NCBI GenBank assembly: GCA_963928595.1
Contig: CAWVFK010000043.1
Location: 1,995 to 65,994 of the forward strand
Reading direction: 5' to 3'
Length of the DNA stretch: 64,000 bases
Source: Candidatus Coprosoma sp.
GTDB taxonomy: Bacteria > Bacillota_I > Bacilli_A > RF39 > UBA660
The notes under the pieces are model-generated. The model had not been told where the DNA came from. It made no database searches and saw nothing but the letters and a program-made list of their open reading frames with translations. Below are positions 1 through 64,000 of this stretch, piece by piece. The translations under genes and the position numbers were made by a program. How positions within the stretch are numbered: the stretch's first letter is position 1; each line of letters opens with the position of its first letter.

Positions 1-18
1 AGGAAAAATTAAAAAGTC

Positions 19-420
19 ATGATCGAGAAAGTTGATGATATTAATTTAGTATTACCTTTTATTAAAAAGTATTTTCCCAATTATACTGTGGAAAACTCTC
101 CTTATGAAAAGATATTTTGTTATAAGGAAGAGGATAATATTATTGGTTTTATTTCATACAGTGTGATTTATGAGCGAGCTGAACTCAATTATATTGTGAC
201 GAGTGAACAATACCGAAGAAAAAGTATTGGTCAGAAGTTACTAGATCATGCAATGAATAATTTAAAAAATAATATGGTGGAAAACTTTAGTTTAGAGGTA
301 AATGTGAATAATAAAGTCGCTATTAAATTTTATTTAAAAAACAAATTTGAAATAAAAGCAACAAGACATAATTACTATGTAGATGGTGATGCTTATTTAA
401 TGGTTAGAGAAGTGAGGTGA
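19..420 (+). CDS. rimI: GNAT-family N-acetyltransferase, RimI-like
   Basis: 133-aa ORF with a GNAT acetyl-CoA-binding-like segment ([15 protein letters not shown]). It ends 4 nt before tsaD, matching the conserved rimI-tsaD arrangement. Confidence 0.7.
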
Positions 421-424
421 TATT

Positions 425-1420
425 ATGTATATTCTAGCAATAGAATCAAGTTGTGATGAGACAAGCGTGAGTATTATTAAAGATGGCCGTGAAGAGATTA
501 GTACAGTTATTTTGTCACAAATGGATACGCATGCGAATTATGGTGGAGTAGTTCCTGAGATTGCAAGTAGAATGCATGTGGAAAATATAACAATAGTGAT
601 CGATGAAGCTTTAAAAAAAGCTGATATGAGAATGGAAGATATGGATGCAATTGCTGTGACTTATGGGCCTGGTTTAATAGGATCTTTGTTAGTTGGCTTA
701 ATGGCAGCTAAAACTTTAGCTTTTATCTATAATAAACCATTGATACCAGTTCATCATATTGCCGGACATATATATGCGAATAATTTAGTTAAAAGACTCG
801 AGTTTCCTTTAATTGCTTTAGTGGTAAGTGGTGGTCACACAGAACTTATTTATATGAAAGAGGATTATAGTTTTGAAAAATTAGGCGGTACTTTGGACGA
901 TGCTGTTGGTGAAGCGTATGATAAAGTAGCTAGGGTTATTAATGTTCCTTATCCTGGAGGACCACTAGTTGATAAATTAGCTTTTGAAGGTGAAGATACA
1001 TATGATTTACCACTTCCTTTAAATGATGATAGTTATAATTTTAGTTTTAGTGGTCTTAAAAGTGCGGTTATTAATTTAGCGCACAATGAAAGACAAAGAG
1101 GTAATGCAATTATTCCGGCTAATATGGCATGTTCTTTTCAAAATAGAGTAGTAGAAATATTAGTTAAAAAGACAATGAAAGCCTTAAAAGACTATAATGT
1201 TAAGAATTTGATTGTAGCTGGAGGAGTTGCAGCTAATAAAGGTCTTAGAAAAGGATTAGCTGAAGCATGTGAAAAGGAAGAAATTAATTTAATTATTCCG
1301 GAGATGAAATATTGTACGGATAATGCGGCAATGATTGGAGCAGCTGCTTATTATGCTTATAAACGTGGCGATGTAGCTGGTTTAGATTTAAATGCGAAAG
1401 CTGTTGATACTTTAAAATAA
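425..1420 (+). CDS. tsaD: tRNA N6-adenosine threonylcarbamoyltransferase TsaD (Kae1/Gcp family)
   Basis: 331 aa with hallmark motifs [15 protein letters not shown] (metal-binding His pair), [14 protein letters not shown] and CTDNAAMIG. Confidence 0.95.
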
Positions 1421-1450
1421 CTATGAATTTGTGCATAGTTATTTTTCTTT
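1419..1450 (+). terminator. Rho-independent terminator after tsaD
   Basis: Stem AACTATG (1419-1425) pairs with CATAGTT (1434-1440) around an 8-nt loop, followed by ATTTTTCTTT. Confidence 0.55.
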
Positions 1451-1494
1451 ACTTATGATAATGGTTACTATATAATCAAAATAGGAGGTTATGT

Positions 1495-2178
1495 ATGGAA
1501 AGTAGAATAATTGGACAGACAGTTCCAATGGTGGAGCTTAAGTTAAGAGCTGGTGAGACAGTTTATACACAATCAGGTGGTATGGCATATCAAACTGAAG
1601 GTATTGAAATGAAGACTAATGCGAAAGGTGGTGTAATGCGTAGTTTAGGTAGAATGTTTACTGGGGAGTCAATATTTATGGCTAATTATACAGCAACTGT
1701 AGATGGGGCAATGGTAGCGTTTGCGACAACTGTACCTGGTAGTATTATGCGAGTTGATTTAAGTGGAAGTAATGGACTTATCATTCAGAAAGGATCGTTT
1801 TTGTGCGCGGAAGCATCGGTTGATACTAAAGTAGCTTTTACAAAAAAATTTAGTGCTGGCTTATTTGGTGGTGAAGGTTTTATTTTACAAAAGGCTACTG
1901 GTCAAGGTACTTTATTTTTAGAGGTTGACGGTGATCCAATCGAAAAAGTTTTGGCACCTGGAGAAGTATTAAAAGTTGATAGTGGAAATGTTGTAGCTTT
2001 TGAACCAACTGTTTCTTATGAAATAGAAACTATTAAAGGTCTTGGAAATATTTTCTTAGGTGGTGAGGGATTATTTTTAACCAAGTTAGTAGGGCCTGGT
2101 AAAGTTATTATTCAATCTCAAAATTTCCAAGATTTTGCGAATAGATTAATTCCGTTTATGCCTAGTTCAAATAATTAA
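1495..2178 (+). CDS. TIGR00266/AIM24-family protein (DUF124-like), function unknown
   Basis: 227 aa with the family pattern GETVYTQSGGMAY, FTGESIFMANY, GGEGFILQK, GGEGLFLTKL.GPGKV..QS. A good RBS (AGGAGG) lies upstream. Confidence 0.7.
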   Translation: MESRIIGQTVPMVELKLRAGETVYTQSGGMAYQTEGIEMKTNAKGGVMRSLGRMFTGESIFMANYTATVDGAMVAFATTVPGSIMRVDLSGSNGLIIQKGSFLCAEASVDTKVAFTKKFSAGLFGGEGFILQKATGQGTLFLEVDGDPIEKVLAPGEVLKVDSGNVVAFEPTVSYEIETIKGLGNIFLGGEGLFLTKLVGPGKVIIQSQNFQDFANRLIPFMPSSNN

Positions 2179-2245
2179 AAAAGCTAAAGATTCAAGAAAA
2201 TTTTTGTTAAATAATAATGTCATATTATTATAGAACCCAAAAAGG

Positions 2246-3031
2246 CTATTTTGTTAGCCTTTTTTCTATGAAAACAATTAAATAATACATTAAACTAGCC
2301 ATGATAGCAAGTAAGATAATACCTGTCATTACTAGATTTAAATTAAATACTTGTGAACCATACATAATTAGATAACCGACGCCAGCTTTTGATACTAAGA
2401 ATTCTCCCATAATGACACCTATAAATACTAATCCAATATTTACTTTGCAAGAACTTATTAGATTTTTATAATTACTTGGTAAAATTAATTTAAAATAAAT
2501 TTGATGAGGTTTAGCTTTAAAACTTTTGAGCAATCTAATTTTATTTTCATCGGTGGAAGTAAAGGCTTGGTGAACGTTTATTATTGTTACAATAACAGAG
2601 ATAAATAAAGCCATGATGATAATAGAATTAGTACTTGCTCCAGCAATAATAATTATAATAGGTCCTAGAGAAACTTTAGGTAAACTATTTAATATAGTTA
2701 GATATGGATCGATGACTCTAGATATGAATTTAAATCTCCAGAGAATAGTAGCAATTATAATTCCACCTATAGTACCAATTAAAAAACTAATTATAACTTC
2801 ATAAAAGGTAATCCAGATGTGATGAAGTAAAGAACCGTCTTTATATAAGTTTATTATGGTCTCTATGATTGATTTTGGACTTGAGGCGATAAAAGTATTA
2901 ATAAGATTATTATCAGCCGCATATTGCCAAATAAGGATAAATAAAACAATTATTGATATTTGTGTTAGACGAACTAAAAAATTGGTTATTTTTATTCTTT
3001 TTAAATATTCTTTATGTTCTTTACTATACAT
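2246..3031 (-). CDS. ABC transporter permease (nitrate/sulfonate/taurine NitT-type family)
   Basis: Polytopic membrane ORF. The start is placed at MYSKEH (ATG 3031), which overlaps the upstream ATPase stop in an ATGTATAG junction. It is cotranscribed with the ATPase and the NMT1-like binding protein. Confidence 0.75.
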   Translation of the reverse strand: MYSKEHKEYLKRIKITNFLVRLTQISIIVLFILIWQYAADNNLINTFIASSPKSIIETIINLYKDGSLLHHIWITFYEVIISFLIGTIGGIIIATILWRFKFISRVIDPYLTILNSLPKVSLGPIIIIIAGASTNSIIIMALFISVIVTIINVHQAFTSTDENKIRLLKSFKAKPHQIYFKLILPSNYKNLISSCKVNIGLVFIGVIMGEFLVSKAGVGYLIMYGSQVFNLNLVMTGIILLAIMASLMYYLIVFIEKRLTK

Positions 3032-3767
3032 GGTAATCAATGTCCTTCCAAATTTTGTCATAATAATAAGCAAATTCTTTAGCTTTTCTATTTTTGATAG
3101 GTGTAGATTTACCAGTTAGTTTTATTTCATAAATACTTTTAATTTTACTTGGTCTTGGTGACATGACAATTACTCTATCAGCCATACTGATGGCTTCAGA
3201 CAAGTCATGGGTAACCATAATTGCACTTTTTTTCTCTTTTTTGATGATTTTATAGACATCATCAGAAACAGCTAATCTGGTTTGATAGTCTAAAGCCGAA
3301 AAAGGTTCGTCTAGAAATAATATATCGGGTTTAGTAGCTAAGGTTCTAATAAGTGATACTCTTTGCCTCATACCTCCAGACAAATTATTAGGATAGGCTT
3401 TTTTAAAGTCTTTTAATCCATATGTATCTAATAAGTTATTAACATATTCAATGTTTTCTTTAGTTAGTTTGTTTTCAAGCTCTAAGCCGATTAAACAATT
3501 CTTATATATGGTACGCCAATCAAAGAGGTTATCTCCTTGAAGCATGTAACCAAATTTTAGATTTGGATCAATTTCAATGGTTCCACTAGAAGCATTATCT
3601 AGACCACATAATATGGAAAGTATAGTACTTTTACCACAACCACTAGGTCCAACAATGGCGATGAATTCACCTTGTTTTAAATTTAAGGAAAAATTATCCA
3701 CAGCTAAAATTTCGTTATTTTTAGTGTGATAAATTTTTCTTAAGTCTTTAACTTTTAAAATATCCAT
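3024..3767 (-). CDS. ABC transporter ATP-binding protein
   Basis: Walker A GPSGCGKST, ABC signature LSGGMRQR, Walker B ILFLDEPFSALD, H-loop VTHD. Confidence 0.9.
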   Translation of the reverse strand: MDILKVKDLRKIYHTKNNEILAVDNFSLNLKQGEFIAIVGPSGCGKSTILSILCGLDNASSGTIEIDPNLKFGYMLQGDNLFDWRTIYKNCLIGLELENKLTKENIEYVNNLLDTYGLKDFKKAYPNNLSGGMRQRVSLIRTLATKPDILFLDEPFSALDYQTRLAVSDDVYKIIKKEKKSAIMVTHDLSEAISMADRVIVMSPRPSKIKSIYEIKLTGKSTPIKNRKAKEFAYYYDKIWKDIDYHV

Positions 3768-4753
3768 TATTTTTTAGCGTATTTATTATTGACTAATTTT
3801 GAGTAAGGTGCATTTTCATCTAATTGACCAGCATTTTTAACTATTTCTTGAATATGTTTAAAATCATTTTCAGAAATATAAGTTGTATCGTACCATGAAT
3901 CAATATCTTTGTATCTTTGAACTATTTGGACTAAGTCTTTATCAGATGTGTCTGGAAAGTAATCCTTGATGTTTTTGGCTATTTCTTCACTAGTGTGATT
4001 ATGAACATAATCTAAACCTTTTTGAATAGCTCTAGTAAAGCCTTCAATAACATCTGGATTTTCTTTAATGTAACTTTTTTTTGCGTTGTAAGTAGTATAT
4101 GGAACATTGCCACCCAATTCGCCAATAGAGGCAACAATATAACCATATCCTTCTTTTTCAAGTTCTGAGGCGGTTGGTTCAAATAGAGCAACATAATCAC
4201 CAGTGCCACCAATAAAAGCGCCTGACATAGAAGCAAAGTCAATACTGGTATCTATGTTTGTTTCATCACTTTTGATACCATTAATATTTAAGGCGTATTC
4301 TAAGGTCATAGCTGGCATACCACCTTCACGACCACCAATAATATGTTTTCCTTTTAAATCTTCTAAACTAAAATTATCTGTTTTTTCTCTGGCAACTAAG
4401 AAACTACCATCTTTTTTAGTTAAACCAGCAAAGTTTATTAAATAGTCTTTTTGTCCACCATTATAAACATATATGGTTGATTCACTACCACAGAAACCGA
4501 TTTGGACATCGCCTGACAATACAGCGGCGGTAACTTTATCGGCACCTGAGGTTAAAATGATTTCAACATCTAATCCTTCTTCTTCAAAGTATCCTAATGA
4601 ATGAGCTATATACTGTGGTGCATAAAAGATACTATGGGTTACTTCGGCTACTTTCACTTTTGTTAAACTCGTTTCTTCTTTTTTAGGTTTAAAAACAAAA
4701 AATCCGGTAATTATTAGGCCGACAGCTAATAATATAATGATAAATTTTTTCAA
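3767..4753 (-). CDS. ABC transporter substrate-binding protein (NMT1/THI5-like), membrane-anchored
   Basis: 328 aa with an N-terminal hydrophobic anchor (no lipobox Cys). The periplasmic-binding-protein-like sequence resembles SsuA/NMT1-type binders. It overlaps the ATPase start by 1 nt. Confidence 0.7.
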   Translation of the reverse strand: MKKFIIILLAVGLIITGFFVFKPKKEETSLTKVKVAEVTHSIFYAPQYIAHSLGYFEEEGLDVEIILTSGADKVTAAVLSGDVQIGFCGSESTIYVYNGGQKDYLINFAGLTKKDGSFLVAREKTDNFSLEDLKGKHIIGGREGGMPAMTLEYALNINGIKSDETNIDTSIDFASMSGAFIGGTGDYVALFEPTASELEKEGYGYIVASIGELGGNVPYTTYNAKKSYIKENPDVIEGFTRAIQKGLDYVHNHTSEEIAKNIKDYFPDTSDKDLVQIVQRYKDIDSWYDTTYISENDFKHIQEIVKNAGQLDENAPYSKLVNNKYAKK

Positions 4754-4846
4754 AAATCCCTCTCCTTTCTAATTCCATAGTATTATATTCTTAAAATTAT
4801 AAAAGGTTTTCAAAAAATATGGTAAAATGGAGATGGGTGATTTTAT

Positions 4847-5302
4847 ATGAATATTGGAGAATGCAAGGTTGCATTGATAGACTATAATGGCAATATAAAG
4901 ATGATGGGTAAGGCTGGAGATCCTACATTTCATGTGGATTATTTATTTGAATACTTTAATGAAACGTATCCTTCAGAACCGAAATTGAAATTACTAATGG
5001 ATGAATATCGAAGAGATGTTTATGCATATCATTTTGGTAATTTTGGCTATGTTGTATTTTATAACCATATACATGAAGGTTTTAAGTACGGAATGTTTTA
5101 TTTTCCAACGGGTCTTTCTAAAGAACAAGAGGTAGTTCTGGAAAATTTAGATTTAGATGATGAAATAGTAGCTATATGTTTTGATCCAACTGATTTTGGT
5201 TCGTTTGTAAATTATGAAATGGTTGGAGCAGATGGTGAATATAGATTAAGTGAAGCGATGAACGAGTATTATGAAAAGAAAAATTCACATTTAAAGAGGT
5301 AA
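4847..5302 (+). CDS. Hypothetical cytoplasmic protein, paralog 1 of a 5-member tandem family
   Basis: 151 aa. Shares the family signature with the next four ORFs: FHVDYL..Y, YP, G.VV.YN, GMFYFP..LSKEQ. No signal peptide or TM segment. Confidence 0.7.
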   Translation: MNIGECKVALIDYNGNIKMMGKAGDPTFHVDYLFEYFNETYPSEPKLKLLMDEYRRDVYAYHFGNFGYVVFYNHIHEGFKYGMFYFPTGLSKEQEVVLENLDLDDEIVAICFDPTDFGSFVNYEMVGADGEYRLSEAMNEYYEKKNSHLKR

Positions 5303-5311
5303 AGAAGGTAT

Positions 5312-5761
5312 ATGGATAAAAGAATAATTGATAGTAAAGTTACTATAATCGATGAAAGTGGGATACCACATATGATGGGTAAGGTTAATGAACAAAGACT
5401 TCATGTGAAATACTTGTTGGATTATATTCATTTAAATTTTCCGAGTATTAAGATAGATAATTTAACGGTGGGAAATGCAAGAGAACGTTTTGCTTATCAA
5501 ATTACTGTTTTTGGTGATATAATTTATTTTAATGATTTGAATTTTGGTATGTTATATTTTCCTCATGAATTAACTGATGAGCAGTTAGAAACTTTGGATA
5601 ATATTGATTTAGGTAATCAAAAGATTGGAATTTGTTATAATTTAAAAGAAGTAGGAAAAAATATAATGTTTAGAACAATTGGCATGGATAATGATTATAC
5701 TTTAAAAGAAGCAATGGAAGAATATATGAATGTGGTGGCAGTTAAACTTTATAGGAGATGA
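5312..5761 (+). CDS. Hypothetical protein, paralog 2 of tandem family
   Basis: 149 aa with LHVKYLLDY, FP, GDIIYFN, GMLYFPHELTDEQLETL. Lies 9 nt after paralog 1. Confidence 0.7.
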   Translation: MDKRIIDSKVTIIDESGIPHMMGKVNEQRLHVKYLLDYIHLNFPSIKIDNLTVGNARERFAYQITVFGDIIYFNDLNFGMLYFPHELTDEQLETLDNIDLGNQKIGICYNLKEVGKNIMFRTIGMDNDYTLKEAMEEYMNVVAVKLYRR

Positions 5762-6243
5762 GGTTTGTTATGTTGAATGTAAATGATTATAAGTTAGTAA
5801 TTATAGCCGGTTCTAAAGAAGAGGATGGAATGATTCGCTTTTTTGGAGAATCGAGTGAATATAGGTTTCATCTGGATGCTTTAAAAGATTATTTATATAC
5901 CTATTATAAATCTTTAGCTGAAGACATTAATGCTGATGACAAGAAAAATTACAATGAAATTATAATTTATTTAAATGAGATGGGAGATATAGTTTATTTA
6001 CATTCAATTGGATATGGTTTGTTGTTTGTTCCAAAGCAAATTAGTAGAAATCAGATTATGGCTTTATATGATGTATTTAATTCATTTGAAAGAACTTCTA
6101 TTTATATAGATTATAATTTGACTAGAAGAGAAGATGGAATTTTTCCTGAAAATATTGTTGATTATGTAGAAGGTAATGAAAATTATGAAACATTAGATAA
6201 TTTCTTTTATAAGAACTCATATGTTAAAGGTAGGGTGAAATAA
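5758..6243 (+). CDS. Hypothetical protein, paralog 3 of tandem family
   Basis: 161 aa with FHLDALKDY, GDIVYLH, GLLFVPKQISRNQIMAL. Its start overlaps the paralog 2 stop by 4 nt (ATGA). Confidence 0.65.
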   Translation: MRFVMLNVNDYKLVIIAGSKEEDGMIRFFGESSEYRFHLDALKDYLYTYYKSLAEDINADDKKNYNEIIIYLNEMGDIVYLHSIGYGLLFVPKQISRNQIMALYDVFNSFERTSIYIDYNLTRREDGIFPENIVDYVEGNENYETLDNFFYKNSYVKGRVK

Positions 6244-6247
6244 TCTA

Positions 6248-6733
6248 ATGGATGAATATATGATAGCTATAATAAATGGTGGAAGTGAAGATAATGGTGA
6301 TATTACTTATTTAGGATATAAATTTAATTATAATTATCACGCACTATGTTTAATTGATTATGCTGTTCATAAATATCCAAATATTTCTGGGTTTGAAAAT
6401 ATAGATTATATGAGTGAACCTATTTTACCATTTTATTATCTATCTCTTTTGAATAATATTATATTTGCTAATGTGTCAGTGGACGACGAAAAAAGAGGCA
6501 TGTTATATTTACCAAAAAATGTTTCTGATGAGCAATTAACAACACTTCTACAATTTATTAACTCAATATATGAATTTAAAGTAACGATAGTTTATGATTT
6601 ATCATTAATTGATGATATGGTGTTGGGTAAAGATTTACAGGTTTTAAAAGATGAAGATATGAAAGATCAAATAATGAGATTTGTTTTAGAAAAACAAACT
6701 TCGGAAAAAGAAAGAAGGTTATATAATGGATAA
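6248..6733 (+). CDS. Hypothetical protein, paralog 4 of tandem family
   Basis: 161 aa with YHALCLIDY, YP, NNIIFAN, GMLYLPKNVSDEQLTTL. Lies 4 nt after paralog 3. Confidence 0.65.
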   Translation: MDEYMIAIINGGSEDNGDITYLGYKFNYNYHALCLIDYAVHKYPNISGFENIDYMSEPILPFYYLSLLNNIIFANVSVDDEKRGMLYLPKNVSDEQLTTLLQFINSIYEFKVTIVYDLSLIDDMVLGKDLQVLKDEDMKDQIMRFVLEKQTSEKERRLYNG

Positions 6734-7220
6734 AAACATTGGTGATTATAAAGCGGTAATTATTAATGGAACTAATGATAAGAGTGATGACATTGATGGG
6801 CATGTAGATTTTGTTGGTCCAATTGGTGAATGTGATTATCATGTGGATTGTTTGTTAAATTATGCTAGAGATAAGTACCCTTATGTTTCAATTTTTCAAA
6901 GGATTACTGATAGGTGTGAACCTGATGTGCCAATTTTTTTCTTAACTTGGCTTAATAATGTTGTATATATTAATATTTCTGGAAATCGTGTTGGTAAATA
7001 TGGTATGTTATTTTTACCTGATGAAATTAGTGAAAAACAACTTAAATTAATATATGAGCTTGCCAAACAAATCCCAAAGGCACATGTAGATATAGTATAT
7101 GATATGGATTTTGATGATGGCTTTGTTGAAAGCAAGGAATTTAATTATGAAAGAGGAAAAGGTTTTGAAGAAACATTAAATGAATTTTTAAAAAAAGTTA
7201 ATCAAAAAAAGTCTAAATAA
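6726..7220 (+). CDS. Hypothetical protein, paralog 5 of tandem family
   Basis: 164 aa with YHVDCLLNY, YP, NNVVYIN, GMLFLPDEISEKQLKLI. Overlaps paralog 4 by 8 nt. Confidence 0.65.
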   Translation: MDKNIGDYKAVIINGTNDKSDDIDGHVDFVGPIGECDYHVDCLLNYARDKYPYVSIFQRITDRCEPDVPIFFLTWLNNVVYINISGNRVGKYGMLFLPDEISEKQLKLIYELAKQIPKAHVDIVYDMDFDDGFVESKEFNYERGKGFEETLNEFLKKVNQKKSK

Positions 7221-7233
7221 CTAGACTTTTTTT
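7204..7233. terminator. Bidirectional hairpin terminator shared by convergent genes
   Basis: Perfect 12-bp stem AAAAAAAGTCTA (7204-7215) pairing with TAGACTTTTTTT (7222-7233) around a 6-nt loop. A-run on one side and T-run on the other. The stop codons of both convergent genes (TAA 7218-7220; TAG complement 7221-7223) lie in the loop or stem. Confidence 0.7.
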
Positions 7234-7970
7234 AACTTTCCTTGTTTTAAAAGATTTAACATTTGAATGTTTTGAAAGTATGAACCGTGATAATTTTTAA
7301 TATTGTTTGCTTGAGCTAATTTTTTTCGATAGTTATATGAACTATTGATACCGATTGATTTTAATGCGTCAACAATTGATCCGTGTTTATAATTTTTGGC
7401 ATTTAGATATTCGTTCGATGTGTTACTGGAGGATATATTTTCTTGTTTAATAGTTTCTTCTGTTTTAGGGGTGTGTTTTGTATGATTATTATTTTGAATT
7501 GAATTTTGTGAGGTAGGTATGTTTTTTGTTTGTTTTTCAGTAACACTAGGGTTATCTACTTGGGCATTTAAAGAAATTATAGGGTTTTCTTTGACATTAT
7601 TTGAAGTTTGAATTTCTAAGTGCAAATGTTTTCCATAGGCGTTGCCAGTTTCACCAATGGTACCAATTATGGTACCTTTTTCAATATACTGTCCTTTATT
7701 TACTTTGATAGAACCATATTTCATATGGGCATATAAGGCTGTTTTACCATTATCTTGTTTTATTTTGATATAATTGCCATAGGTATCTAAACCTTTACTT
7801 TTATGGTCTGTCCCTTTGACATTATTTACGATGGTAGTTACAGTTCCACTTTCTAAGGCAATAATGTTAGTTTCGCTTCGGTCACTAGCAACAATATCAA
7901 TAGCTTTGTGATCTGTGTTATACTCGTTTGTAATAATTTCATTCATACTTTCCAATACATGTGTAACCAT
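7221..7970 (-). CDS. M23-family metallopeptidase (lysostaphin-like peptidoglycan hydrolase) with C-terminal wall-binding-like domain
   Basis: 249 aa with M23 motifs HKAIDI, GNYIKI..DNG..ALYAHM and GETGNAYGKHLHLEI (HxH). A polar linker is followed by a C-terminal GSIVDALKSIGINSSYNYRKKLAQANNIKNYHGS..QN..MLNLLKQGKL module. No N-terminal signal peptide is visible. Confidence 0.8.
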   Translation of the reverse strand: MVTHVLESMNEIITNEYNTDHKAIDIVASDRSETNIIALESGTVTTIVNNVKGTDHKSKGLDTYGNYIKIKQDNGKTALYAHMKYGSIKVNKGQYIEKGTIIGTIGETGNAYGKHLHLEIQTSNNVKENPIISLNAQVDNPSVTEKQTKNIPTSQNSIQNNNHTKHTPKTEETIKQENISSSNTSNEYLNAKNYKHGSIVDALKSIGINSSYNYRKKLAQANNIKNYHGSYFQNIQMLNLLKQGKLKKV

Positions 7971-8086
7971 CTTTTAGTGGTATTCACCTCCCTTCATAGA
8001 TTAATATACGGTGTCAATTAGCTGTTTTCCTTCTTTTTTTTTAAATTTTTTTAAAAAATTTGGTATAATGGTAGTGGTGATAGTAA

Positions 8087-10165
8087 ATGGACTTAAGCAC
8101 ATTAAATGACAAACAAAAAGAAGCAGTTGAGTGGCCTGATGGTCCAATACTAGTTTTAGCAGGAGCTGGAAGTGGTAAAACGAGAGTTTTAACAACTAAA
8201 CTGGCTTATTTAGTTAATGAAGAAGGTGTTAATCCTTATAACATATTAGCAATTACGTTTACTAATAAGGCAGCTAAAGAGATGAAAGAGCGAGCATTTA
8301 AGATGCTTGGAAGTGATGCTTATAAGATGCAGATATCGACATTTCATTCTTTGGGGTTGCTTTTAATTAGAGAAAATTATGATAAATTAGGTTTTGATAA
8401 AAATTTTACAATTTTAGATAGTGATGATAGTTTAACAATTATTAAGAAGATTTTAAAGGATATGAATTTGGATCCGAAGGTTTATAATCCAAGGGCTATC
8501 AGAAATAAAATAAGTAGTGCGAAGAATGAACTGATGGATTCTAATTATTATAGCCGGTTTGCGAATTCAGAATATGAAGAGATTGTTTTATCAGTATTCC
8601 AAAAGTATGAGCAAAAGGTTCTTAAAAACAATTCAATGGATTTTGATGATTTATTGTTATTGCCAATTAAGTTATTTAAAAAATATCCTGATGTTTTAGA
8701 AAAATATCAAGATAGATTTAAGTATATATTAGTAGATGAGTATCAAGATACTAATGAAGCTCAATATATTTTGATTAAAATGCTTAGTAAAAAATATAAA
8801 AATATATGTGTAGTTGGTGATTTAGATCAATCGATATATGGATTTAGGGGAGCTAATTTTAGGAATATTCTTAATTTTGAAAAGGATTATCCAGATGCGA
8901 AGGTTATTCCTCTAGAAGAAAATTATCGTTCGACAGGTAATATTTTGAATGTAGCTAATGATATAATTAAGCACAATAAGCAGCGCAAAGAGAAGAACTT
9001 ATGGACGAAAAATGATAATGGACCGAAGATTCGTTATCACAGGGCTTATGATGAAAAAGATGAAGCTAATTATGTCATGGAGGAGATTAAGAAATTAATT
9101 ATTAGTGGTGAGCCGAAATCTTCAATTGCAGTTTTATATAGAACTAATGCGCAATCTCGTAATATGGAAGAAGCTTTGCTTAGAGAAAATATTCCTTATA
9201 AGGTAGTTGGTAGTTTTTATTTCTATAACCGAAAAGAAATTAAGGATTTAATTAGTTATTTAAAACTTATTTACAATTCTAATGACGATGTCAGTTTGAT
9301 GAGAATTATCAATGTTCCTAAAAGACAGATTGGTCCGAAGACAATAGAAAATTTGGCTACTAAAGCTTTAGATAAAGGAGTGTCTTTATATGAGGCTATC
9401 GATAGTGGTAAGGAACTTGAGTTTAAGAAATTAATCGAAAGAATAAAAAAAGAAAGCGAAAATATGTCGCTTACAGAGTTAGTTGAACTGATTTTAACAG
9501 AAACTGGAATGCGAAAAGAACTTGAGAGTGCTAAAACTTTGGAGGCGGAAGTTAGGCTTGAGAACTTAGAGGAATTTAAGTCTATTACGAAAAACTTTGA
9601 AGAGAATAATGGAGTTATTTCGTTAGAGGAGTTTTTATTAGAGATTAGTTTGGTTTCTGATATGGAAGAGCATAAAAACAATAATGATGTGGTAACGCTT
9701 ATGACGATACATTCTGCTAAGGGATTAGAGTTTGACCACGTATTTATTATCGGTTTAGAGGAAGGGTTATTTCCACATTCTAATTGTTTAGATAGTTCGG
9801 ATGAAATTGAAGAGGAAAGACGTCTTTGTTATGTGGCGGTGACGAGAGCTAAGAAGACACTTACTTTAGTCAATGCCCAGAGAAGAATGCTTTATGGAAA
9901 TACGAACTGTAATCCGCCTAGTAGGTTTATTGCAGAAATTAGTGATGAATATTTGGAAAAGGATGCTAAAGAAGAAAAGACGTATTTTAATAAAGAAGAA
10001 ATGATCGATAAGACAGCCGAATATAGTGTTGGTGATCATGTTATTCACGATACTTATGGTGAAGGTGTGGTTGTTGCCTTAGGTTCAGTTTTATCAATTG
10101 CTTTCAGTCATCCTTACGGAATAAAGAAAATAATGAAAGGTCATAAAAGTATTAGAAAGGTATAG
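8087..10165 (+). CDS. pcrA: ATP-dependent DNA helicase PcrA (UvrD/Rep superfamily 1)
   Basis: 692 aa with AGAGSGKT (Walker A), LAITFTNKAA, ILVDEYQDTN, VGD.DQSIYGFRGA, ENYRS, TIHSAKGLEF, VAVTRAK. An extended -10 (TGGTATAAT, 8061-8069) lies upstream. Confidence 0.9.
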   Translation: MDLSTLNDKQKEAVEWPDGPILVLAGAGSGKTRVLTTKLAYLVNEEGVNPYNILAITFTNKAAKEMKERAFKMLGSDAYKMQISTFHSLGLLLIRENYDKLGFDKNFTILDSDDSLTIIKKILKDMNLDPKVYNPRAIRNKISSAKNELMDSNYYSRFANSEYEEIVLSVFQKYEQKVLKNNSMDFDDLLLLPIKLFKKYPDVLEKYQDRFKYILVDEYQDTNEAQYILIKMLSKKYKNICVVGDLDQSIYGFRGANFRNILNFEKDYPDAKVIPLEENYRSTGNILNVANDIIKHNKQRKEKNLWTKNDNGPKIRYHRAYDEKDEANYVMEEIKKLIISGEPKSSIAVLYRTNAQSRNMEEALLRENIPYKVVGSFYFYNRKEIKDLISYLKLIYNSNDDVSLMRIINVPKRQIGPKTIENLATKALDKGVSLYEAIDSGKELEFKKLIERIKKESENMSLTELVELILTETGMRKELESAKTLEAEVRLENLEEFKSITKNFEENNGVISLEEFLLEISLVSDMEEHKNNNDVVTLMTIHSAKGLEFDHVFIIGLEEGLFPHSNCLDSSDEIEEERRLCYVAVTRAKKTLTLVNAQRRMLYGNTNCNPPSRFIAEISDEYLEKDAKEEKTYFNKEEMIDKTAEYSVGDHVIHDTYGEGVVVALGSVLSIAFSHPYGIKKIMKGHKSIRKV

Positions 10166-10173
10166 GTGATTTT

Positions 10174-10338
10174 ATGAGAATGTTATCAATTATTGATTCT
10201 ATTAATGAATTTATCGAACCAGCTAAGGCTTGGCTTGAAGAAAATCATAACAATCCATTTATGTGGCTTGCATTTGTTTTGATTGGTATAGCAGTTTTTG
10301 CACTTACTTATGGTGCACTTAATAAAAATAATCAATAG
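10174..10338 (+). CDS. Small hypothetical membrane protein (54 aa)
   Basis: ATG at 10174, 8 nt after the pcrA stop. MRMLSIIDS...FMWLAFVLIGIAVFALTYGAL contains one TM segment. Below the ORF-track size cutoff and supported only by position and hydrophobicity. Confidence 0.3.
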   Translation: MRMLSIIDSINEFIEPAKAWLEENHNNPFMWLAFVLIGIAVFALTYGALNKNNQ

Positions 10339-10349
10339 GAGGTTTTATT

Positions 10350-11273
10350 TTGGAATATACTTTAGTGGTAATGGCAGCTGGTATGGGAAGTAGATTTGGT
10401 GGACTAAAACAGACTACGCCTGTCGGTCCTAATGGAGAATTTATTATCGACTATTCAATTTATGATGCAATAAAAGCAGGTTTTAATAAGGTTGTCTTTA
10501 TTATTAGAAAAGATTTTTATGAAGATTTTAGAAAAACTATAGGAAAAAGAATAGAGGATAAGATTGAAGTGGAGTATGCATTTCAAGAACTTACAGATTT
10601 ACCTGATGGTTATGAGTGTCCAGAGACGAGAGTTAAACCTTGGGGAACAGGAGCAGCTATTTATAGTGCGAGAGAGTTGATTAATGGTTCTTTCGCTATT
10701 ATAAATGCTGATGATTTTTATGGCGCAGACGCATATAGAGTTTTATTTGATTATGTCAAAAATAATACAAATCAAAATGAAGGGTTGGCTTTGTGTTATG
10801 AGGTGGGTAATACTTTATCTAAAAATGGAAGTGTTAAACGAGGTATTGCAATTGTCCGTAATGGTAATTTAGAGGGTATTAAAGAAAGTAAAATAGAGGC
10901 ACGTGATGGTTATGTGATAGCTAAACCTTTAGATGGAAGTGCTGAGTTTGAAACTCCTTTAGATACTTTAGTTACAGTTAATTTATTTGGCTTTACTCCA
11001 AAGATAAAAGACATTATTGTGGATAATTTTGCTAAGTTTTTAGATGATAATATTGATAAATCAGATAGTGAATATTTAGTGCCTGATATTATTAATAATG
11101 AAATTGAAGCAGGTAATATTCGTTTTAAAGTAAAAGGGACCAACTCTAAATGGCATGGAGTAACTTATAGAGAAGATAAAGATGAGCTAGTAGAGGCCAT
11201 TAATGAATATATCAGAAAAGGTGTATATCCAGAAAAATTATTTGAAAGTGGTAAAACACTTTGTAAAAAATAA
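10350..11273 (+). CDS. Sugar-phosphate nucleotidyltransferase (NTP_transferase fold)
   Basis: 307 aa with N-terminal MAAGMGSRFGG.K pyrophosphorylase signature. TTG start lies 7 nt after the AGGAGG RBS (10337-10342). Confidence 0.6.
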   Translation: MEYTLVVMAAGMGSRFGGLKQTTPVGPNGEFIIDYSIYDAIKAGFNKVVFIIRKDFYEDFRKTIGKRIEDKIEVEYAFQELTDLPDGYECPETRVKPWGTGAAIYSARELINGSFAIINADDFYGADAYRVLFDYVKNNTNQNEGLALCYEVGNTLSKNGSVKRGIAIVRNGNLEGIKESKIEARDGYVIAKPLDGSAEFETPLDTLVTVNLFGFTPKIKDIIVDNFAKFLDDNIDKSDSEYLVPDIINNEIEAGNIRFKVKGTNSKWHGVTYREDKDELVEAINEYIRKGVYPEKLFESGKTLCKK

Positions 11274-13356
<2,083 letters not shown>

Positions 13357-14157
13357 TAAATATGAATATAATGTTTGTATTGAAGTTGTTTTTGTTGGCT
13401 TATACAGATTATTATGCTCCAGAATAATTTAATGAAGCATTTACAGTGGTAAATTTTTTATATAGATTGGGAATTGATTCTTTTTATAATTTGGATCATA
13501 ATGTCAGGTGTGTAATAAGTTATAAAATTGATCGAAAAGAATATTTATATTTTATTTTAGGAAAATATACAACCTAAAATTAAAGCAACTTATGATTATG
13601 TAAATATTTATCCTTATATTTTAGATTATAGTTCAATTGGTGGTATTAGAAAACTATTTACATCTTTGGGAAATGTTTCTTTTTCACTTTGCGTGAATGG
13701 TATTAAGGAAGTTTGTATGACTGGCGATGATAAAAAAATATCGCTGTTTTTTGTGATGTTTATGCGGGTAAATATGTGAATAAATGTCATGAGGTGTCAT
13801 CGCTTTTTGGTGTAGATTATGAATATATAACTACAGCTTTTGTGAATAGTCTACTTAAACATTATAGATATCTTCATTCCTTTGTTGAAGATGGTGAATA
13901 TGTTTATGATTTTGCAAAAAATTTAAAAATGGAAAAGGATGTTTATTATGATCTTTTGAATTCTGATGTGGTATCTATGATTAAAGGCGCTCGTTTTATT
14001 AGTAATTTGAAGCGTTTATCCATGTTCATGCACCTATGATTCTTAAAGATTTTTTGGTAAAGCATGATGAATTAATATTGAGAAAGTAAAATGTTGGGAT
14101 AAAGATTCTAACATTTTTTGTAATGGTTTGATGGTTTTTGCAAAAAATTGTAGTTTT

Positions 14158-14184
14158 TTAGCAGTCATGTATTGACAGTGCTAG
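14158..14184 (+). promoter_or_regulatory. CIRCE operator (HrcA binding site) copy 1, overlapping the -35
   Basis: TTAGCAGTC-N9-CAGTGCTAG matches the consensus TTAGCACTC-N9-GAGTGCTAA at 15 of 18 positions. Confidence 0.6.
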
Positions 14185-14200
14185 CATATGATGTTATAAT
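14172..14200 (+). promoter_or_regulatory. SigA-type promoter of the hrcA-grpE-dnaK operon
   Basis: TTGACA (14172-14177), 17-nt spacer, TATAAT (14195-14200). Confidence 0.7.
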
Positions 14201-14203
14201 GAA

Positions 14204-14230
14204 GTAGCAATCAAGTTAAAAGAGTGCTAA
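14204..14230 (+). promoter_or_regulatory. CIRCE operator copy 2, between the -10 and the RBS
   Basis: GTAGCAATC-N9-GAGTGCTAA matches the consensus at 16 of 18 positions, with a perfect right arm. Confidence 0.75.
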
Positions 14231-14242
14231 AGAGGTGATTAA

Positions 14243-15232
14243 GTGCTGACTCAAAGACAAGAAGAACTATTAAAATTAATTGTTGAAAATTACATTAAGA
14301 CAGCAACGCCAGTTAGTTCGAAAGCTTTATGCAAGAAGATGAAGTGTTCGAGCGCAACGGTTAGAAATGAGATGGCTACCTTAGAGCAATTAAATCTTAT
14401 TCAAAAGACACATATTTCATCTGGTAGAGTTCCGAGTGATAAGGGTTATAGATATTATGTCGATAATATTATGGTTCCAAAGGAACTTAATGGTGAAGAT
14501 ATGTTAAAGTTGAAACAAATATTTTCCAATAATGCACTAGTACTTTCTGATGCGATTACTAAAAGTATGGAAATTGTTTCAGAGCTTACGCATTACACAG
14601 CGGTAGTTTTAGGTCATTCTTCTAGTGACAATAAAATTGCGAAAGTTGAGGTAGTGCCAATTGATGATAATAAAATGATTGCTATTGTTATCACTGATAA
14701 AGGTCATGTAGAAAATCGTAATGTAGTTATTGAGGGTAATGTTAGTAAGGCTGAGGTTAAGCATACTACTGATATAATTAGTAAGTTAATTGTTGGTGTT
14801 CCTTTGAGTGAGGTTAGTCAGGTTTTGGAATTTGAGGTTAAACCGATTATTACAAGATATGTGAAAGAACACGATGCTTTATATAATGCATTTTATAATG
14901 CGTTTAGTGATTTTACAAGTAAACCTCATATTAGAATGAGTGGGACTAATAATTTACTTATGGAGCCTGAGTTTGATGATGCTAGTAAGATAAGAAGCTT
15001 ACTTAATAAGTTTGAGGATAAGGAACTTATTAAGAGCATTAAGGCAGATGATGACGAAATTAAGGTTTACATTGGAAGTGAAAATGCTATTGATGATGAT
15101 GTATCAATTATTAAGACTAGTTTTTACAAAGATGGTACAGAAGGAACGATTGCTTTAATTGGTCCAAAAAGGATGGAATATGGCCGGGCTGAAGCATTAC
15201 TTAATTACATTAAAGAAAATATAGGTAGGTGA
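14243..15232 (+). CDS. hrcA: Heat-inducible transcription repressor HrcA
   Basis: 329 aa with GTG start after RBS AGAGGTGA. N-terminal winged helix LT.RQ..LL..IV..YI....PVSSK.L and SSATVRNEM..LE. Operon context with grpE-dnaK and CIRCE sites. Confidence 0.92.
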   Translation: MLTQRQEELLKLIVENYIKTATPVSSKALCKKMKCSSATVRNEMATLEQLNLIQKTHISSGRVPSDKGYRYYVDNIMVPKELNGEDMLKLKQIFSNNALVLSDAITKSMEIVSELTHYTAVVLGHSSSDNKIAKVEVVPIDDNKMIAIVITDKGHVENRNVVIEGNVSKAEVKHTTDIISKLIVGVPLSEVSQVLEFEVKPIITRYVKEHDALYNAFYNAFSDFTSKPHIRMSGTNNLLMEPEFDDASKIRSLLNKFEDKELIKSIKADDDEIKVYIGSENAIDDDVSIIKTSFYKDGTEGTIALIGPKRMEYGRAEALLNYIKENIGR

Positions 15233-15239
15233 TTAATAA

Positions 15240-15827
15240 GTGGATAAAGAAAAAAAACATGAGGATAAGCATGAACATCATGAGCATGAAAAACATTATG
15301 ACAAACACGATAAACATCATGATAAGAAATGTGAGTGTCATGATAAACATGAAAAATGTGAATGCCATGATGATAAGAAGTTAGAAGAAGCTAACAAAAA
15401 AATAAAAGAATTAGAAGAAGAGGTATTAAAAGCAAAGGCTGATAATATTAATTATAGAAAAAGAAAAGATGAAGAAGTTAGTAAGATGTTAGAGTTCGCT
15501 AATGAAGATATAGTTAAAGACATTTTACCTTCTATCGATAATTTTGAAAGGGCTATTAATTTAGATGATGATAATTTGGATGACGAGCTTTCAAAATTCT
15601 TAGCTGGTTTTAAAATGATATATTGTCATTTGGTAGAGGTGTTAGAAAAATATGATGTTAAGGCTATCGATGACAAGGGTAAAGCATTTGATCCCAAACT
15701 ACATCAAGCTGTACTTACTGAAAAGGTAGATGGTATGGAAAGTGGTATGGTTATTGAAGTTATGCAGAAGGGTTATATGCTTAAAGATAAAGTTATTAGA
15801 CCAGCTATGGTCAAAGTTAGTGAATAA
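15240..15827 (+). CDS. grpE: Nucleotide exchange factor GrpE with His/Cys-rich N-terminal extension
   Basis: The C-terminal two-thirds is GrpE-like (NYRKR...E, LP..DN.ERA, FDP..H.A). The first ~45 aa are KHEDKHEHHEHEKHYDKHDKHHDKKCECHDKHEKCECHDDKK. Confidence 0.9.
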   Translation: MDKEKKHEDKHEHHEHEKHYDKHDKHHDKKCECHDKHEKCECHDDKKLEEANKKIKELEEEVLKAKADNINYRKRKDEEVSKMLEFANEDIVKDILPSIDNFERAINLDDDNLDDELSKFLAGFKMIYCHLVEVLEKYDVKAIDDKGKAFDPKLHQAVLTEKVDGMESGMVIEVMQKGYMLKDKVIRPAMVKVSE

Positions 15828-15845
15828 GAAAGGATATGATTATAA

Positions 15846-17663
<1,818 letters not shown>

Positions 17664-17690
17664 AAGTTCTAGGAGACTAGAACTTTCTCT
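17664..17690 (+). terminator. Hairpin (partial terminator or attenuator) directly after dnaK
   Basis: 9-bp stem AAGTTCTAG (17664-17672) pairing with CTAGAACTT (17677-17685), GAGA loop, followed by TCTCTTT. The weak T-tract suggests read-through is likely. Confidence 0.45.
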
Positions 17691-17708
17691 TTATGAAAGG
17701 AAAAAATT

Positions 17709-19511
17709 ATGATTATAAAAGATAAAACTAGGGATGAAATTGATGAGAAGTATAAGTGGGATTTAAAGCAGATTTATGCATCAGAAGATGACTGGCTTAA
17801 AGACTTTGAATATGTTAAAGCAAGTGGTGATAAGTATTTAGAGTTTAAGGGAAAACTTAATAATGCGAATACTATTTATGAATTTTTAAAGTTTGATGAA
17901 GAGTTTTCTAAAAAGTCTGATGCTGTTTATATGTATGCGGCTTTGAAGTTCGATGAAGATACTAGTAATAGTAAATATCAAGAGTTAAAAGGTAAAATAG
18001 AAAAAGTACTTACGGAGATAAGTACGAAAACAGCATTTGTACTCCCAGAGTTACTTAAGCTTTCTAAAGAGGCTTTCGATAAGTTTATGGAAGAGATTCC
18101 TGAACTTAAGATGTATGAATATGAGTTTCGAAATATACTTCGAATGAAAGATCATATTTTGTCTGACAGTGAAGAAGAGTTACTTTCTAGTTTAGGTAAA
18201 TCACTTAATAATCCGGAAGATACAGCGAGTTATTTAAGAAATTCTGATATGAAATTTGGGGTTATTAAAGATGGTGATGATAATGAAGTAGAACTATCTA
18301 ATATTAATTTTTCTAAATATATTATGGATAATAACCGTGAGGTTAGAAAGAGTGCATTTTATACTCTTTATAAAGAGTATGAGGATTTGAAAAATACTTT
18401 TGCTTCTAGTTATAGTGGTAAGGTAAATACTGATAATGTACTTGCTTTGAGGCGTGGTTATAAAGACGCTCGTGAAGCAGCTTTATTCGGTAGTAATATC
18501 GATAGTAAGGTTTACGACAATTTAATCGATGTGCTTCACGGTAATCTTAATATTATGGATGATTATTATGCTTTAAAGAAAGAGGTTATGGGGTTAGATG
18601 AGCTTCATATATACGATATATATGGGGCTTTGGTACCTGACTCTAGTAAGTCTTATACTTTTGAAGAAGCTAAAAATATAGTTATGGATGCATTATCTAT
18701 TTTAGGTGATAATTATATCAATGATTTGAAAAAGGCTTTTGATGAGAAATGGATCGATGTAATGCCAAGCAAGGGTAAAAAAGGTGGAGCTTATTCTTGG
18801 GGAAGTTATACGACTAATCCATATTTGCTTTTGAATTTTAATGGCAAGTTTGATGATGTTTCAACTTTAGCTCATGAGCTTGGTCATTCGATGCATTCAT
18901 ATTATTCTAATAAGAATAATCCTTATGTTTATCATCAGTATAAGATATTTGTGGCTGAGGTTGCTTCACAAGTTAACGAGTTAATATTAGCTAGGTATTT
19001 AATTAATCATACGTATGATAAGAATGAGAAGTTAGCTATTTTAGATAGTTTGATGGAATTATTTAAGGGTTCAATTGTTCGTCAAACGATGTTTGCAGAG
19101 TTTGAGTATTTAATGCATAAGAAAGAACAAGAAGGAACTGTTTTGACTAGTGAATTTTTATCTAATGAATATTATAAGTTGTATGAAAAATATTCTGGTC
19201 ATAATATGATTAGCGATAAAGAGATTAGATATGAATGGGAGAAGATTCCTCATTTCTATTACAACTTTTATGTGTATCAATATGCGACAGGACTAGCTGC
19301 GGCCAGTTATATTGCAGAAAATATTATGAGAGGCGATAAAGAGGCTTTGAATAATTATTTGAAGTTTTTAACACTCGGCGGTAGTATGGATCCGATCGAT
19401 GAACTTAAAGTGGCTGGTGTGGATATGAATGATCCTAAAGTTATACAAGTCGCAATGGATACGTTTAAAGGTTTGATAGAGGAGTTTAAAGAAATTTACC
19501 GAAGTAGGTGA
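17709..19511 (+). CDS. pepF: Oligoendopeptidase F (M3B family)
   Basis: 600 aa with zinc motif HELGHSMH and a downstream E (VAEVASQ). Length and N-terminal W.L..IY are typical of PepF. Confidence 0.85.
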   Translation: MIIKDKTRDEIDEKYKWDLKQIYASEDDWLKDFEYVKASGDKYLEFKGKLNNANTIYEFLKFDEEFSKKSDAVYMYAALKFDEDTSNSKYQELKGKIEKVLTEISTKTAFVLPELLKLSKEAFDKFMEEIPELKMYEYEFRNILRMKDHILSDSEEELLSSLGKSLNNPEDTASYLRNSDMKFGVIKDGDDNEVELSNINFSKYIMDNNREVRKSAFYTLYKEYEDLKNTFASSYSGKVNTDNVLALRRGYKDAREAALFGSNIDSKVYDNLIDVLHGNLNIMDDYYALKKEVMGLDELHIYDIYGALVPDSSKSYTFEEAKNIVMDALSILGDNYINDLKKAFDEKWIDVMPSKGKKGGAYSWGSYTTNPYLLLNFNGKFDDVSTLAHELGHSMHSYYSNKNNPYVYHQYKIFVAEVASQVNELILARYLINHTYDKNEKLAILDSLMELFKGSIVRQTMFAEFEYLMHKKEQEGTVLTSEFLSNEYYKLYEKYSGHNMISDKEIRYEWEKIPHFYYNFYVYQYATGLAAASYIAENIMRGDKEALNNYLKFLTLGGSMDPIDELKVAGVDMNDPKVIQVAMDTFKGLIEEFKEIYRSR

Positions 19512-19515
19512 TTAG

Positions 19516-20655
19516 ATGAATAAAAGAGATTATTATGAGGTACTCGGCGTTTCAAAAGATGCTAGTGAAGCGGAAATTAAAAGTGCTTTTAGAAAATTAG
19601 CCAAGAAATATCATCCAGATGTTTCTAAAGAACCAGATGCAGCCGAAAAGTTTAAGGAAGCTCAGGAGGCATATTCCGTTTTATCTGATGAAACCAAACG
19701 TAGACAGTATGATCAGTTTGGTCATGCGGCCTTTAGTGGTGGCGCCGGAAGTGCTGGTGGAGCTGGATATGGTGGTTTTTCTGGATTTGATTTTGGTGAT
19801 ATTAATTTAGATGATATTTTTGATGGTATGTTTGGTGGCGGCTTTTCATCAGGGTTTGGTAGTTTTGGTGGAAGAAGTAATAGATCTAGTCGACGTCAAA
19901 AAGGACGTGATAGAGTTGTTCAAATTGATTTGGATTTTGAAGAAGCGGCTTTTGGATGTAAGAAAACAATTAATTTAACTTTGAATGAGAAATGTTCAGA
20001 CTGTAATGGTGAAGGTGGACATGGTTCTAAAACATGTGATAAGTGTCATGGTTCGGGTACGATTACTGGTCAACAACAAACTTTATTTGGTTCATTTATG
20101 ACAAGGACTACTTGTGATAAATGTGGTGGTAGAGGAACTATATTTGAAGAGACATGTAAGACTTGCCGTGGAACTGGTAAGGTTAAAAGAAATAAAGATA
20201 TCGAGGTTACGATTCCAGCTGGTGTAGATACTGGTACCCAACTTAGAATTTCTGGTAAAGGTGAAGCTGGGGTTAATGGTGGACCTAATGGGGATATTTA
20301 TTTAGAGTTTTATGTTAAAAGTCATCCAATATTTGAACGTGATGACAATGATATATATTTGAGCATGCCAATTACAATTACTGATGCGGTACTTGGAGGA
20401 AAGATAGAAGTTCCAACTTTATATGGTACAGTTAAAGTGAGTGTACCAGCGGGCTCTTTAAGTGGAGATAAGCTTAGAATTAAGGGTAAAGGTGTATCTG
20501 ATGTGAATAATGGTCGTAAAGGTGATATGTATATTATTTTAAATGTTATTACACCTAAAAAATTATCAAGAGATCAGAAAAAGTTATTTGAATCTTTGGC
20601 TAAAACTGATTTAGATGATTCTAAAGAGTTTGATAAGATTAAAAAATATTTGTAG
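19516..20655 (+). CDS. dnaJ: Molecular chaperone DnaJ
   Basis: J domain with HPD (KYHPDV), G/F-rich linker, four CxxCxGxG zinc motifs ([32 protein letters not shown]) and a C-terminal substrate-binding domain. Confidence 0.97.
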
Positions 20656-20668
20656 TTTATTTTGAATT

Positions 20669-20694
20669 GCTGACTATTTAGTCGGCTTTTTTAT
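20669..20694 (+). terminator. Rho-independent terminator after dnaJ
   Basis: GCTGAC (20669-20674) pairs with GTCGGC (20681-20686, one G-U), loop TATTTA, then TTTTTTATT. Confidence 0.6.
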
Positions 20695-21088
20695 TGTATG
20701 TTATTTTGAAAGAATGACAAAAAAGTTTTTATATGATATAATATGGAAAATTAAAAATGAGAAAATAGGTATGATTTATATTTTAAAATGTGCTAAATAC
20801 TAGATTATAATTTTGTTACATAATTTTTTGGTGGATTGGGAAGAATAACAAAAAAATTATAATATATAATGGTGATTGTAAATAAGAAAATATGTCCACA
20901 CACAATATTATTTAGAAGTATTATGGATAACAAAATATAGAAGAAAGATATTAAAGTGAAAAATAATAAATAGATTAAAAGCGTTATTAATATAAGGATA
21001 CACGGTAAAAGAAATACTAATAGAAAGCGATTAATTTCTATATAAATTAATTGATATTTTTATATGATTAATTATACAAGGAGGATAT

Positions 21089-22132
21089 ATGAAAAAAGAA
21101 GAAATAGAATCATTTCAAAAAATTGATTATGAAGCACTTTTAGATATTGTCATTAATAATTTAGATTACGATGATTTACAAACTGTACAAGGAGAAGGAG
21201 AATTAACAACTATTCCTGGTGCAAAAGATATGGAAGAAAGACTTTTAGCAAAAATTGAAAGATTAAAACAACAAGGAGTTGATATTACTACATATGATCA
21301 ATATGGAGCATTCAATCATATTTCAATTAATAGGGATTTTCATGTTCCAAATCAGCCAAATCAATTAAGGTTATATTTATCTCCAAAACAGGAACATTTG
21401 GTAAATATAGCAGTGGAATTAATAAGGAGAAGCGTAGAGGAAGGGCGATCAACTTATTTTAAATACAGTAGGAAGCCAACTATAGATAAAATTGTTTTCT
21501 ATATAACAAGTGAAGAAGATTTAAAAGATAAATTGGAATTGATAGAAGAATGTAGACGCTCTTATCCACAAATATTTGAAGGAATGAAAAGATGTCCTTA
21601 TTGGATAAATGAAACACCTATAGAAGGGGTATATGTTGCTCCAGAAAATATAATAGTAAGATTTACAGGTGATCCTTTTTTTTCTTACGGATTATTAATG
21701 GAAACGGCATTAGAAGAAATAAAAACATTATTATATTATGAATTAAGAGAACAACGAAATCCTAATACAAAGCCATTATTAGGGTATAATAGAAATTACT
21801 TAATGCAACTATTTATTCCATTATGCCGAAGAACATTTGGAAAATACGGTTGCTTAATATATTATCAAGATGGTGACATTCATTTGCATAAAAACAAACA
21901 CTTTCCAGGTGTAGGAGAGGAACTAACAGAAGAATTTAAAATTACAAGTGATAGATCAACTTTAGAAGTAAGCAGAAAAGAACCAAACGGTTTAATAAGA
22001 ACAGCGTTTCTTCCAATGTATGGTAATGAATATGTAACACCAGATACCGCCAAATTCATACTTGAAACTCCAGAAGAGTATTATAATAGAGGTCTTTATC
22101 CTGAGTATTCTAGTCGCTTTGGTCAAAAATGA
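21089..22132 (+). CDS. Hypothetical protein (347 aa), no recognised motif
   Basis: Long ORF with strong RBS (AAGGAGG, 7 nt from the ATG). No TM segment or signal peptide. Isolated by intergenic regions of about 430 nt and 240 nt. Confidence 0.6.
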   Translation: MKKEEIESFQKIDYEALLDIVINNLDYDDLQTVQGEGELTTIPGAKDMEERLLAKIERLKQQGVDITTYDQYGAFNHISINRDFHVPNQPNQLRLYLSPKQEHLVNIAVELIRRSVEEGRSTYFKYSRKPTIDKIVFYITSEEDLKDKLELIEECRRSYPQIFEGMKRCPYWINETPIEGVYVAPENIIVRFTGDPFFSYGLLMETALEEIKTLLYYELREQRNPNTKPLLGYNRNYLMQLFIPLCRRTFGKYGCLIYYQDGDIHLHKNKHFPGVGEELTEEFKITSDRSTLEVSRKEPNGLIRTAFLPMYGNEYVTPDTAKFILETPEEYYNRGLYPEYSSRFGQK

Positions 22133-22177
22133 TAATGAGATACAAGAAGGTATAAAAAATATGTAGAGGGAATATAT

Positions 22178-22217
22178 TATCTATAATAGTCTTATAGGTT
22201 ATCAGCTATTATAGATA
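22178..22217. repeat. Perfect 12-bp inverted repeat with 16-nt spacer
   Basis: TATCTATAATAG (22178-22189) and CTATTATAGATA (22206-22217) are exact reverse complements. The repeat lies 46 nt downstream of the 21089-22132 ORF. Confidence 0.8.
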
Positions 22218-22322
22218 GTGATAAGATATTGTTTTTAAATAAGTTTAATAAAGTAAATTAGGTGTTTAAATTACAGGTTTACAGCAGCTTGTAATTTTTT
22301 TCTGTGAAACATATGTTTTTTG

Positions 22323-22351
22323 TTGACTAGGATTTTTAGACATATTATAAT
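22323..22351 (+). promoter_or_regulatory. SigA-type promoter of pflB
   Basis: TTGACT (22323-22328), 17-nt spacer, TATAAT (22346-22351). The 12-nt palindrome AAACATATGTTT (22307-22318) abuts the -35. Confidence 0.55.
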
Positions 22352-22376
22352 TTTGTTTGGAAAGTAGGATGATGTT

Positions 22377-24605
22377 ATGGACGCATGGAAAAATTTTAAA
22401 GAAGGAAAATGGATGAATGAAATTAATGTTAGTGATTTCATTAAATCTAATTATACAAAATATGATGGTGATGAGACATTTTTAAAAGGAACTACTAAAA
22501 AAACAGATAGTGTTTGGGGAAAATGTTCAGAACTATTGAAAGAGGAATTAAAAAAGCATGTTTTAGATATTGATGTAGATCACATGAGTGGTATTAATGC
22601 TTTTGAACCCGGATATATAAATGAAGATGATGATGTAATTGTTGGTCTGCAAACTGACGCCCCACTAAAGAGAATGGTTAATCCTTATGGTGGTATTAGA
22701 ATGGTTTATCAAGAATTGGATGCATATGGTTATAAGTTAAATCCTGAGGTTGATAAATATTTTAATGAATATAGAAAGACTCATAATCAAGGTGTATTTG
22801 ATGCTTATACAGGAGAAATTAGAAAAGCTAGACATAATGGTTTGCTTACTGGTCTTCCTGATGCTTATGGTAGAGGAAGAATAATTGGTGATTATAGAAG
22901 AGTAGCTTTATATGGTATTGATTATTTGATGGAACAAAAGAAAAATGAATGGGATAATAAATTACTTGGTCCAATGACTGATGATTTAATTAGACTTAGA
23001 GAAGAAGTTTCAATGCAGTATAGAGCTTTGGATGAGATTAAGAAAATGGCTTTAAGATATGGATTTGATATATCTAAGCCAGCAACTAATTCTAAAGAGG
23101 CTGTTCAATGGACTTATTTTGGTTATTTAGCTTCGGTTAAAGAAAATAATGGTGCGGCTATGAGTTTAGGTCGTGTTGATGCATTCTTCGATATCTATTT
23201 TGAAAGAGATCTAAAAGCTGGGTTAATTACAGAAGAAGAAATTCAAGAGTTAATCGATCAGTTTGTCATTAAATTAAGGTTAGTGAGACATTTAAGAACT
23301 CCTGATTATGATGAATTATTTTCTGGAGATCCAACTTGGGTAACTTGCTCTATCGGAGGTATTACCAACGAAGGCGAAAGTATGGTTACCAAAACAAGCT
23401 TTAGAATTTTAAATACATTAACTAATTTAGATACTTCACCAGAGCCTAATATGACAGTACTTTGGTCAACTAAATTACCTGAGACATTTAAGAGGTACTG
23501 CGCTAAAATGAGTATTAAAACAGATGCTATTCAATATGAAAGTGACGATGTAATGAGACCTATTTATGGTGATGATTATGCGATTGCGTGCTGCGTATCA
23601 GCTATGCGCGAGGGTAAAGATATGCAATTCTTTGGAGCTAGATGTAATTTAGCTAAGTCACTTTTATATGCGATTAATGGTGGTGTTGACGAGAGAACTG
23701 GAGAACTCGCTGTCGAAGGCTTTGAAAAAATGACAGATGAAGTACTTGATTATGATAAGGTAAAAGAAGCTTACTTTAAGATGATTGAGAAGGTGGCTGA
23801 TATTTATTCTAATGCGATGAATATTATTCATTACATGCATGATAAATATGCTTATGAAGCTGGCCAAATGGCTTTACACGATACTGATGTTAATAGATTA
23901 ATGGCTTATGGAGTAGCTGGACTTTCTGTCGCAACTGATTCACTTTCAGCTATTAAGTATGCGAAAGTAAAGCCAATTAGAAATGAAAATGGTATTGCAG
24001 TGGATTTTGAAATTGAAGGAGACTATCCTAAATACGGTAATGATGATGATAGAGTAGATAATATTGCGAAAGAAATATTAGATAAGATGTTTAAGGAACT
24101 TTCTAAACATAAATGTTATAGAAATGCGCATCCTACTTTATCAGTACTTACTATTACTTCTAATGTAGTTTATGGTGAGAAGACAGGAGCTACACCTGAT
24201 GGCAGAAAAGCAGGTGAACCTTTTGCACCAGGAGCTAACCCAATGCATGGAAGAGATAGTAGTGGAGCTATCGCATCACTTAATTCAGTGGCTAAACTTG
24301 ATTATGCGAATTGCTGCCGTGATGGTATTTCTAATACATTTAGTATTGTTCCATCTTCTTTAGGACACTCTGAAGAAGAGAGAGTGGAGAATTTAGTTTC
24401 TTTACTTGACGGTTATTTTGTTCAAGGAGCTCATCATTTAAATGTTAATGTTTTGAATAGAGAGATGTTAATTGAAGCGATGAACGATCCTGATAAATAT
24501 CCACTTCTTACAATTAGAGTATCTGGTTATGCTGTTAGATTTAATAGACTTACGAGAAAACAACAAGAAGAAGTTATTGCGAGAACATTCCATGAAAAAA
24601 TGTAG
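22377..24605 (+). CDS. pflB: Formate C-acetyltransferase (pyruvate formate-lyase)
   Basis: 742 aa with active-site Cys pair ([10 protein letters not shown]) and C-terminal glycyl-radical motif [11 protein letters not shown]. Confidence 0.97.
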
Positions 24606-25326
24606 TGGTTCAGTTGATTCAATTGAGACAATGGGCTTAGTTGATGGCCCTGGAATTAGAACGGTTGTGTTTTTGACAGGATGTAAGCTTAGATGTTTAT
24701 ATTGTCATAATCCAGAAATGTGGACTAAGGGTAAGGATAATTATACACCAGAGGAGTTAGTAAAAAAAATTATTAGAAATAAACCTTATTTTGGTAAAAA
24801 AGGTGGAGTAACTTTCTCTGGTGGTGAACCACTTTTACAAATAGATTTTTTACTTGCGTGTTGTAAACTACTTAAAGAAGAAGGAATTAATATTGCTTTG
24901 GATACAGCCGGTGTTGGTCTAGGCGATTATAAAGAAATTTTGGACTTAGTAGATTTAGTTATATTTGATGTTAAGTATACTGATGGTGACGGTTATGAAA
25001 AGTTAACTGGTTATAATATGCTTGAGAGTGAAAGATTTATTCGTGATTTGAATAAAAGTGGTAAGGATGTATGGATTCGTCAGGTTGTTGTGCCTGGAAT
25101 GATGGACACTGAAGAATATATTAATAATTTAGCTAAATATATTTTAAAGATTAAAAATGTTCAAAAAATAGAGTTTTTACCATTTCACCATTTAGGTTTT
25201 TCTAAATATGATGAACTTAATTATTTGAATCCTTTAGAGGATACTAAAGAGATGGATAAAGATAAATGTGATGAGTTATATAATAAGTTTATGAAAAAAT
25301 ATAATAAATTAAAGGAGAATTTATGA
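24592..25326 (+). CDS. pflA: Pyruvate formate-lyase activating enzyme (radical SAM)
   Basis: Radical-SAM cluster motif [20 protein letters not shown]. The start is placed at MKKCSGS (ATG 24592), overlapping the pflB stop. The track's upstream 21 codons lie inside pflB. Confidence 0.93.
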
Positions 25327-25661
25327 TATTTATATGGTATCCGAAGTGTTCAACATGTCAAAAAGCTAAAAAATGGCTTGATGATAATAATATTGAATAT
25401 ACTTTAAGAGATATTGTTTTAGAGACACCAACTGAAGAAGAACTAAGTATTTGGATAAAAGAGAGTGGACTTGATATTAAAAAGTTCTTTAATACTTCTG
25501 GTATGAAGTATAGAGAACTTGGTTTAAAAGATAAACTTGATAATATGAGTTTTGAGGAAAAAGTTAAATTACTTTCTAGTGATGGTATGCTTATAAAAAG
25601 ACCACTTATTGTTGGTGATAAAATTATTCCAGGATTTAAGAATTACGATAGTTTAAAATAG
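25323..25661 (+). CDS. ArsC/Spx-family (glutaredoxin-like) protein
   Basis: 112 aa with N-terminal CSTCQKAKKWL redox motif and the C-terminal LIKRPL segment typical of the ArsC/YffB/Spx fold. Overlaps the pflA stop by 4 nt. Confidence 0.7.
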   Translation: MIFIWYPKCSTCQKAKKWLDDNNIEYTLRDIVLETPTEEELSIWIKESGLDIKKFFNTSGMKYRELGLKDKLDNMSFEEKVKLLSSDGMLIKRPLIVGDKIIPGFKNYDSLK

Positions 25662-25686
25662 GCTTATTTTGAGCCTATTTTTTCCA
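25658..25686 (+). terminator. Rho-independent terminator after the pflBA-arsC-like unit
   Basis: ATAGGCT (25658-25664) pairs with AGCCTAT (25672-25678), 7-nt loop, then TTTTTTCC. Confidence 0.6.
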
Positions 25687-25887
25687 TATTAATGTTTATA
25701 TTTCTTACTTGTCCCACATGAACATGGATTATTACTTCCTATTTGCTATATGAAATTTTTCTTTGAGAGGTTTTATTATAAATTTTTTTTACACTTTTTG
25801 GCACTTCATCTAATTAAAACTGTGGAAAAAATAGAAATCCTGTTTTTAAAAATGGTATAATTAAATTGTAGAATGGAAGGTGATGTG

Positions 25888-27033
25888 ATGGCAAACAGAA
25901 TTATTTTGAATGAAACTTCTTATTTTGGATGGGGAGCTAGAGAAGAATTAGTTCCAGAAATTAAGAAGAGACATTTCAAAAAGGTATTATTAGTTACTGA
26001 TAAAACACTTTTGGAATGTGGAGTAACTGATATGGTAATTAAAGAATTAGAAGGTAACGTAGATTATGCTGTATATGATGATGTTAAACCTAATCCAACT
26101 ATTTCTAATTGTCAGGAAGGTATCGACTTTTGTGAGAAAGAAAAAGCTGATGTAATTGTGGCAGTTGGTGGTGGTTCAGTTATTGATACGGCTAAATGTA
26201 TTGGTATTGTAATGCGTAATCCTGAATTTTATGATATTAATTCATTAGAAGGTACAGCAGATACGAAAAATCCAAGTTTACCTATTATTGCGTTGCCAAC
26301 AACAGCTGGTACAGCAGCAGAGGTAACAATTAACTATGTTATTACTGATGAGGAGAATGTAGTTAAAAGAGTATGTGTGGATCCACATGATATTCCAGTT
26401 TTATCAATTGTCGATATGGAATTAATGGCAGGTATGCCTAAGATGACAGCGGCAGCAACTGGACTTGATGCTTTAACGCATGCAATGGAAGGTTATATTA
26501 CTAAAGCTCACTGGGAGATGACAGATATGTTCCACTTAAAGAGTATGGAAATGACATATCATAATCTAGAAAAAGCTGTTAGTAAAGATAAAGATGCAAT
26601 GATTAATATGGGCATAAGTCAATATATTGCTGGTATGGGCTTTTCTAATGTTGGACTTGGAATTGTTCATTCAATGGCGCATCAATTAGGAGCTACTTAC
26701 GATGTCGCACATGGTATTGCATGTTCATTATTTTTACCTTATGTTTTAAAATGGAATGGTGAAGCCTCTAAAGATAGATATAGAGATATGGCTAAAGCAT
26801 TTGATTTAGATACTAATGGTAAAAGTGATGAAGAATGTGTTGACTTAGTAGTAAATGTTGTTAGAGAGTTAGAGACTAAACTTGGAGTTCCACAACACTT
26901 AAGTGAACTTGGTGTTAAAAAAGAGGATTTTGAAGTTATGGCTGAAAAAGCATTTAAAGATCCTTGTACTGGAGGTAATCCAAGAGAAGTTACTAAAGAG
27001 GATATAATAGGCTTATTTAATGAAGCTTATTAA
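25888..27033 (+). CDS. Iron-containing (group III) alcohol dehydrogenase, FucO/lactaldehyde-reductase-like
   Basis: GGGSVIDTAK, PTTAGTAAE, and metal His residues in LDALTHAMEGY and IVHSMAHQLG. The start is placed at MANRI (ATG 25888), 7 nt after the GGAAGG/AAGGTGA RBS. Confidence 0.88.
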   Translation: MANRIILNETSYFGWGAREELVPEIKKRHFKKVLLVTDKTLLECGVTDMVIKELEGNVDYAVYDDVKPNPTISNCQEGIDFCEKEKADVIVAVGGGSVIDTAKCIGIVMRNPEFYDINSLEGTADTKNPSLPIIALPTTAGTAAEVTINYVITDEENVVKRVCVDPHDIPVLSIVDMELMAGMPKMTAAATGLDALTHAMEGYITKAHWEMTDMFHLKSMEMTYHNLEKAVSKDKDAMINMGISQYIAGMGFSNVGLGIVHSMAHQLGATYDVAHGIACSLFLPYVLKWNGEASKDRYRDMAKAFDLDTNGKSDEECVDLVVNVVRELETKLGVPQHLSELGVKKEDFEVMAEKAFKDPCTGGNPREVTKEDIIGLFNEAY

Positions 27034-27053
27034 GAATAAAGGGAGGTTATTTA

Positions 27054-28232
27054 ATGTTAAAAACAAAAGTAGGTTACAGTGAAAATGTCGATGCTTTTGC
27101 ATCTGGAGCTGAAACTGCTAAAATGGCAAATGTGATTGAAAATCCACAAGTTGGGTTATTATTCACAAGTTGCGTACAAGATCAAAATAAAATTATGGAA
27201 GGAGCAAAAAGCGTTTTAGGTGATGTACCAGTTGTTGGATGTACTTCTTCAGCTGCTATATGTACACAAGATGGATATCTAAATAAAGAAACTGGTTATT
27301 CTGGTATGATGCTTTTTGGTGGAGATTTAGAGGTTGTTACTGCTGGTAGTAAGCAAACTGATGAGACTCCAAGAGAAGTAGGTAGAAGAGTAGCTAAAGA
27401 AGCTATTAGTAAAGTTAAAGGAGAAGATGTTGAGCCGGATTTCTTCTTTATGTCAGCTTCACCTGCTAATGAAGAAGAATACTTAGAGGGTATTCAAGAT
27501 ATTATTGGTAATGTTCCAGTATTTGGTGGATCAGCTGCTGATAATACAGTTGAGGGAAAATGGAGCATTTTAAATGATGGAGAAGCATTTGCTGATGGTG
27601 TAACAATTGCTATTTTCTATACTAAAGGTGAAATGAAGAATCTTTATACAGGTGCTTATCATGAAACTAATAATGTTGGTGTGATTACTAAAGTTAGAGA
27701 TGAAAGAACACTTGTTGAAATTGACCATGAGCCAGCTTTAAAGAAATATGCTGAATGGACTGGTAAATCTATAGAGTCTTTAATGGGTAATAATTTACTT
27801 ACTGAGACTATTTGTGCTCCACTTGGAGTAAAAGACCCTATTGGTAAAGTTACAGCTGTTCGTCACCCAATGTTTGGTAATGATGATTTATCTATGAATA
27901 TTGGGGCTAATTTGGCTGAGAATACGGCTGTTATTCAACTTTCTAATACACCAGAAGGTATTTTAAAAGCTAATGAGGAAACTATTAATAATTTAAATAA
28001 ATTAATGGTAAGTGAGGTAAATTCTTATTTCTTAGTTCACTGTGGTGGAAGAAGACTTGGTCTTGCTTTATCACAAATTGAGGACAGAATTTATCCAGAA
28101 GTTAAGAAGGTTATTCCTGATAAAGAATTCTTAATGGTATTTACATTTGGTGAGTATGGAACTGGAGATCATTCATCTAATACTGTTGGAGGATTATCAC
28201 TTTCTTATACAGCGTTTGGAGGTAATGAATAA
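27054..28232 (+). CDS. Stand-alone FIST-domain protein (FIST_N + FIST_C), no output domain
   Basis: 392 aa with a FIST-like pattern: LLFTS, VPVVGCTSSA, GMMLFGG; FFFMSASP, VPVFGGSAADN, FADGVTIAIF; then a C-terminal EFLMVFTFGEYG region. The gene is packed tightly between the ADH and the ALDH. Confidence 0.7.
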   Translation: MLKTKVGYSENVDAFASGAETAKMANVIENPQVGLLFTSCVQDQNKIMEGAKSVLGDVPVVGCTSSAAICTQDGYLNKETGYSGMMLFGGDLEVVTAGSKQTDETPREVGRRVAKEAISKVKGEDVEPDFFFMSASPANEEEYLEGIQDIIGNVPVFGGSAADNTVEGKWSILNDGEAFADGVTIAIFYTKGEMKNLYTGAYHETNNVGVITKVRDERTLVEIDHEPALKKYAEWTGKSIESLMGNNLLTETICAPLGVKDPIGKVTAVRHPMFGNDDLSMNIGANLAENTAVIQLSNTPEGILKANEETINNLNKLMVSEVNSYFLVHCGGRRLGLALSQIEDRIYPEVKKVIPDKEFLMVFTFGEYGTGDHSSNTVGGLSLSYTAFGGNE

Positions 28233-29669
28233 TTGGCTAAGAATTTAATAGGTAGTGAATGGGTAGATGCTTTTGATGGTAAAGTTATTGAAGTATATAA
28301 TCCAGCTACAAATGAGTTAATTGATACAGTTCCTGATACAACTAAAGAGGACTGTGATAGAGCAGTAGAGGCTGCTAAAAAAGGTCAAAAAGAATGGGAG
28401 AAAAAACCTATTCATGAAAGAGCTGCTATTTTAATGAAATTCGTTAAATTAGTAGAAGAGCATAAAGATGAACTTGCTAAGTTATTAAGTGATGAAACTG
28501 GTAAACCTATCAGTGAAGCTATTGGTGAGATTGCGAATGTTTCAATTGGAATTCCAGCTTTTTGTGAAAAGGCAAAACACGAATATGGAAAGGTTATACC
28601 AGCTGGAGTAGAACCAGGACAAGAACATCATATTCAATATACTGAACAATATCCATTAGGCGTTGTTGTGGCAGTTATTCCATTTAATTTTCCAAGTGAT
28701 TTATTCTGTCAAAAAGTACCACCAGCACTTCTTATGGGGAACAGTGTTATCTTAAAACCTTCAGCTCATAATCCACTTACTTTAACAAAGTATGTAGAGT
28801 TATTAATAGAAGCTGGAGTGCCAGGAGGAGTTATCAATTTACTAAATGGCGCTGGAGGAGAAGCTGTACAAGCTTTAGCTGAAAATCCAGGTGTAGCTTT
28901 AGTTACTTTAACTGGTTCAACGATTGCAGGTGCTGAAACAATGGCTAAATGTGCTAAAAATATTACTCATGTAACTTTAGAGTTAGGTGGTAATGATGCA
29001 TTTATCTTATGTAAAGATGGTGATGTTGATTTAGCTGTTAAAGAGATCGTTTGGGGAAGACTTTACAATACTGGACAAGTTTGCTGCGCTTCTAAAAGAT
29101 TTATTATTCATAAGGATGTAAAAGAAGAATTCTTAAATAAATTAGTAGAAACATTTAAGGGTATTCCAGTGAAGATGCCTAGTGATCCAGATGCTAAAAT
29201 TGGATGTTTAATTAGTGAGCAAGCAGCAATTAATGTTGAAAAACAAGTTAATGATATGGTGGCTGCTGGAGCTAAATTAGTATTTGGTGGAAGACGTAAA
29301 GGTGCTTTTTATGAACCAACTATATTAGACTCTGTTACTAAAGATATGGATGTAGCTAAAGATATGGAGATTTTTGGACCAGTTGTACCAATTATTGAAT
29401 TTGAAGATTTAGATGAAGCTATTGAAATTGCTAATCAATCTAGTTATGGCTTATGTGGATGTGTATTTTCAAAGGATATGAAAACATGTCAGTATGTAGC
29501 TGATAAGTTAGAGTGCGGTGGAGCAGTTATCAATGGAGCATCATTCTTTAGACCATTCGAAATGCCGTTTGGTGGATGGAAACATTCAGGAATTGGTAAT
29601 GAAGGTGTTATGACTACTTTCGAAGAGATGAGTAGAACTAAAACTTTTGTACTTAAAAATATTAAATAA
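28233..29669 (+). CDS. NAD(P)-dependent aldehyde dehydrogenase
   Basis: 478 aa with ELGGND (catalytic Glu), GQVCCASKR (catalytic Cys), EIFGPV, PFGGWKHSGIG. The TTG start lies immediately after the FIST stop, with GGAGG 10 nt upstream. Confidence 0.9.
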   Translation: MAKNLIGSEWVDAFDGKVIEVYNPATNELIDTVPDTTKEDCDRAVEAAKKGQKEWEKKPIHERAAILMKFVKLVEEHKDELAKLLSDETGKPISEAIGEIANVSIGIPAFCEKAKHEYGKVIPAGVEPGQEHHIQYTEQYPLGVVVAVIPFNFPSDLFCQKVPPALLMGNSVILKPSAHNPLTLTKYVELLIEAGVPGGVINLLNGAGGEAVQALAENPGVALVTLTGSTIAGAETMAKCAKNITHVTLELGGNDAFILCKDGDVDLAVKEIVWGRLYNTGQVCCASKRFIIHKDVKEEFLNKLVETFKGIPVKMPSDPDAKIGCLISEQAAINVEKQVNDMVAAGAKLVFGGRRKGAFYEPTILDSVTKDMDVAKDMEIFGPVVPIIEFEDLDEAIEIANQSSYGLCGCVFSKDMKTCQYVADKLECGGAVINGASFFRPFEMPFGGWKHSGIGNEGVMTTFEEMSRTKTFVLKNIK

Positions 29670-29698
29670 GAGGTTAATTTAGATTAACTTCTTTTTTG
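29669..29698 (+). terminator. Rho-independent terminator after the aldehyde dehydrogenase
   Basis: AGAGGTTAA (29669-29677) pairs with TTAACTTCT (29684-29692, one G-U), 6-nt loop, then TTTTT. Confidence 0.65.
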
Positions 29699-29859
29699 TA
29701 AGGTTATTTTATATAGTAAAATTATTTTTTATTAAAATTATGTTTTCTAAATCGATTAATTTATTTTTGACAAAACATATAATTATAATGATGAACTTTA
29801 GTTAGTTTGCTTGCTAATAAATGGTAAATATATTATAATTGTTTTGGAGAGTGATATTG

Positions 29860-30405
29860 ATGAACAATGTTTTAAACGAAACAGAAAGTAAGATGAAAAA
29901 AGCAATTGAAACAATGGAAAAACGTTTCACAAATGTTAGGGCAGGAAGAGCTAATCCAGCTATATTAGATGGTGTTATGGTTAATTATTATGGAACTGCT
30001 ACACCTTTAAAATCTTTGGCTACTATTTCAATTCCTGAAGCTAGACAGCTTATGATTAAACCATTTGATAGGTCTTGTTTAAATGATATTGAAAAAGGTA
30101 TTTATGAGGCTAATATTGGGCTTACTCCTAATAATAATGGAGAGTGCATAATTTTAAATATTCCAGCTTTAACCGAAGAGACAAGAAGAGAATATGTTAA
30201 ACAAGTTAAACAAATTGCGGAAGAAGGAAAAATCAATTTAAGAGGTATTAGACAAGATAGTAACAATGATATTAAGAAAAATGAAGATTTAACTGAAGAT
30301 GAAAAAGATAATTTAATGGATGATGTTCAAGACTTAATTAATAAATATAATAAAGTAATTGATGAAAAAGAGAAGGAAAAAGAGCAAGAATTATTAACTG
30401 TTTAG
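29860..30405 (+). CDS. frr: Ribosome recycling factor
   Basis: Frr signature: F..VR.GRANP..LD.V.V.YYG..TPL, NIP.LTEE.R. The start is placed at MNNVLNE (ATG 29860) after the GGAGAG RBS. Confidence 0.93.
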   Translation: MNNVLNETESKMKKAIETMEKRFTNVRAGRANPAILDGVMVNYYGTATPLKSLATISIPEARQLMIKPFDRSCLNDIEKGIYEANIGLTPNNNGECIILNIPALTEETRREYVKQVKQIAEEGKINLRGIRQDSNNDIKKNEDLTEDEKDNLMDDVQDLINKYNKVIDEKEKEKEQELLTV

Positions 30406-30415
30406 GTGAAAAAAT

Positions 30416-31570
30416 ATGTTTGGAAGAAAAATTAGTAAAGATTTAGATGTTAGAAAAGTAAATGAAGTAACTGATTTAGCTTCTAAGGTTTTAAGAGTTT
30501 TATATCTTTTACTTATTGCAGCAATTGTTTATGTAGTAATTAGATTATTTAAAGAAACTAAAATATTAGATTTTATATTTAAAATATTAGAAATTTGTTT
30601 GCCACTTTTTATTGGTTTATTAATAGCATGGTTATTTGATCCGTTTATTAAATGGTTAGAAACAAAAAAAATTAAACGAACATTTGGGGCGGTTATTACT
30701 TATTTAATTATATTTATAATAATCTTCCTAGTGCTTGTAACTTTAATACCATTACTTATCGATCAAATTCGTGAGTTTGCTCATATTATTCCTGATGTTA
30801 TCGATACTGTTAGGATTTGGGGAAGCGATTTATTTGATAAGATGGATAGTTCGAGTTTGATCAATTTTAGTCAAATGAAAGATGATGTGTTTGCCTCACT
30901 TGAAGATTTTGCGACAAATATCACGACAACTTTACCGCAAAATATTCTCGGATTTATTTCTAGTTTATTTTCAGGACTTGGAGTATTTGTTTTAGGATTA
31001 ATTATTGGCTTTTTCTTAATTGTTAATTTTGATAGTAGTTCTAAATTATTTAATTTTATTCCGAAGAAATTTAGAGATACAACAGTTTCTTTATTAGATG
31101 AAGTTAATGTGTCACTTAGAAGTTATGTTAAAGGGGCAATATTAGATTGTACACTTATATTTGTAATTTCTTCTCTTGCTTTTTGGATTATTGGTTTGCA
31201 AGCACCTATGTTATTTGGATTATTTTGCGGATTAACTAATATTATTCCTTATGCTGGACCATATATCGGTGGTGCACCAGCAGTAATTGTTGGTTTTACC
31301 CAAAGCCCAACAATTGGTATTTTAGTTTTAGTAGCAATAGCGGTTATTCAATTTTTGGAAGGTAATTTTTTACAACCACTTATTATGTCAAAGACAACTA
31401 AGTTACATCCAGTAACTATTATTCTTGGATTATTAGTGTTTGGATATTTCTTTGGAATTGTCGGTATGCTTATTTCAACACCGGTTATTGCCGCATTAAA
31501 AACGGTATTTAAATTTTATAATGTGAAATATGGAATTATTGAGAAAGATAAAGTAATAGACAAAGAATAA
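30416..31570 (+). CDS. AI-2E family transporter (PerM/UPF0118)
   Basis: 384 aa, about 8 TM segments, with the C-terminal conserved block NIIPYAGPYIGG.P and HP..I.L. Confidence 0.8.
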   Translation: MFGRKISKDLDVRKVNEVTDLASKVLRVLYLLLIAAIVYVVIRLFKETKILDFIFKILEICLPLFIGLLIAWLFDPFIKWLETKKIKRTFGAVITYLIIFIIIFLVLVTLIPLLIDQIREFAHIIPDVIDTVRIWGSDLFDKMDSSSLINFSQMKDDVFASLEDFATNITTTLPQNILGFISSLFSGLGVFVLGLIIGFFLIVNFDSSSKLFNFIPKKFRDTTVSLLDEVNVSLRSYVKGAILDCTLIFVISSLAFWIIGLQAPMLFGLFCGLTNIIPYAGPYIGGAPAVIVGFTQSPTIGILVLVAIAVIQFLEGNFLQPLIMSKTTKLHPVTIILGLLVFGYFFGIVGMLISTPVIAALKTVFKFYNVKYGIIEKDKVIDKE

Positions 31571-31572
31571 TA

Positions 31573-31599
31573 AAAAACCACAGTTTAGTGGTTTTTCTA
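31573..31599 (+). terminator. Rho-independent terminator
   Basis: AAAAACCAC (31573-31581) pairs with GTGGTTTTT (31588-31596), 6-nt loop, T-rich tail. Confidence 0.65.
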
Positions 31600-31613
31600 T
31601 AAGGAGAGGTTTT

Positions 31614-32156
31614 ATGAGGATATATGTTATTTCTGGTAAAGCAAGACACGGTAAAGATACGGTAGCTTTAGATATAAAAGAGATATACGGGGAAAATGGT
31701 TTAAAGGTTATTAAATTGGCTTATGGTAGTTATATTAAAGAGTATGCAAAAAGAATAAGTAATTGGAATGGTGACGAGGAAACTAAACCTAGAGAGTTAT
31801 TACAAGAGCTTGGAACGGATATTATTCGCAAAAAAATAGATAATGATTTTTTTGTTAGAAGAATTTGTGAAGATATTGAGGTTTATAGTTATTATTTTGA
31901 TATTATAATCATTTCAGATGCACGTTTTCCAAACGAGATGGAATGGCCAAAGAAAAAATTTGATAATGTGGTTAATATTAGAGTTATTAGAGATGATTAT
32001 GACAGCGTTTTATCTGAAAAGGAACAAAAACATTTGACTGAGACGGCCTTAGATGAGTATAATAGTTACGATTATGTGATTCATAATGATGGGACTTTAG
32101 AAGATTTAAAGAAGAAAGTTTCTGATGTAGTGAGGAAGGTAGAACATGAATATTAG
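31614..32156 (+). CDS. P-loop kinase-like protein (dNMP-kinase-like)
   Basis: 180 aa with N-terminal Walker A ISGKARHGKDT. The size and layout resemble small deoxynucleotide-monophosphate-kinase-like proteins. The specific activity was not determined. Confidence 0.5.
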   Translation: MRIYVISGKARHGKDTVALDIKEIYGENGLKVIKLAYGSYIKEYAKRISNWNGDEETKPRELLQELGTDIIRKKIDNDFFVRRICEDIEVYSYYFDIIIISDARFPNEMEWPKKKFDNVVNIRVIRDDYDSVLSEKEQKHLTETALDEYNSYDYVIHNDGTLEDLKKKVSDVVRKVEHEY

Positions 32157-33894
32157 AGATGAATTTATAAAGTATTTTGAAAAAAATGGACATAAACAAA
32201 TTCCAAGTGCACCTATAGTACCAGAAAACGATCCAACAGTTTTATTTAATACGGCAGGTATGCAACCACTCGTACCTTATTTGATGGGAGAAAAACATCC
32301 TTATGGCAAAAGACTTTGTGATTATCAAAAATGTGTTAGACTGACTGATTTGGATGAAATTGGTGATAAAACACATCATACTTTTTTTGAAATGTTAGGT
32401 AATTGGAGTTTAGGTGATTATTTTAAAAAAGAAGCTATTGGATATAGTTTTGAATTTTTGACTAAGGTTTTAAATATTCCAGTAGAAAGACTTGCGGTTA
32501 CAGTATTTGAAGGTAATGATAAGATTCCACGCGATGAAGTGGCTGCTAATCGTTGGAGAGAACTTGGTATTAGTGATGATAGGATTGCTTATTTAGGTAT
32601 TGGTGATAATTTCTGGATTGCTGGAGATGCTGGTCCTTGTGGTGGAGATACAGAAATATTTTATTTTAGAAGTGACGATGAGATTCCAGAAAAATTTGAA
32701 CCTGAAGATGATAGATGGGTTGAAATTTGGAATAATGTATTTATGGAATTTTATAAAGATGAGAATGGAAATATATCTGAGCTAAAACAGAAAAACGTCG
32801 ATACTGGTATGGGATTAGAACGTATTGTAGCTGTTTTAGAAGGTGTGGATGATAACTATAAGAGTTCTATTTGGTTAGATGTAATTAGTCTTTTAGAAAA
32901 GATTACTGGTTTTTCTTATGATGGTAATGAGAAAGCAATGAGAATTGTAGCTGATCATATTAGAACAGCCGTGTTTATTGCGGCAGATCCGGCTGGTATT
33001 AAACCAAGTAATACTGATCAAGGTTATATTTTAAGAAGATTAATTAGAAGAGCTATTCGTCAAGCTAGAAAATTAGGTATAGATATTAATAGTGATTGGG
33101 ATGAACAGCTTGCTTTACTTATTATTAGTAAATATGAAAAATATTATAGCGAACTTAAAGATAATAAACAAGTAGTATTAGATGTTCTAGCTAACGAGAA
33201 AAAGAAGTTTAGTAGAACTTTGGAAAAAGGTTTAAGAGAGTTTGAAAAGTTAGTTAAAGGTGATACTAAAGTAATTAATAAGGATACCTCTTTTAAATTA
33301 TACGATACTTATGGTTTTCCGATTGAACTTACTTTAGAGGAAGCAAAAGATAGAGGTATGGATGTCGATGTGGATGGCTTTTATGAAAAATTTAGAGAAC
33401 ATCAAGAAAAATCAAGAACGGCTTCTAAAGGTAAATTTAAAGGAGGTCTATCTGGAAATAGTGAGATAGAAACTAAATATCATACAGCTACTCATTTACT
33501 TAATGCAGCTTTAAAGAAGGTTATTGGACCAGGGGTTCATCAACTCGGTAGTAATATTACTCCTGAGAGATTAAGATTTGATTTTCCTTGTGATCATAAA
33601 ATGACTGATGAAGAGAAGAGACAAACGGAAGATTTAGTTAATAAATGGATTGAAGAAGATATTCCGGTTGAGAAACTAGAAATGACTAAGAATGAAGCTA
33701 TTAAATCTGGAGCTGAATGTACTTTTATAGATAGATATCCCGATTTGGTTACGGTTTATAAAATTGGTGATGTTTCAATGGAATTATGTGGTGGTCCACA
33801 TATTAGTCATACGGGAGAACTAGGACATTTTAAAATAAAAAAAGAAGAAGCTAGTAGTGCGGGTGTTAGAAGAATAAAAGCTATTTTGGAATAG
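32146..33894 (+). CDS. alaS: Alanine--tRNA ligase, short form (catalytic + editing domains, no C-Ala domain)
   Basis: 582 aa with class II AlaRS motifs NDPTVLFNTAGMQP, HHTFFEMLGNWSLGDYFK, GPCGGDTEIFY, DTGMGLERI. The editing domain has HTATH and CGGPH and ends at GVRRIKAILE. The ORF overlaps the upstream gene by 11 nt. Confidence 0.85.
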   Translation: MNIRDEFIKYFEKNGHKQIPSAPIVPENDPTVLFNTAGMQPLVPYLMGEKHPYGKRLCDYQKCVRLTDLDEIGDKTHHTFFEMLGNWSLGDYFKKEAIGYSFEFLTKVLNIPVERLAVTVFEGNDKIPRDEVAANRWRELGISDDRIAYLGIGDNFWIAGDAGPCGGDTEIFYFRSDDEIPEKFEPEDDRWVEIWNNVFMEFYKDENGNISELKQKNVDTGMGLERIVAVLEGVDDNYKSSIWLDVISLLEKITGFSYDGNEKAMRIVADHIRTAVFIAADPAGIKPSNTDQGYILRRLIRRAIRQARKLGIDINSDWDEQLALLIISKYEKYYSELKDNKQVVLDVLANEKKKFSRTLEKGLREFEKLVKGDTKVINKDTSFKLYDTYGFPIELTLEEAKDRGMDVDVDGFYEKFREHQEKSRTASKGKFKGGLSGNSEIETKYHTATHLLNAALKKVIGPGVHQLGSNITPERLRFDFPCDHKMTDEEKRQTEDLVNKWIEEDIPVEKLEMTKNEAIKSGAECTFIDRYPDLVTVYKIGDVSMELCGGPHISHTGELGHFKIKKEEASSAGVRRIKAILE

Positions 33895-33966
33895 CTTTTA
33901 TTTGTGTTGATTTGACAAATTTGTTATTGGTGTTATAATACGTACAAATTTAAGGAGAGTGAAATT

Positions 33967-34347
33967 ATGCTTAGCGAAAACTCGAGAAATGAATGGACAA
34001 GAAGAATCGAGGCTGGTGTATCTTTATATTGTGCACCTAGATGTATAACAGAAGATAAAGCGTTAGTTTTACTTGCAGTAGCTAAAGATGGTAGTAATTT
34101 AGAGTTTGCTAGTGAAGAGTTAAAACAAGATGTGGATATTGTATCTATTGCAATAAAACAAAATTTAGAATATTTAAAATATGCTGATAAAGGATTACAA
34201 TCTTTGATTATTTTAAAAGGTTTAGAAGCAGTTAAAAAAGAAAATAGTCTTCCTGATTTAACTCCTTTATTGGAGGCTATTATCTATGGAGATATGGATG
34301 ATGCGGTGGAATTGGAAAATGAAAAAGAACGACAAAAAACCAAATAA
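33967..34347 (+). CDS. DUF4116-like repeat protein
   Basis: 126 aa with repeated A.LLAVAKDGSNLEFASEELKQDVDIVSIAIKQNLEYLKYA pattern. A TTGACA-16-TATAAT promoter lies at 33912-33939. Confidence 0.5.
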   Translation: MLSENSRNEWTRRIEAGVSLYCAPRCITEDKALVLLAVAKDGSNLEFASEELKQDVDIVSIAIKQNLEYLKYADKGLQSLIILKGLEAVKKENSLPDLTPLLEAIIYGDMDDAVELENEKERQKTK

Positions 34348-34434
34348 TATAAAGACTATTTATATGGCAATTTATGGTCATTGACAAATAGTCTTTTTTT
34401 TGAGAAAATGATAATGTTTAAGGAGGGGATGACC

Positions 34435-34764
34435 ATGCTTCAAGAAAGATTATTACTTACACCAAAAGATATTTTGGAAAAAGAGTTTAAAATCGATACG
34501 AGAGGTTATAGACCCCAAGAGGTAGATAAATTCTTAGATGAAGTAATAAGTGATTATGATGAAATGATTTCAATGATTAAGGATTTAGAAAGAGAAAAGA
34601 AAGATTTAATTGACGAAAATATTAGATTAAAACAGGAAGTACGTAATGCGAGAACTAAGTTAGATGTTTTAAGAAACGCAGCTCCAACTGAGGTGTCTAA
34701 TGCGGATTTATTAAGACGTCTTTCTAATCTTGAAAAGATAATTTATGGAGAAACCAATAAATAA
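34435..34764 (+). CDS. gpsB: Cell-cycle protein GpsB (DivIVA-domain)
   Basis: LTPKDILEKEFK...RGY...EVD.FLD.V..DY followed by a coiled coil. The start is placed at MLQERL (ATG 34435), 8 nt after AGGAGG. Confidence 0.8.
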   Translation: MLQERLLLTPKDILEKEFKIDTRGYRPQEVDKFLDEVISDYDEMISMIKDLEREKKDLIDENIRLKQEVRNARTKLDVLRNAAPTEVSNADLLRRLSNLEKIIYGETNK

Positions 34765-35118
34765 TATTTTGGCAAACGCTGCATTCTTAGTAATGTAGAG
34801 GAAAGTCCATGCTTACACAGTCTGTGATGACTGTAGTGTTTGTGCATAGGGAAAAGATAACCTATGGTAGTTTTTTGACTAACGGCGAGGCTTAACCTAA
34901 GTCTTTTGGATATGGGGCTGCTTCATAAAGTGCCGCAGTGACGATGCTTTTAGAAATAAAAGAGTGAAACGTGGTAAACCCCGCAAGTAAGAAACCCAAA
35001 TTTTGGTAGGGGAACCTAATAAGAGAGAATATACGAATTTCTTATGGGATTGCTTTTAGCAATAGATAAATGTTTGCCGCCTAGAGATAGGAACAGAACA
35101 TGGCTTATAAAATATTAT
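34761..35118 (+). ncRNA. rnpB: RNase P RNA, type B (Bacillus-like)
   Basis: Conserved blocks GAGGAAAGTCCATGC (from 34798), GTGAAACGTGGTAAACCCC, AAGAAACCCAAAT..GGTAGGGG and ACAGAACATGGCTTAT. The P1 helix is ATAATATTTT (34761-34770) pairing with AAAATATTAT (35109-35118). The P2 helix is GGCAAAC pairing with GTTTGCC. Confidence 0.93.
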
Positions 35119-35144
35119 TTTTGGTATATTAAGGAAGGATTATA

Positions 35145-35615
35145 ATGAAAGAGATTGGCGCAAAGTTAAAAGAAGCCCGAGAAAGCATTGGTGTTTCAAT
35201 TGAAGAAGTGGCTGAAGATTTAAAATTAAGGCCATCTCAAATAGAAAACATCGAAGCTGGAAATACGGAAGCTTTTAAAGATATGTTTTATTTAAAATAT
35301 TTTATTAGAGATTATGCAAAATATTTAGGGTTAGATAAAGAAGACTTAATCGATGAATTTAATGAGTATTTATTTGATTATACTTCAAGGCTTTCTTTAG
35401 AAGATATTAAAGCAGCTAAGAAAAGTAAAAAAGAAACAAAAAAAATCAAATCACCTTATACTATGGAAAGAAAAAATAAAACTTCACTTATTATGTTTGG
35501 AATTTATGTGATTATAGCACTTTTAATTGCTCTAATAATTTATTTAATAATTAGTTTAAATACGTCAGAAAATGATGATTTTGTCGAAGGCACTATTATT
35601 ACAGAAAGTAGGTAG
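35145..35615 (+). CDS. RodZ-like HTH (XRE-type) membrane protein
   Basis: N-terminal HTH (IGAKLKEARESIGVSIEEVAEDLKLR), YLK.F.R.YA..LGLD, a basic linker and a single TM segment. Confidence 0.6.
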   Translation: MKEIGAKLKEARESIGVSIEEVAEDLKLRPSQIENIEAGNTEAFKDMFYLKYFIRDYAKYLGLDKEDLIDEFNEYLFDYTSRLSLEDIKAAKKSKKETKKIKSPYTMERKNKTSLIMFGIYVIIALLIALIIYLIISLNTSENDDFVEGTIITESR

Positions 35616-35621
35616 TAGATT

Positions 35622-36221
35622 ATGAATTTACCAAATAAATTAACAATGACGAGAATTGTAATGACTTTTTTAATTATTTTAATTTTATTATTTCCATTTT
35701 CAGCAATGGGAATTAATGTAACGCAACTTTTTATTAATGAATCTATAAGAGTAGATATTCGTTATCCAATAGCTGGAATATTATTTATTTTAGCTTCATT
35801 TACTGATTTTGTCGATGGTTATATTGCGCGTTCTCGTAATTTGATTACCGACTTTGGTAAGATGATGGATGCAATTGCGGATAAGATCTTAGTTAATTCA
35901 ATTTTAATTATATTATGCGCACAAGGATTTATTCATCCAGTGATTCCAGTAGTTATTATTGTTAGAGATACAATTGTTGATTCAATTAAAATGGTGGCTG
36001 GTTCTAAGGGAAATGTAGTAGCCGCTATTAAGACCGGTAAATTTAAGACAGCTTCATTAATGATTGGTATTGTACTTACTTTGTTCTATAATTTACCATT
36101 TGAATTATGGAATATTCATATTTCGGACTTCTTACTTATTGTAGCATGTGTACTTTCAATTATTTCTGGAATTCAATATTTTGCAATGAATAAAAAGTAT
36201 ATATTTGATGAAGGAATGTAA
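35622..36221 (+). CDS. pgsA: CDP-diacylglycerol--glycerol-3-phosphate 3-phosphatidyltransferase
   Basis: CDP-alcohol phosphatidyltransferase motif DG..AR......G...D...DK (DGYIARSRNLITDFGKMMDAIADK) with multiple TM segments. Confidence 0.88.
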   Translation: MNLPNKLTMTRIVMTFLIILILLFPFSAMGINVTQLFINESIRVDIRYPIAGILFILASFTDFVDGYIARSRNLITDFGKMMDAIADKILVNSILIILCAQGFIHPVIPVVIIVRDTIVDSIKMVAGSKGNVVAAIKTGKFKTASLMIGIVLTLFYNLPFELWNIHISDFLLIVACVLSIISGIQYFAMNKKYIFDEGM

Positions 36222-36248
36222 AAGTTCCTTTTTAAATATTATTTTTTT

Positions 36249-36260
36249 GAACAAATGTTC
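36249..36260 (+). promoter_or_regulatory. LexA (DinR) SOS box upstream of recA
   Basis: GAACAAATGTTC is a perfect Gram-positive Cheo-box core (GAAC-N4-GTTC). It lies 10 nt upstream of the recA -35. Confidence 0.65.
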
Positions 36261-36269
36261 GCAAAAGTG

Positions 36270-36298
36270 TTGACAATTTATTTTAGATATTATAAAAT
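36270..36298 (+). promoter_or_regulatory. recA promoter
   Basis: TTGACA (36270-36275), 17-nt spacer, TAAAAT (36293-36298). Confidence 0.55.
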
Positions 36299-36327
36299 GT
36301 GATTGTAGGAGCGAAGGAGGAAAATAA

Positions 36328-37326
36328 ATGGCAAAATCAACTAGTGAAGCTGATCAAAATTTAAAACAGGTTTTAGCTGATATTGAAAAACAATTTGGCA
36401 AAGGATCATTAATGCGTTTAGGCGATAATGATCATAGGGAAATAGATGTGATTTCTAGTGGTAGTGTTGCTTTAGATGTAGCTTTAGGTATTGGAGGATA
36501 TCCTAAAGGAAGAATTATAGAAATATTTGGACCTGAGTCTAGTGGTAAAACAACGTTTGCTCTTCATGCGATTGCGGAAGCGCAAAAAGCTGGTGGCAAA
36601 GCCGCATTTATTGATGCAGAAAATTCTTTGGATCCACAATATGCAGCAAGATTAGGTGTAGATATAAATGAACTATTACTTTCACAACCAGATAATGGTG
36701 AACAAGCTTTAGAGATTACCGAGGCTTTGGTACGTAGTGGAGCAATTAGTGTTATTGTAATCGATTCAGTAGCGGCATTAGTTCCTAAAGCGGAAATAGA
36801 GGGAGAAATGGGTGATTCGCAAGTTGGACTTCAAGCTAGACTTATGAGTAAAGCCCTTAGAAAACTTGCTAGTGTTATTAATAAAACAAATACTATTGCA
36901 ATTTTTATTAATCAATTAAGAGAAAAGGTTGGAGTGGTTTATGGTAATCCAGAGGTAACTCCTGGAGGAAGAGCTTTAAAGTTTTATTCTTCTATTAGAC
37001 TTGATATTAGAAGAAGTGAACAAATAAAACTTGGTGCGGAGATTGTCGGTAATAAAGTAAAAGTTAAGGTAGTTAAAAATAAGATGGCGCCACCTTTTAA
37101 AACTTGTGAAGTCGATATTATGTATGGAACTGGTATTTCACATGAGGGAGAACTTATTGATTTAGGATCTCAAGCTGATATTATTCAAAAATCTGGTGCT
37201 TGGTATTCATATAACGGTGAAAAAATTGGTCAAGGAAAAGAGAATACTAAGGAATATTTAAAGGCTAATCCTAAAATTGAAGAAGAAATTAATAAAAAGG
37301 TTCGTGAACACTATAATATGAAATAA
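36328..37326 (+). CDS. recA: Recombinase RecA
   Basis: 332 aa with GPESSGKTT (Walker A), [10 protein letters not shown] (Walker B) and the L1/L2 loop regions. Confidence 0.98.
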
Positions 37327-37364
37327 AACTGATAAGTTTTAAAAACCTATCAGTTTTATTTTGA
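37325..37364 (+). terminator. Rho-independent terminator after recA
   Basis: Perfect 10-bp stem AAAACTGATA (37325-37334) pairing with TATCAGTTTT (37348-37357), then ATTTTG. Confidence 0.65.
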
Positions 37365-37414
37365 CTTTTATATATTTTTTAGATATAATTGTTTTAGAAT
37401 ATGGAGGGATTTTT

Positions 37415-37984
37415 ATGGATGATAAGAAAGATGTAATAAATAATAGTGAAAATCAAGCAAATGATAATATGGATTATAGTTTTGACTTTGCTAATCAAGT
37501 AGATGCTAATACAGCTCCAGTAACACCTGAAGTTACGCCTGCTACTCCTGAAAATACTGTAACTTTGGAGACGCCGGCTACAGATAATGTGGCTGCGACA
37601 CCGGTTGCTGAAAATGCTGTTCCAGAAGCTTCAACTACGGAAATTGTTACTCCAGAGGCAGCTACTAATACACAAGAAACAATATCTAATGTAGAAGTAA
37701 CATCTGCTCCAGAGGTAACACCAACACCTGAAAATAGTGTTACTCCTGAAACTGCGCCAGAACAGACGACAACAGATGCTGCTAATGCAGACGGTATTCC
37801 AGTGATGTCTGGAGTGGCTCCTGTTACTCCTGAAACAGTGGGCACGGCTGAGAATAATTCTGAAGAAGAAAGTTTAGAATTAATTAAAGATAAAAAAGCC
37901 ACAAAAAGATTTTTGATTATATTGTTTGTTTTACTTTTAGTATTTATTATTGCTTTACCATTTATATTTAATGTTGCGGGATAA
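37415..37984 (+). CDS. Tail-anchored protein with T/P/E/V-rich low-complexity region
   Basis: Start MDDKKD (ATG 37415) after the GGAGGG RBS. About 130 aa of TPE/VTPE-like repeats precede a C-terminal TM segment (FLIILFVLLLVFIIALPFIF). Confidence 0.6.
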   Translation: MDDKKDVINNSENQANDNMDYSFDFANQVDANTAPVTPEVTPATPENTVTLETPATDNVAATPVAENAVPEASTTEIVTPEAATNTQETISNVEVTSAPEVTPTPENSVTPETAPEQTTTDAANADGIPVMSGVAPVTPETVGTAENNSEEESLELIKDKKATKRFLIILFVLLLVFIIALPFIFNVAG

Positions 37985-37996
37985 TAATTATCCCTT

Positions 37997-38635
37997 TTAT
38001 TTTTGTTTAATTATTTTAAAAATATTATATATTTTTTGGAAATTATCATTTGTTTTGTTAATTTCTTTTTTTAATTTTTCATAAGCTCGATTAATATTTG
38101 TCTCTGGAGCATTAAAACATTCTAAGCATAGATAGTTTAGCTTTTGAATGTTCTTTTGTCTATATATTTCATCTAGTTCTTTATGAATAAATTGCTCATG
38201 TTCAGTTTCAAATCTGGTTTTAAAAGGATTTATTTTAGATTTTTTGATAATTTGATAATTTAACTTTGTTTCTCTTTGAAATTTGAGTATTTCTACCACA
38301 TCATCTTGTTCATCTGGTAGTAACGAACTTTTAAGATGAACTATCCTATCTTTATTTAATTTAATAGCAATAGCTTCATATTCATTGCCAATAATAATTG
38401 TATATTTTATTTTAGCAATACTGTTTTGTTTAAATCTTTCAGCTTTGATATTGAAGTATTTTAAGGTGTCTTCATTAAATTTTACTGTATTATTTTTAAT
38501 ATCTAAAAGTTGCTTATTATTGACTTTAATTATTGGAATTTTACGCATGTGGTAGATATTATCACTTTTATTCCAATCGTAGAAATCATAATATTCTTTT
38601 TGAAAATTTAATACAACATCATATATGTAGTTCAT
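37997..38635 (-). CDS. Hypothetical cytoplasmic protein (DUF3603/YqhG-like by N-terminal pattern; tentative)
   Basis: Start MNYIYDVVLNF (ATG complement at 38635), 8 nt after AGGAGG. Overlaps the upstream small membrane ORF by 17 nt. Confidence 0.55.
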   Translation of the reverse strand: MNYIYDVVLNFQKEYYDFYDWNKSDNIYHMRKIPIIKVNNKQLLDIKNNTVKFNEDTLKYFNIKAERFKQNSIAKIKYTIIIGNEYEAIAIKLNKDRIVHLKSSLLPDEQDDVVEILKFQRETKLNYQIIKKSKINPFKTRFETEHEQFIHKELDEIYRQKNIQKLNYLCLECFNAPETNINRAYEKLKKEINKTNDNFQKIYNIFKIIKQK

Positions 38636-38852
38636 TTTTTTTGCCTCCTGGAAGAAAAATTGCAAGGAATGTAATAATTAGACCAATTGGCCCAATTAGA
38701 CATTCAATACTACTACTTATAAACTTTACATATTCACTGAAATTATACCCAATAGTCATTAAATTTAAGTAGCTTATAGTAAAAACAAATCCAACTACAC
38801 TGAAACCAAAACCAATTAAGAAAAAAACAATTCGTGCTATCATTATAATCAT
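38619..38852 (-). CDS. Small hypothetical membrane protein (77 aa, 2-3 TM)
   Basis: Hydrophobic ORF co-oriented with and overlapping the downstream gene. No recognisable motif. Confidence 0.45.
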   Translation of the reverse strand: MIIMIARIVFFLIGFGFSVVGFVFTISYLNLMTIGYNFSEYVKFISSSIECLIGPIGLIITFLAIFLPGGKKNELHI

Positions 38853-38954
38853 CCTTCTATAATTAAGTTTATTATTTTATAGTTAAATTTTTACTTATAA
38901 AGTCTCACTTGAACAAATAAAAAAGAAAATGTTATAATAATTAAGGTGGTAAGT

Positions 38955-39680
38955 ATGGATTATAAGTTTACGATAGATAAGTTTCAAGGTCCGTTAGATT
39001 TATTGCTGCATCTAATTAAAGAGGCTGATATTGATATATTTGATATTAATGTTGCTGAGATAACTGATCAATATTTAAAGTATATAGAAAGTATGGAAAC
39101 ACTTAATTTAAATATTGATAGTGAGTATTTAGTAATGGCGGCTGAACTTATAGAAATGAAGTCAAGAGAACTTTTACCTAATGAAGAAAACGATGATTCT
39201 GATGATTATGTAGAGGATCCGAAGGAGCAATTAATTAATAGATTAATACAATATCAAAAGTATAAGCAAGTGGCTTCAGAGTTTAAAAATCTAGAGGAAG
39301 ATCGTAAACTTATGTATTCAAAAATACCTAGTGAATTAAATGAATTTAAAAATGATGATGTCTTAATTAGCGATGATATATCTTTGAATGATTTAGTACA
39401 AGCTTTTATGGCCTTTCAAAAGCGAAAAGAGCTTGATAAACCACTTAATACCGTGGTGACTAGGAAAGAATATTCGGTACGTGTAAGATGCCGTGATATA
39501 ATGAATAAGTTAAAGAAGAATAAGAAAATTAATTTTACAGATTTATTTGATATTAGAAGTAAAGATTATGTGGTAGTTACTTTTTTGGCAATATTGGATT
39601 TGGCTAAAAGTGGTAGATTAAAAATTAAACAGGATAGAAATTTAGATGAAATAACACTGTTTGCTGAAGGGGAAATGTAG
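38955..39680 (+). CDS. scpA: Segregation and condensation protein A
   Basis: N-terminal F.GPLDLLLHLI......DI.D...A.IT.QYL. Followed by scpB. Confidence 0.88.
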   Translation: MDYKFTIDKFQGPLDLLLHLIKEADIDIFDINVAEITDQYLKYIESMETLNLNIDSEYLVMAAELIEMKSRELLPNEENDDSDDYVEDPKEQLINRLIQYQKYKQVASEFKNLEEDRKLMYSKIPSELNEFKNDDVLISDDISLNDLVQAFMAFQKRKELDKPLNTVVTRKEYSVRVRCRDIMNKLKKNKKINFTDLFDIRSKDYVVVTFLAILDLAKSGRLKIKQDRNLDEITLFAEGEM

Positions 39681-39681
39681 A

Positions 39682-40239
39682 GTGAAGTTGAAAGCAATTT
39701 TAGAAGGCCTGCTGTTTGTAGTAGGGGATGAAGGAATTTCAAGGGAAAAATTATTGAATATTTTAGATGTTTCTGAGGAAGAACTTCAAAAACTAATAGA
39801 TGATTATTTTATGGATTTAAATAAAGAAGATAGGGGGTTAAGTTTAGAAAGATATAATGACAATTATAAATTAGTTACAAAAAGGGAACATGCAGATTAT
39901 TATAAGAAATTAGTTGATGTAGAAATTTCAGATACACTTAGCCCGGCAGCTTTGGAAACTTTAGCCATTATTGCTTATAATCAGCCAATAACTAGATTAA
40001 TGGTAGATGAAATTAGAGGAGTATCTTCGGTATATGTAATGCGACGACTTATTTTGAAAAATTTAATTAAAGAAGTGGGAAGATCAGAACTTCCAGGAAG
40101 ACCAATTTTATATGGAGTGACTGACCAGTTTTTAGATTATTTTGGATTAAAGTCATTAGATGAATTACCAGAGATTGATGAAGAAAAACCAATTGAAACT
40201 AAAGAGTTATTTTCTTCGAAATATAAGGAAGAAGAATGA
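39682..40239 (+). CDS. scpB: Segregation and condensation protein B
   Basis: LEGLLFVVGDEG, LS.AALETLAIIAYNQPITR, IRGV, GRPILYGVT..FL..FGL. The GTG start lies 1 nt after the scpA stop. Confidence 0.88.
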   Translation: MKLKAILEGLLFVVGDEGISREKLLNILDVSEEELQKLIDDYFMDLNKEDRGLSLERYNDNYKLVTKREHADYYKKLVDVEISDTLSPAALETLAIIAYNQPITRLMVDEIRGVSSVYVMRRLILKNLIKEVGRSELPGRPILYGVTDQFLDYFGLKSLDELPEIDEEKPIETKELFSSKYKEEE

Positions 40240-41186
40240 AAGAATTAATATTATTAATTTTTGGCTTAATATTAATTGTTAAGGCAGCTGATGTTTTGGT
40301 TAGCGCTGCTTCATCTTTAGCTTTAAGGTTTAATGTTCCCAAGATGTTAGTAGCACTTACTATTATGGCTTTTGGAACATGTGCGCCTGAGGTGGCAATA
40401 TCTTTTCAAAGTGTTCAAAATGGTAATGGTCAGATAGCTTTTGCTAATGTGGTTGGTAGTTGTATTGTCAATGTATTTTTAATTATTGGGGTTGCGGCAT
40501 TTATTAAACCGATAAAGGTTAAACATGCAACGATAAAAAAAGAATTACCTATTTTAGTTTTAATTACTACAGTGTTTTCAATTTTGATGCTTGATAGAAT
40601 GTTTGATCCATTTACAAGTAATATTTTTTCTAGACCGGACGGATTTGTTTTACTTTTATTTTTTAGTGTGTTTGTCAGTTATTTGATAGGTTTGGTAAAA
40701 AAAGGCGCCGATAAAGAAAATACTGATGAAATACAGTATGGAGCTTTTATGTCAATTCTTTTAATTATTTTGGCTTTGTTAATTACTATTTTTAGTAGTG
40801 ATTTGATTGTTAATAATGCTATTGCTTTAGCTAATGAACTAAATATAAGTAAAAAAATAATAACGATGGTAATAATTGTTATAGGTACAAGTTTACCGGA
40901 ACTAGTAATGACAGTTACGAGTGCAAGAAAAGGCGAATTTGATATGGCAGTTGGCAATATAATTGGGACTAACATATTTAATATATGTGTTGTACTTGGA
41001 CTTCCTGTAGTTATTTATGGTAATGTTGATTTAGGTGGTTTTAATTTTGCCGATATTTTAGTAGTATTTTTATCTTCGTTTTTTCTTTATGTGTTCGCCA
41101 AAAGCGAGAGGATTATCAGTAGAAGAGAAGCCATGTTTATGATTTGTATATTTGTAATATATTATGTTTATTTATTTATAGTATAA
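40236..41186 (+). CDS. Calcium/sodium antiporter (CaCA family, YrbG-like)
   Basis: 316 aa, about 10 TM segments, with two alpha-repeats (GTCAPE...ANVVGSCIVNVFLIIG and GTSLPEL...GNIIGTNIFNI). Confidence 0.82.
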   Translation: MKELILLIFGLILIVKAADVLVSAASSLALRFNVPKMLVALTIMAFGTCAPEVAISFQSVQNGNGQIAFANVVGSCIVNVFLIIGVAAFIKPIKVKHATIKKELPILVLITTVFSILMLDRMFDPFTSNIFSRPDGFVLLLFFSVFVSYLIGLVKKGADKENTDEIQYGAFMSILLIILALLITIFSSDLIVNNAIALANELNISKKIITMVIIVIGTSLPELVMTVTSARKGEFDMAVGNIIGTNIFNICVVLGLPVVIYGNVDLGGFNFADILVVFLSSFFLYVFAKSERIISRREAMFMICIFVIYYVYLFIV

Positions 41187-41229
41187 ATTATTTTGATTTT
41201 GTAAATATTTATGCTATAATATTCTTGTT

Positions 41230-41315
41230 GCTTGTGTGGCGGAATTGGTAGACGCGCACGACTCAAAATCGTGTGGCCTTTGGTCATGTGGGTTCGATTC
41301 CCACCACGAGCACCA
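41230..41315 (+). tRNA. tRNA-Leu (anticodon CAA), encoded CCA
   Basis: 86 nt. The acceptor stem GCTTGTG pairs with CACGAGC (one G-U). The anticodon stem CACGA/TCGTG carries the loop CTCAAAA. The long variable arm is Leu class II, the T arm is GTGGG-TTCGATT-CCCAC, and the 3' end is ACCA. Confidence 0.95.
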
Positions 41316-41325
41316 AATATGAAAT

Positions 41326-41357
41326 AAATTTCCTTATGTTTTAAGGAAATTTTTTAA
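41326..41357 (+). terminator. Rho-independent terminator after tRNA-Leu
   Basis: Perfect 11-bp stem AAATTTCCTTA (41326-41336) pairing with TAAGGAAATTT (41342-41352), 5-nt loop, T-rich tail. Confidence 0.7.
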
Positions 41358-41471
41358 TTTACCTTTGATGTATCACTGCTGAGGTGATTATTAAAATTAT
41401 TCTGATATTAATCTTTAAATAAATGTTTATGTGATATAATGAAATAATGTTAAAAGAAAGAAGGAATAAAA

Positions 41472-41975
41472 GTGGAAGTAGCAGTTGTTTATGATTCAAT
41501 TACAGGAAATACGAAGGCTTTGGTTGATGTTATTTGTGAGGAATGTAAGAATGTGAAAATTTACAAGGAATATAATGAGGATATTTTAAAGGCAGATTTA
41601 ATTTTTATTGGTTCTTGGACTGATAAAGGAAGTCCTAGTGATAAAATAAAGTTAGTTTATCAAAATATTTACAACAAAAAGATTTTTGTGTTTGGTACAT
41701 GTGGTTTTGGTGGAGATGAAAAATATTATAAATTACTTTTTGAAAATGTATGCAAGTATATAAATGCAGATAACGATGTTTTAGATTATTATTTTTGCCC
41801 TGGTAAATTGTCTAGTAACATTAAAGAAAAATATGAAAAGTTGTTACAGCATAATCCTAGTGATCAAAGGCTAAAGAAAATGATAGAGAATTTTAATAAT
41901 GTTTTAGATAGACCTAATAAGGAAGATTTAAATCAATTTAGGATAAAAGTAAGGAATGTTATAAATGAAGGTTAG
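41472..41975 (+). CDS. Flavodoxin-like protein
   Basis: 167 aa with GTG start. The N-terminal VVYDSITGNTK FMN phosphate-binding loop is followed by G.W.D and FGTCG blocks. Confidence 0.65.
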   Translation: MEVAVVYDSITGNTKALVDVICEECKNVKIYKEYNEDILKADLIFIGSWTDKGSPSDKIKLVYQNIYNKKIFVFGTCGFGGDEKYYKLLFENVCKYINADNDVLDYYFCPGKLSSNIKEKYEKLLQHNPSDQRLKKMIENFNNVLDRPNKEDLNQFRIKVRNVINEG

Positions 41976-42456
41976 TCATGAATTTGGTCCATATATTAAT
42001 AAAGATAGTAAAGTGCTTATCTTAGGTTCTATTCCGTCTGTTAAGTCAAGAGAGTTAGGCTTTTACTATATGCATCCACAAAATAGGTTTTGGAAATTAA
42101 TGAGTGATTTATTAAACGAAAAATTTCCTAGTACATTAGATGAAAAAAAGAATTTTTTGAAGCAAAACAAAATAGCTTTATGGGATGTGCTCGATTCTTG
42201 TGAGATGAAAGGTTCTAGTGACAGTTCGATTAAGAATCCTAAAGTCAACGATATTAAAAGGTTGATAGAGGGTACAGATGTGAAATATATTTTTGTAACT
42301 GGTAAAAAAGCACTGGAATTATACAATAAATATTGTTATAACGAGGTATTAATTGATGCAATTTATTTACCTTCGACTAGTGGGGCTAATTGTGCTTTTG
42401 GTTATGATACTTTAAAGGAAAAATATGAAATTCTCGTAAAATATATGAAAAAGTAA
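41965..42456 (+). CDS. DNA-deoxyinosine (hypoxanthine) glycosylase, UDG superfamily
   Basis: VLILGSIPSVKS......YYMHPQNRFW signature of the hypoxanthine-DNA glycosylase family. Overlaps the flavodoxin gene by 11 nt. Confidence 0.7.
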   Translation: MKVSHEFGPYINKDSKVLILGSIPSVKSRELGFYYMHPQNRFWKLMSDLLNEKFPSTLDEKKNFLKQNKIALWDVLDSCEMKGSSDSSIKNPKVNDIKRLIEGTDVKYIFVTGKKALELYNKYCYNEVLIDAIYLPSTSGANCAFGYDTLKEKYEILVKYMKK

Positions 42457-42520
42457 TATTTTTCTTTTTTTTTATGAAAAAATAGGTTATAATTATATTA
42501 TAGGGAAGGGGCGGTTATAA

Positions 42521-44128
42521 ATGATTTTAAGAAAACCTTATGCGTTTTTCATAAAGTATTTTAAGCTTTTTCATGCTATAATTGCAGTTTTGGTGGCCTT
42601 TTTGTTATACCGTTCTTTTACAGTTTACAATTTCTTTAAAGCTTATGTAGTTAATTACAGTTCAGCTTTAAATGAATTATCGCCAAGTACTCTTATGAAT
42701 ATGTATAGTCTTATAATGGTTTTAGGAATAATCATTTTGATAATTGTTTTATTGTCGGTAATGATTTATAAAAAGAAACCTAAAGCATTATATATATTTA
42801 GTTTAATTGTTTATATTGGTGTTATTGTTTTGTATGGGATTACTTATCCAATATTAAGAGATATTAGTGTTTCTATTTTGGATATTCGAGTTTCTAGTGC
42901 TTTACGTGATTTCTTTATGATTGCGGTAGCTTTACAATTTGTTACTTTGGTTTGGTATATTGTTAGGGCGACAGGGTTTGATATTAAACAATTTGATTTT
43001 GGAACTGATTTACAAAAGTTAGATATTAATGAGAAAGATAGTGAAGAGATCGAAGTTGCTTTGGAATTTGATCAGAATAAAGTACATAGACAAATTAGAT
43101 ATAAGATTAGACAGCTTAAGTATGTGTATGGTGAAAATAAATTTATAATTAATACTGTTGGGATTATATTGGCGGTTATATTAGTATTTACAATTTATTT
43201 AAATATAGGAGTTTATACTGCTTCATACGATCAGGGATCTTCTTTTTCAGCTAGTGGAGTGGTGATGAATGTCAGAGATACTTATTTGACACAAACAGAT
43301 CCTTTTGGCAAATCTTTGACTAATGATATGATTGTTGTTGTAAAGTTGGATATAAAAAGCAATGGCGGTGTAAATACAACGTTAAATACTGGTCTTACAA
43401 CTCTTAGAGTTGACAATCAATCTTATAGTCAAGATGTAAATTATGCGAAAGAGTTATATGATTTGGGAACCGCATATACTAGTCAACAATTGGGTGATGA
43501 ATTTAAAAGTTATATTTTGACCTTCATTGTTCCTAAAGATGATGCGAAAAAGAAAATGGTCTTAAAGTTTAACGATAATGTTAGTTATGTCAAGGGTGAG
43601 ATTGGAGCTAAAAGTATTATGGTTACTTTGAAACCAACCGATTTAACTCAAAAACAAGATGAACATTCAGTTAAGCTTGGAGAAGAAGAAAATTTTGAAG
43701 ATAGCGTTTTAGGAAGTTCGGTTTTCAAAATAAATAGTTATGAAATAAACGACAAGTTTAAATTAAACTATAAATATTGCTACGGAACTGATAAATGCAT
43801 TGACTCAAGTGAGTATTTAACATCAACAGCAACTGGTAATTATTTTAAGACTTTAATGAAAGTTGATGCTGATTTTAGTGTTGATAGTAATGTTAATAGT
43901 ACTCAAATCACTTCATTTAATGATTTTTTAAACACATTTGCGACAATCAATTATAAAATTGGTAGTGGATGGATATCTAAGAGAATTAGTACTCAAAGTA
44001 TAAAACCAAAGGTTAGTAATGATTTTTCATATTATTATATTGAGGTTCCGAGTGATGTGAAGAATGCTAGTGAAATATATTTAACATTTAATATTCGTAA
44101 TCAAGTTTATAATTATGCTTTAAAATGA
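42521..44128 (+). CDS. Hypothetical polytopic membrane protein with large C-terminal extracytoplasmic domain
   Basis: 535 aa. About 4 TM segments lie in the first 150 aa, a further TM near residue 215, then a ~300-aa hydrophilic domain. No motif recognised. Confidence 0.6.
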   Translation: MILRKPYAFFIKYFKLFHAIIAVLVAFLLYRSFTVYNFFKAYVVNYSSALNELSPSTLMNMYSLIMVLGIIILIIVLLSVMIYKKKPKALYIFSLIVYIGVIVLYGITYPILRDISVSILDIRVSSALRDFFMIAVALQFVTLVWYIVRATGFDIKQFDFGTDLQKLDINEKDSEEIEVALEFDQNKVHRQIRYKIRQLKYVYGENKFIINTVGIILAVILVFTIYLNIGVYTASYDQGSSFSASGVVMNVRDTYLTQTDPFGKSLTNDMIVVVKLDIKSNGGVNTTLNTGLTTLRVDNQSYSQDVNYAKELYDLGTAYTSQQLGDEFKSYILTFIVPKDDAKKKMVLKFNDNVSYVKGEIGAKSIMVTLKPTDLTQKQDEHSVKLGEEENFEDSVLGSSVFKINSYEINDKFKLNYKYCYGTDKCIDSSEYLTSTATGNYFKTLMKVDADFSVDSNVNSTQITSFNDFLNTFATINYKIGSGWISKRISTQSIKPKVSNDFSYYYIEVPSDVKNASEIYLTFNIRNQVYNYALK

Positions 44129-44138
44129 TAAAAGATTA

Positions 44139-44147
44139 TGCTATAAT
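44139..44147 (+). promoter_or_regulatory. Extended -10 promoter element ahead of the pilus operon
   Basis: TGCTATAAT (TGn + TATAAT), 18 nt upstream of the 44165 ATG. RBS AAGGAGAGG at 44149-44157. Confidence 0.45.
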
Positions 44148-44164
44148 AAAGGAGAGGATACGCT

Positions 44165-44806
44165 ATGAGGTTTAAACGAATTAAATATTTACTTTTTACT
44201 TTAATATGCATGTGCGTTACTCCTTTAATAACACATGCAGAATGTGATTATCAAAGGCAGGCAGAATTGTCTCGATTAGCTAGTAATGTTCAATTCAGTT
44301 ATAATTATCAGGTTGTTGATTATTATCCGCAATTTATGATTACCGCTACAAATTTGACGGACGATATTTATATGGTGGATAATTATGGTACTATGTTTTC
44401 TGGCAAATCAGAATTTACTGCTTCATATAAAGCGGGGAATACAATAACTTATACTTTTTACTCTAATGATGCTAATTGCCGTGGCGAAGAAATAAGTAAG
44501 CGTTATGTAAATCTGCCAGAATTTAATCCTCGTTATAATTCTGATGAATGTAAATTATATCCAAATTTTTCACTTTGTCAAATGTGGACTGATACATCTT
44601 TTTCAGCTGAACAATTTGAAAGTAGGTTGGAAGAATATAAGCAAGAAAGAAGTAAAAAATACGTAGTTAATGAAGAAGGAAATTCTATTTGGAATGTTAT
44701 TTTAACCTTTTTGTCTAATAATATTTTAGGATTTGTGATGGTTGGAATTGTAATTTTAATCCTTATTGGAATGTTTGTTTATAATAAATTGAAATATAGA
44801 AGGTGA
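44165..44806 (+). CDS. Secreted Cys-containing protein with C-terminal membrane anchor, first gene of the pilus operon
   Basis: 213 aa. Signal peptide ends ...PLITHA/ECDYQ. The ectodomain has 4 Cys. C-terminal TM GFVMVGIVILILIGMFVY is followed by KLKYRR. Confidence 0.6.
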   Translation: MRFKRIKYLLFTLICMCVTPLITHAECDYQRQAELSRLASNVQFSYNYQVVDYYPQFMITATNLTDDIYMVDNYGTMFSGKSEFTASYKAGNTITYTFYSNDANCRGEEISKRYVNLPEFNPRYNSDECKLYPNFSLCQMWTDTSFSAEQFESRLEEYKQERSKKYVVNEEGNSIWNVILTFLSNNILGFVMVGIVILILIGMFVYNKLKYRR

Positions 44807-44810
44807 TTGT

Positions 44811-47624
44811 ATGAAAATATTTAAATACTTATTTACAACGGTAATGATATTTTGTATATATTTAACTTCAGTATATGCGGATGTTACTATTGGTGCTGGA
44901 CCGGGAGGTGGATATAATGCGAGTGGCAATTGGACAAGATACCACAATAACCCGTTTGGAACATCAAGGCAATATCGTGGTTATAAAATTCGTTTGATTT
45001 ACTATGATGGTTCTGATCCGAGTGGAGTGCGTGGAGAAAGCGCGTGGCAGGAGATAACGAGTTTTGATGTTGTTATAAGTGATTTGAATGTGGCTGGTAC
45101 TAACTACACTAATTTAGTGCGTTTACATGGACAAAATAATACGAAACTTGGTTTAATCGACAACAATGCAAAACCTAATTTATATTGGCTTGGTCAGCAA
45201 GTGGCAAATGTTGAAAATGGAACGACTAATGAGGAACGTATAAAAAGTGAAATTGAAGCTAATGATTCTGCTCGTTTACGAGCTATTATTAGAGAACTTG
45301 GTGTCGACGAATCTACGATGACCAAAGAGAGCGTCGAAGAGATGGGATGGAATCATAAAGGATATCGTTTTATTGCCGAGAAATTAATAATAATGACTGA
45401 TGTCGGATGGTTTTTTGCGAATTCAAGAAAAGAATTAGCACAAGTAATTCCTAATGACAGATCTAGTAATGTAACGAGTTTTTATGAAGGACTTTGGGAA
45501 CTTAGAACATTAGCAAATGGTTCGGGAGTGTTTCCTGGGGATATTAGAACGACTAAAGATGATATTAATGTAAGATATAATGGAGCTAATTGGAATTATA
45601 ACAATTTTAGAAATTATAATAGTGGTATTGGACTTGGTATTATAAGTATTGGTCATAATCCATATGCAGAAAAAGATTATACTATTGATGCAGCTTGTGT
45701 TAACTGTAATTCTGATGATGATGAAAATAAAGCATATATTATTCAGGATACAAATGACTGGGATGCTATTATGTCTAGTAGGCAATCTAGTAATAAAAAT
45801 GTCACTAGCTATTATAATAAAGGTAATGGAGTATATTGCCGAGAAGAATATTGGGTTTATTTACCTAATGTAAATAATACGATTTATGTAGATCCTGGAA
45901 GATATTTTACACTTAATCCTTCGGCAGCAGATTTAAGTGCAATGGATTCTTCTTCGGCAATTCCTAATTTTAAACCAATAAAGGTTACGAAGAAACGGGA
46001 GTGTCGAGTTAATACGGAAGAAAATGGTTCAAACGCATCTACGGTACTAGATACATTTAGAAGAAATTCTGAATATGATTTTAAAGGTAAAACTGGTACT
46101 GTAAAATTTAAATATAATGAGGTTTATGATGAAAGTCGTTATAACATGAAGGAACCAGAAAAATTAAGTGTTTATGATGAGCCTAATAATTATAATTATT
46201 CAATAAATGGTAATTCACTTACTATGGAAGTAACTCGTTATTATACTTTACCAGATAATTATTATCAGTATATTAGGAAACAAGATGGACTTTCTATGAA
46301 GACAAAACCTTCTTCTAATATAAATCATTATTTAAATGTTGGTATTCCTAATTTGCCGTTATCATTTAATAATAAGGGTGGTTCAACAAATGGAGAAGTT
46401 TCTAAAGCAGCTGATATTCAATTTTCATTTGAACTTCCCGGTAAAAATAATGATACAGATCAATATTCTAAATTGTATCTTGCTTATATACAAAATAATT
46501 CTTATTTAGCAACTGATAATGAAAGTGGTAATATTTATAATAGATATTTAACTGGACAAATGGAAGCTGGAGATCAAGATTTATTAAATAAAAGTGCTTG
46601 TGCAAAAATGTTTGGTGTAAATACTTCTGGTTTTTCTACTTGTGTTAGTCAAAGAAAAAATAATGCAATTGGGGAAGGATCAAATAGTTGTATTACTAAA
46701 AATAATATATCATCTTCTAGTACTACTTCTGGTTATTCTTGCATGGTACTAACTTCAGAACCGGATGATCCTAATGATCCTCCTGGCACGCCAGGGAAAT
46801 GTAAAACAGAAGAAGATGCAAAAAGATTAGGACGTGATTGGAATCCATATAGTCAAAGTTGTTGCCCGGTTGGAACAACTTACAATCCATCACTCGGAAA
46901 ATGTGAGCCGGATGATGACACTAATACTTGTCATATTAAAAATGGCAAATATTATGATTTTGATGGTAAGGAAATAACTAAGGAAGAATACGATAGAATT
47001 TGTCCTGATCCAGGTGATGGTGATACTTGTCGAATCGAGAATGGTAAATATTATGATTTTAATGGTAATGAGATAACCAAAGAGGAATTTGATAAAATTT
47101 GCCCTGGCTATGTTCCACCGGTTTGTCCAGAAGATGAATGTCCGTATGGTTGCTGTCCAAGTGGTGAATGTGCACCAATGCCTGATGGAACTTGTCCAGG
47201 AACTGGTGGTATAGATGTTATTTATAGAACAATTGATTTGGAAAATCCATTTCCTGGTCAAAATGCTGAACAAAGAAATACTGGGGCTAACTGGTGTAGC
47301 TATAATATAAAAACTCAACAAATTGATTGTAAGTATAATAATCAAACTGTTAAAAATTATGTAACTAGAGAAAGAGGCGGTACGACTAATGGTGGTAAAG
47401 TTTATCGCGAGAATCACGTTTTATATGAAGTAACATTAGATACTAAGACAATTAATGCAATTAGAGCTTATAATAATAAGAATAAGTATGATGATTGGGA
47501 TTTAAATTGCTTGGATAATGGAAAAGCATGTATTAGTGATTTCTTGAGAAGTCAAGTCGATACTACTGGTGAATGTGCAAATGCAAGTAAGTCAACTTTT
47601 TATACTTGTGATGAAGATGTTTAG
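44811..47624 (+). CDS. Large secreted Cys-rich protein (candidate adhesin or pilus-associated)
   Basis: 937 aa with signal-peptide-like N-terminus (MKIFKYLFTTVMIFCIYLTSVYA/DV). Contains a 33-aa tandem repeat and a Cys/Pro-rich region (CPEDECPYGCCPSGECAPMPDGTCPG). Lies 4 nt after the previous gene. Confidence 0.65.
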   Translation: MKIFKYLFTTVMIFCIYLTSVYADVTIGAGPGGGYNASGNWTRYHNNPFGTSRQYRGYKIRLIYYDGSDPSGVRGESAWQEITSFDVVISDLNVAGTNYTNLVRLHGQNNTKLGLIDNNAKPNLYWLGQQVANVENGTTNEERIKSEIEANDSARLRAIIRELGVDESTMTKESVEEMGWNHKGYRFIAEKLIIMTDVGWFFANSRKELAQVIPNDRSSNVTSFYEGLWELRTLANGSGVFPGDIRTTKDDINVRYNGANWNYNNFRNYNSGIGLGIISIGHNPYAEKDYTIDAACVNCNSDDDENKAYIIQDTNDWDAIMSSRQSSNKNVTSYYNKGNGVYCREEYWVYLPNVNNTIYVDPGRYFTLNPSAADLSAMDSSSAIPNFKPIKVTKKRECRVNTEENGSNASTVLDTFRRNSEYDFKGKTGTVKFKYNEVYDESRYNMKEPEKLSVYDEPNNYNYSINGNSLTMEVTRYYTLPDNYYQYIRKQDGLSMKTKPSSNINHYLNVGIPNLPLSFNNKGGSTNGEVSKAADIQFSFELPGKNNDTDQYSKLYLAYIQNNSYLATDNESGNIYNRYLTGQMEAGDQDLLNKSACAKMFGVNTSGFSTCVSQRKNNAIGEGSNSCITKNNISSSSTTSGYSCMVLTSEPDDPNDPPGTPGKCKTEEDAKRLGRDWNPYSQSCCPVGTTYNPSLGKCEPDDDTNTCHIKNGKYYDFDGKEITKEEYDRICPDPGDGDTCRIENGKYYDFNGNEITKEEFDKICPGYVPPVCPEDECPYGCCPSGECAPMPDGTCPGTGGIDVIYRTIDLENPFPGQNAEQRNTGANWCSYNIKTQQIDCKYNNQTVKNYVTRERGGTTNGGKVYRENHVLYEVTLDTKTINAIRAYNNKNKYDDWDLNCLDNGKACISDFLRSQVDTTGECANASKSTFYTCDEDV
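46926..47123 (+). repeat. Direct tandem repeat, 2 x 99 nt (33 aa), inside the 937-aa ORF
   Basis: Unit 1 begins ACTTGTCATATTAAAAATGGCAAATATTATGATTTTGATGG at 46926. Unit 2 begins ACTTGTCGAATCGAGAATGGTAAATATTATGATTTTAATGG at 47025. The peptide units are TCHIKNGKYYDFDGKEITKEEYDRICP and TCRIENGKYYDFNGNEITKEEFDKICP. Confidence 0.85.
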
Positions 47625-47637
47625 GAGGAGATAAAAC

Positions 47638-48039
47638 ATGAAAGAGTCTTTTTGGGGTATATTTGTTGTGTTTCTTGGTGTTTTATCAATATTCTTTATT
47701 GTTTTATTTCAAAATTTGACTAATACTGACGAGCACAATTCACAATTATTAAAAGAAGTTACGGAAGCGTCAATGTGGGATGCGTTTGATTACGCATCTT
47801 ACAGAACTACTGGTGAAATTCGAATAGATAGAGAAAAATTTGTTGAAAATTTTATTAGAAGATATGCAGAAAGTGCTAGTAGATCAAGACAATACACAAT
47901 TAAATTTTACGATATTAACGAGAAACCACCAAAAGTAAGCTTGAGTGTACAAAGCGGTGTGGTAGGCGTTGGAGGCAATACCGAGATGACATTTGATTTG
48001 CAAAATAGAATAGATGCAATTTTGGAAGTGCCTTATTAG
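47638..48039 (+). CDS. Pilin-like/pseudopilin candidate (N-terminal MKES..G + hydrophobic helix)
   Basis: 133 aa starting MKESFWG-IFVVFLGVLSIFFIVLF. It shares the M-K/R-E-S/A...G leader pattern with ORFs at 52244, 52527 and 53021. Confidence 0.5.
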   Translation: MKESFWGIFVVFLGVLSIFFIVLFQNLTNTDEHNSQLLKEVTEASMWDAFDYASYRTTGEIRIDREKFVENFIRRYAESASRSRQYTIKFYDINEKPPKVSLSVQSGVVGVGGNTEMTFDLQNRIDAILEVPY

Positions 48040-48068
48040 AAAAATAAAAGAAAAGAGAGGATGAGATT

Positions 48069-49115
48069 ATGAATAATTTGGTGGCGTCAGCCAAAAAGTT
48101 TTTTAAGAACAAAAACGTGGTAACAATTATCGGAGTTGTTGTGATTCTAATCTTGCTATATGTTGGTTATAGTACACAGATCAACAATGCAGTTGAACCA
48201 GTACAAGTCCCTGTTGCTACACAAACAATTCAACCAAGAACTGAGATTACTGATGATATGGTGCAAATGGTAGATATGCCAAATGTTTCAATCAGTGATA
48301 ACGTAATTAGATCAAAATCACAAATAGTGGGTAAATATTCAAATGTTAACTCAGTAATTCCTGAAGGAAGTATGTTTTATACTGATACAGTAATTAATGG
48401 TGATGAACTTCCTGATGCGGCTTTCGCTAAGGTTAAATCTGGAGAAGTTGTTTATAATTTTCCTGTTGATATGGAAAGTACTTATGGTAATTCTATTTTC
48501 CCAGGTAATATGATTGATATCTATATGAAAGTTGGAGATGGAACAGACGAAAGAATTATGTTAGGAAAACTAATTGAAAATGTCGAAGTATTAGCTGTTA
48601 AGGATTCTTCTGGTAGAGCTGTATTTGAAGATACTAGTGAAGAAAGAACTCCTTCTATGTTAATCTTTGGTTTAAACAGTAATTTATATACAATCTTGAA
48701 AAAAGCTTCATATATGGAAAGTTTAGGTGTTGAATTATATCCAGTACCACATGGTGGTGAAGTTGATCAAGAAGGTGCAACTCAAGTATCTACACAACAA
48801 TTAGTTGATTATATTGATGCACACTCTGTAAATATTCCAATTCCTGAAGATACTGCTGATCAAGATGAATTAGTACCAACAGTTAAAGAAACTGGTGGAA
48901 ATCCTAATACAGTTACTATAACATTCCCTAGTGGTTGTGATGGAACTTACACTTGTACATATGTTAAAGATGGTGGTAGATCTCAAGTTGTAAAAGGAAC
49001 TACTCAAGAACTTGTTTATACTGGTAATGGAACACTTACAGCAACTGTTCAAGAGAAAGATGGAACAGCACATACGACGACAGTTGATATTCCATTAACT
49101 AATTCAACCGAATAG
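48069..49115 (+). CDS. cpaB: Flp pilus assembly protein CpaB-like (SAF + RcpC-like domains)
   Basis: N-terminal TM segment, then a SAF-like segment (VPVATQTIQPRTEITDDMVQMVDMP...IVGKY....IPEGSMF). An RcpC-like block follows (FPGNMIDIYM...VEVLAV) and a C-terminal T/G-rich beta domain with 2 Cys. Confidence 0.65.
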   Translation: MNNLVASAKKFFKNKNVVTIIGVVVILILLYVGYSTQINNAVEPVQVPVATQTIQPRTEITDDMVQMVDMPNVSISDNVIRSKSQIVGKYSNVNSVIPEGSMFYTDTVINGDELPDAAFAKVKSGEVVYNFPVDMESTYGNSIFPGNMIDIYMKVGDGTDERIMLGKLIENVEVLAVKDSSGRAVFEDTSEERTPSMLIFGLNSNLYTILKKASYMESLGVELYPVPHGGEVDQEGATQVSTQQLVDYIDAHSVNIPIPEDTADQDELVPTVKETGGNPNTVTITFPSGCDGTYTCTYVKDGGRSQVVKGTTQELVYTGNGTLTATVQEKDGTAHTTTVDIPLTNSTE

Positions 49116-49126
49116 GGGGAATTGAT

Positions 49127-50470
49127 ATGAATAATATGTTTGACCAAATAGATTTCGGTCCGATGAAACCTTATTTGGAAGATGATGATGTAACTGATAT
49201 TTCTTATGATAATGGTGGACAGATACATTTAAAAACATTATCTAAAGGAATATTTAGAATTGAAAATCCAGCTATTAATAATGCATTTATGGAAAAGCTA
49301 GCGTTTCAATGCTCTAATGTTATGGGTAAAACCTTTAACATGGCTCATCCATTTTTGGATGCTGAAAGTGCAGAGTTACGTTTAGCTTTCATCCATGACT
49401 CTGTTGCACAAAACGGCATTGCATGTGTGGTTCGTAAGACACCAGCTAAGATTCGTTTGCAAAAAGAGAAAATAGTTGCTGATAAATATGTTGAACTTGA
49501 TATTATTGATTTTTTAGAACAATGTGTTTTAGGACATTGTAATATGATAGTTAGTGGTGAAACTGGTTCTGGTAAAACAGAGTTAGTTAAATATTTGGCT
49601 TCAAAAATTGCTGAAAATGAGAAAGTTATTACAATTGAAGATACTTTGGAACTTCACTTGGATAAGATCTTTCCACATCGTGATATTGTTTCTTTAAAAA
49701 CAAATAATATTGCATCTTATACTGATATTTTGGAAGCTTGTATGAGACAGAACCCTAAGTGGATATTGCTTTCTGAGGTTCGTAGTGCAGAAGCTGTACT
49801 GGCAGTTCGTAATTCAATTTCATCTGGACACTATATTTTATCTACTATTCATGCTGATAAGGCAGTATCTATTCCAAATCGTATGTATAGTTTGCTTGAA
49901 ACAAATCAAGATTTGGATCAGTTTATGAGCTCAATTTGTAGATATATTCAGATTGGTATATATGTTAGAGGATATCAAGATAAAGCAACAAAACATTTTA
50001 AACGTGAGATTGCTGAGGTTACAGAATTTTATGTAACTAGTGATACCAATGAAGCCCGTCATAACATTATTTATCGAAAAGGTGCTGATGGAAAGGTTAT
50101 TAGAAATAATCCATCTCCTTATTTAATTGATTATTTGGAGGTTCAAGGAGTATTTTTACCAAAAGAACTTCAGAATATGGCTGGGGAGCCTTATACTGAA
50201 AATGATTCTATGAAAAGTAATGCACTGATTAAAGATGATAATAATGATCAATCACAGTCTGCTGCGATAATAGATAATAATTTGATGAATGACTTTACTC
50301 AAGAGAATGCTCAATCACAAACTGCAAATATTGCAGATGTTAGTTTGACTAATAATATTAATGTTAATAATCAAACTCCAACTAATCCTATGACAAATTT
50401 AAGTACTACTACGATAAGTCCTTCATCTGGAGTTACTACAGAAGATAAAACTGAGAATTTATTTGAATAA
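49127..50470 (+). CDS. tadA: Type II/IV secretion ATPase, TadA/CpaF (VirB11-related) family, with N/Q/T-rich C-terminal tail
   Basis: VTDISYDNGGQI, RLAFIH....NGIACVVRK, Walker A SGETGSGKTE, TIEDTLEL, Walker B-like KWILLSEVRSAEA, His box STIHA. The last ~90 aa are low complexity. Confidence 0.8.
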   Translation: MNNMFDQIDFGPMKPYLEDDDVTDISYDNGGQIHLKTLSKGIFRIENPAINNAFMEKLAFQCSNVMGKTFNMAHPFLDAESAELRLAFIHDSVAQNGIACVVRKTPAKIRLQKEKIVADKYVELDIIDFLEQCVLGHCNMIVSGETGSGKTELVKYLASKIAENEKVITIEDTLELHLDKIFPHRDIVSLKTNNIASYTDILEACMRQNPKWILLSEVRSAEAVLAVRNSISSGHYILSTIHADKAVSIPNRMYSLLETNQDLDQFMSSICRYIQIGIYVRGYQDKATKHFKREIAEVTEFYVTSDTNEARHNIIYRKGADGKVIRNNPSPYLIDYLEVQGVFLPKELQNMAGEPYTENDSMKSNALIKDDNNDQSQSAAIIDNNLMNDFTQENAQSQTANIADVSLTNNINVNNQTPTNPMTNLSTTTISPSSGVTTEDKTENLFE

Positions 50471-50484
50471 AGGAGGGGGATGCA

Positions 50485-51390
50485 ATGACATTTTTGGTAT
50501 TTATAATAGTACTGGCTATTGCGATATTCATTGTTTTATATCGTAATAACAGTAATAGTAATAATGTTTATAAATTTATAAACAAAAAAATTGGTGTAAT
50601 TTATGATAAGTATGCTCCTTATTCATTTAAAGTGGTTAGGGAAAAGGTTAAGGAGTTAGGACAGGAATATACTCCAAGACAATATGCAATTCAAATTGTC
50701 GTGTTTGCTGTTAGTTCAGCGGTTATTACTTATTTGTATTTTTACAATATTGTCGTTTCTTTGATATATTCAGCATTATCTGTTTTAGTTATTCCTTATT
50801 TAACTTATTTAAGATGTAAAAGGTTATATAGTGAATTTATTTTTGAACAAGTTCAGGTATATACGACAAATACGATTATGGAGTTTGCAACAACTCAATC
50901 ATTTGTTAAAGCTTTAGAAGGTGTATATGCTTCTAATGTACTTGAAGATCCAGTTAAATCAGATGTTAAGATGATGATTGATATGGCATATGAGAATGGT
51001 ACTATTGATCAATCTCTTAATTATATGAATTCTAAATATGATTTTTACATTGTTAGAAATATGCATCAACTATTTTTACAAATTACTAATGAAGGTTCAA
51101 GGGATTCTGGTGAATCACTTGAAAACATGAGCCAAGATATAGATATGCTAGTTGAATCGGTTTATCGTGATAGAATTGATAGAGCTTCATTCCATAAAAA
51201 GTTTTTACAATTTGGTATTATCCTTTATTTGATGGTCATGCTTATACAATTTATGCTTGGTATGGAAACTTATAATCAGATGTTAGCAGACTGGTGGGTA
51301 CAACTTTTATTACACGGTATTATTTGGTTAAATACGTACTTTATCTTGTCTGGTGAAAAATATTATAATGAAGATGTGGGGGCGGAATAA
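50485..51390 (+). CDS. TadB-like inner-membrane platform protein (T2SF-like)
   Basis: 301 aa with the topology TM, cytoplasmic segment, 2 TM, ~130-aa helical domain, TM. Position immediately after the ATPase is typical of tadB. Confidence 0.55.
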   Translation: MTFLVFIIVLAIAIFIVLYRNNSNSNNVYKFINKKIGVIYDKYAPYSFKVVREKVKELGQEYTPRQYAIQIVVFAVSSAVITYLYFYNIVVSLIYSALSVLVIPYLTYLRCKRLYSEFIFEQVQVYTTNTIMEFATTQSFVKALEGVYASNVLEDPVKSDVKMMIDMAYENGTIDQSLNYMNSKYDFYIVRNMHQLFLQITNEGSRDSGESLENMSQDIDMLVESVYRDRIDRASFHKKFLQFGIILYLMVMLIQFMLGMETYNQMLADWWVQLLLHGIIWLNTYFILSGEKYYNEDVGAE

Positions 51391-52184
51391 TGAGTATAGG
51401 TATAACTTTTATAATTATTGCGGTTATTGTAATATTCTTACTTGAATACAATAATCATTTTAGCTCTAACAAATTCATTAAAGAAACAGAACCATATTTT
51501 AGAGTTTTAATGGAATCTGATTACGAGTTTTTATTAACGGTTAGGTATGGTGGCGATATCGATGTCAATAAAATGTACGGTTTAAGAGTTCGTAATGGTA
51601 TTATTGGTATTATATTCTGTTTGTTTATATTTTTAAATCAATTATCATTTGCATATATTTTACTTTCTTTGTTAATTGGTTTTGCGCTTTTTAAGCTGCC
51701 ATATATGCAGCTTAGTAGTTATTATAAGCAAAATTTGCATAAAATTAATTTAATGCTTCCATACTATTTAAAGGGACTAGAAATTTTAATTCAGCATTAC
51801 ACGGTTCCAGTTGCTCTTGCTAGATCTATTGATACTGCTCCTGAAATATTTAAACCAGGATTAAGAAAATTAGTGGCTAAAATAGATGCAGGTGATTCAT
51901 CTGTACAACCTTATATGGATTTTGCGAATGAATATCCTGTTCGTGATTCAATGAGAATGATGCGACTTTTGTATCGTTTGGGTCTTGGTAGCCAGGAAAA
52001 CAAGCAAGAACAGTTGATGATGTTTTCAAGAACTATATCTACTTTACAGAATAAAGCACGTGAGCAAAAGTATAAAGAGCGTTTAGAAAAGATGGAAAAT
52101 AAGACAATGGTAATGTTATTTGGTACTGGTGGAGGTATTTTAGGTTTCTTACTTTTGTCAATGATGATGATGATGAACTATTAA
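51390..52184 (+). CDS. TadC-like inner-membrane platform protein (T2SF-like)
   Basis: 264 aa with the same topology as the preceding ORF. The helical domain is LPYYLKGLEILIQHYTVPVALARSID...F..GLRKLV..ID.G. Its start overlaps the previous stop by 1 nt. Confidence 0.6.
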   Translation: MSIGITFIIIAVIVIFLLEYNNHFSSNKFIKETEPYFRVLMESDYEFLLTVRYGGDIDVNKMYGLRVRNGIIGIIFCLFIFLNQLSFAYILLSLLIGFALFKLPYMQLSSYYKQNLHKINLMLPYYLKGLEILIQHYTVPVALARSIDTAPEIFKPGLRKLVAKIDAGDSSVQPYMDFANEYPVRDSMRMMRLLYRLGLGSQENKQEQLMMFSRTISTLQNKAREQKYKERLEKMENKTMVMLFGTGGGILGFLLLSMMMMMNY

Positions 52185-52207
52185 TGATAGTCAAATTTAA
52201 TAAAATG

Positions 52208-52216
52208 TGTTATAAT
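52208..52216 (+). promoter_or_regulatory. Extended -10 element dedicated to the pilin gene
   Basis: TGTTATAAT (TGn + TATAAT at 52211-52216) lies in the only sizeable gap (59 nt) within the operon. A weak -35 TAGTCA lies 17 nt upstream. Confidence 0.5.
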
Positions 52217-52243
52217 TTAAAATAGGAGGGTAGGTGATAAGAA

Positions 52244-52480
52244 ATGAAGGAAGCAGCAGGTGAAGCAAACTTAACAGTTGTTGCAATTATTTTGATTGGT
52301 GTTATCGTTGCTGTTGTTACACCACTTATTACTAGTTTGATGAGTAATACAGCCAGTAGGGCTTGTTGTACAGATGCTGGTGGTGTATGGAAAGGTGGTC
52401 AATGTACACCAGGTGATAGTAATTCTTATGATGCGTCAAGCTATCGAACATGTGTTGAAAATTCTAATTCAGACAATTAA
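52244..52480 (+). CDS. Candidate major pilin (Flp-like size, atypical leader, Cys-rich C-terminus)
   Basis: 78 aa: MKEAAG-EANLTVVAIILIGVIVAVVTPLITSLM, then a hydrophilic tail with 4 Cys (RACC...GQC...RTC). Strong RBS (AGGAGGG). It has its own promoter and terminator. Confidence 0.6.
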   Translation: MKEAAGEANLTVVAIILIGVIVAVVTPLITSLMSNTASRACCTDAGGVWKGGQCTPGDSNSYDASSYRTCVENSNSDN

Positions 52481-52493
52481 TTGCTTGCTTTAA

Positions 52494-52515
52494 AGCAAGT
52501 TTTTCTTGATAAGGC
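52494..52515 (+). terminator. Hairpin terminator/attenuator directly after the pilin gene
   Basis: CTTGCT (52494-52499) pairs with AGCAAG (52504-52509), 4-nt loop, then TTTTTCTTG. Confidence 0.55.
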
Positions 52516-52526
52516 GGTGATTTAAA

Positions 52527-53024
52527 GTGCGTGAGAGTATTGGTAGTGTGTTTCTATATAATATAATAATTATATTTGTTATTATAGTATTTGGTTTGCT
52601 TTCAGCAACTATTAGTTATTATAAAGCTTTTAAAGTTAATGAACGCCTTTTGTTTTCCTTGGATAAATTTGAAGGTTATAATAGATTTTCTAAAGAAGAG
52701 ATGGAGAATTTTTTGGCGAGTATTGGATATACATATAATCCAGATGGTCAAAGTGATTGTCCTAAGGAAAAAGATGGTGGGGTTTTAATTAGTACTAATA
52801 ATACTCATTATTTGTATTGTGTATATTATCATGAAGATGATAGGGGAAGCCAAGAACAAAATAGACTTAATGATGATGATGAACCCATTTACTATAATTA
52901 TGCATTAACTAGTTATATCTATGTTGATTTACCAATTGTCGGTGCCTTTAAATTGCCGGTTTATACAAAGGGTGAAAGAATATATAATTTTAGTGATAGC
53001 CAAGAACAGGGGGCGAGAGTATGA
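52527..53024 (+). CDS. Pilin-like/pseudopilin candidate, paralog A
   Basis: 165 aa with GTG start. MRESIG-SVFLYNIIIIFVIIVFGLLSATISYYKAFKVN. Shares IGY, CP, YLYCVY and YIYVDLPIVG...LPV blocks with the next ORF. Confidence 0.55.
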   Translation: MRESIGSVFLYNIIIIFVIIVFGLLSATISYYKAFKVNERLLFSLDKFEGYNRFSKEEMENFLASIGYTYNPDGQSDCPKEKDGGVLISTNNTHYLYCVYYHEDDRGSQEQNRLNDDDEPIYYNYALTSYIYVDLPIVGAFKLPVYTKGERIYNFSDSQEQGARV

Positions 53025-53506
53025 AAGAAGCTATAGCAAATGCAGGTATATTTAATCTAGTCATTATATTTGTTATAATTCTAATTGCTTTCTTTATTGG
53101 CTCACTTTCTTATTCTAAAGCTTTTAAAGTAAAAAATAAGATAATTGAAGAGATTGAAAAAGATCAAGCTTATACTACTGGTGTAAATAATTCTACTGAA
53201 GATAGAGTAGAAGAATGGATTGGGAATATTGGTTATAGAGTAAATACTGGTAATGATAGAAATAGTGTGAATTGTCCTACAGTTACTGGCAATGGCGGAG
53301 AGCAAGGTAAACTTGTAAATTCTGATGGTGATTATCAGTATTGCGTGTATGAGTTTGACACTTGTACAGCTAGGTCTGATAAGGCAAAATGTGGTAAGTA
53401 TTACCGTGTAACAGCTTATATGTATTTTGATATTCCAATTTTAAGTGGTTTACTTAGAATACCAGTAAGTGGTGAGACTATGATATTTAATGAGGTAGAT
53501 AGTTAA
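53021..53506 (+). CDS. Pilin-like/pseudopilin candidate, paralog B
   Basis: 161 aa: MKEAIANAG-IFNLVIIFVIILIAFFIGSLSYSKAFKVKN with IGY, NCP, YQYCVY and YMYFDIPILSG..RIPV. It has 4 Cys and overlaps the previous ORF by 4 nt. Confidence 0.55.
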   Translation: MKEAIANAGIFNLVIIFVIILIAFFIGSLSYSKAFKVKNKIIEEIEKDQAYTTGVNNSTEDRVEEWIGNIGYRVNTGNDRNSVNCPTVTGNGGEQGKLVNSDGDYQYCVYEFDTCTARSDKAKCGKYYRVTAYMYFDIPILSGLLRIPVSGETMIFNEVDS

Positions 53507-53520
53507 GGAGGCGAAGAAGA

Positions 53521-54531
53521 GTGAATGTAATAATTGCTAATAAATATCGTGATGCTTTAGCTAGTTTAGATATTGAAGTTATTAAAAAACTGGAAGGAGA
53601 ATTTACAGTTGATGAAATTATTGAAACATTTAAAAATTTCTTTTTCCAGAAAATGATTTTAGATATTACAGCTTTAAAGGATTATAAAAACATTAAAACT
53701 TTACAACAGTTATCTTTATCGCTTGATATGGATAGAGTGATATTATTATTGGATGGTTCACCCGAAACTTCTGATCCAGAATATTTATCTGATTTAATTT
53801 CGATGAGAATATATAATTTTACGATGAATGTTGAGGGCGTTAAATGGTTATATGATCATCCTAATAGTTATCGTGATGTAGCGCAGTATCATCAGTTAGA
53901 TACAACTCATGGTGCTGGCTATGCTAGTCCGACGATTCAACCCCAAGGATATCAGGATTTTAAACAAAATACTGTGATTTGTTTTAAAGATATTACTCCT
54001 GGAGCTGGGGCTACTACATTAACTTATATTGCTAAAAAACAATTGGCTCGTAATTATGATGTTGTGGCTATTGAAGTTGATAAACATGATTTTATGTATT
54101 TTGATGAAGATAAGATGTATAGTGTTTCTAGTAATGAGCTTGGTAATACTATTTCTAAATATAATAATGCTGAAGTCATTTTGATCGATGGAAATACAAG
54201 TCAAACAACCGAAGCTTTGGCTAATGAGACGATTTATTTATTGGAGCCTTCTAAGATTCAGCTTAATAAATTATTGGCTCGTGATCCTAATGTTTTAGAA
54301 AGAAATAAGAATAAAAAAGTTGTTTTGAATCAATGTATGTTAAGTAGCCAAGACGTTTCTGATTTTGAATATGAGACAGGACTTAGTGTTTTTGCTACGA
54401 TACCGCCTTTAAATGACCAAAGTGCTGATAATGAAGCTTTAGATAAATTTTTAGTTAAACTTGGTTTTTATAAACAAGATGTTTCTAGTCAAGTTGGTAA
54501 TAAAAAAGGTCTTATGGGACTGTTTAAATAG
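53521..54531 (+). CDS. TadZ/CpaE-like protein (receiver-like N-domain + degenerate ParA/MinD ATPase domain)
   Basis: 336 aa. The C-terminal half begins VICFKDITPGAGATTLTYIAKKQLAR..DVVAIEVD, a ParA/MinD-type P-loop position that lacks the canonical Lys. The N-terminal ~110 aa resemble a small alpha/beta domain. The operon position fits tadZ. Confidence 0.5.
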   Translation: MNVIIANKYRDALASLDIEVIKKLEGEFTVDEIIETFKNFFFQKMILDITALKDYKNIKTLQQLSLSLDMDRVILLLDGSPETSDPEYLSDLISMRIYNFTMNVEGVKWLYDHPNSYRDVAQYHQLDTTHGAGYASPTIQPQGYQDFKQNTVICFKDITPGAGATTLTYIAKKQLARNYDVVAIEVDKHDFMYFDEDKMYSVSSNELGNTISKYNNAEVILIDGNTSQTTEALANETIYLLEPSKIQLNKLLARDPNVLERNKNKKVVLNQCMLSSQDVSDFEYETGLSVFATIPPLNDQSADNEALDKFLVKLGFYKQDVSSQVGNKKGLMGLFK

Positions 54532-54541
54532 TCTCTTTTTT
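54516..54541 (+). terminator. Terminator closing the pilus operon
   Basis: GGGACT (54516-54521) pairs with AGTCTC (54530-54535, one G-U), 8-nt loop, then TTTTTTATTT. Confidence 0.5.
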
Positions 54542-54565
54542 ATTTGTAAAACTCTTTTATTTCTA

Positions 54566-54594
54566 TTGACAAAAATGGCAATAAAAGGTATATT
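54566..54594 (+). promoter_or_regulatory. SigA-type promoter of the T4SS pilin-like genes
   Basis: TTGACA (54566-54571), 17-nt spacer, TATATT (54589-54594). RBS GAGGAGG precedes the 54625 ATG. Confidence 0.65.
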
Positions 54595-54624
54595 TATAGT
54601 ATGAGTTAAGAGGAGGTTAATTTT

Positions 54625-54975
54625 ATGAATTTAGTAAATACTTTAGAATATTGTGCCGGAACTTTAGGTAATGGTATTCCAGAGGGAATTGGAAATGTTG
54701 TTCATTTGATTGTTGTAGCTATTCAAGTTGTAGTTCCAATATTATTAATTATTTGGGGTATGATTGATTTTGCTAAAGCTATTATTGGTCAAGATGAAGA
54801 TAAAATTAAAGCTGGTCAAAGAACATTTTTAAAGAGATTAATTGCGGCAGTAGTTGTATTCTTAGTTGTTACAATTGTTAATTTGGCAATTAATTTAGCA
54901 GCTAGTGTTGGCGGTGAAGGAAATGATGCTAATACTGCTTGGACTTGTGCAAAAGAATTAATTAATGGACATTAG
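54625..54975 (+). CDS. VirB2/TrbC-like T4SS pilin-like hairpin membrane protein, paralog 1
   Basis: 116 aa with two TM helices flanking a charged loop (VVPILLIIWGMIDFAKAIIGQDEDKIKAGQRTFLKRLIAAVVVFLVV). One Cys lies in each extracytoplasmic tail (EYCAG, WTCAKELING). Confidence 0.65.
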   Translation: MNLVNTLEYCAGTLGNGIPEGIGNVVHLIVVAIQVVVPILLIIWGMIDFAKAIIGQDEDKIKAGQRTFLKRLIAAVVVFLVVTIVNLAINLAASVGGEGNDANTAWTCAKELINGH

Positions 54976-55010
54976 TCTTTAGATTTTGATTTAGAAAGTA
55001 GGAATTTGAT

Positions 55011-55403
55011 ATGGATTTATTTTATCTATTAGATGCTGCTGATTCAACATTATGTGAGGGTATTTTAGTTCCAAATGTTTTGTTTAATGTTGTGTCAACC
55101 ATTATTACAGGTATTAAAATAGTAGTTCCAATATTATTAATTATATGGGGAATGCTTGATTTTGCAAAATCTGTTATTGCAAAAAAGGAAGAAGATATTA
55201 AAAAATATCAAAAAGCCTTTGTATCACGTCTTATTTCTGCTTTAATTGTATTTTTAATAATATTTGTAGTTCAACTTGCTGTTAATTTAGTTTCTGGAGT
55301 AGAGGATAGTGCTAATCCAGATGGTACAACTGTCAGTGACATATGGAGCTGTAGTAAGAAATTTATTAATGGTGTTGATACTAATGAAAATGCTGAAGAA
55401 TAG
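55011..55403 (+). CDS. VirB2/TrbC-like T4SS pilin-like hairpin membrane protein, paralog 2
   Basis: 130 aa with the same architecture as paralog 1. VVPILLIIWGM.DFAK matches paralog 1, and 23 nt are identical at DNA level (54730-54752 = 55122-55144). The Cys residues lie in STLCEG and WSCSKKFING. Confidence 0.65.
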   Translation: MDLFYLLDAADSTLCEGILVPNVLFNVVSTIITGIKIVVPILLIIWGMLDFAKSVIAKKEEDIKKYQKAFVSRLISALIVFLIIFVVQLAVNLVSGVEDSANPDGTTVSDIWSCSKKFINGVDTNENAEE

Positions 55404-55431
55404 AGTTATCGAATTGATAATTCTATTTTTA
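55402..55431 (+). terminator. Terminator after the two pilin-like genes
   Basis: AGAGTTATC (55402-55410) pairs with GATAATTCT (55416-55424, one G-U), 5-nt loop, then ATTTTTA. Confidence 0.6.
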
Positions 55432-55461
55432 TGTTTTGTCAATTTTTTGTATATTAATTGT

Positions 55462-55489
55462 TTGTTACTTTACTAAATTATGTTATAAT
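55462..55489 (+). promoter_or_regulatory. Promoter with extended -10 for the downstream T4SS genes
   Basis: TTGTTA (55462-55467), 16-nt spacer ending in TGT, TATAAT (55484-55489). Confidence 0.5.
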
Positions 55490-55521
55490 GATTATGTATT
55501 ATATTCTAAGTGGGTGACTTT

Positions 55522-56517
55522 ATGAAAAAAATTTTTGCTTCAATTGTTATAATTATTAGCATATTTTTTATAAAAATTAATGATGTTAGTGCTGCGTGTA
55601 GTTGTTATTTTACTGGTCAATTAATGACTGATAATGATGGATATAGAACAGACTATTTGTTGGAAGTGAGTTTAACAGCAGGTCAAGATCCTAAAATTAT
55701 ATATTTTGGTGAAAGTGGTTTTGATGTTGAATCTGGTGAAAGTGGGGCTTATAATAATTTAACCAACGAAATGGTTTCAAACAATAAATTTTTGAAAAAT
55801 TTTGGTGATGATCAACGTGCTCTTGCTGACAATGTTGCTAAAGCAGGTTGCCCAGTTACTGGAGCTTCTGCTGGCTGTAATCGTTTTACCATTTATTATG
55901 AAAGCTGGGATGGACCATCGGGTAGAGATAGGAGAATTTTTTGGAAAGCTCCAACTATAAGTGAAAATGTGCCTATTATTGGTAGTATACCTGGAGTTGG
56001 TGATCAGGTTGCTTGGGATCCAACAGCTGTTCATTCTGATAAATTTAGAGCAATTTCTAAAGAAAATTACTCAAAATTAAAAAAGGCTGATAGTGCTGCT
56101 AGCACTATTGAAGATTTAGGCCTCGAAGATTCTGATTTTTCTGCAGAAATTCTTGCAATTCGAAAATGGGCACAACAGACAGGTCAAACTAATATTGAAG
56201 ATATTGGTGATCCCTGCTTAATTATTGATGGCTCACTACAAGAATTATTAAGTCATGTTTTTTGGATTATTAGTATTTTAGGAATTATATTGGTTGTTGT
56301 GATGACAGCATTAAGTTTTATAAAAGCGATTGTTGGATCTGATGACGAAAAATTTAGGGATGCTTTTAGACATTTATTTACAAGAATTATTGTTGTAATC
56401 ATTCTTTTATTACTTCCAATGCTTTTAAGATTTATAATATCTATAATTAATGATAATGTGTCTGGCGTTGTTAAAATTGGTTCAGATGGTAAAACACCAT
56501 TTTGTGATATTGCCTAG
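55522..56517 (+). CDS. Secreted Cys-containing ectodomain fused to a C-terminal VirB2-like TM hairpin
   Basis: Start MKKIFASIV (ATG 55522) with signal peptide ...NDVSA/A. A ~220-aa ectodomain follows. The C-terminal WIISILGIILVVVMTALSFIKAIVGSDDEKFRDAFRHLFTRIIVVIILLLL aligns with the hairpin of the two small pilin-like proteins. Cys residues flank the hairpin (DPCLII, PFCDIA). Confidence 0.6.
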   Translation: MKKIFASIVIIISIFFIKINDVSAACSCYFTGQLMTDNDGYRTDYLLEVSLTAGQDPKIIYFGESGFDVESGESGAYNNLTNEMVSNNKFLKNFGDDQRALADNVAKAGCPVTGASAGCNRFTIYYESWDGPSGRDRRIFWKAPTISENVPIIGSIPGVGDQVAWDPTAVHSDKFRAISKENYSKLKKADSAASTIEDLGLEDSDFSAEILAIRKWAQQTGQTNIEDIGDPCLIIDGSLQELLSHVFWIISILGIILVVVMTALSFIKAIVGSDDEKFRDAFRHLFTRIIVVIILLLLPMLLRFIISIINDNVSGVVKIGSDGKTPFCDIA

Positions 56518-56531
56518 TAAAGGAGGATTTT

Positions 56532-58724
56532 ATGTGGGATGTATTAACTGATTTGGTAAGATCTTTAATGTTTTTCTTTGATAATATCATATATGGATTA
56601 ATTCCAACTATTTATAAATTGTTTGTTTATCTATCTGAGGTCGATCTTTTTACTGGTAATACTCAAATTAATAATTTAGTAAATCATATATACGCATTGT
56701 TAGGCATATTTATGCTTTTTAAAGTTAGTTTTTCACTTTTACAATATATTGTTGACCCAAATTCATTTAGAGATAGTTCAAAAGGTATGGGAAAATTAAT
56801 TACTAATGTTTTAATATCATTAGTTTTACTTGTTAGTGTTCCTTCAATATTTAGTCTACTTATGGAGTTTCAGACTACTATTGTTCAAAGTAATGCAATT
56901 GGGAGATTGATTTTAGGAACTAATACCACTGGAAACGGCAGTGAGGCTGTAGATGGTGATTATATATCGGTAGAAGGGGTCAATACTATGGCTAAAGATT
57001 TACAATTTATGATTTATGGTGCTTTTTATTCTATTGATTCCAAGTTTATTGATCCAAATTCATTTGAATATGCTAATGAAAATATGAAAATATTAAGTAA
57101 TTGTGAAGGAACAACGGGTATTTTAGGCTCAACAGATATGGCTATAGCTAATAATGGACAATGTTTAGATCAATTGGCTAAAGAAATGGAAAAACAGGAT
57201 GATGTATCTGCAAATGGCGTTAATTTATATAGTTTTTATAAATATGTAAATGAACAAGGGGAAGTAGTGGATGAACGCGATTTTAATGATTTTGGTAGAT
57301 TGTTGACATGGAAACAAGATGGTGTGTATGTTATTAATTATTTACCATTAATTTCGGCTGCTGCTGGTATTTATATTGTGTTCTTATTAATTAGTTTCTC
57401 TGTTGATGTTGCTGTACGTGCTATAAAATTATGCTTTTTACAAATGGTTGCACCTATTGCAATTGTTTCATATGTTGATCCTAAAGAATCTGTAAGCAAT
57501 GGTAAATTACATAATTGGGTTGTAGAATGTTCAAAAACGTATTTTTCTTTATTTTTAAGACTGGCGACTATTTTTTTAGTGATGTTTGTAATTTCTGCAG
57601 TTGCATCTACTGTAATTTCGAGTGGTAGTAATATTGAAGGATTGTTACAAGAAGATCCTGGATATAATATTTGGATATATTTATTCTTAGTATTAGGTGC
57701 ATTTATGTTTGCAAAGCAAGTACCAAATATAATAGAGTCTATTTTTGGAATTAAGGGGTCTGGAGATCTTAATTTAAATCCATTTAAAAATGCTGGTCTT
57801 GCAACTTTAACTGGTGGTGTTGTTGGCGCTGGTATTGGTGGAGTGGCAAGTTCTATTGCTTCTGCAAAAACAGCTTCAATTATGGGTGATAATGCATTTA
57901 AAGCTGGTCTAGGTGGTTTTGCAAAAGGAACGGTAAGTGGTGCATTTAAAGGTAGAAACTGGGATGGTAAAAATGTATCTTCATTAATTTCTACACCGCT
58001 CAGTGTTTCTGGTGATATAGCTAGATATCAAGCTGCTAAGCATGGTACGAGATTAGTTGATCGTGCTGGAGCAATGATAAATGAAGCAATAGGAGCACCG
58101 CAAAAAGCTGATATAATGAAAAAACGAATAGAAAATGCTGGTAGATTTACTAAATTTTATGATGCTGTTGATGGTGGTATGGCTGCTAAAATGGTTAAAC
58201 TAAAGGATATTAGTCAGTTTACTAGTAGTGATCAGGCTAAGAATAAAGCTAATTTTGATAAAATTAATAATTATAATTATCTGAAAGCACAATTAGATGC
58301 GGCAATACAACGTGGTGATGCTGCGACTGCTGCTAGTATTCAAAATGGTTCATATTCAGATTCTGTGATTACTTCAAAAGCCAAATTTAGTGATTATGAA
58401 GATGATGCAAAACAAACTATGTATGATATGATCATTAATAATGAAGTTGCTGATGATGCTGAAATTCAGTCTATTAGGTCTAATATTGATGCTATGAAGA
58501 GAGTGGGTAAAGAAAATGCATCTACTCCTGAGTTTGCATCTGTTGATGATAGTATTTATGTTAATGATGCATCAGGCAATGCTATGTCCAAGATGAAGAA
58601 GGCGTCTAAAGCTGTTAATACTGCTAAGACTATAACTGAAAACAGTGATGAATATGAAAATGCTCAAGCTGCTGCTGACGCAATTAAATCTAATCGTATG
58701 TTTGAACATTTTACAAAAAAATAA
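56532..58724 (+). CDS. VirB6/TrbL-like polytopic T4SS channel protein with long C-terminal hydrophilic domain
   Basis: 730 aa with at least 7 TM segments, one large extracytoplasmic loop, a Gly-rich TM (GLATLTGGVVGAGIGGVASSIASA) and a ~260-aa soluble tail. The position between pilin-like and VirB3/VirB4-like genes fits this call. Confidence 0.6.
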   Translation: MWDVLTDLVRSLMFFFDNIIYGLIPTIYKLFVYLSEVDLFTGNTQINNLVNHIYALLGIFMLFKVSFSLLQYIVDPNSFRDSSKGMGKLITNVLISLVLLVSVPSIFSLLMEFQTTIVQSNAIGRLILGTNTTGNGSEAVDGDYISVEGVNTMAKDLQFMIYGAFYSIDSKFIDPNSFEYANENMKILSNCEGTTGILGSTDMAIANNGQCLDQLAKEMEKQDDVSANGVNLYSFYKYVNEQGEVVDERDFNDFGRLLTWKQDGVYVINYLPLISAAAGIYIVFLLISFSVDVAVRAIKLCFLQMVAPIAIVSYVDPKESVSNGKLHNWVVECSKTYFSLFLRLATIFLVMFVISAVASTVISSGSNIEGLLQEDPGYNIWIYLFLVLGAFMFAKQVPNIIESIFGIKGSGDLNLNPFKNAGLATLTGGVVGAGIGGVASSIASAKTASIMGDNAFKAGLGGFAKGTVSGAFKGRNWDGKNVSSLISTPLSVSGDIARYQAAKHGTRLVDRAGAMINEAIGAPQKADIMKKRIENAGRFTKFYDAVDGGMAAKMVKLKDISQFTSSDQAKNKANFDKINNYNYLKAQLDAAIQRGDAATAASIQNGSYSDSVITSKAKFSDYEDDAKQTMYDMIINNEVADDAEIQSIRSNIDAMKRVGKENASTPEFASVDDSIYVNDASGNAMSKMKKASKAVNTAKTITENSDEYENAQAAADAIKSNRMFEHFTKK

Positions 58725-58738
58725 AAAGGGGTGATTAA

Positions 58739-59065
58739 ATGCAATTCTTAATTCCGGCGAATACTAAAAAATCAATGTTAATATTTGGAGCATTTACAAC
58801 ATTTGATTTAATTTTGTTTGGTGTAGGTATTGGGGCTACAATAATAATGTTATTGATAATAGCTCCTAATTCCTTGTTGACAGCAGTTATTGATTTATTG
58901 CCGGCTTTAATATGTGGTTTCTTGGTGCTTCCAATACCAAATTACCATAACATTAGAGTTGTAATTCAGGAGTTATACAGATTTTATACTACCAGACAAA
59001 GGTTTATATGGAAAGGATGGTGTGTGAAGGATGAATACGGAGACTCGCGGCAAATACACAAATGA
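58739..59065 (+). CDS. VirB3/PrgI-like small T4SS membrane protein
   Basis: 108 aa with two TM helices after a short basic N-terminus (NTKKSMLIFGAFTTFDLILFGVGIG...). It lies immediately upstream of VirB4, as expected for VirB3 analogues. Confidence 0.55.
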   Translation: MQFLIPANTKKSMLIFGAFTTFDLILFGVGIGATIIMLLIIAPNSLLTAVIDLLPALICGFLVLPIPNYHNIRVVIQELYRFYTTRQRFIWKGWCVKDEYGDSRQIHK

Positions 59066-59579
59066 TTTTGTACCAATAAAATCAATTACTAATGGAGTTA
59101 TTATTTGTAATAATAACGAAAAGGTTACAGGAGTAAAGATTTCTCCTAGAAATATCTTTATCTTGGAACCTGATATGCAAAATATGATTATAACAAATTT
59201 AAAAAATGTTTATAATCTTATTGATTATGAATTTTGGATTATTGTTGCTGATAGGCCAGTGGATATTACGGCTTATTTATCTAGATTACAATTACTTTAT
59301 AATTCACAGACTAATCCTATTAAAAGAAAATTAATATTAGAAGACATTAATAAAGCAAATATGTTTACAACTACTATGAATGTTGTTGATACTGAGTATT
59401 ATTTACTTTTTAAAGAAAAAGATATGGATAAAATTCAAAAGAAGATTAGAAGTTTAATTCAGGCTTTTGCGAATGCGGGACTTAGTGTTACGCAAACTTC
59501 TAATGATGATTTAAGAATTATTTTAGATAATTTCTTAAATGGTGGAATGACTACGACGTTTGGGACGGTGATGAGTTAG
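59031..59579 (+). CDS. VirB4-family ATPase, N-terminal domain encoded as a separate ORF
   Basis: 182 aa. DFVPIKSITNGVIICNNNEKVTGVKISPRNIF.LEPDMQ...I.NL matches the N-terminal region of Firmicutes VirB4-like conjugal ATPases. It overlaps the VirB3-like ORF by 35 nt and ends 1 nt before the next ATG. Confidence 0.6.
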   Translation: MNTETRGKYTNDFVPIKSITNGVIICNNNEKVTGVKISPRNIFILEPDMQNMIITNLKNVYNLIDYEFWIIVADRPVDITAYLSRLQLLYNSQTNPIKRKLILEDINKANMFTTTMNVVDTEYYLLFKEKDMDKIQKKIRSLIQAFANAGLSVTQTSNDDLRIILDNFLNGGMTTTFGTVMS

Positions 59580-59580
59580 T

Positions 59581-61365
59581 ATGGATATTAAGACACAAAT
59601 TGCTCCTAAAGGATTAGAGTTTAAACCTAGTAGTTTTGTAGTAAGCGATAAATATTGTTCTATTTTAACGGCAATATCTTATCCAAAGATGATTACACCA
59701 GGTTTTTTAGCTAATTTGACAAGTATGCCTGGTATCAAAATGGCTATTAAACATATTCCACTTCCTTTTAGTGTTATTCAGAAAATGGTAAATAAAGAAA
59801 TCGCTGATTTGAAAACTCGTTATCAAGAAGAAAATGATTTAACTATGCAAGAAAAACTTCGTCAAGATTATGAATCTTTAGAGGAATTTATTAAACAATT
59901 GGCAGCTAGTCAAGCAAAAATATATGATTTTCAATTGCATTTGATGGTAACAGCTGATTCGGCTGATGAACTTACAGCAAAAAAATTACAATTAAAAAGC
60001 TTTTTAGAAGCTATGGATATGAGAGCTATACCTTTAAGATTCGAACAAGAAAAAGTACTTAAAAGTATGCTTCCAATATTTCCTAAACAGGATATTGAAG
60101 AAAGAATTGGAACACCAATTCCATCTCCAACGCTTGCCGCAATGTATCCTTATGTTTTTGATAGTATTAAAGATCCAGGATTATCAACTTTGCTTGGTGT
60201 TGATTTCTCTGGTGGTGTTGTATTATTTAATCAATTTTTATATCAAATTCAAAAAGAACATAACAGAAATAACGCTAATATGATCATTTTAGGTACTTCT
60301 GGTAGTGGTAAGTCAACAGCTGCTAAATTACTTTTAAGAAGTCATATTAGAAATAATTATAAAATGGTCTTAATCGATCCAGAAGGTGAACTTGAAGAGA
60401 TGACAAGACTTTATGGTGGTGATTTCATCGATTTAGGTAAAGGTGGAGAATTTGGTATGATTAATCCACTTGAAATAATTATGGATGCTGATGACGAAGA
60501 GATTAAACAAGGTATGGGATATGCAGTACTTACTAGATCATTACAAACCGTAAAAGCTTTTATGAAATATTATGATCCGTCAATTACTGAAGATGTAATT
60601 AATATTTTTAGTGAAATGGTTCAAGAAACTTATAAGCGTTTTGGTATTGATTTTAATACTGATTTTACAAAGTTTACTTCTAGAGATTATCCAACTTTTA
60701 GAGATGTTTATGCAACAGTTAAAGGAAAAATTACAGCGATGCCTGAACAAAATAAAGAAAGAGATATATTGGAGCAATTAGAATTAAAACTTCGTCCATT
60801 AATTAGAGAACTTAGATTTTATTTTGATGGTACAACGACAATTTCTCCAAAAAGTAATTTTATAGTATTTAATATTAGAGAGTTAATGAATACAGATACA
60901 AATATTAGAAATGCATTATTCTTTAATGTTTTGAAATATGCTTGGAGTTTGACTTTGGATCCTAATATTAATACTATATTGACAGTAGATGAGGCGCATG
61001 TACTTTTATCTGGTAATAATACTTTAGGGGCTGATTTCTTGGCACAAGTTCAAAGACGTGCTCGTAAATATAATACCGGTACGATTATAATTACTCAACA
61101 GCCTACAGATTTTAGTGATCCTAGTGTTATTACTCAAGGAAAAGCTATATTTGATAATGCTTCTTATTATTTGATAATGGGACTTAGAAAACAAGCTGTT
61201 GAAGATTTGGCTAAGTTAATAGATTTAAATGATAATGAAAAAGAGAGTATAAAAGGGTACAATCAAGGTGAAGCTTTGTTTGTATGTGGTAGTAAACGAA
61301 TGAGAATTAATATTATGGTTACTCAACAAGAATTGGATTCATTTGGTTCTGGTGGAGGACTGTAA
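59581..61365 (+). CDS. virB4: VirB4-family conjugal transfer ATPase, core and C-terminal part
   Basis: 594 aa with IAPKGLEF...YPKMITPGFLANL, Walker A GTSGSGKST, Walker B ILTVDEAHVLL and IIITQQPTDF. Confidence 0.85.
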   Translation: MDIKTQIAPKGLEFKPSSFVVSDKYCSILTAISYPKMITPGFLANLTSMPGIKMAIKHIPLPFSVIQKMVNKEIADLKTRYQEENDLTMQEKLRQDYESLEEFIKQLAASQAKIYDFQLHLMVTADSADELTAKKLQLKSFLEAMDMRAIPLRFEQEKVLKSMLPIFPKQDIEERIGTPIPSPTLAAMYPYVFDSIKDPGLSTLLGVDFSGGVVLFNQFLYQIQKEHNRNNANMIILGTSGSGKSTAAKLLLRSHIRNNYKMVLIDPEGELEEMTRLYGGDFIDLGKGGEFGMINPLEIIMDADDEEIKQGMGYAVLTRSLQTVKAFMKYYDPSITEDVINIFSEMVQETYKRFGIDFNTDFTKFTSRDYPTFRDVYATVKGKITAMPEQNKERDILEQLELKLRPLIRELRFYFDGTTTISPKSNFIVFNIRELMNTDTNIRNALFFNVLKYAWSLTLDPNINTILTVDEAHVLLSGNNTLGADFLAQVQRRARKYNTGTIIITQQPTDFSDPSVITQGKAIFDNASYYLIMGLRKQAVEDLAKLIDLNDNEKESIKGYNQGEALFVCGSKRMRINIMVTQQELDSFGSGGGL

Positions 61366-61388
61366 TAAAATGAAGTGGAGGTGGTATT

Positions 61389-62096
61389 ATGGCTTTACCT
61401 GCAGTGTTACTTAAAGCGAAGAATGCAATTTCAAAAGGTACTCAAGCTGCAAAAACAGCAAAAGCGGTAAAGTCTGCCACCTCTAATTCAAATGAAGAAG
61501 AAGTAAAATCTTTTCTTGGAGTATTTAAAATACCAATACTTTTGTCAGCTCCTATTATAATATTTATTTTAATTGTTTTTATTATGGTTATAGCTATTCC
61601 TCAAATACTTTATGGTGCTGAATATGGATATGGTGATAGTAATGGTAATAGTAGTGGCAGTATTTATACCGGAGATATTGCATATTTGCAATGGGCTATA
61701 GATATTGCAAATGATGATACACATGGTTATAGCCAATGTGCTAGAACTGGTCCAGATTATGATTGTTCTAGTTTAGTATATTATTCTTTATTAAATACTG
61801 GATATACGCAAGAACAATTAGGTAGTTATCCTTTTAGTACTAGTACTGAACCTAGAATTTTATCTAGTGTCGGTTTTGAAAGACATATGTATGCTGAAAG
61901 TGAATTACAAGCTGGTGATATATTATGGAGAGATGGCCATACAGGAATATATGCTGGCGATGGACAAGTTGTTCAAGCTTCTAGTAGCCGAGAAGGAAAT
62001 GGTCTTTGTGGTAGGACTGGCGATCAAACCGGTACCGAAGTATGGGTAAGTCAGAATACTGGTAATTGGACTTATTATTATCGAAAAGAAGGATGA
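61389..62096 (+). CDS. Membrane-anchored NlpC/P60-type peptidoglycan hydrolase (VirB1 functional analogue)
   Basis: 235 aa with an N-terminal TM segment. The catalytic Cys lies in YDCSSLVYYSL and the His in GHTGIYAGDGQVVQAS. Confidence 0.75.
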   Translation: MALPAVLLKAKNAISKGTQAAKTAKAVKSATSNSNEEEVKSFLGVFKIPILLSAPIIIFILIVFIMVIAIPQILYGAEYGYGDSNGNSSGSIYTGDIAYLQWAIDIANDDTHGYSQCARTGPDYDCSSLVYYSLLNTGYTQEQLGSYPFSTSTEPRILSSVGFERHMYAESELQAGDILWRDGHTGIYAGDGQVVQASSSREGNGLCGRTGDQTGTEVWVSQNTGNWTYYYRKEG

Positions 62097-62101
62097 TATT
62101 T

Positions 62102-62374
62102 ATGAAAAAAAAATTTATTTTATTCATCTTGTGTTTCTTTTTAGTTACTGGTTGTGATGTTAAATATGATTTAACTATTGATAATGATACTTTTGATGAA
62201 ACAGTAACGATGTCTTTTTTAAAGAGTCAAACTACTTATGACGATGTTTCTATATATTTGGAAAATAAAACACCGATTTCGTATAATTCTTCAGGAATTT
62301 ATTATGATTCAAAAATAGAAGAAAGTGATAATTATTACGATTTGATTTATAATTATAAACATGATTTTAATTAA
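62102..62374 (+). CDS. Lipoprotein, N-terminal part (ends at an in-frame TAA)
   Basis: MKKKFILFILCFFLVTGC has a lipobox (LVTGC). The ORF stops at TAA 62372-62374, and the same frame reopens immediately. Confidence 0.55.
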   Translation: MKKKFILFILCFFLVTGCDVKYDLTIDNDTFDETVTMSFLKSQTTYDDVSIYLENKTPISYNSSGIYYDSKIEESDNYYDLIYNYKHDFN

Positions 62375-62392
62375 TTTAGACAAAGTTATTTT

Positions 62393-62776
62393 GTGACAAA
62401 TTGTTATCCTAATTTTAGTATTCAAAGTAATGATAAACAAATTATTTTGTCTAGTGGTAGTCAATTTATGTGTTTTGCTGGTGATGATGGTCTTAGAGCA
62501 GATAGTGTAGAGATAAATATTACAACTAAGTTAAAAGTTTTAGATAATAATGCTGATGAGGTTAATGGTAACACTTATACTTGGAGTATAGATAATAGTA
62601 ATTATGAAAATAAACCGATTGAGATGACACTTGAAAAAGCTTTTCAAATAGAAGATGTAGTTCCTAAAAGCGAAGCATCATATTTGACATTTATTGTTGT
62701 AGTATCTGTTGTATTAGTGGCATTGGTTATAGTTGTTTTTGTTAAATTTAAAGCAAAAAAAAATAATAATATTTGA
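62393..62776 (+). CDS. Hypothetical protein with C-terminal TM anchor; same frame as the preceding lipoprotein ORF
   Basis: 127 aa from a GTG start with no obvious RBS. It ends with the TM segment LTFIVVVSVVLVALVIVVFV followed by KFKAKKNNNI. It may be the continuation of 62102-62374. Confidence 0.4.
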   Translation: MTNCYPNFSIQSNDKQIILSSGSQFMCFAGDDGLRADSVEINITTKLKVLDNNADEVNGNTYTWSIDNSNYENKPIEMTLEKAFQIEDVVPKSEASYLTFIVVVSVVLVALVIVVFVKFKAKKNNNI

Positions 62777-62791
62777 TTTGGTGGTGGTTAG

Positions 62792-64000
62792 ATGAAAAAG
62801 ATTTTTAATTTTGTTAAGAAAAGAATAAAAGAAATTTCTTTTTTGTCTATAATTTTATTGGTTATATTTGTAAATATGAGTAGTGTATTTGCAGATTATC
62901 TTGATGAAGAAACAGTTGGTAATAGGAAAGAGAGACAACTTTTTGAAAAAATAGAACTTATCCACAGTATTTTTCCTAAGCAAACCGATGAGACGGCACT
63001 TTATGCCACTTTAGTACATAGAGGTACTTTAACTGATTATATTGAAGAGAGTTATGATCCTGATTTTGATTCTGATGAATATAAAGATACTTGGAGTCAA
63101 CTTTCTACAGATATTAATAATTTAGTAAATAATGTTGGTCAGTCTATAACAACGCTTGCTGATACGTTTGTTTCAGGAGTAGAATGTTTAATTTCTGGTG
63201 GAACTGATGAAGATGGTGAACAATATGATACGAATTGTGTTTTAGAAAAAGTTATTGAAAAATATGCTGATAGATTAAGTGATACTGGAGATAGTACTTT
63301 AGAAAATAATATAAAAAAACCACAAGCAGTTGATTTGTTAGTAGCTGCTACTATTGTAATGCTCGATTCAAGTGGATGGACTGGGACTTATAGTGATGAG
63401 AATTATAAACAGGCTTTGGCAGGTGATGGACTTGTCGGCAATATGTTTGATAAAAACGATCCATTACAAAACTTCGCAGCTGTGGCAATGAATGGAATTT
63501 TTTGTACAGTTGGTACAGTGGCAGATATGTCGTTATCATGGTTTAATCCTGGATTTTCAATAAATGAAAATGGTTTTGGGGTTGAAAAAAATGCTATGGC
63601 GGGAAAACTTAGTCGTTATTATACAATGGCTAATATTTGTCAGAACGGCTTTATTGGAGGAACTTATGATCATGTAAAAAATCCTGATTTAAGTACAGAA
63701 GAGGGAAAAGAACAATATCAAGGTAAGAAAGATATTGTGGCTGAACAGATAGTTGGATTAGCGGAACGTTTTAGGCAAATGTCTGCTTCTGAAGGTGATT
63801 TGTGTGAATATGGTGGAAATACTCAGGCTTCTATTTTTATGAATATGACAACTGAAGAATATATTAATACGATGGGTCCTATTGCACAAGCAGATTATAG
63901 TAGAACTGGAATATTTGCTTCTGTTACTTTGGCTCAATCAATTATTGAAAGTGGTTGGGGTAAATCTGGTCTTACTCAAAAAGCTAATAATATGTTTGGT
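62792..64000 (+). CDS. Large secreted cell-wall hydrolase with glucosaminidase (FlgJ/LytD-type) domain, 3'-truncated by the window
   Basis: ATG at 62792, frame open to the window end (403 codons; absent from the ORF track because there is no stop). Signal peptide ...MSSVFA/DY. The glucosaminidase motif FASVTLAQSIIESGWGKSGLTQKANNMFG starts near 63915. Confidence 0.7.
   Translation, partial: MKKIFNFVKKRIKEISFLSIILLVIFVNMSSVFADYLDEETVGNRKERQLFEKIELIHSIFPKQTDETALYATLVHRGTLTDYIEESYDPDFDSDEYKDTWSQLSTDINNLVNNVGQSITTLADTFVSGVECLISGGTDEDGEQYDTNCVLEKVIEKYADRLSDTGDSTLENNIKKPQAVDLLVAATIVMLDSSGWTGTYSDENYKQALAGDGLVGNMFDKNDPLQNFAAVAMNGIFCTVGTVADMSLSWFNPGFSINENGFGVEKNAMAGKLSRYYTMANICQNGFIGGTYDHVKNPDLSTEEGKEQYQGKKDIVAEQIVGLAERFRQMSASEGDLCEYGGNTQASIFMNMTTEEYINTMGPIAQADYSRTGIFASVTLAQSIIESGWGKSGLTQKANNMFG

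Follow-up and report, generated by a model that had tools for sequence, protein, structure and literature searches.

A Tad-like module beside type IV secretion genes in the chromosome of RF39-like gut Bacilli: probably a fixed mating-type machine

What is encoded by the long one-strand gene run downstream of a tRNA-Leu gene in an uncultured gut bacterium, a mobile island or a fixed part of the chromosome? The window, that is, the whole stretch of 64,000 nucleotides analysed here, is chromosomal DNA of 30% G+C from a MAG lineage of small-genome, RF39-like Bacilli from the gut, with genomes of about 1.3–1.5 Mb. PcrA, LigA, DnaK, PFL, AlaRS and RecA are encoded upstream. tRNA-Leu(CAA) occupies 41230–41315, and the ORF calls confirm an unbroken array, all on the plus strand, from 42521 to the window end. 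A sequence-only reading had taken this array for an island at the tRNA gene, in which a Tad-like pilus module and a T4SS module form a single unit not characterised before in Firmicutes. Its description of the array and most of its gene assignments stand, except for two 'T2SF-like' proteins and a 'TadZ-like' protein. Of its interpretation, the conserved unit holds, but the island does not and the novelty was overstated. This array makes up most of a locus of about 27 kb, which begins with the gene of a 535-aa membrane protein and ends, just past the window end, with that of a VirD4-type coupling protein. Its first part contains the following features.

42521–44128, plus strand: 535-aa protein, five predicted membrane segments, large extracytoplasmic domain
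44165–44806, plus strand: 213-aa secreted protein, 6 Cys, membrane anchor at the C-terminus
44811–47624, plus strand: 937-aa secreted protein rich in cysteine (29 Cys), with a 22-aa repeat at residue 711 and again at 744
47638–48039, plus strand: DUF5411 protein, minor pilin-like
48069–49115, plus strand: CpaB/RcpC-like protein, anchored at the N-terminus, with a SAF and an RcpC domain
49127–50470, plus strand: CpaF/TadA-type secretion ATPase, C-terminal tail of low complexity
50485–51390, plus strand: 301-aa polytopic membrane protein, platform-like, TadB position
51390–52184, plus strand: 264-aa polytopic membrane protein, platform-like, TadC position
52188–52216, plus strand: promoter-like site before the pilin gene
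52244–52480, plus strand: major pilin candidate, 78 aa
52483–52500, plus strand: predicted hairpin with T-run after the pilin gene
52527–53506, plus strand: two overlapping minor pilin-like genes (52527–53024, 165 aa; 53021–53506, 161 aa)
53521–54531, plus strand: 336-aa conserved cytoplasmic protein of no assignable family
54516–54535, plus strand: hairpin terminator match with T-run between the modules
54566–54594, plus strand: conserved promoter of the T4SS genes

The ATPase matches T2SSE at 1e-27. Among solved structures in the PDB, CpaF comes first (3e-18, N-terminal domain included), followed by archaeal GspE2 and FlaI, and VirB11 reaches 7e-14. By sequence comparison the ATPase is nearer to CpaF than to VirB11, in agreement with its earlier naming as TadA/CpaF-like, and its orthologues are 68–94% identical. 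The name CpaB-like is likewise borne out for the preceding protein, by matches to RcpC (28.8 bits, exactly the Pfam cut-off), SAF (6e-4) and TIGR03177 (3e-11, under that model's cut-off). For the two polytopic proteins formerly called 'T2SF-like', HMM searches gave no T2SSF match. The 301-aa protein is 72–95% conserved with a dN/dS of 0.03–0.07 and has the same topology as its 264-aa neighbour. Its AF2 model was unusable, and hhalign against the TadB-position protein of zrk4 gave a probability of 39% (E 3e-4). In a Foldseek search with the AF2 model of the 264-aa protein (pLDDT 64), cytoplasmic domains of T2SS protein F (GspF) take ranks 1, 2, 4, 5 and 27 at E values of about 0.7–4, a likeness that is not significant and suggestive only. 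The 'TadZ-like' assignment of the 336-aa protein also fails: Pfam and PDB searches gave no support for TadZ/CpaE, the hhalign probability is below 1%, and 13 orthologues searched were without a family match. Orthologues of this protein are 47–84% identical, with a dN/dS of about 0.1.

A short MKE/MRE...G leader is common to all four pilin-like proteins. The 78-aa major pilin candidate has the N-terminus MKEAAGEANLTV, a hydrophobic helix and a tail with Cys; its first 12 residues are near-invariant among relatives, while the tail is variable. It has no Flp_Fap match and no G/xxxxEY motif and is not a recognisable Flp. In line with the promoter and terminator proposed earlier for this small pilin, its gene is flanked by an extended −10 promoter match (TAGTCA-17-TATAAT preceded by TG) and a hairpin with T-run. 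Most related loci have a TGnTATAAT element before their pilin gene; the promoter is widely conserved, the hairpin only in close relatives. The three further pilin-like proteins hold as minor pilin-like. The first (PF17424, 1e-56; leader MKESFWG, then a hydrophobic helix) belongs to DUF5411, reported from predicted T4P/T2SS-like operons in Clostridia (PMC9523054). The 165- and 161-aa proteins have the leaders MRESIG and MKEAIA, each before a hydrophobic helix, and the second shows a weak profile link to a DUF4320 protein of pBMB67 (1.5e-3).

The 535-aa protein opens the conserved unit. It has no Pfam match, but its orthologues are the first gene of the array in loci L004–L009 and L097 (46–68% identity). 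Of the 38 ATPase-centred loci whose upstream flank was long enough, 31 have a homologue. Genes of large, fast-evolving Cys-rich secreted proteins sit upstream of the Tad-like genes. The count of cysteines agrees with the two such proteins listed before. The 213-aa protein varies among relatives (35–44% identity, dN/dS 0.41), as does the 937-aa protein (27–50%, dN/dS 0.50), for which family searches gave no match. The gene of the latter stands where pLS20-type plasmids, pZB18 and pAW63 have large surface adhesins, and its product may be an adhesin or a fibre-tip protein.

The second module, separated by 93 nt (54532–54624), continues to the window end.

54625–56517, plus strand: three VirB2/TrbC-like proteins, each a two-helix membrane hairpin (54625–54975, 116 aa; 55011–55403, 130 aa; 55510–56517, 335 aa)
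56532–58724, plus strand: VirB6/TrbL-like channel protein, 730 aa, extracellular or C-terminal part variable
58739–59065, plus strand: VirB3/PrgI-like protein, 108 aa, two membrane helices
59031–61365, plus strand: split VirB4 (N-terminal domain 59031–59579, 182 aa; ATPase 59581–61365, 594 aa)
61389–62096, plus strand: NlpC/P60 (C40) wall hydrolase, membrane anchor at the N-terminus
62066–62776, plus strand: lipoprotein-like gene with an internal in-frame stop (TAA, 62372–62374)
62792–64000, plus strand: secreted multi-domain wall hydrolase (glucosaminidase), cut at the window end

The terminator and the TTGACA-17-TATATT promoter ascribed to this gap were both recovered. Of 61 related loci, 48 have an equivalent promoter after the gene of the 336-aa protein, whereas the pattern occurs in 1.9% of background windows. 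The VirB2-, VirB6- and VirB3-like assignments are consistent with orthologue and profile matches, although the Pfam scores of the VirB2- and VirB3-like proteins are weak. All three VirB2-like proteins match T4SS_pilin at 18–21 bits, under the cut-off of 26.6, and T4SS_pilin is the top family for 12 of 22 orthologues (best 4e-5). The VirB3-like protein scores 0.076 for PrgI in Pfam, and its profile matches plasmid genes annotated as PrgI or DUF5592 in L091, L094, L095 and L092. The VirB6-like protein matches NF045890 (pLS20_p028) at 6e-10, NF045889 (Mbov_0396) at 6e-5 and TrbL_4 at 1e-4; its orthologues are 34–44% identical, with a dN/dS of about 0.4. VirB4 had been listed without a division. 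Its ATPase is confirmed, but the N-terminal domain is encoded separately: on NF045975 (Mycoplasma ICE VirB4) the two parts cover residues 100–276 (1.5e-15) and 295–891 (2.6e-103), and P-loop_TraG and AAA_10 are also matched. Both wall hydrolases are as described before, with matches to NLPC_P60 (1e-6), Amidase_5 (5e-7) and ELLD (1e-6) for the first and Glucosaminidase (4.5e-11) for the second. In L031 the lipoprotein-like gene is one intact ORF of 231 aa, and the glucosaminidase orthologue has 703 aa with a C39-like domain. The coupling protein seemed absent because the window ends before its gene: orthologous loci have a VirD4-type gene just beyond, which in L031 matches T4SS-DNA_transf (1e-56), TraG-D_C and TrwB_AAD_bind.

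Do the two modules belong together? A VirB4 relative is present in at least 594 species-representative genomes. The best 80 of them are 75–98% identical and include two circular chromosomes; their labels are Bacilli, Tenericutes or Acholeplasma sp. CAG:878. Of 59 loci centred on VirB4, 55 have Tad-like genes immediately upstream of the T4SS genes and, reciprocally, T4SS genes lie downstream in 26 of 32 ATPase-centred loci. Furthermore, dN/dS values of 0.03–0.15 for core parts of both modules, against 0.4–0.5 for exposed proteins, indicate that both are under strong purifying selection. These data support the earlier proposal that the modules act as one conserved unit. In about 10–20% of loci the modules are apart, and thus they are separable.

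The same pairing is found on distant Gram-positive and Mycoplasmatota plasmids. The locus profiles match the transfer region of pBMB67 from B. thuringiensis part by part: DUF5411 matches a gene upstream of the SAF gene (6e-5), the CpaB-like protein the SAF-domain protein (1e-32), the ATPase its counterpart (3e-38), the 301-aa protein the gene after the ATPase (1e-10) and the 264-aa protein a further one (2e-12), followed by the VirB4 N-terminal domain (3e-22) and ATPase (2e-91), the coupling protein (1e-87) and NlpC/P60 (2e-8). Across a pLS20-type plasmid, pZB18 and pBMB67, the ATPase profile reaches 1e-38 to 1e-53. Iterated profiles of the 264-aa family reach pBMB67, pZB18, the pLS20-type plasmid (gene-39 position) and a Listeria plasmid, and the block of 'VirB11 and unknown neighbours' in the latter three is matched by locus profiles. 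Gene order agrees with the plasmids in annotated records and published tables, and that of pAW63 is the same as in the locus. VirB4 is also split in pBMB67, the zrk4 plasmid and L091; among outgroup sequences, the nearest split VirB4 belongs to a classic conjugative element. A CpaF/VirB11-family ATPase has been annotated beside Gram-positive T4SS genes on pLS20, pAW63, pZB18 and Listeria plasmids (PMC8557374, PMC1196294), and Sulfobacillus plasmids carry 'T4SS and T2SS homologs' within one conjugation backbone (PMC6803676). The novelty claimed for the combination was thus too strong, though none of these systems has been functionally characterised as a pilus. As judged from the matches, the locus encodes a homologue of the mating apparatus found on pLS20, pAW63, pBMB67, pZB18 and Listeria-type Gram-positive conjugative plasmids.

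An integrative element at tRNA-Leu was considered and rejected. A second copy of the tRNA-Leu 3' end was searched for and not found, and neither an integrase nor a relaxase was found inside the locus or in the 10 kb flanking it to the left and right, relatives included; thus the locus is not such an element. G+C and skew are uniform over the window, the array having the G+C of the rest. In addition, 54 of 56 loci encode the coupling protein in the first 10 kb downstream, then rhodanese and RmuC (RmuC in 41 loci), and this right flank is kept across dozens of species, while the left flank differs among relatives. The earlier statement that no relaxase, integrase or prepilin peptidase is visible holds for the locus, where a search for genes of DNA processing or for a transfer substrate likewise gave none. 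Given the same pairing on Gram-positive conjugative plasmids, the locus is therefore a fixed, probably domesticated mating-type machine and not a mobile island.

We regard it as rather probable that the locus, passed on vertically, encodes one composite envelope machine of the conjugation type, for contact and translocation. By homology, its first sub-assembly comprises the CpaF-type ATPase, the CpaB-like protein, two paralogous-looking polytopic proteins, the small pilin and three minor pilin-like proteins. The small pilin would be abundant, made from its own promoter, and the sub-assembly would build a short fibre, similar to a type IV filament, that passes through the wall. This fibre may present the variable Cys-rich proteins and make or tighten cell contact. 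The second sub-assembly, likewise recognised by homology, comprises the VirB2-, VirB6- and VirB3-like proteins, split VirB4, the wall hydrolases and the coupling protein. It would be transcribed from its own conserved promoter and form a translocation channel, through which a macromolecule, most likely DNA, could move into the contacted cell. Because no relaxase, integrase or attachment repeats were found with the locus, we infer that the machine has itself ceased to belong to a mobile element. An uncultured gut lineage with a small genome keeps about 27 kb in its chromosome under strong selection, probably for a pilus module joined to a DNA or protein transfer channel.

The genes from 42521 to the window end form a single array, in which all sizeable ORFs lie on the + strand and the gaps between them are short or absent. 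A Tad-like module 1 (44165–54531) is followed by a T4SS module 2. The genes discussed below are the following:

42521–44128, + strand, 535-aa membrane protein, first gene of the array
44165–44806, + strand, 213-aa protein
44811–47624, + strand, 937-aa protein
47638–48039, + strand, DUF5411 protein
48069–49115, + strand, CpaB-like protein
49127–50470, + strand, CpaF-like ATPase
50485–51390, + strand, 301-aa protein in the TadB position
51390–52184, + strand, 264-aa protein in the TadC position
52244–52480, + strand, putative pilin
53521–54531, + strand, 336-aa protein, last gene of module 1
56532–58724, + strand, VirB6-like protein
58739–59065, + strand, VirB3/PrgI-like protein
59031–59579, + strand, 182-aa ORF, first part of a split VirB4
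59581–61365, + strand, 594-aa ORF, second part of the split VirB4
61389–62096, + strand, NlpC/P60 hydrolase
last ORF, incomplete at the window end, + strand, glucosaminidase

The first 42 kb of the window encode PcrA, LigA, DnaK, PepF, pyruvate formate-lyase, AlaRS and RecA. The G+C content is about 30% and the GC skew is strongly positive across the window, with no shift at the array boundary. These housekeeping genes and the uniform composition identify the window as chromosome. Over positions 1–64000 the skew ranges from 0.02 to 0.39, with most values exceeding 0.2, and nearly all genes are on the + strand, which fits a long leading-strand stretch. The alanine–tRNA ligase (32146–33894) is of the short type (NF002436, 582 aa) and ends in an AlaX-like editing domain.

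From the 535-aa membrane protein to VirB4, the genes keep one order on all long contigs examined. Past the point where the window ends, orthologous loci encode a lipoprotein-like product and multi-domain wall hydrolases, then a 789-aa coupling protein; rhodanese and RmuC genes come next. This right flank is constant in dozens of species, and RmuC is found downstream in 41 VirB4-centred loci. The left flank differs: a glycosylase gene is present in the window and in the compared loci L004 and L097, while ScpA/ScpB and a repeat protein are encoded in L007.

The sequence-only reading had seen in the array a candidate island next to tRNA-Leu(CAA) (41230–41315). An integrative conjugative element inserted beside this tRNA, or its recent remnant, would explain the tRNA 1.2 kb upstream of the array, the conjugative-type gene content and a left flank that is not the same among relatives. 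Such an origin is nevertheless extremely improbable, and the island is contradicted by several observations. The right flank is identical in gene content across dozens of species, the composition is like that of the rest of the window, and two ordinary housekeeping genes, a flavodoxin-like ORF and a deoxyinosine glycosylase, separate the tRNA from the array. The proposed search for a direct repeat of the tRNA-Leu 3' end found no second copy. No integrase is found in the flanks examined, and no relaxase or oriT in the window (upstream 42 kb scanned in part), in the array or in L031, an orthologous locus running beyond the window end, up to 10 kb downstream of VirB4. Megablast with the 21.5-kb region gives no near-identical DNA in plasmid or phage collections. 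Strong purifying selection on the core genes across at least 594 species genomes also argues against a recent insertion. Exact-protein look-up of VirB4 returned short contigs only, and that of two small downstream proteins no record.

Relatives of VirB4 are present in at least 594 genomes in a scan of one genome per species, for which a six-sequence VirB4 alignment was the query. The best 80 of these are 75–98% identical and are labelled as uncultured Bacilli, Tenericutes, Mollicutes or Acholeplasma sp. CAG:878. They include two circular chromosomes (1.34 and 1.54 Mb). A platform protein at 96% identity carries the name Firmicutes bacterium CAG:822. Relatives of the ATPase number in the thousands; the top 120 are 68–94% identical, some of them on contigs of 1.3–1.5 Mb. 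We infer that these labels fit the GTDB order RF39, in which genomes with such labels have been reported to group. Members of RF39 are uncultured gut bacteria of reduced genome, with many auxotrophies and many missing biosynthetic pathways (PMC6784871). An alternative genetic code was rejected: the ORFs stay open under table 11, and UGA is reportedly a stop codon in RF39.

Calculated against relatives with dS of about 0.6–1.2, dN/dS is 0.03–0.15 for the ATPase, the platform-position proteins, DUF5411, the 336-aa protein, the VirB3-like protein and VirB4. It reaches 0.4–0.5 for the 937-aa, 213-aa and VirB6-like proteins. Judged from sequence, the locus is vertically inherited and selected, with fast-evolving exposed parts, and not a recent insertion. 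In L098 (2600–15500), a long-read metagenome contig with the same locus, many genes are fragmented, among them the glycosylase, 963-aa, DUF5411, CpaB-like and 334-aa genes; these breaks are probably assembly indel errors and not decay.

Tad-like genes lie directly upstream of the T4SS in 55 of 59 VirB4-centred loci. In the reciprocal test, T4SS genes are found downstream in 26 of 32 ATPase-centred metagenome loci. The six exceptions (L174 1–21026, L146, L167–L169 and L173) belong to one sublineage, where the Tad-like module is followed by DivIVA, HTH, PgsA, RecA and Abi genes. In four other loci (L018 1–10000, L025, L027 and L076) metabolic-looking genes, not Tad-like genes, precede the T4SS module. 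To be noted, in the L174-type sublineage the opposite strand carries an inserted HAD hydrolase gene ahead of the pilin gene, and two upstream genes of the L018-type loci match genes at 27054–29669 of the window in length (392 and 478 aa).

The promoter and terminator matches that had been reported in the 93-nt gap between the modules and around the pilin gene were located at these places. Across the region as a whole, consensus matches are not commoner than in shuffled sequence. The question is settled by conservation: TTGAC[AT]-N16-18-TAnnnT is found 3' of the 336-aa gene in 48 of 61 related loci, as against 1.9% of background windows, and an extended −10 element precedes the pilin gene in most related loci.

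Since some loci hold them apart, the two modules are separable; each has its own promoter, and they are usually joined. The proposal that they form a single functional unit is supported by the usual adjacency (55/59 and 26/32); the modules stand apart in 4 of 59 and 6 of 32 loci. These loci and the separate promoters could mean that the array is two independent systems, an adhesion pilus and a T4SS merely side by side; other uncultured gut Firmicutes do have Tad-like clusters without a T4SS (PMC11680825, PMC9523054). We regard this as very unlikely. The adjacency is kept over 75–98% VirB4 identity, the pairing arose or persisted on Bacillus, Enterococcus, Listeria, Sulfobacillus and Mycoplasmatota plasmids, and the ATPase block of the pLS20 family sits within a single conjugation operon.

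The ATPase of module 1 matches T2SSE at 1e-27. Its best PDB relatives are CpaF proteins (3e-18 over residues 6–257, N-terminal domain included), ahead of VirB11, and it aligns better with CpaF and archaeal-type ATPases than with VirB11, although all its NCBIfam scores are below the equivalog cut-offs. Its naming as a TadA/CpaF-like ATPase is therefore confirmed. The C-terminus (50150–50470) is a tail of roughly 100 low-complexity residues, enriched in N, Q, T and S, and this tail is mostly responsible for the length range of the orthologues (332 to 607 aa). The CpaB-like protein reaches RcpC exactly at the cut-off (28.8 bits), SAF at 6e-4 and TIGR03177 at 3e-11 (below its cut-off), which is borderline but consistent with the name it had been given; a profile search of its family against the PDB gave no match. 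DUF5411 is assigned firmly. In four proteins a hydrophobic helix comes after a common short M-K/R-E-x-x-G leader. The pilin N-terminus MKEAAGEAN[LM]TV is near-invariant across relatives and its tail is variable.

Several hallmarks of Tad systems were looked for. The pilin has no Flp_Fap match, and the EY pair of the G/xxxxEY motif is absent from its N-terminus. No prepilin peptidase (TadV/CpaA, peptidase A24) is matched among the array genes or the flanks examined. The 535-aa membrane protein was considered as a hidden prepilin peptidase and rejected for want of an A24 match. The 301-aa and 264-aa proteins, previously called T2SF-like, do not match T2SSF (PF00482) even at E up to 5, and this name is not confirmed. 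They have one common topology, and their position and topology fit TadB and TadC. Alignment of their families with plasmid proteins in the TadB and TadC positions (hhalign) was weak or null (39% probability), and PDB profile searches with the 301-aa, 264-aa and 336-aa families found nothing. Structure predictions for both platform-position proteins were limited by shallow alignments. The AF2 model of the 301-aa protein (pLDDT 47, all homologues in the alignment at least 88% identical) was discarded. The 264-aa model has a pLDDT of 64, from an alignment search that reached same-lineage proteins only. Its top Foldseek ranks are cytoplasmic domains of T2SS protein F (GspF) at E of about 0.7, none of them significant, and the predicted resemblance to this domain is suggestive only.

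The 336-aa protein had been described as TadZ-like. In 13 orthologues it matches no AAA_31, CbiA, ParA or other family, and hhalign gives less than 1% probability against the AAA_31 proteins in the TadZ position of pBMB67 and zrk4; the description is not confirmed. In the 937-aa protein, residues 711–765 (46941–47105) contain two copies of a 22-residue motif, NGKYYDF(D/N)G(K/N)EITKEE(Y/F)D(R/K)ICP, both bounded by Cys and lying inside a Cys- and Pro-rich stretch.

With a CpaF-like ATPase, a CpaB-like protein and the leaders on one side, and no Flp, T2SSF, TadZ or peptidase match on the other, module 1 is likened to Tad and not classed as a member. It probably works like a Tad or type IV filament system. 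Gram-positive and uncultured-Clostridia Tad/Flp systems, including TANB77 and the DUF5411 operons of Roseburia, Ruminococcus and Eubacterium, share with the locus the CpaF-type ATPase, the CpaB-like protein, two membrane proteins in the platform positions, a small pilin with its own promoter, minor pilin-like proteins and DUF5411. The locus differs from them in its lack of the Flp motif, of T2SSF and TadZ/CpaE matches and of a prepilin peptidase within it, and in that the module is joined to a T4SS.

In module 2, VirB4 is split into two ORFs, which correspond to residues 100–276 (182-aa ORF) and 295–891 (594-aa ORF) of the Mycoplasma ICE VirB4 model. The 594-aa ATPase matches P-loop_TraG (1e-13), AAA_10 (3e-12) and NF045971 (1e-47). 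The best NCBIfam match for VirB4, NF045975 (2.6e-103), and the match of the VirB6-like protein to NF045889 point to the Mycoplasma integrative conjugative elements (Mbov_0396 / Mbov_0397), all below the family cut-offs. These elements are mobile, and we know of no Tad-like module in them; VirB4 is split in the locus. NlpC/P60 and glucosaminidase are above the cut-offs; these two assignments and that of VirB4 are firm. For the three VirB2-like proteins, each a two-helix hairpin, T4SS_pilin is below the cut-off yet ranks first among families in 12 of 22 orthologues, consistent with the name. The VirB6-like protein (pLS20_p028 family, 6e-10) and the VirB3/PrgI-like protein are sub-threshold in the libraries; profiles tie both to annotated plasmid genes, in agreement with what had been proposed. 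No VirB8-like (NTF2-fold) candidate was found by sequence.

A coupling protein had been reported as absent. It is present beyond the window end, within 10 kb downstream, in 54 of the 56 VirB4-centred loci with sufficient flank, and matches T4SS-DNA_transf (1e-56) as well as TraG-D_C and TrwB_AAD_bind. L018 and L025 have none within 10 kb downstream. An in-frame TAA (62372–62374) divides the lipoprotein-like gene of the window into two ORFs (62066–62374 and 62393–62776), which are one 231-aa ORF in L031; either a genuine nonsense mutation or an error in the assembly may account for this.

Outside the lineage, only three VirB4 clusters (at 50% identity) are more than 40% identical to the query, and the others are at most 35%. 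The nearest outgroup, L091, has a split VirB4 (35% identity) that belongs to a typical conjugative element, together with genes for a sortase, a SpaA pilin, SSB, a hydrolase, Toprim and a serine recombinase. In L091 1–14959, sortase and a SpaA-type pilin occupy the place of the Tad-like module. This arrangement suggests that adhesion modules are interchangeable on one T4SS backbone. The ATPase is about 30% identical to plasmid proteins of the 'CpaF/VirB11 family' in Enterococcus, Bacillus, Listeria, Paenibacillus and Paraclostridium, and VirB4 shares about 29% identity with proteins from B. thuringiensis plasmids and one Mycoplasmatota plasmid.

A comparison with such plasmids reveals a gene order that the locus has in common with the transfer regions of the pLS20 family, pAW63/pXO2-type plasmids, pBMB67, pZB18 and Listeria pLIS21-type plasmids. 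The order opens with a large surface protein and a small protein anchored at its N-terminus; an ATPase of the CpaF/VirB11 family and two polytopic membrane proteins come next. The remainder consists of small anchored proteins, a VirB2-like protein, the coupling protein, VirB6-like (pLS20_p028 family), VirB3/PrgI-like and VirB4 proteins and a wall hydrolase. The annotated record of pBMB67 lists relaxase, VirD4, TrbL, PrgI, a 227-aa protein and VirB4. Some 8 kb further on come genes for a SAF protein, two ATPases (AAA_31, then T2SS/T4P), a pair of membrane proteins, one small protein and DUF4320. With its SAF/CpaB-like gene and its split VirB4, too, pBMB67 resembles the locus. On the Mycoplasmatota plasmid, VirB4 is followed by SAF, AAA, CpaF, a 295-aa protein, a T2SSF protein (Pfam 5e-8) and small proteins. 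In pZB18, a pLS20-type B. velezensis plasmid and Listeria pLIS21 the order is adhesin, small anchored protein, ATPase, two membrane proteins and small proteins, with VirB6, VirB3, VirB4 and hydrolase next where the fetched stretch extends. The annotation of pZB18 includes a coupling protein and a VirB2-like protein, that of pLIS21 a coupling protein.

Profile HMMs of the orthologues match the pBMB67 proteins component by component, and iterated 264-aa profiles link to pZB18, the pLS20-type plasmid and Listeria. Altogether ten components show profile-level homology to plasmid transfer regions. Published tables give the same order in pLS20 (genes 34–54) and pAW63 (CDS 26–9), in accounts that name the ATPase VirB11 and leave its neighbours without assignment (PMC8557374, PMC1196294); the pLS20 paper states that Gram-positive elements form no conjugative pili. 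The plasmids differ from the locus in being mobile and in carrying a relaxase (MOBP or MobQ), replication and partition genes, whereas the locus is chromosomal and fixed, with no relaxase found nearby. The coupling protein is at the far end of the locus and ahead of VirB6 in the plasmids. A type IV filament that helps a separate conjugative channel is known from R64 (IncI); its type IVb pilus serves a Gram-negative envelope, and its components are unrelated to those of the locus except for the ATPase superfamily.

The combination had been called uncharacterised in Firmicutes, which is overstated: this type of machine is known and the pairing of the modules has been noted on plasmids. Sulfobacillus thermotolerans pL15 and pY0017, likened here by description only, have a conjugation backbone with T4SS and T2SS homologues, comprising MinD-like, CpaF/TadA-like and TadB/TadC-like proteins, relaxase, TraG coupling protein, VirB4 and a lytic transglycosylase (PMC6803676). 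Unlike the locus, they are plasmid-borne and have a relaxase. New are the chromosomal fixation across a whole lineage of small genomes, the fuller Tad-like content (CpaB, DUF5411 and a dedicated pilin promoter) and a reading for the pLS20 and pAW63 genes without published assignment. A literature survey of RF39 pili and T4SSs and of Tad-like modules with Gram-positive T4SSs, of incomplete coverage, found no description of the RF39 locus.

The composition of the machine, its homology to plasmid mating machinery, its linkage, its selection and its internal promoters are established, and a mode of action may be proposed beside them. The ATPase module would assemble a short fibre through the wall. 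This fibre would carry or expose the variable Cys-rich proteins and contact another cell. VirB4, VirB6, VirB3, the VirB2-like proteins and the coupling protein, aided by the hydrolases, would then translocate a substrate.

Other functions have precedents. The Helicobacter ComB T4SS takes up DNA, and Tad-like pili are required for transformation in Micrococcus. The machine might likewise serve DNA uptake, for competence or for nutrient scavenging by an auxotrophic organism of reduced genome. Lineage-wide conservation at one constant place in the chromosome, as is usual for competence genes, the absence of a relaxase nearby and the lack of many biosynthetic pathways in RF39 (PMC6784871) would agree with this. 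We consider it rather unlikely, since the conserved VirD4-type coupling protein argues for export of DNA or protein and not for uptake alone, all detectable relatives outside the lineage are in conjugative plasmids or elements, and the locus contains no ComEA- or ComEC-like gene. To our knowledge, ComB has no VirD4-type coupling protein.

Epibiotic Saccharibacteria are reported to have both a T4SS and type IV pili, and bacteria-killing T4SSs also exist. A contact machine for protein delivery or for harvesting resources, in which the T4SS injects effectors or the fibre attaches the cell to bacteria or host cells, might suit a lineage with a small genome and many auxotrophies. Fast-evolving surface proteins, several wall hydrolases (C39-like, NlpC/P60 and glucosaminidase domains) and a coupling protein without a nearby relaxase, which fits protein substrates, point in this direction. 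However, no effector or immunity gene is recognised, wall hydrolases and variable adhesins are also standard in Gram-positive conjugation systems, and the closest relatives are DNA-transfer systems. This function, too, seems improbable.

As a tentative proposal, possible though far from assured, RF39-like bacteria may have domesticated a whole conjugation apparatus with its type-IV-filament module as a core organelle, for relaxase-independent chromosomal DNA exchange or for contact-dependent reliance on neighbours. The block of 'VirB11 plus unknown genes' on pLS20, pAW63 and pHT-type plasmids may, in turn, be a cryptic Tad-like pilus. Mycoplasma chromosomal transfer is a precedent for relaxase-independent exchange between cells. 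If the proposal is true, a mating fibre would be part of some Gram-positive conjugation systems after all.

About 2% of a genome of about 1.3–1.5 Mb is given to this machine, under strong purifying selection, in an uncultured and highly prevalent gut lineage. It is therefore probably of central importance for the life or the gene exchange of these auxotrophic organisms. Homology ties pLS20 genes 36–41 and pAW63 CDS 19–23 to a CpaF-driven, pilin-containing module, and the textbook view of pilus-less Gram-positive conjugation thus becomes directly testable in a tractable system. The locus would exemplify how a machine of mobile elements is turned into a fixed chromosomal organelle.

Follow-up and report, generated by a model that had tools for sequence, protein, structure and literature searches.

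Four small membrane-anchored proteins (A, B, C and D) encoded in a 64,000-nucleotide stretch of Candidatus Coprosoma sp. (the window) share the start M-[KR]-E-[SA], after which comes a hydrophobic helix of ~20-21 residues. This raises the question of whether so short an N-terminus is a prepilin-type signal and, if so, which machine it serves and which enzyme removes it. We favor, by a modest measure of belief, the reading that this N-terminus, M-[KR]-E-[SA]-x-G, serves as a minimal class III signal and is removed by a peptidase whose gene lies elsewhere. The genes themselves, judged by sequence, appear to form a divergent Tad-like type IV filament module, in which a CpaB-like protein and a CpaF-like ATPase are accompanied by two polytopic proteins, one major-pilin candidate of 78 aa and three candidates for minor pilins. 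The features of the locus are as follows:

42521..47624, forward strand: three conserved upstream genes, whose products are a polytopic protein of 535 aa that has an ectodomain, a 213-aa protein with a Sec signal and a 937-aa Cys-rich protein with a Sec signal
47638..48039, forward strand: protein A, minor-pilin candidate, 133 aa, Pfam DUF5411 (PF17424, E=1.3e-56), N-terminus MKESFWG and then a hydrophobic helix
48069..49115, forward strand: CpaB/RcpC-like protein, anchored in the membrane by its N-terminus, with a SAF and an RcpC domain (PF16976, E=1.2e-6, a score equal to the gathering threshold; TIGR03177, E=3.3e-11, under its cut-off)
49127..50470, forward strand: assembly ATPase of the CpaF/TadA/archaeal GspE-FlaI clade (PF00437, E=1.3e-27)
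50485..51390, forward strand: polytopic membrane protein with 4 predicted TM segments, by position and topology a candidate TadB-type platform
51390..52184, forward strand: second polytopic membrane protein with 4 predicted TM segments laid out as in the first, candidate TadC-type platform
52188..52216, forward strand: promoter-like site TAGTCA-17-TATAAT with a TG, just 5' of the B gene, suggestive in a consensus scan
52244..52480, forward strand: protein B, major-pilin candidate, 78 aa, MKEAAG followed by EANLTVVAIILIGVIVAVVTPL and a variable Cys-rich tail
52483..52500, forward strand: terminator-like hairpin and T-run, picked up by scan directly 3' of the B stop codon
52527..53024, forward strand: protein C, minor-pilin candidate and paralogue of D, 165 aa, MRESIG, hydrophobic helix, SYYKAFKV
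53021..53506, forward strand: protein D, minor-pilin candidate, 161 aa, MKEAIANAG, hydrophobic helix, SYSKAFKV, C-terminal domain with conserved Cys residues
53521..54531, forward strand: 336-aa protein in the TadZ/CpaE position, kept in 66 of 80 loci
54625..62096, forward strand: VirB4-type T4SS unit, from Pfam matches

The N-termini quoted in the first-pass annotation match the ORF translations exactly: MKESFWGIFVVFLGVL (47638), MKEAAGEANLTVVAIIL (52244), MRESIGSVFLYNIIII (52527, with a GTG start) and MKEAIANAGIFNLVIIF (53021). The M[KR]E[SA] start that it had singled out is present in 4/4 pilin-like ORFs and 0/63 of the remaining ORFs of the window, with the shorter M[KR]E in 2/63 of the latter (hypergeometric probabilities ~1e-6 and 2e-5, respectively). 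The shared residues are specified by unlike codons at positions 2-4 of the four genes (AAA GAG TCT, AAG GAA GCA, CGT GAG AGT and AAA GAA GCT), which points to selection at the protein level. The starts are fixed by a purine-rich Shine-Dalgarno site 5' of each and by an in-frame stop 0-10 codons upstream in most of the orthologous loci, ruling out a longer leader in those loci. Conservation in orthologous loci, the lack of which would have refuted the earlier claim, was found: the motif recurs in ~90 related loci, being kept in 65-78 orthologues per family and in the distant loci L085, L086, L095 and L096.

The position of a possible cut follows from the register of these N-termini. B, C and D are alignable from Met1 without gaps, C and D pairwise likewise, and hhalign matches residues 1-26 of D and B in register (E=7e-5). 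Hence, the common small residue falls at position 6, corresponding to position 7 in the DUF5411 protein A. Gly occupies it in 96-100% of B and in 97% of C (59/61 unique orthologues, with N12 in 55/61); in D it is G, A or S in 62/65 locus sequences and N in the remaining 3. The cut sites first proposed, after G7, G6, G6 and G9, are mutually out of register, and Gly9 of the 53021 protein is unconserved, being G in 15/65 loci and F, M, A, Y or L elsewhere. Of 145 distinct N-termini taken from DUF5411 representatives of 50%-identity clusters, 90% have K/R at position 2, 72% E at position 3, 97% S/A/T at position 4, 86% W at position 6 and 77% G at position 7; the bulky or β-branched residues (T, I, L, M, W) found at position 7 in ~12% argue against a cut there. 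Similarity between the B, C/D and A families is confined to the N-termini, in register from Met1. Unrelated pilins are likewise alike in their N-termini only.

Protein B has further pilin-like traits. Its conservation declines from 0.95 at the N-terminus to 0.14 at the C-terminus, and 24 diverse members all have M1, K2, E3, E7, N9, T11 and V12. Pilins typically have the N-terminus as their most conserved part and the C-terminus as their least. The B profile retrieved three PDB sequences at E<=10, all weak, of which the best two are type IV pilins; G19 and P27 of B align with pilin G14 and P22, such that a cut after G6 would bring these two helix breakers to +13 and +21, the type IVa pilin positions being +14 and +22. 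The archaeal Pilin_N model gave a weak match to one B homologue (E=0.01). As the first-pass annotation had observed, neither the Flp nor the type IV consensus fits: a Glu at +5 or an EY motif is absent from all four proteins. The Flp_Fap, TadE and N_methyl models, run on 24 members of the B family and 30 of C/D, match none of them. These absences count against the favored reading and make the earlier phrase "divergent pilin class" a fair one. B has 923 unnamed homologues and D 275, with no Pfam domain among the 120 matches listed for each.

The machine that these proteins would serve includes an ATPase for which the closest PDB entry is CpaF (3.3e-18), followed by archaeal GspE and FlaI and then VirB11; its identity to Alkaliphilus CpaF is 31%. 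The CpaB-like gene ahead of it also counts for a Tad-like affinity, and the prepilin-type architecture claimed earlier for this locus is supported by both, along with the B gradient, the pilin matches and the modeled helices described below. The first polytopic protein has a mean column identity of 81% among orthologues, no match in Pfam and PDB searches, and a weak tblastn match to a real T2SSF protein (E=0.003), with hhalign not significant; a search for a T2SSF signal in the second found none. The T2SSF identity of both is thus not demonstrable by sequence, and their platform role remains a candidate one. The 336-aa protein has a possible degenerate P-loop, GAGATT, and found no match in Pfam and PDB searches; its position would suit a TadZ/CpaE-like role.

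The more difficult question is the peptidase. The earlier statement that no A24 peptidase is encoded between 42.5 and 64 kb holds and extends to the rest of the 64-kb window; none was found within +/-10 kb of the module in ~90 related loci (80 close, 6 distant) either, a result that covers only the locus and its flanks. No conserved polytopic protein of the cluster has an invariant membrane-embedded Asp pair, a lack that makes the 51390..52184 protein unlike an aspartic peptidase, and the 535-aa polytopic protein shows no protease motif. These absences lend themselves to the alternative that A-D are true filament subunits left uncut, with Met1-Lys2-Glu3 as the mature N-terminus and the invariant K2/E3 (plus E7 in B) providing a buried charge pairing. 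In classical pilins, such pairing comes from the N-terminal amine and Glu5. If so, the machine would have no need of a prepilin peptidase. Several observations speak for it: the leader length is constant across hundreds of diverse sequences, with DUF5411 beginning <=4 residues from the protein's own N-terminus in 149/150 cluster representatives; positions 1-4 are conserved at least as well as the putative cut site, and the first 10 residues of B have 0.95 column identity; the putative Gly-1 is replaceable by T, I, L or M in DUF5411 and by N in D; and the host genomes are reduced (~1.3-1.5 Mb). An invariant length is atypical of removable leaders. Against it, the G6 of B and C is nearly invariant, the leader is similar to Flp leaders at their peptidase-proximal end, and a Lys with one or two Glu at the helix tip would need burial in the filament core. 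Moreover, all characterised type IV filament systems use a prepilin peptidase (PMC4471445, PMC6668835), and here it may be encoded away from the locus, as for MSH loci, which lack their own and borrow one from elsewhere (PMC6668835). The other option named in the first-pass annotation, pseudopilins that stay anchored in the membrane unprocessed, may hold as well. We therefore regard uncut subunits as unlikely, if still deserving serious attention, and the step from absence at the locus to a "distant or novel peptidase" as a weak one.

Could these proteins instead not be filament subunits at all? A, C and D might be bitopic, N-terminally anchored accessory proteins of secretion or conjugation, for instance VirB8/NTF2-like or alignment-complex parts, with MKE as a short tail on the cytoplasmic side, setting the topology or touching the ATPase or platform. 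In the AF2 models of A (pLDDT 79; helix 2-48, two short helices, 3 strands) and D (pLDDT 79, pTM 0.71; helix 3-48, 3 strands), an N-terminal helix of 46-47 residues precedes a small β-sheet, and the predicted TM helix continues straight into the globular domain in pilin-like fashion. Neither model had a significant pilin match in Foldseek; the weak matches of A are mainly NTF2-like folds, including the conjugation protein TcpC (3ub1), and among those listed for D is a VirB8-like protein, but all of these have E>=0.09 and TM-scores of ~0.3 or below. The positively charged SYSKAFKVKNK stretch past the TM of C and D, contrary to a simple positive-inside rule, also favors accessory proteins, as does the adjoining VirB4-type T4SS unit, in which a Pfam search found no VirB8 homologue. 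That unit comprises three T4SS_pilin-like genes and TrbL/VirB6-like, PrgI/VirB3-like, TraC-like, VirB4-like and NlpC/P60 hydrolase genes. A terminator-like site (54516-54535) and a promoter-like site (54566-54594) lie between it and the Tad-like module, suggesting separate transcription, and in L095 and L096 the module occurs without a T4SS unit downstream. B, with its major-pilin-like behavior, has the same N-terminus in register, and DUF5411 proteins extend C-terminally to a total length of up to 1664 aa and bear adhesin-type modules there, such as Big_2 and Flg_new. On these grounds, an accessory role seems improbable to us.

The promoter-like site and the hairpin flanking B, the latter kept with compensatory stem changes in L001-L017 and missing from more distant loci, count for a filament subunit, with the hairpin as a possible attenuator raising B over the minor pilins. 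That B is instead a Sec-dependent secreted Cys-rich peptide (pheromone or bacteriocin), cut by signal peptidase I past the hydrophobic stretch, is suggested by these signals, by its small size and by its variable C-terminal part with 4 Cys, but is very hard to credit, because its N-terminal 30 residues are far better conserved than the supposed mature peptide, the hydrophobic stretch of ~24 residues has no AxA site, the Cys residues are wholly missing in the orthologues of L022, L023 and L085, and C and D have the same N-terminus.

The minimal class III signal can also be compared with known systems. The quoted length of class III leaders is 6-26 residues, and that of PilA is 6 aa, as here (PMC4471445). 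Annotated Flp prepilins have leaders ending in [KR]-[DNE]-E-x-G in 6/8 cases, with KEEKG as a Firmicute example; the ends in the window are KEAAG, RESIG and KEAI[AG], or [KR]-E-x-x-G. The leader is hence not as unusual as first described, as it lies at the lower bound of the range and its end resembles those of Flp. The locus further shares with Flp/Tad (type IVc) systems a small major subunit, an ATPase nearest CpaF and the order of CpaB-like gene, CpaF-like ATPase, two polytopic proteins, small pilin, larger pilin-like proteins and TadZ-position protein. It differs in the lack of G/XXXXEY, Glu5 and Tyr6, in a leader cut down to Met and 5 residues, in platform candidates not recognizable as T2SSF, in the presence of a DUF5411 subunit and in the lack of a TadV gene at the locus, where 4/7 of the canonical loci compared have it adjoining flp. 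With type IVa pilins and Com pseudopilins (PilA, PilE1, ComGC) the window proteins share a 6-residue leader ending in Gly, an α1N hydrophobic helix of ~21 residues with Gly/Pro breakers at near-equal spacing, and a conserved N-terminus with a variable C-terminus, but their +1 residue is Glu, Ser or Asn in place of Phe or Met, their +5 residue is Thr, Tyr or Phe in place of Glu, they lack an N_methyl motif, and the ATPase encoded with them falls in the CpaF/archaeal clade, not in that of PilB/ComGA. Archaeal type IV pilins, whose class III signals are cut by PibD, FlaK or EppA, likewise often lack Glu5 and accept G, A or S at -1, and the Pilin_N match and the archaeal origin of the Tad ATPase lineage (PMC6668835) point in the same direction; the window proteins differ in having no K or R at -2 and a bacterial host, and the module has neither an archaeal-type peptidase nor another such accessory gene close by.

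Further close counterparts are the DUF5411 "secretion-related" operons of Roseburia, Ruminococcus and Eubacterium, in which DUF5411 was previously tied to CpaF and PilC/GspF in Clostridia (PMC9523054), and a divergent Tad-like cluster from TANB77, an uncultured clade (PMC11680825). In both, CpaF and DUF5411 occur together with a large surface protein and a membrane protein resembling PilC/GspF, and there are pilin-like proteins that have a very short cytoplasmic tail and then one TM. Neither reports a prepilin peptidase in the operon, "peptidase" being missing from the main text of PMC9523054 and "prepilin" from PMC11680825, and the shared M-[KR]-E-[SA]-x-G start is described in neither, nor is a major subunit named. 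The lineage of the window differs in having a VirB4-type T4SS unit attached to the module and a duplicated C/D gene.

Taken as filament subunits, A-D would belong to a divergent monoderm Tad-like (type IVc-related) machine, widespread in low-GC gut Firmicutes and uncultured Bacilli/Mycoplasmatota. B would be the major subunit, and C, D and A minor ones, probably of the tip or in priming, with A in other lineages bearing large adhesin-like C-terminal modules. The leader may represent the final five residues of a Flp-type leader placed straight after the initiator Met, holding a short tail in the cytoplasm while the ~21-residue helix enters the membrane. An A24-type (TadV-like) peptidase from elsewhere in the genome would most likely cut after residue 6 (residue 7 in A), and E+1, N+3 and T+5 in B, or [YF]+5 and N+6 in C and D, could substitute for the missing Glu5. 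The CpaF-like ATPase, the two polytopic proteins and the CpaB-like protein would then pull the mature subunits from the membrane and polymerise them via their N-terminal helices. The products of the three upstream genes are likely surface or adhesin cargo of the module: these genes are found in 64-72 of 80 loci at ~33% identity, and their order is unchanged in L084-L086 and L095-L097.

The four pilin-like proteins of the Tad-like unit share an N-terminal signature that is real and strongly conserved, and that distinguishes the subunits of a divergent Tad-like filament system. This system has been noticed earlier, yet its pilins and their signal have not previously been described: DUF5411 has been linked, in Roseburia, Ruminococcus and Eubacterium, to operons with CpaF plus PilC/GspF (PMC9523054), and the uncultured TANB77 clade has a comparable divergent Tad cluster whose pilin-like proteins are short-tailed (PMC11680825). 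The genes and sites concerned are as follows.

Upstream of the cluster: housekeeping genes, ending with ScpA/ScpB, tRNA-Leu, flavodoxin and a UDG-family gene
42521 to at least 62776: co-oriented gene cluster
47638-48039 (+): protein A, 133 aa, DUF5411
52244-52480 (+): protein B, 78 aa, candidate major pilin
52527-53024 (+): protein C, 165 aa, candidate minor pilin
53021-53506 (+): protein D, 161 aa, candidate minor pilin
After B, C and D, to 54531: 336-aa protein at the TadZ position
54516-54535: terminator-like hairpin, end of the Tad-like unit
54566-54594: promoter-like site, opening the VirB4-type T4SS unit
54625-62096: chromosomal VirB4-type T4SS unit, with three T4SS_pilin (PF18895)-like, TrbL/VirB6-like, PrgI/VirB3-like, TraC-like and VirB4-like proteins and an NlpC/P60 hydrolase
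62792-64000: incomplete last ORF running off the window end, with a Glucosaminidase domain

The N-termini of A to D read in the window sequence exactly as the first-pass annotation had quoted them, and a Shine-Dalgarno-like site lies before each start. In the orthologues, an in-frame stop codon mostly lies 0-10 codons upstream of the start, indicating that the short N-terminal tails are real; together, these stops and the Shine-Dalgarno sites rule out longer leaders hidden by mis-called starts. Among 67 non-overlapping ORFs of the window, only these four begin with M[KR]E[SA], with M[KR]E found in two others. The codons for the motif differ among the four genes, which points to selection on the protein, and these synonymous variants along with the ORF-start counts rule out chance or codon bias as the origin of MKE. 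The motif is kept in 65-78 orthologues per family and in the distant cluster versions L085, L086, L095 and L096. The N-terminus is nearly invariant in B (MKEA[AST]GEAN[LM]TV), and takes the form M[RK][EQ][SG][IV]G in C, M[KR]E[AS]I[GASN]NA in D and M[KR]E[SAT]xWG in A, the last drawn from 145 distinct N-termini of representatives of 50%-identity clusters. The alignment of the paralogues C and D is free of gaps from Met1; profile comparison places B in register with C/D over residues 1-26 (E=7e-5) and limits the alignment of A with C/D to residues 1-9. Thus, the N-terminus, in a fixed register, is the sole thing common to the four families. B, C and D have the shared small residue at position 6, and A has it one position later, at 7; the cut after Gly9 first proposed for D has to be given up, as Gly9 is not conserved. 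The signature, M-[KR]-E-[SA]-x-G followed by a helix, offers a simple means of annotating these subunits and also singles out the 78-aa protein B as the likely fibre.

Class III leaders have 6-26 residues with a terminal Gly, followed by 21 hydrophobic residues (PMC4471445). The 6-aa leaders of B and C match this definition exactly, with G6 present in 96-100% of B and 97% of C sequences, and those of D (G, A, S or N at position 6) and A (G7 in 77%) do so only partly. Both the sequences and the AF2 models show about 21 mainly hydrophobic residues after the putative cut, as a class III signal requires; the modeled N-terminal helix spans residues 3-48 in D and 2-48 in A and is followed by three strands. 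A leader end of the form [KR]-[DNE]-E-x-G is seen in six of eight annotated Flp prepilins taken from plasmid records (KDESG, KEEKG from a Firmicute, RDEQG, RDEDG, and RNESG twice), and KEAAG, RESIG and KEAI[AG] of the window resemble this peptidase-proximal end put straight after the initiator Met. Hence, of the initial view that the leader is unusual, only a part survives: a short Gly-ended leader fits both the class III range and the Flp leader ends, and it is the mature part that is truly divergent. The absence of the Glu at +5 typical of bacterial systems and of an EY motif, both pointed out at first pass, holds across the families, and the wider G/XXXXE[YF] motif is missing as well. With a cut after residue 6, position +5 is an invariant T in B, Y/F in C and D and hydrophobic in A; Tyr6 is missing from the mature part too, and the conserved polar residues there are E+1, N+3 and T+5 in B and [YF]+5 and N+6 in C and D. 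Searches with Flp_Fap (PF04964) and TadE (PF07811) gave no match at E<=1 in the four window proteins, 24 B members and 30 C/D members, N_methyl gave none in the same 24 and 30 family members, and no similarity to a real Alkaliphilus TadE was found. With these model searches empty, we set aside a sequence link of B, C/D or A to Flp, TadE or N_methyl; the subunits are invisible to all of these current pilin models.

Column identity in B is 0.95 for residues 1-10 and has dropped to 0.14 by the C-terminus. Three PDB sequences were recovered at E<=10 with the B profile, and the two best are pilins, namely Streptococcus sanguinis PilE1 (E=0.026) and a PilA (E=0.76). Residues 12-38 of B align with residues 7-33 of mature PilE1, and this alignment pairs G19 and P27 of B with the pilin helix breakers G14 and P22. 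A promoter-like site lies 5' of the B gene and a hairpin with a T-run (52483-52500) directly follows its stop codon, an arrangement that would fit a highly expressed major subunit. The hairpin is kept, with compensatory stem changes, only in the 17 closest loci (L001-L017); in more distant loci, the B-C gap is only ~20-30 nt and lacks it. Protein A matches DUF5411 (PF17424) over residues 1-132 of its 133 with 190.6 bits against a cut-off of 30 (E=1e-56). Of 150 cluster representatives, 149 have this domain at their very N-terminus, and many bear long C-terminal extensions (total protein length up to 1664 aa) with Big_2, Flg_new or similar modules, an architecture that would be expected of a modular tip pilin. 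Foldseek recovered no significant match in the PDB, to a solved pilin or to anything else, for the AF2 model of either A or D. A VirB8/NTF2-like T4SS component was also weighed for A, C and D; the weak Foldseek matches of A are mostly NTF2-like folds, with TcpC among them, and those of D take in a VirB8-like protein, all at E>=0.09. PDB profile searches started with A, C/D, both polytopic proteins and the 336-aa protein returned nothing meaningful. In the window's lineage, the C/D genes are two paralogues with a 4-nt overlap (53021-53024), and a single copy is present in L085, L086, L095 and L096; the C-type gene of L032, L043 and L054 codes for 239-262 aa.

The absence of an A24 gene from the locus, as originally claimed, is real for the window and for the ±10 kb around the module in related loci, and it departs from the Tad norm: a peptidase gene adjoins flp in four of seven canonical flp loci. 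A full account of the window's polytopic ORFs includes no A24 peptidase. None was found within ±10 kb in about 90 related loci or among the non-conserved polytopic ORFs in such flanks of 80 of them; these scattered ORFs are transporters, FtsX, an Rce1-like protease or unassigned. A real Alkaliphilus TadV-type A24 protein found nothing in the window and 86 loci (best E=4.1), and PF01478 is absent from the precomputed Pfam annotation of the five distant DUF5411 loci L085, L086 and L095-L097, and likewise from the short L084 contig. A peptidase hidden among the 535-aa, 301-aa or 264-aa families was rejected because these have neither an invariant membrane Asp pair nor a GxGD motif in a TM. There is a parallel in MSH loci, which have no peptidase of their own and use a borrowed one (PMC6668835). 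Just one type of membrane protease was seen close to a copy of the module, an Rce1-like/CPBP intramembrane protease (PF02517) encoded less than 10 kb away in two unrelated loci (L072, 1803-2519; L097, 5267-5839); its absence from the other ~85 loci makes this probably a coincidence.

We somewhat favor the explanation that the N-terminus is cleaved by a peptidase encoded elsewhere. The near-invariance of G6 in B and C and the Flp-like leader end argue for cleavage, and so does the G/P spacing, which a cut after G6 would bring near that of classical pilins. The same three features speak against the proteins being leaderless, uncleaved type IV pilins that keep the conserved Met1-[KR]2-Glu3 as their mature N-terminus, with the whole DUF5411-type Tad-like family assembling filaments without any prepilin peptidase. 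We consider this second reading rather unlikely, even with several observations in its favor: positions 1-4 are conserved as much as the cut site or more, the length of the leader never varies, the supposed -1 residue is bulky in ~12% of DUF5411 proteins, with N tolerated there in D, and no lineage has a peptidase gene nearby. To our knowledge, the prepilin peptidase is an otherwise universal component of type IV filament machines. If the proteins are uncleaved, the rule that every type IV filament needs one would be broken, and a leaderless system would be the first known type IV filament machine to lack it; if they are cleaved, the N-terminus sets a lower bound on the recognition needs of a TadV-type peptidase. 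That the four are membrane-anchored proteins with a role outside any filament is improbable, and the remaining readings are each less probable still.

The ATPase of the Tad-like unit is of the CpaF/TadA clade: its best PDB match is CpaF (3.3e-18, both domains), followed by archaeal GspE and FlaI and then VirB11, and it is 31% identical to Alkaliphilus CpaF (E=6e-26), with the NCBIfam TadA and VirB11 models matching only below their cut-offs. The gene directly before it codes for an RcpC/CpaB-like protein, for which PF16976 scores 28.8 bits, equal to the gathering score, and TIGR03177 gives E=3.3e-11, below its cut-off; the match is borderline yet consistent across loci. After the ATPase, at the tadB/tadC position, come two adjacent polytopic proteins that share a 4-TM layout. 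Neither has a match in Pfam or the PDB, and comparison with genuine Firmicute T2SSF (PF00482) yielded a weak tblastn hit (E=0.003) and an hhalign probability below 4%, which is not significant; T2SSF similarity thus appears not to be demonstrable for them. No family was detectable in Pfam or the PDB for the 336-aa protein.

The Tad-like and T4SS units occur together in the window's lineage and in L085. In L086, the module is followed by a T4SS_pilin-like gene with no other T4SS match in the flank, and in L095 and L096 a single T4SS_pilin-like gene and then LtaS follow it, which argues that the Tad-like unit is self-contained. The coupling of the module to a VirB4-type T4SS with VirB2-like pilin genes in the window's lineage parallels the recent description of relaxase-less T4SS with VirB2-like arrays in Patescibacteria (PMC12102498). 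Upstream of A lies a 937-aa protein with a Sec signal (44811-47624), which is very Cys-rich and has the tandem repeat C..(I/R)(K/E)NGKYYDF(D/N)G.EITKEE(Y/F)D.ICP and a conserved YR(T/I)IDL.NPFPG motif common to the upstream proteins of L084. With ~34% identity between loci it is fast-evolving, and it probably serves the module as an adhesin or cargo. A Sortase (PF04203) match was seen on a 535-552-aa protein in L095 (2854-4461) and L096 (3126-4784), encoded three genes upstream of a large secreted protein; there is none on the 535-aa product of the window's first cluster gene. A 261-aa gene of L085 (6458-7243) has an N-terminus that is sortase-like by eye and no Pfam match.

The window has a G+C content of ~30% and nearly all its genes on the + strand. 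Its closest relatives are MAGs labeled uncultured Bacilli, Tenericutes, Mycoplasmatota and Candidatus Pelethosoma; most derive from the gut of animals and humans, and their genomes measure ~1.3-1.5 Mb. The lineage may be of the RF39 type. Database searches returned 2400 homologs for DUF5411 and 923 for B; the module is common in genome-reduced uncultured gut Bacilli/Mycoplasmatota and gut Clostridia, and is probably a main surface-contact organelle there. DUF5411 was not found on plasmids in PLSDB, and no relaxase, coupling protein or integrase was seen within the 64-kb window. The distance from a tRNA-Leu(CAA) (41230-41315) to the first cluster gene downstream is 1.2 kb and takes in the flavodoxin and UDG-family genes; the neighbors upstream of the cluster vary by lineage. 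In two complete MAG chromosomes, the cluster lies at 95-117 kb of 1.54 Mb (L007, OZ007038.1) and at 67-88 kb of 1.52 Mb (L008, OZ007022.1), in both within ~100 kb of coordinate 1, which would be origin-proximal provided that the records begin at dnaA; such a location has reportedly been seen for some Patescibacteria T4SS. In chicken-gut metatranscriptome assemblies (runs X5-X8; window 44000-58000), short contigs match parts of the CpaB-like, ATPase, polytopic and 336-aa genes at 90-95% identity, with low and patchy coverage by relatives that is uninformative on the relative level of B. These contigs indicate that relatives of the module are transcribed in vivo, at a low apparent depth, and the organism of the window is itself probably a chicken-gut bacterium.
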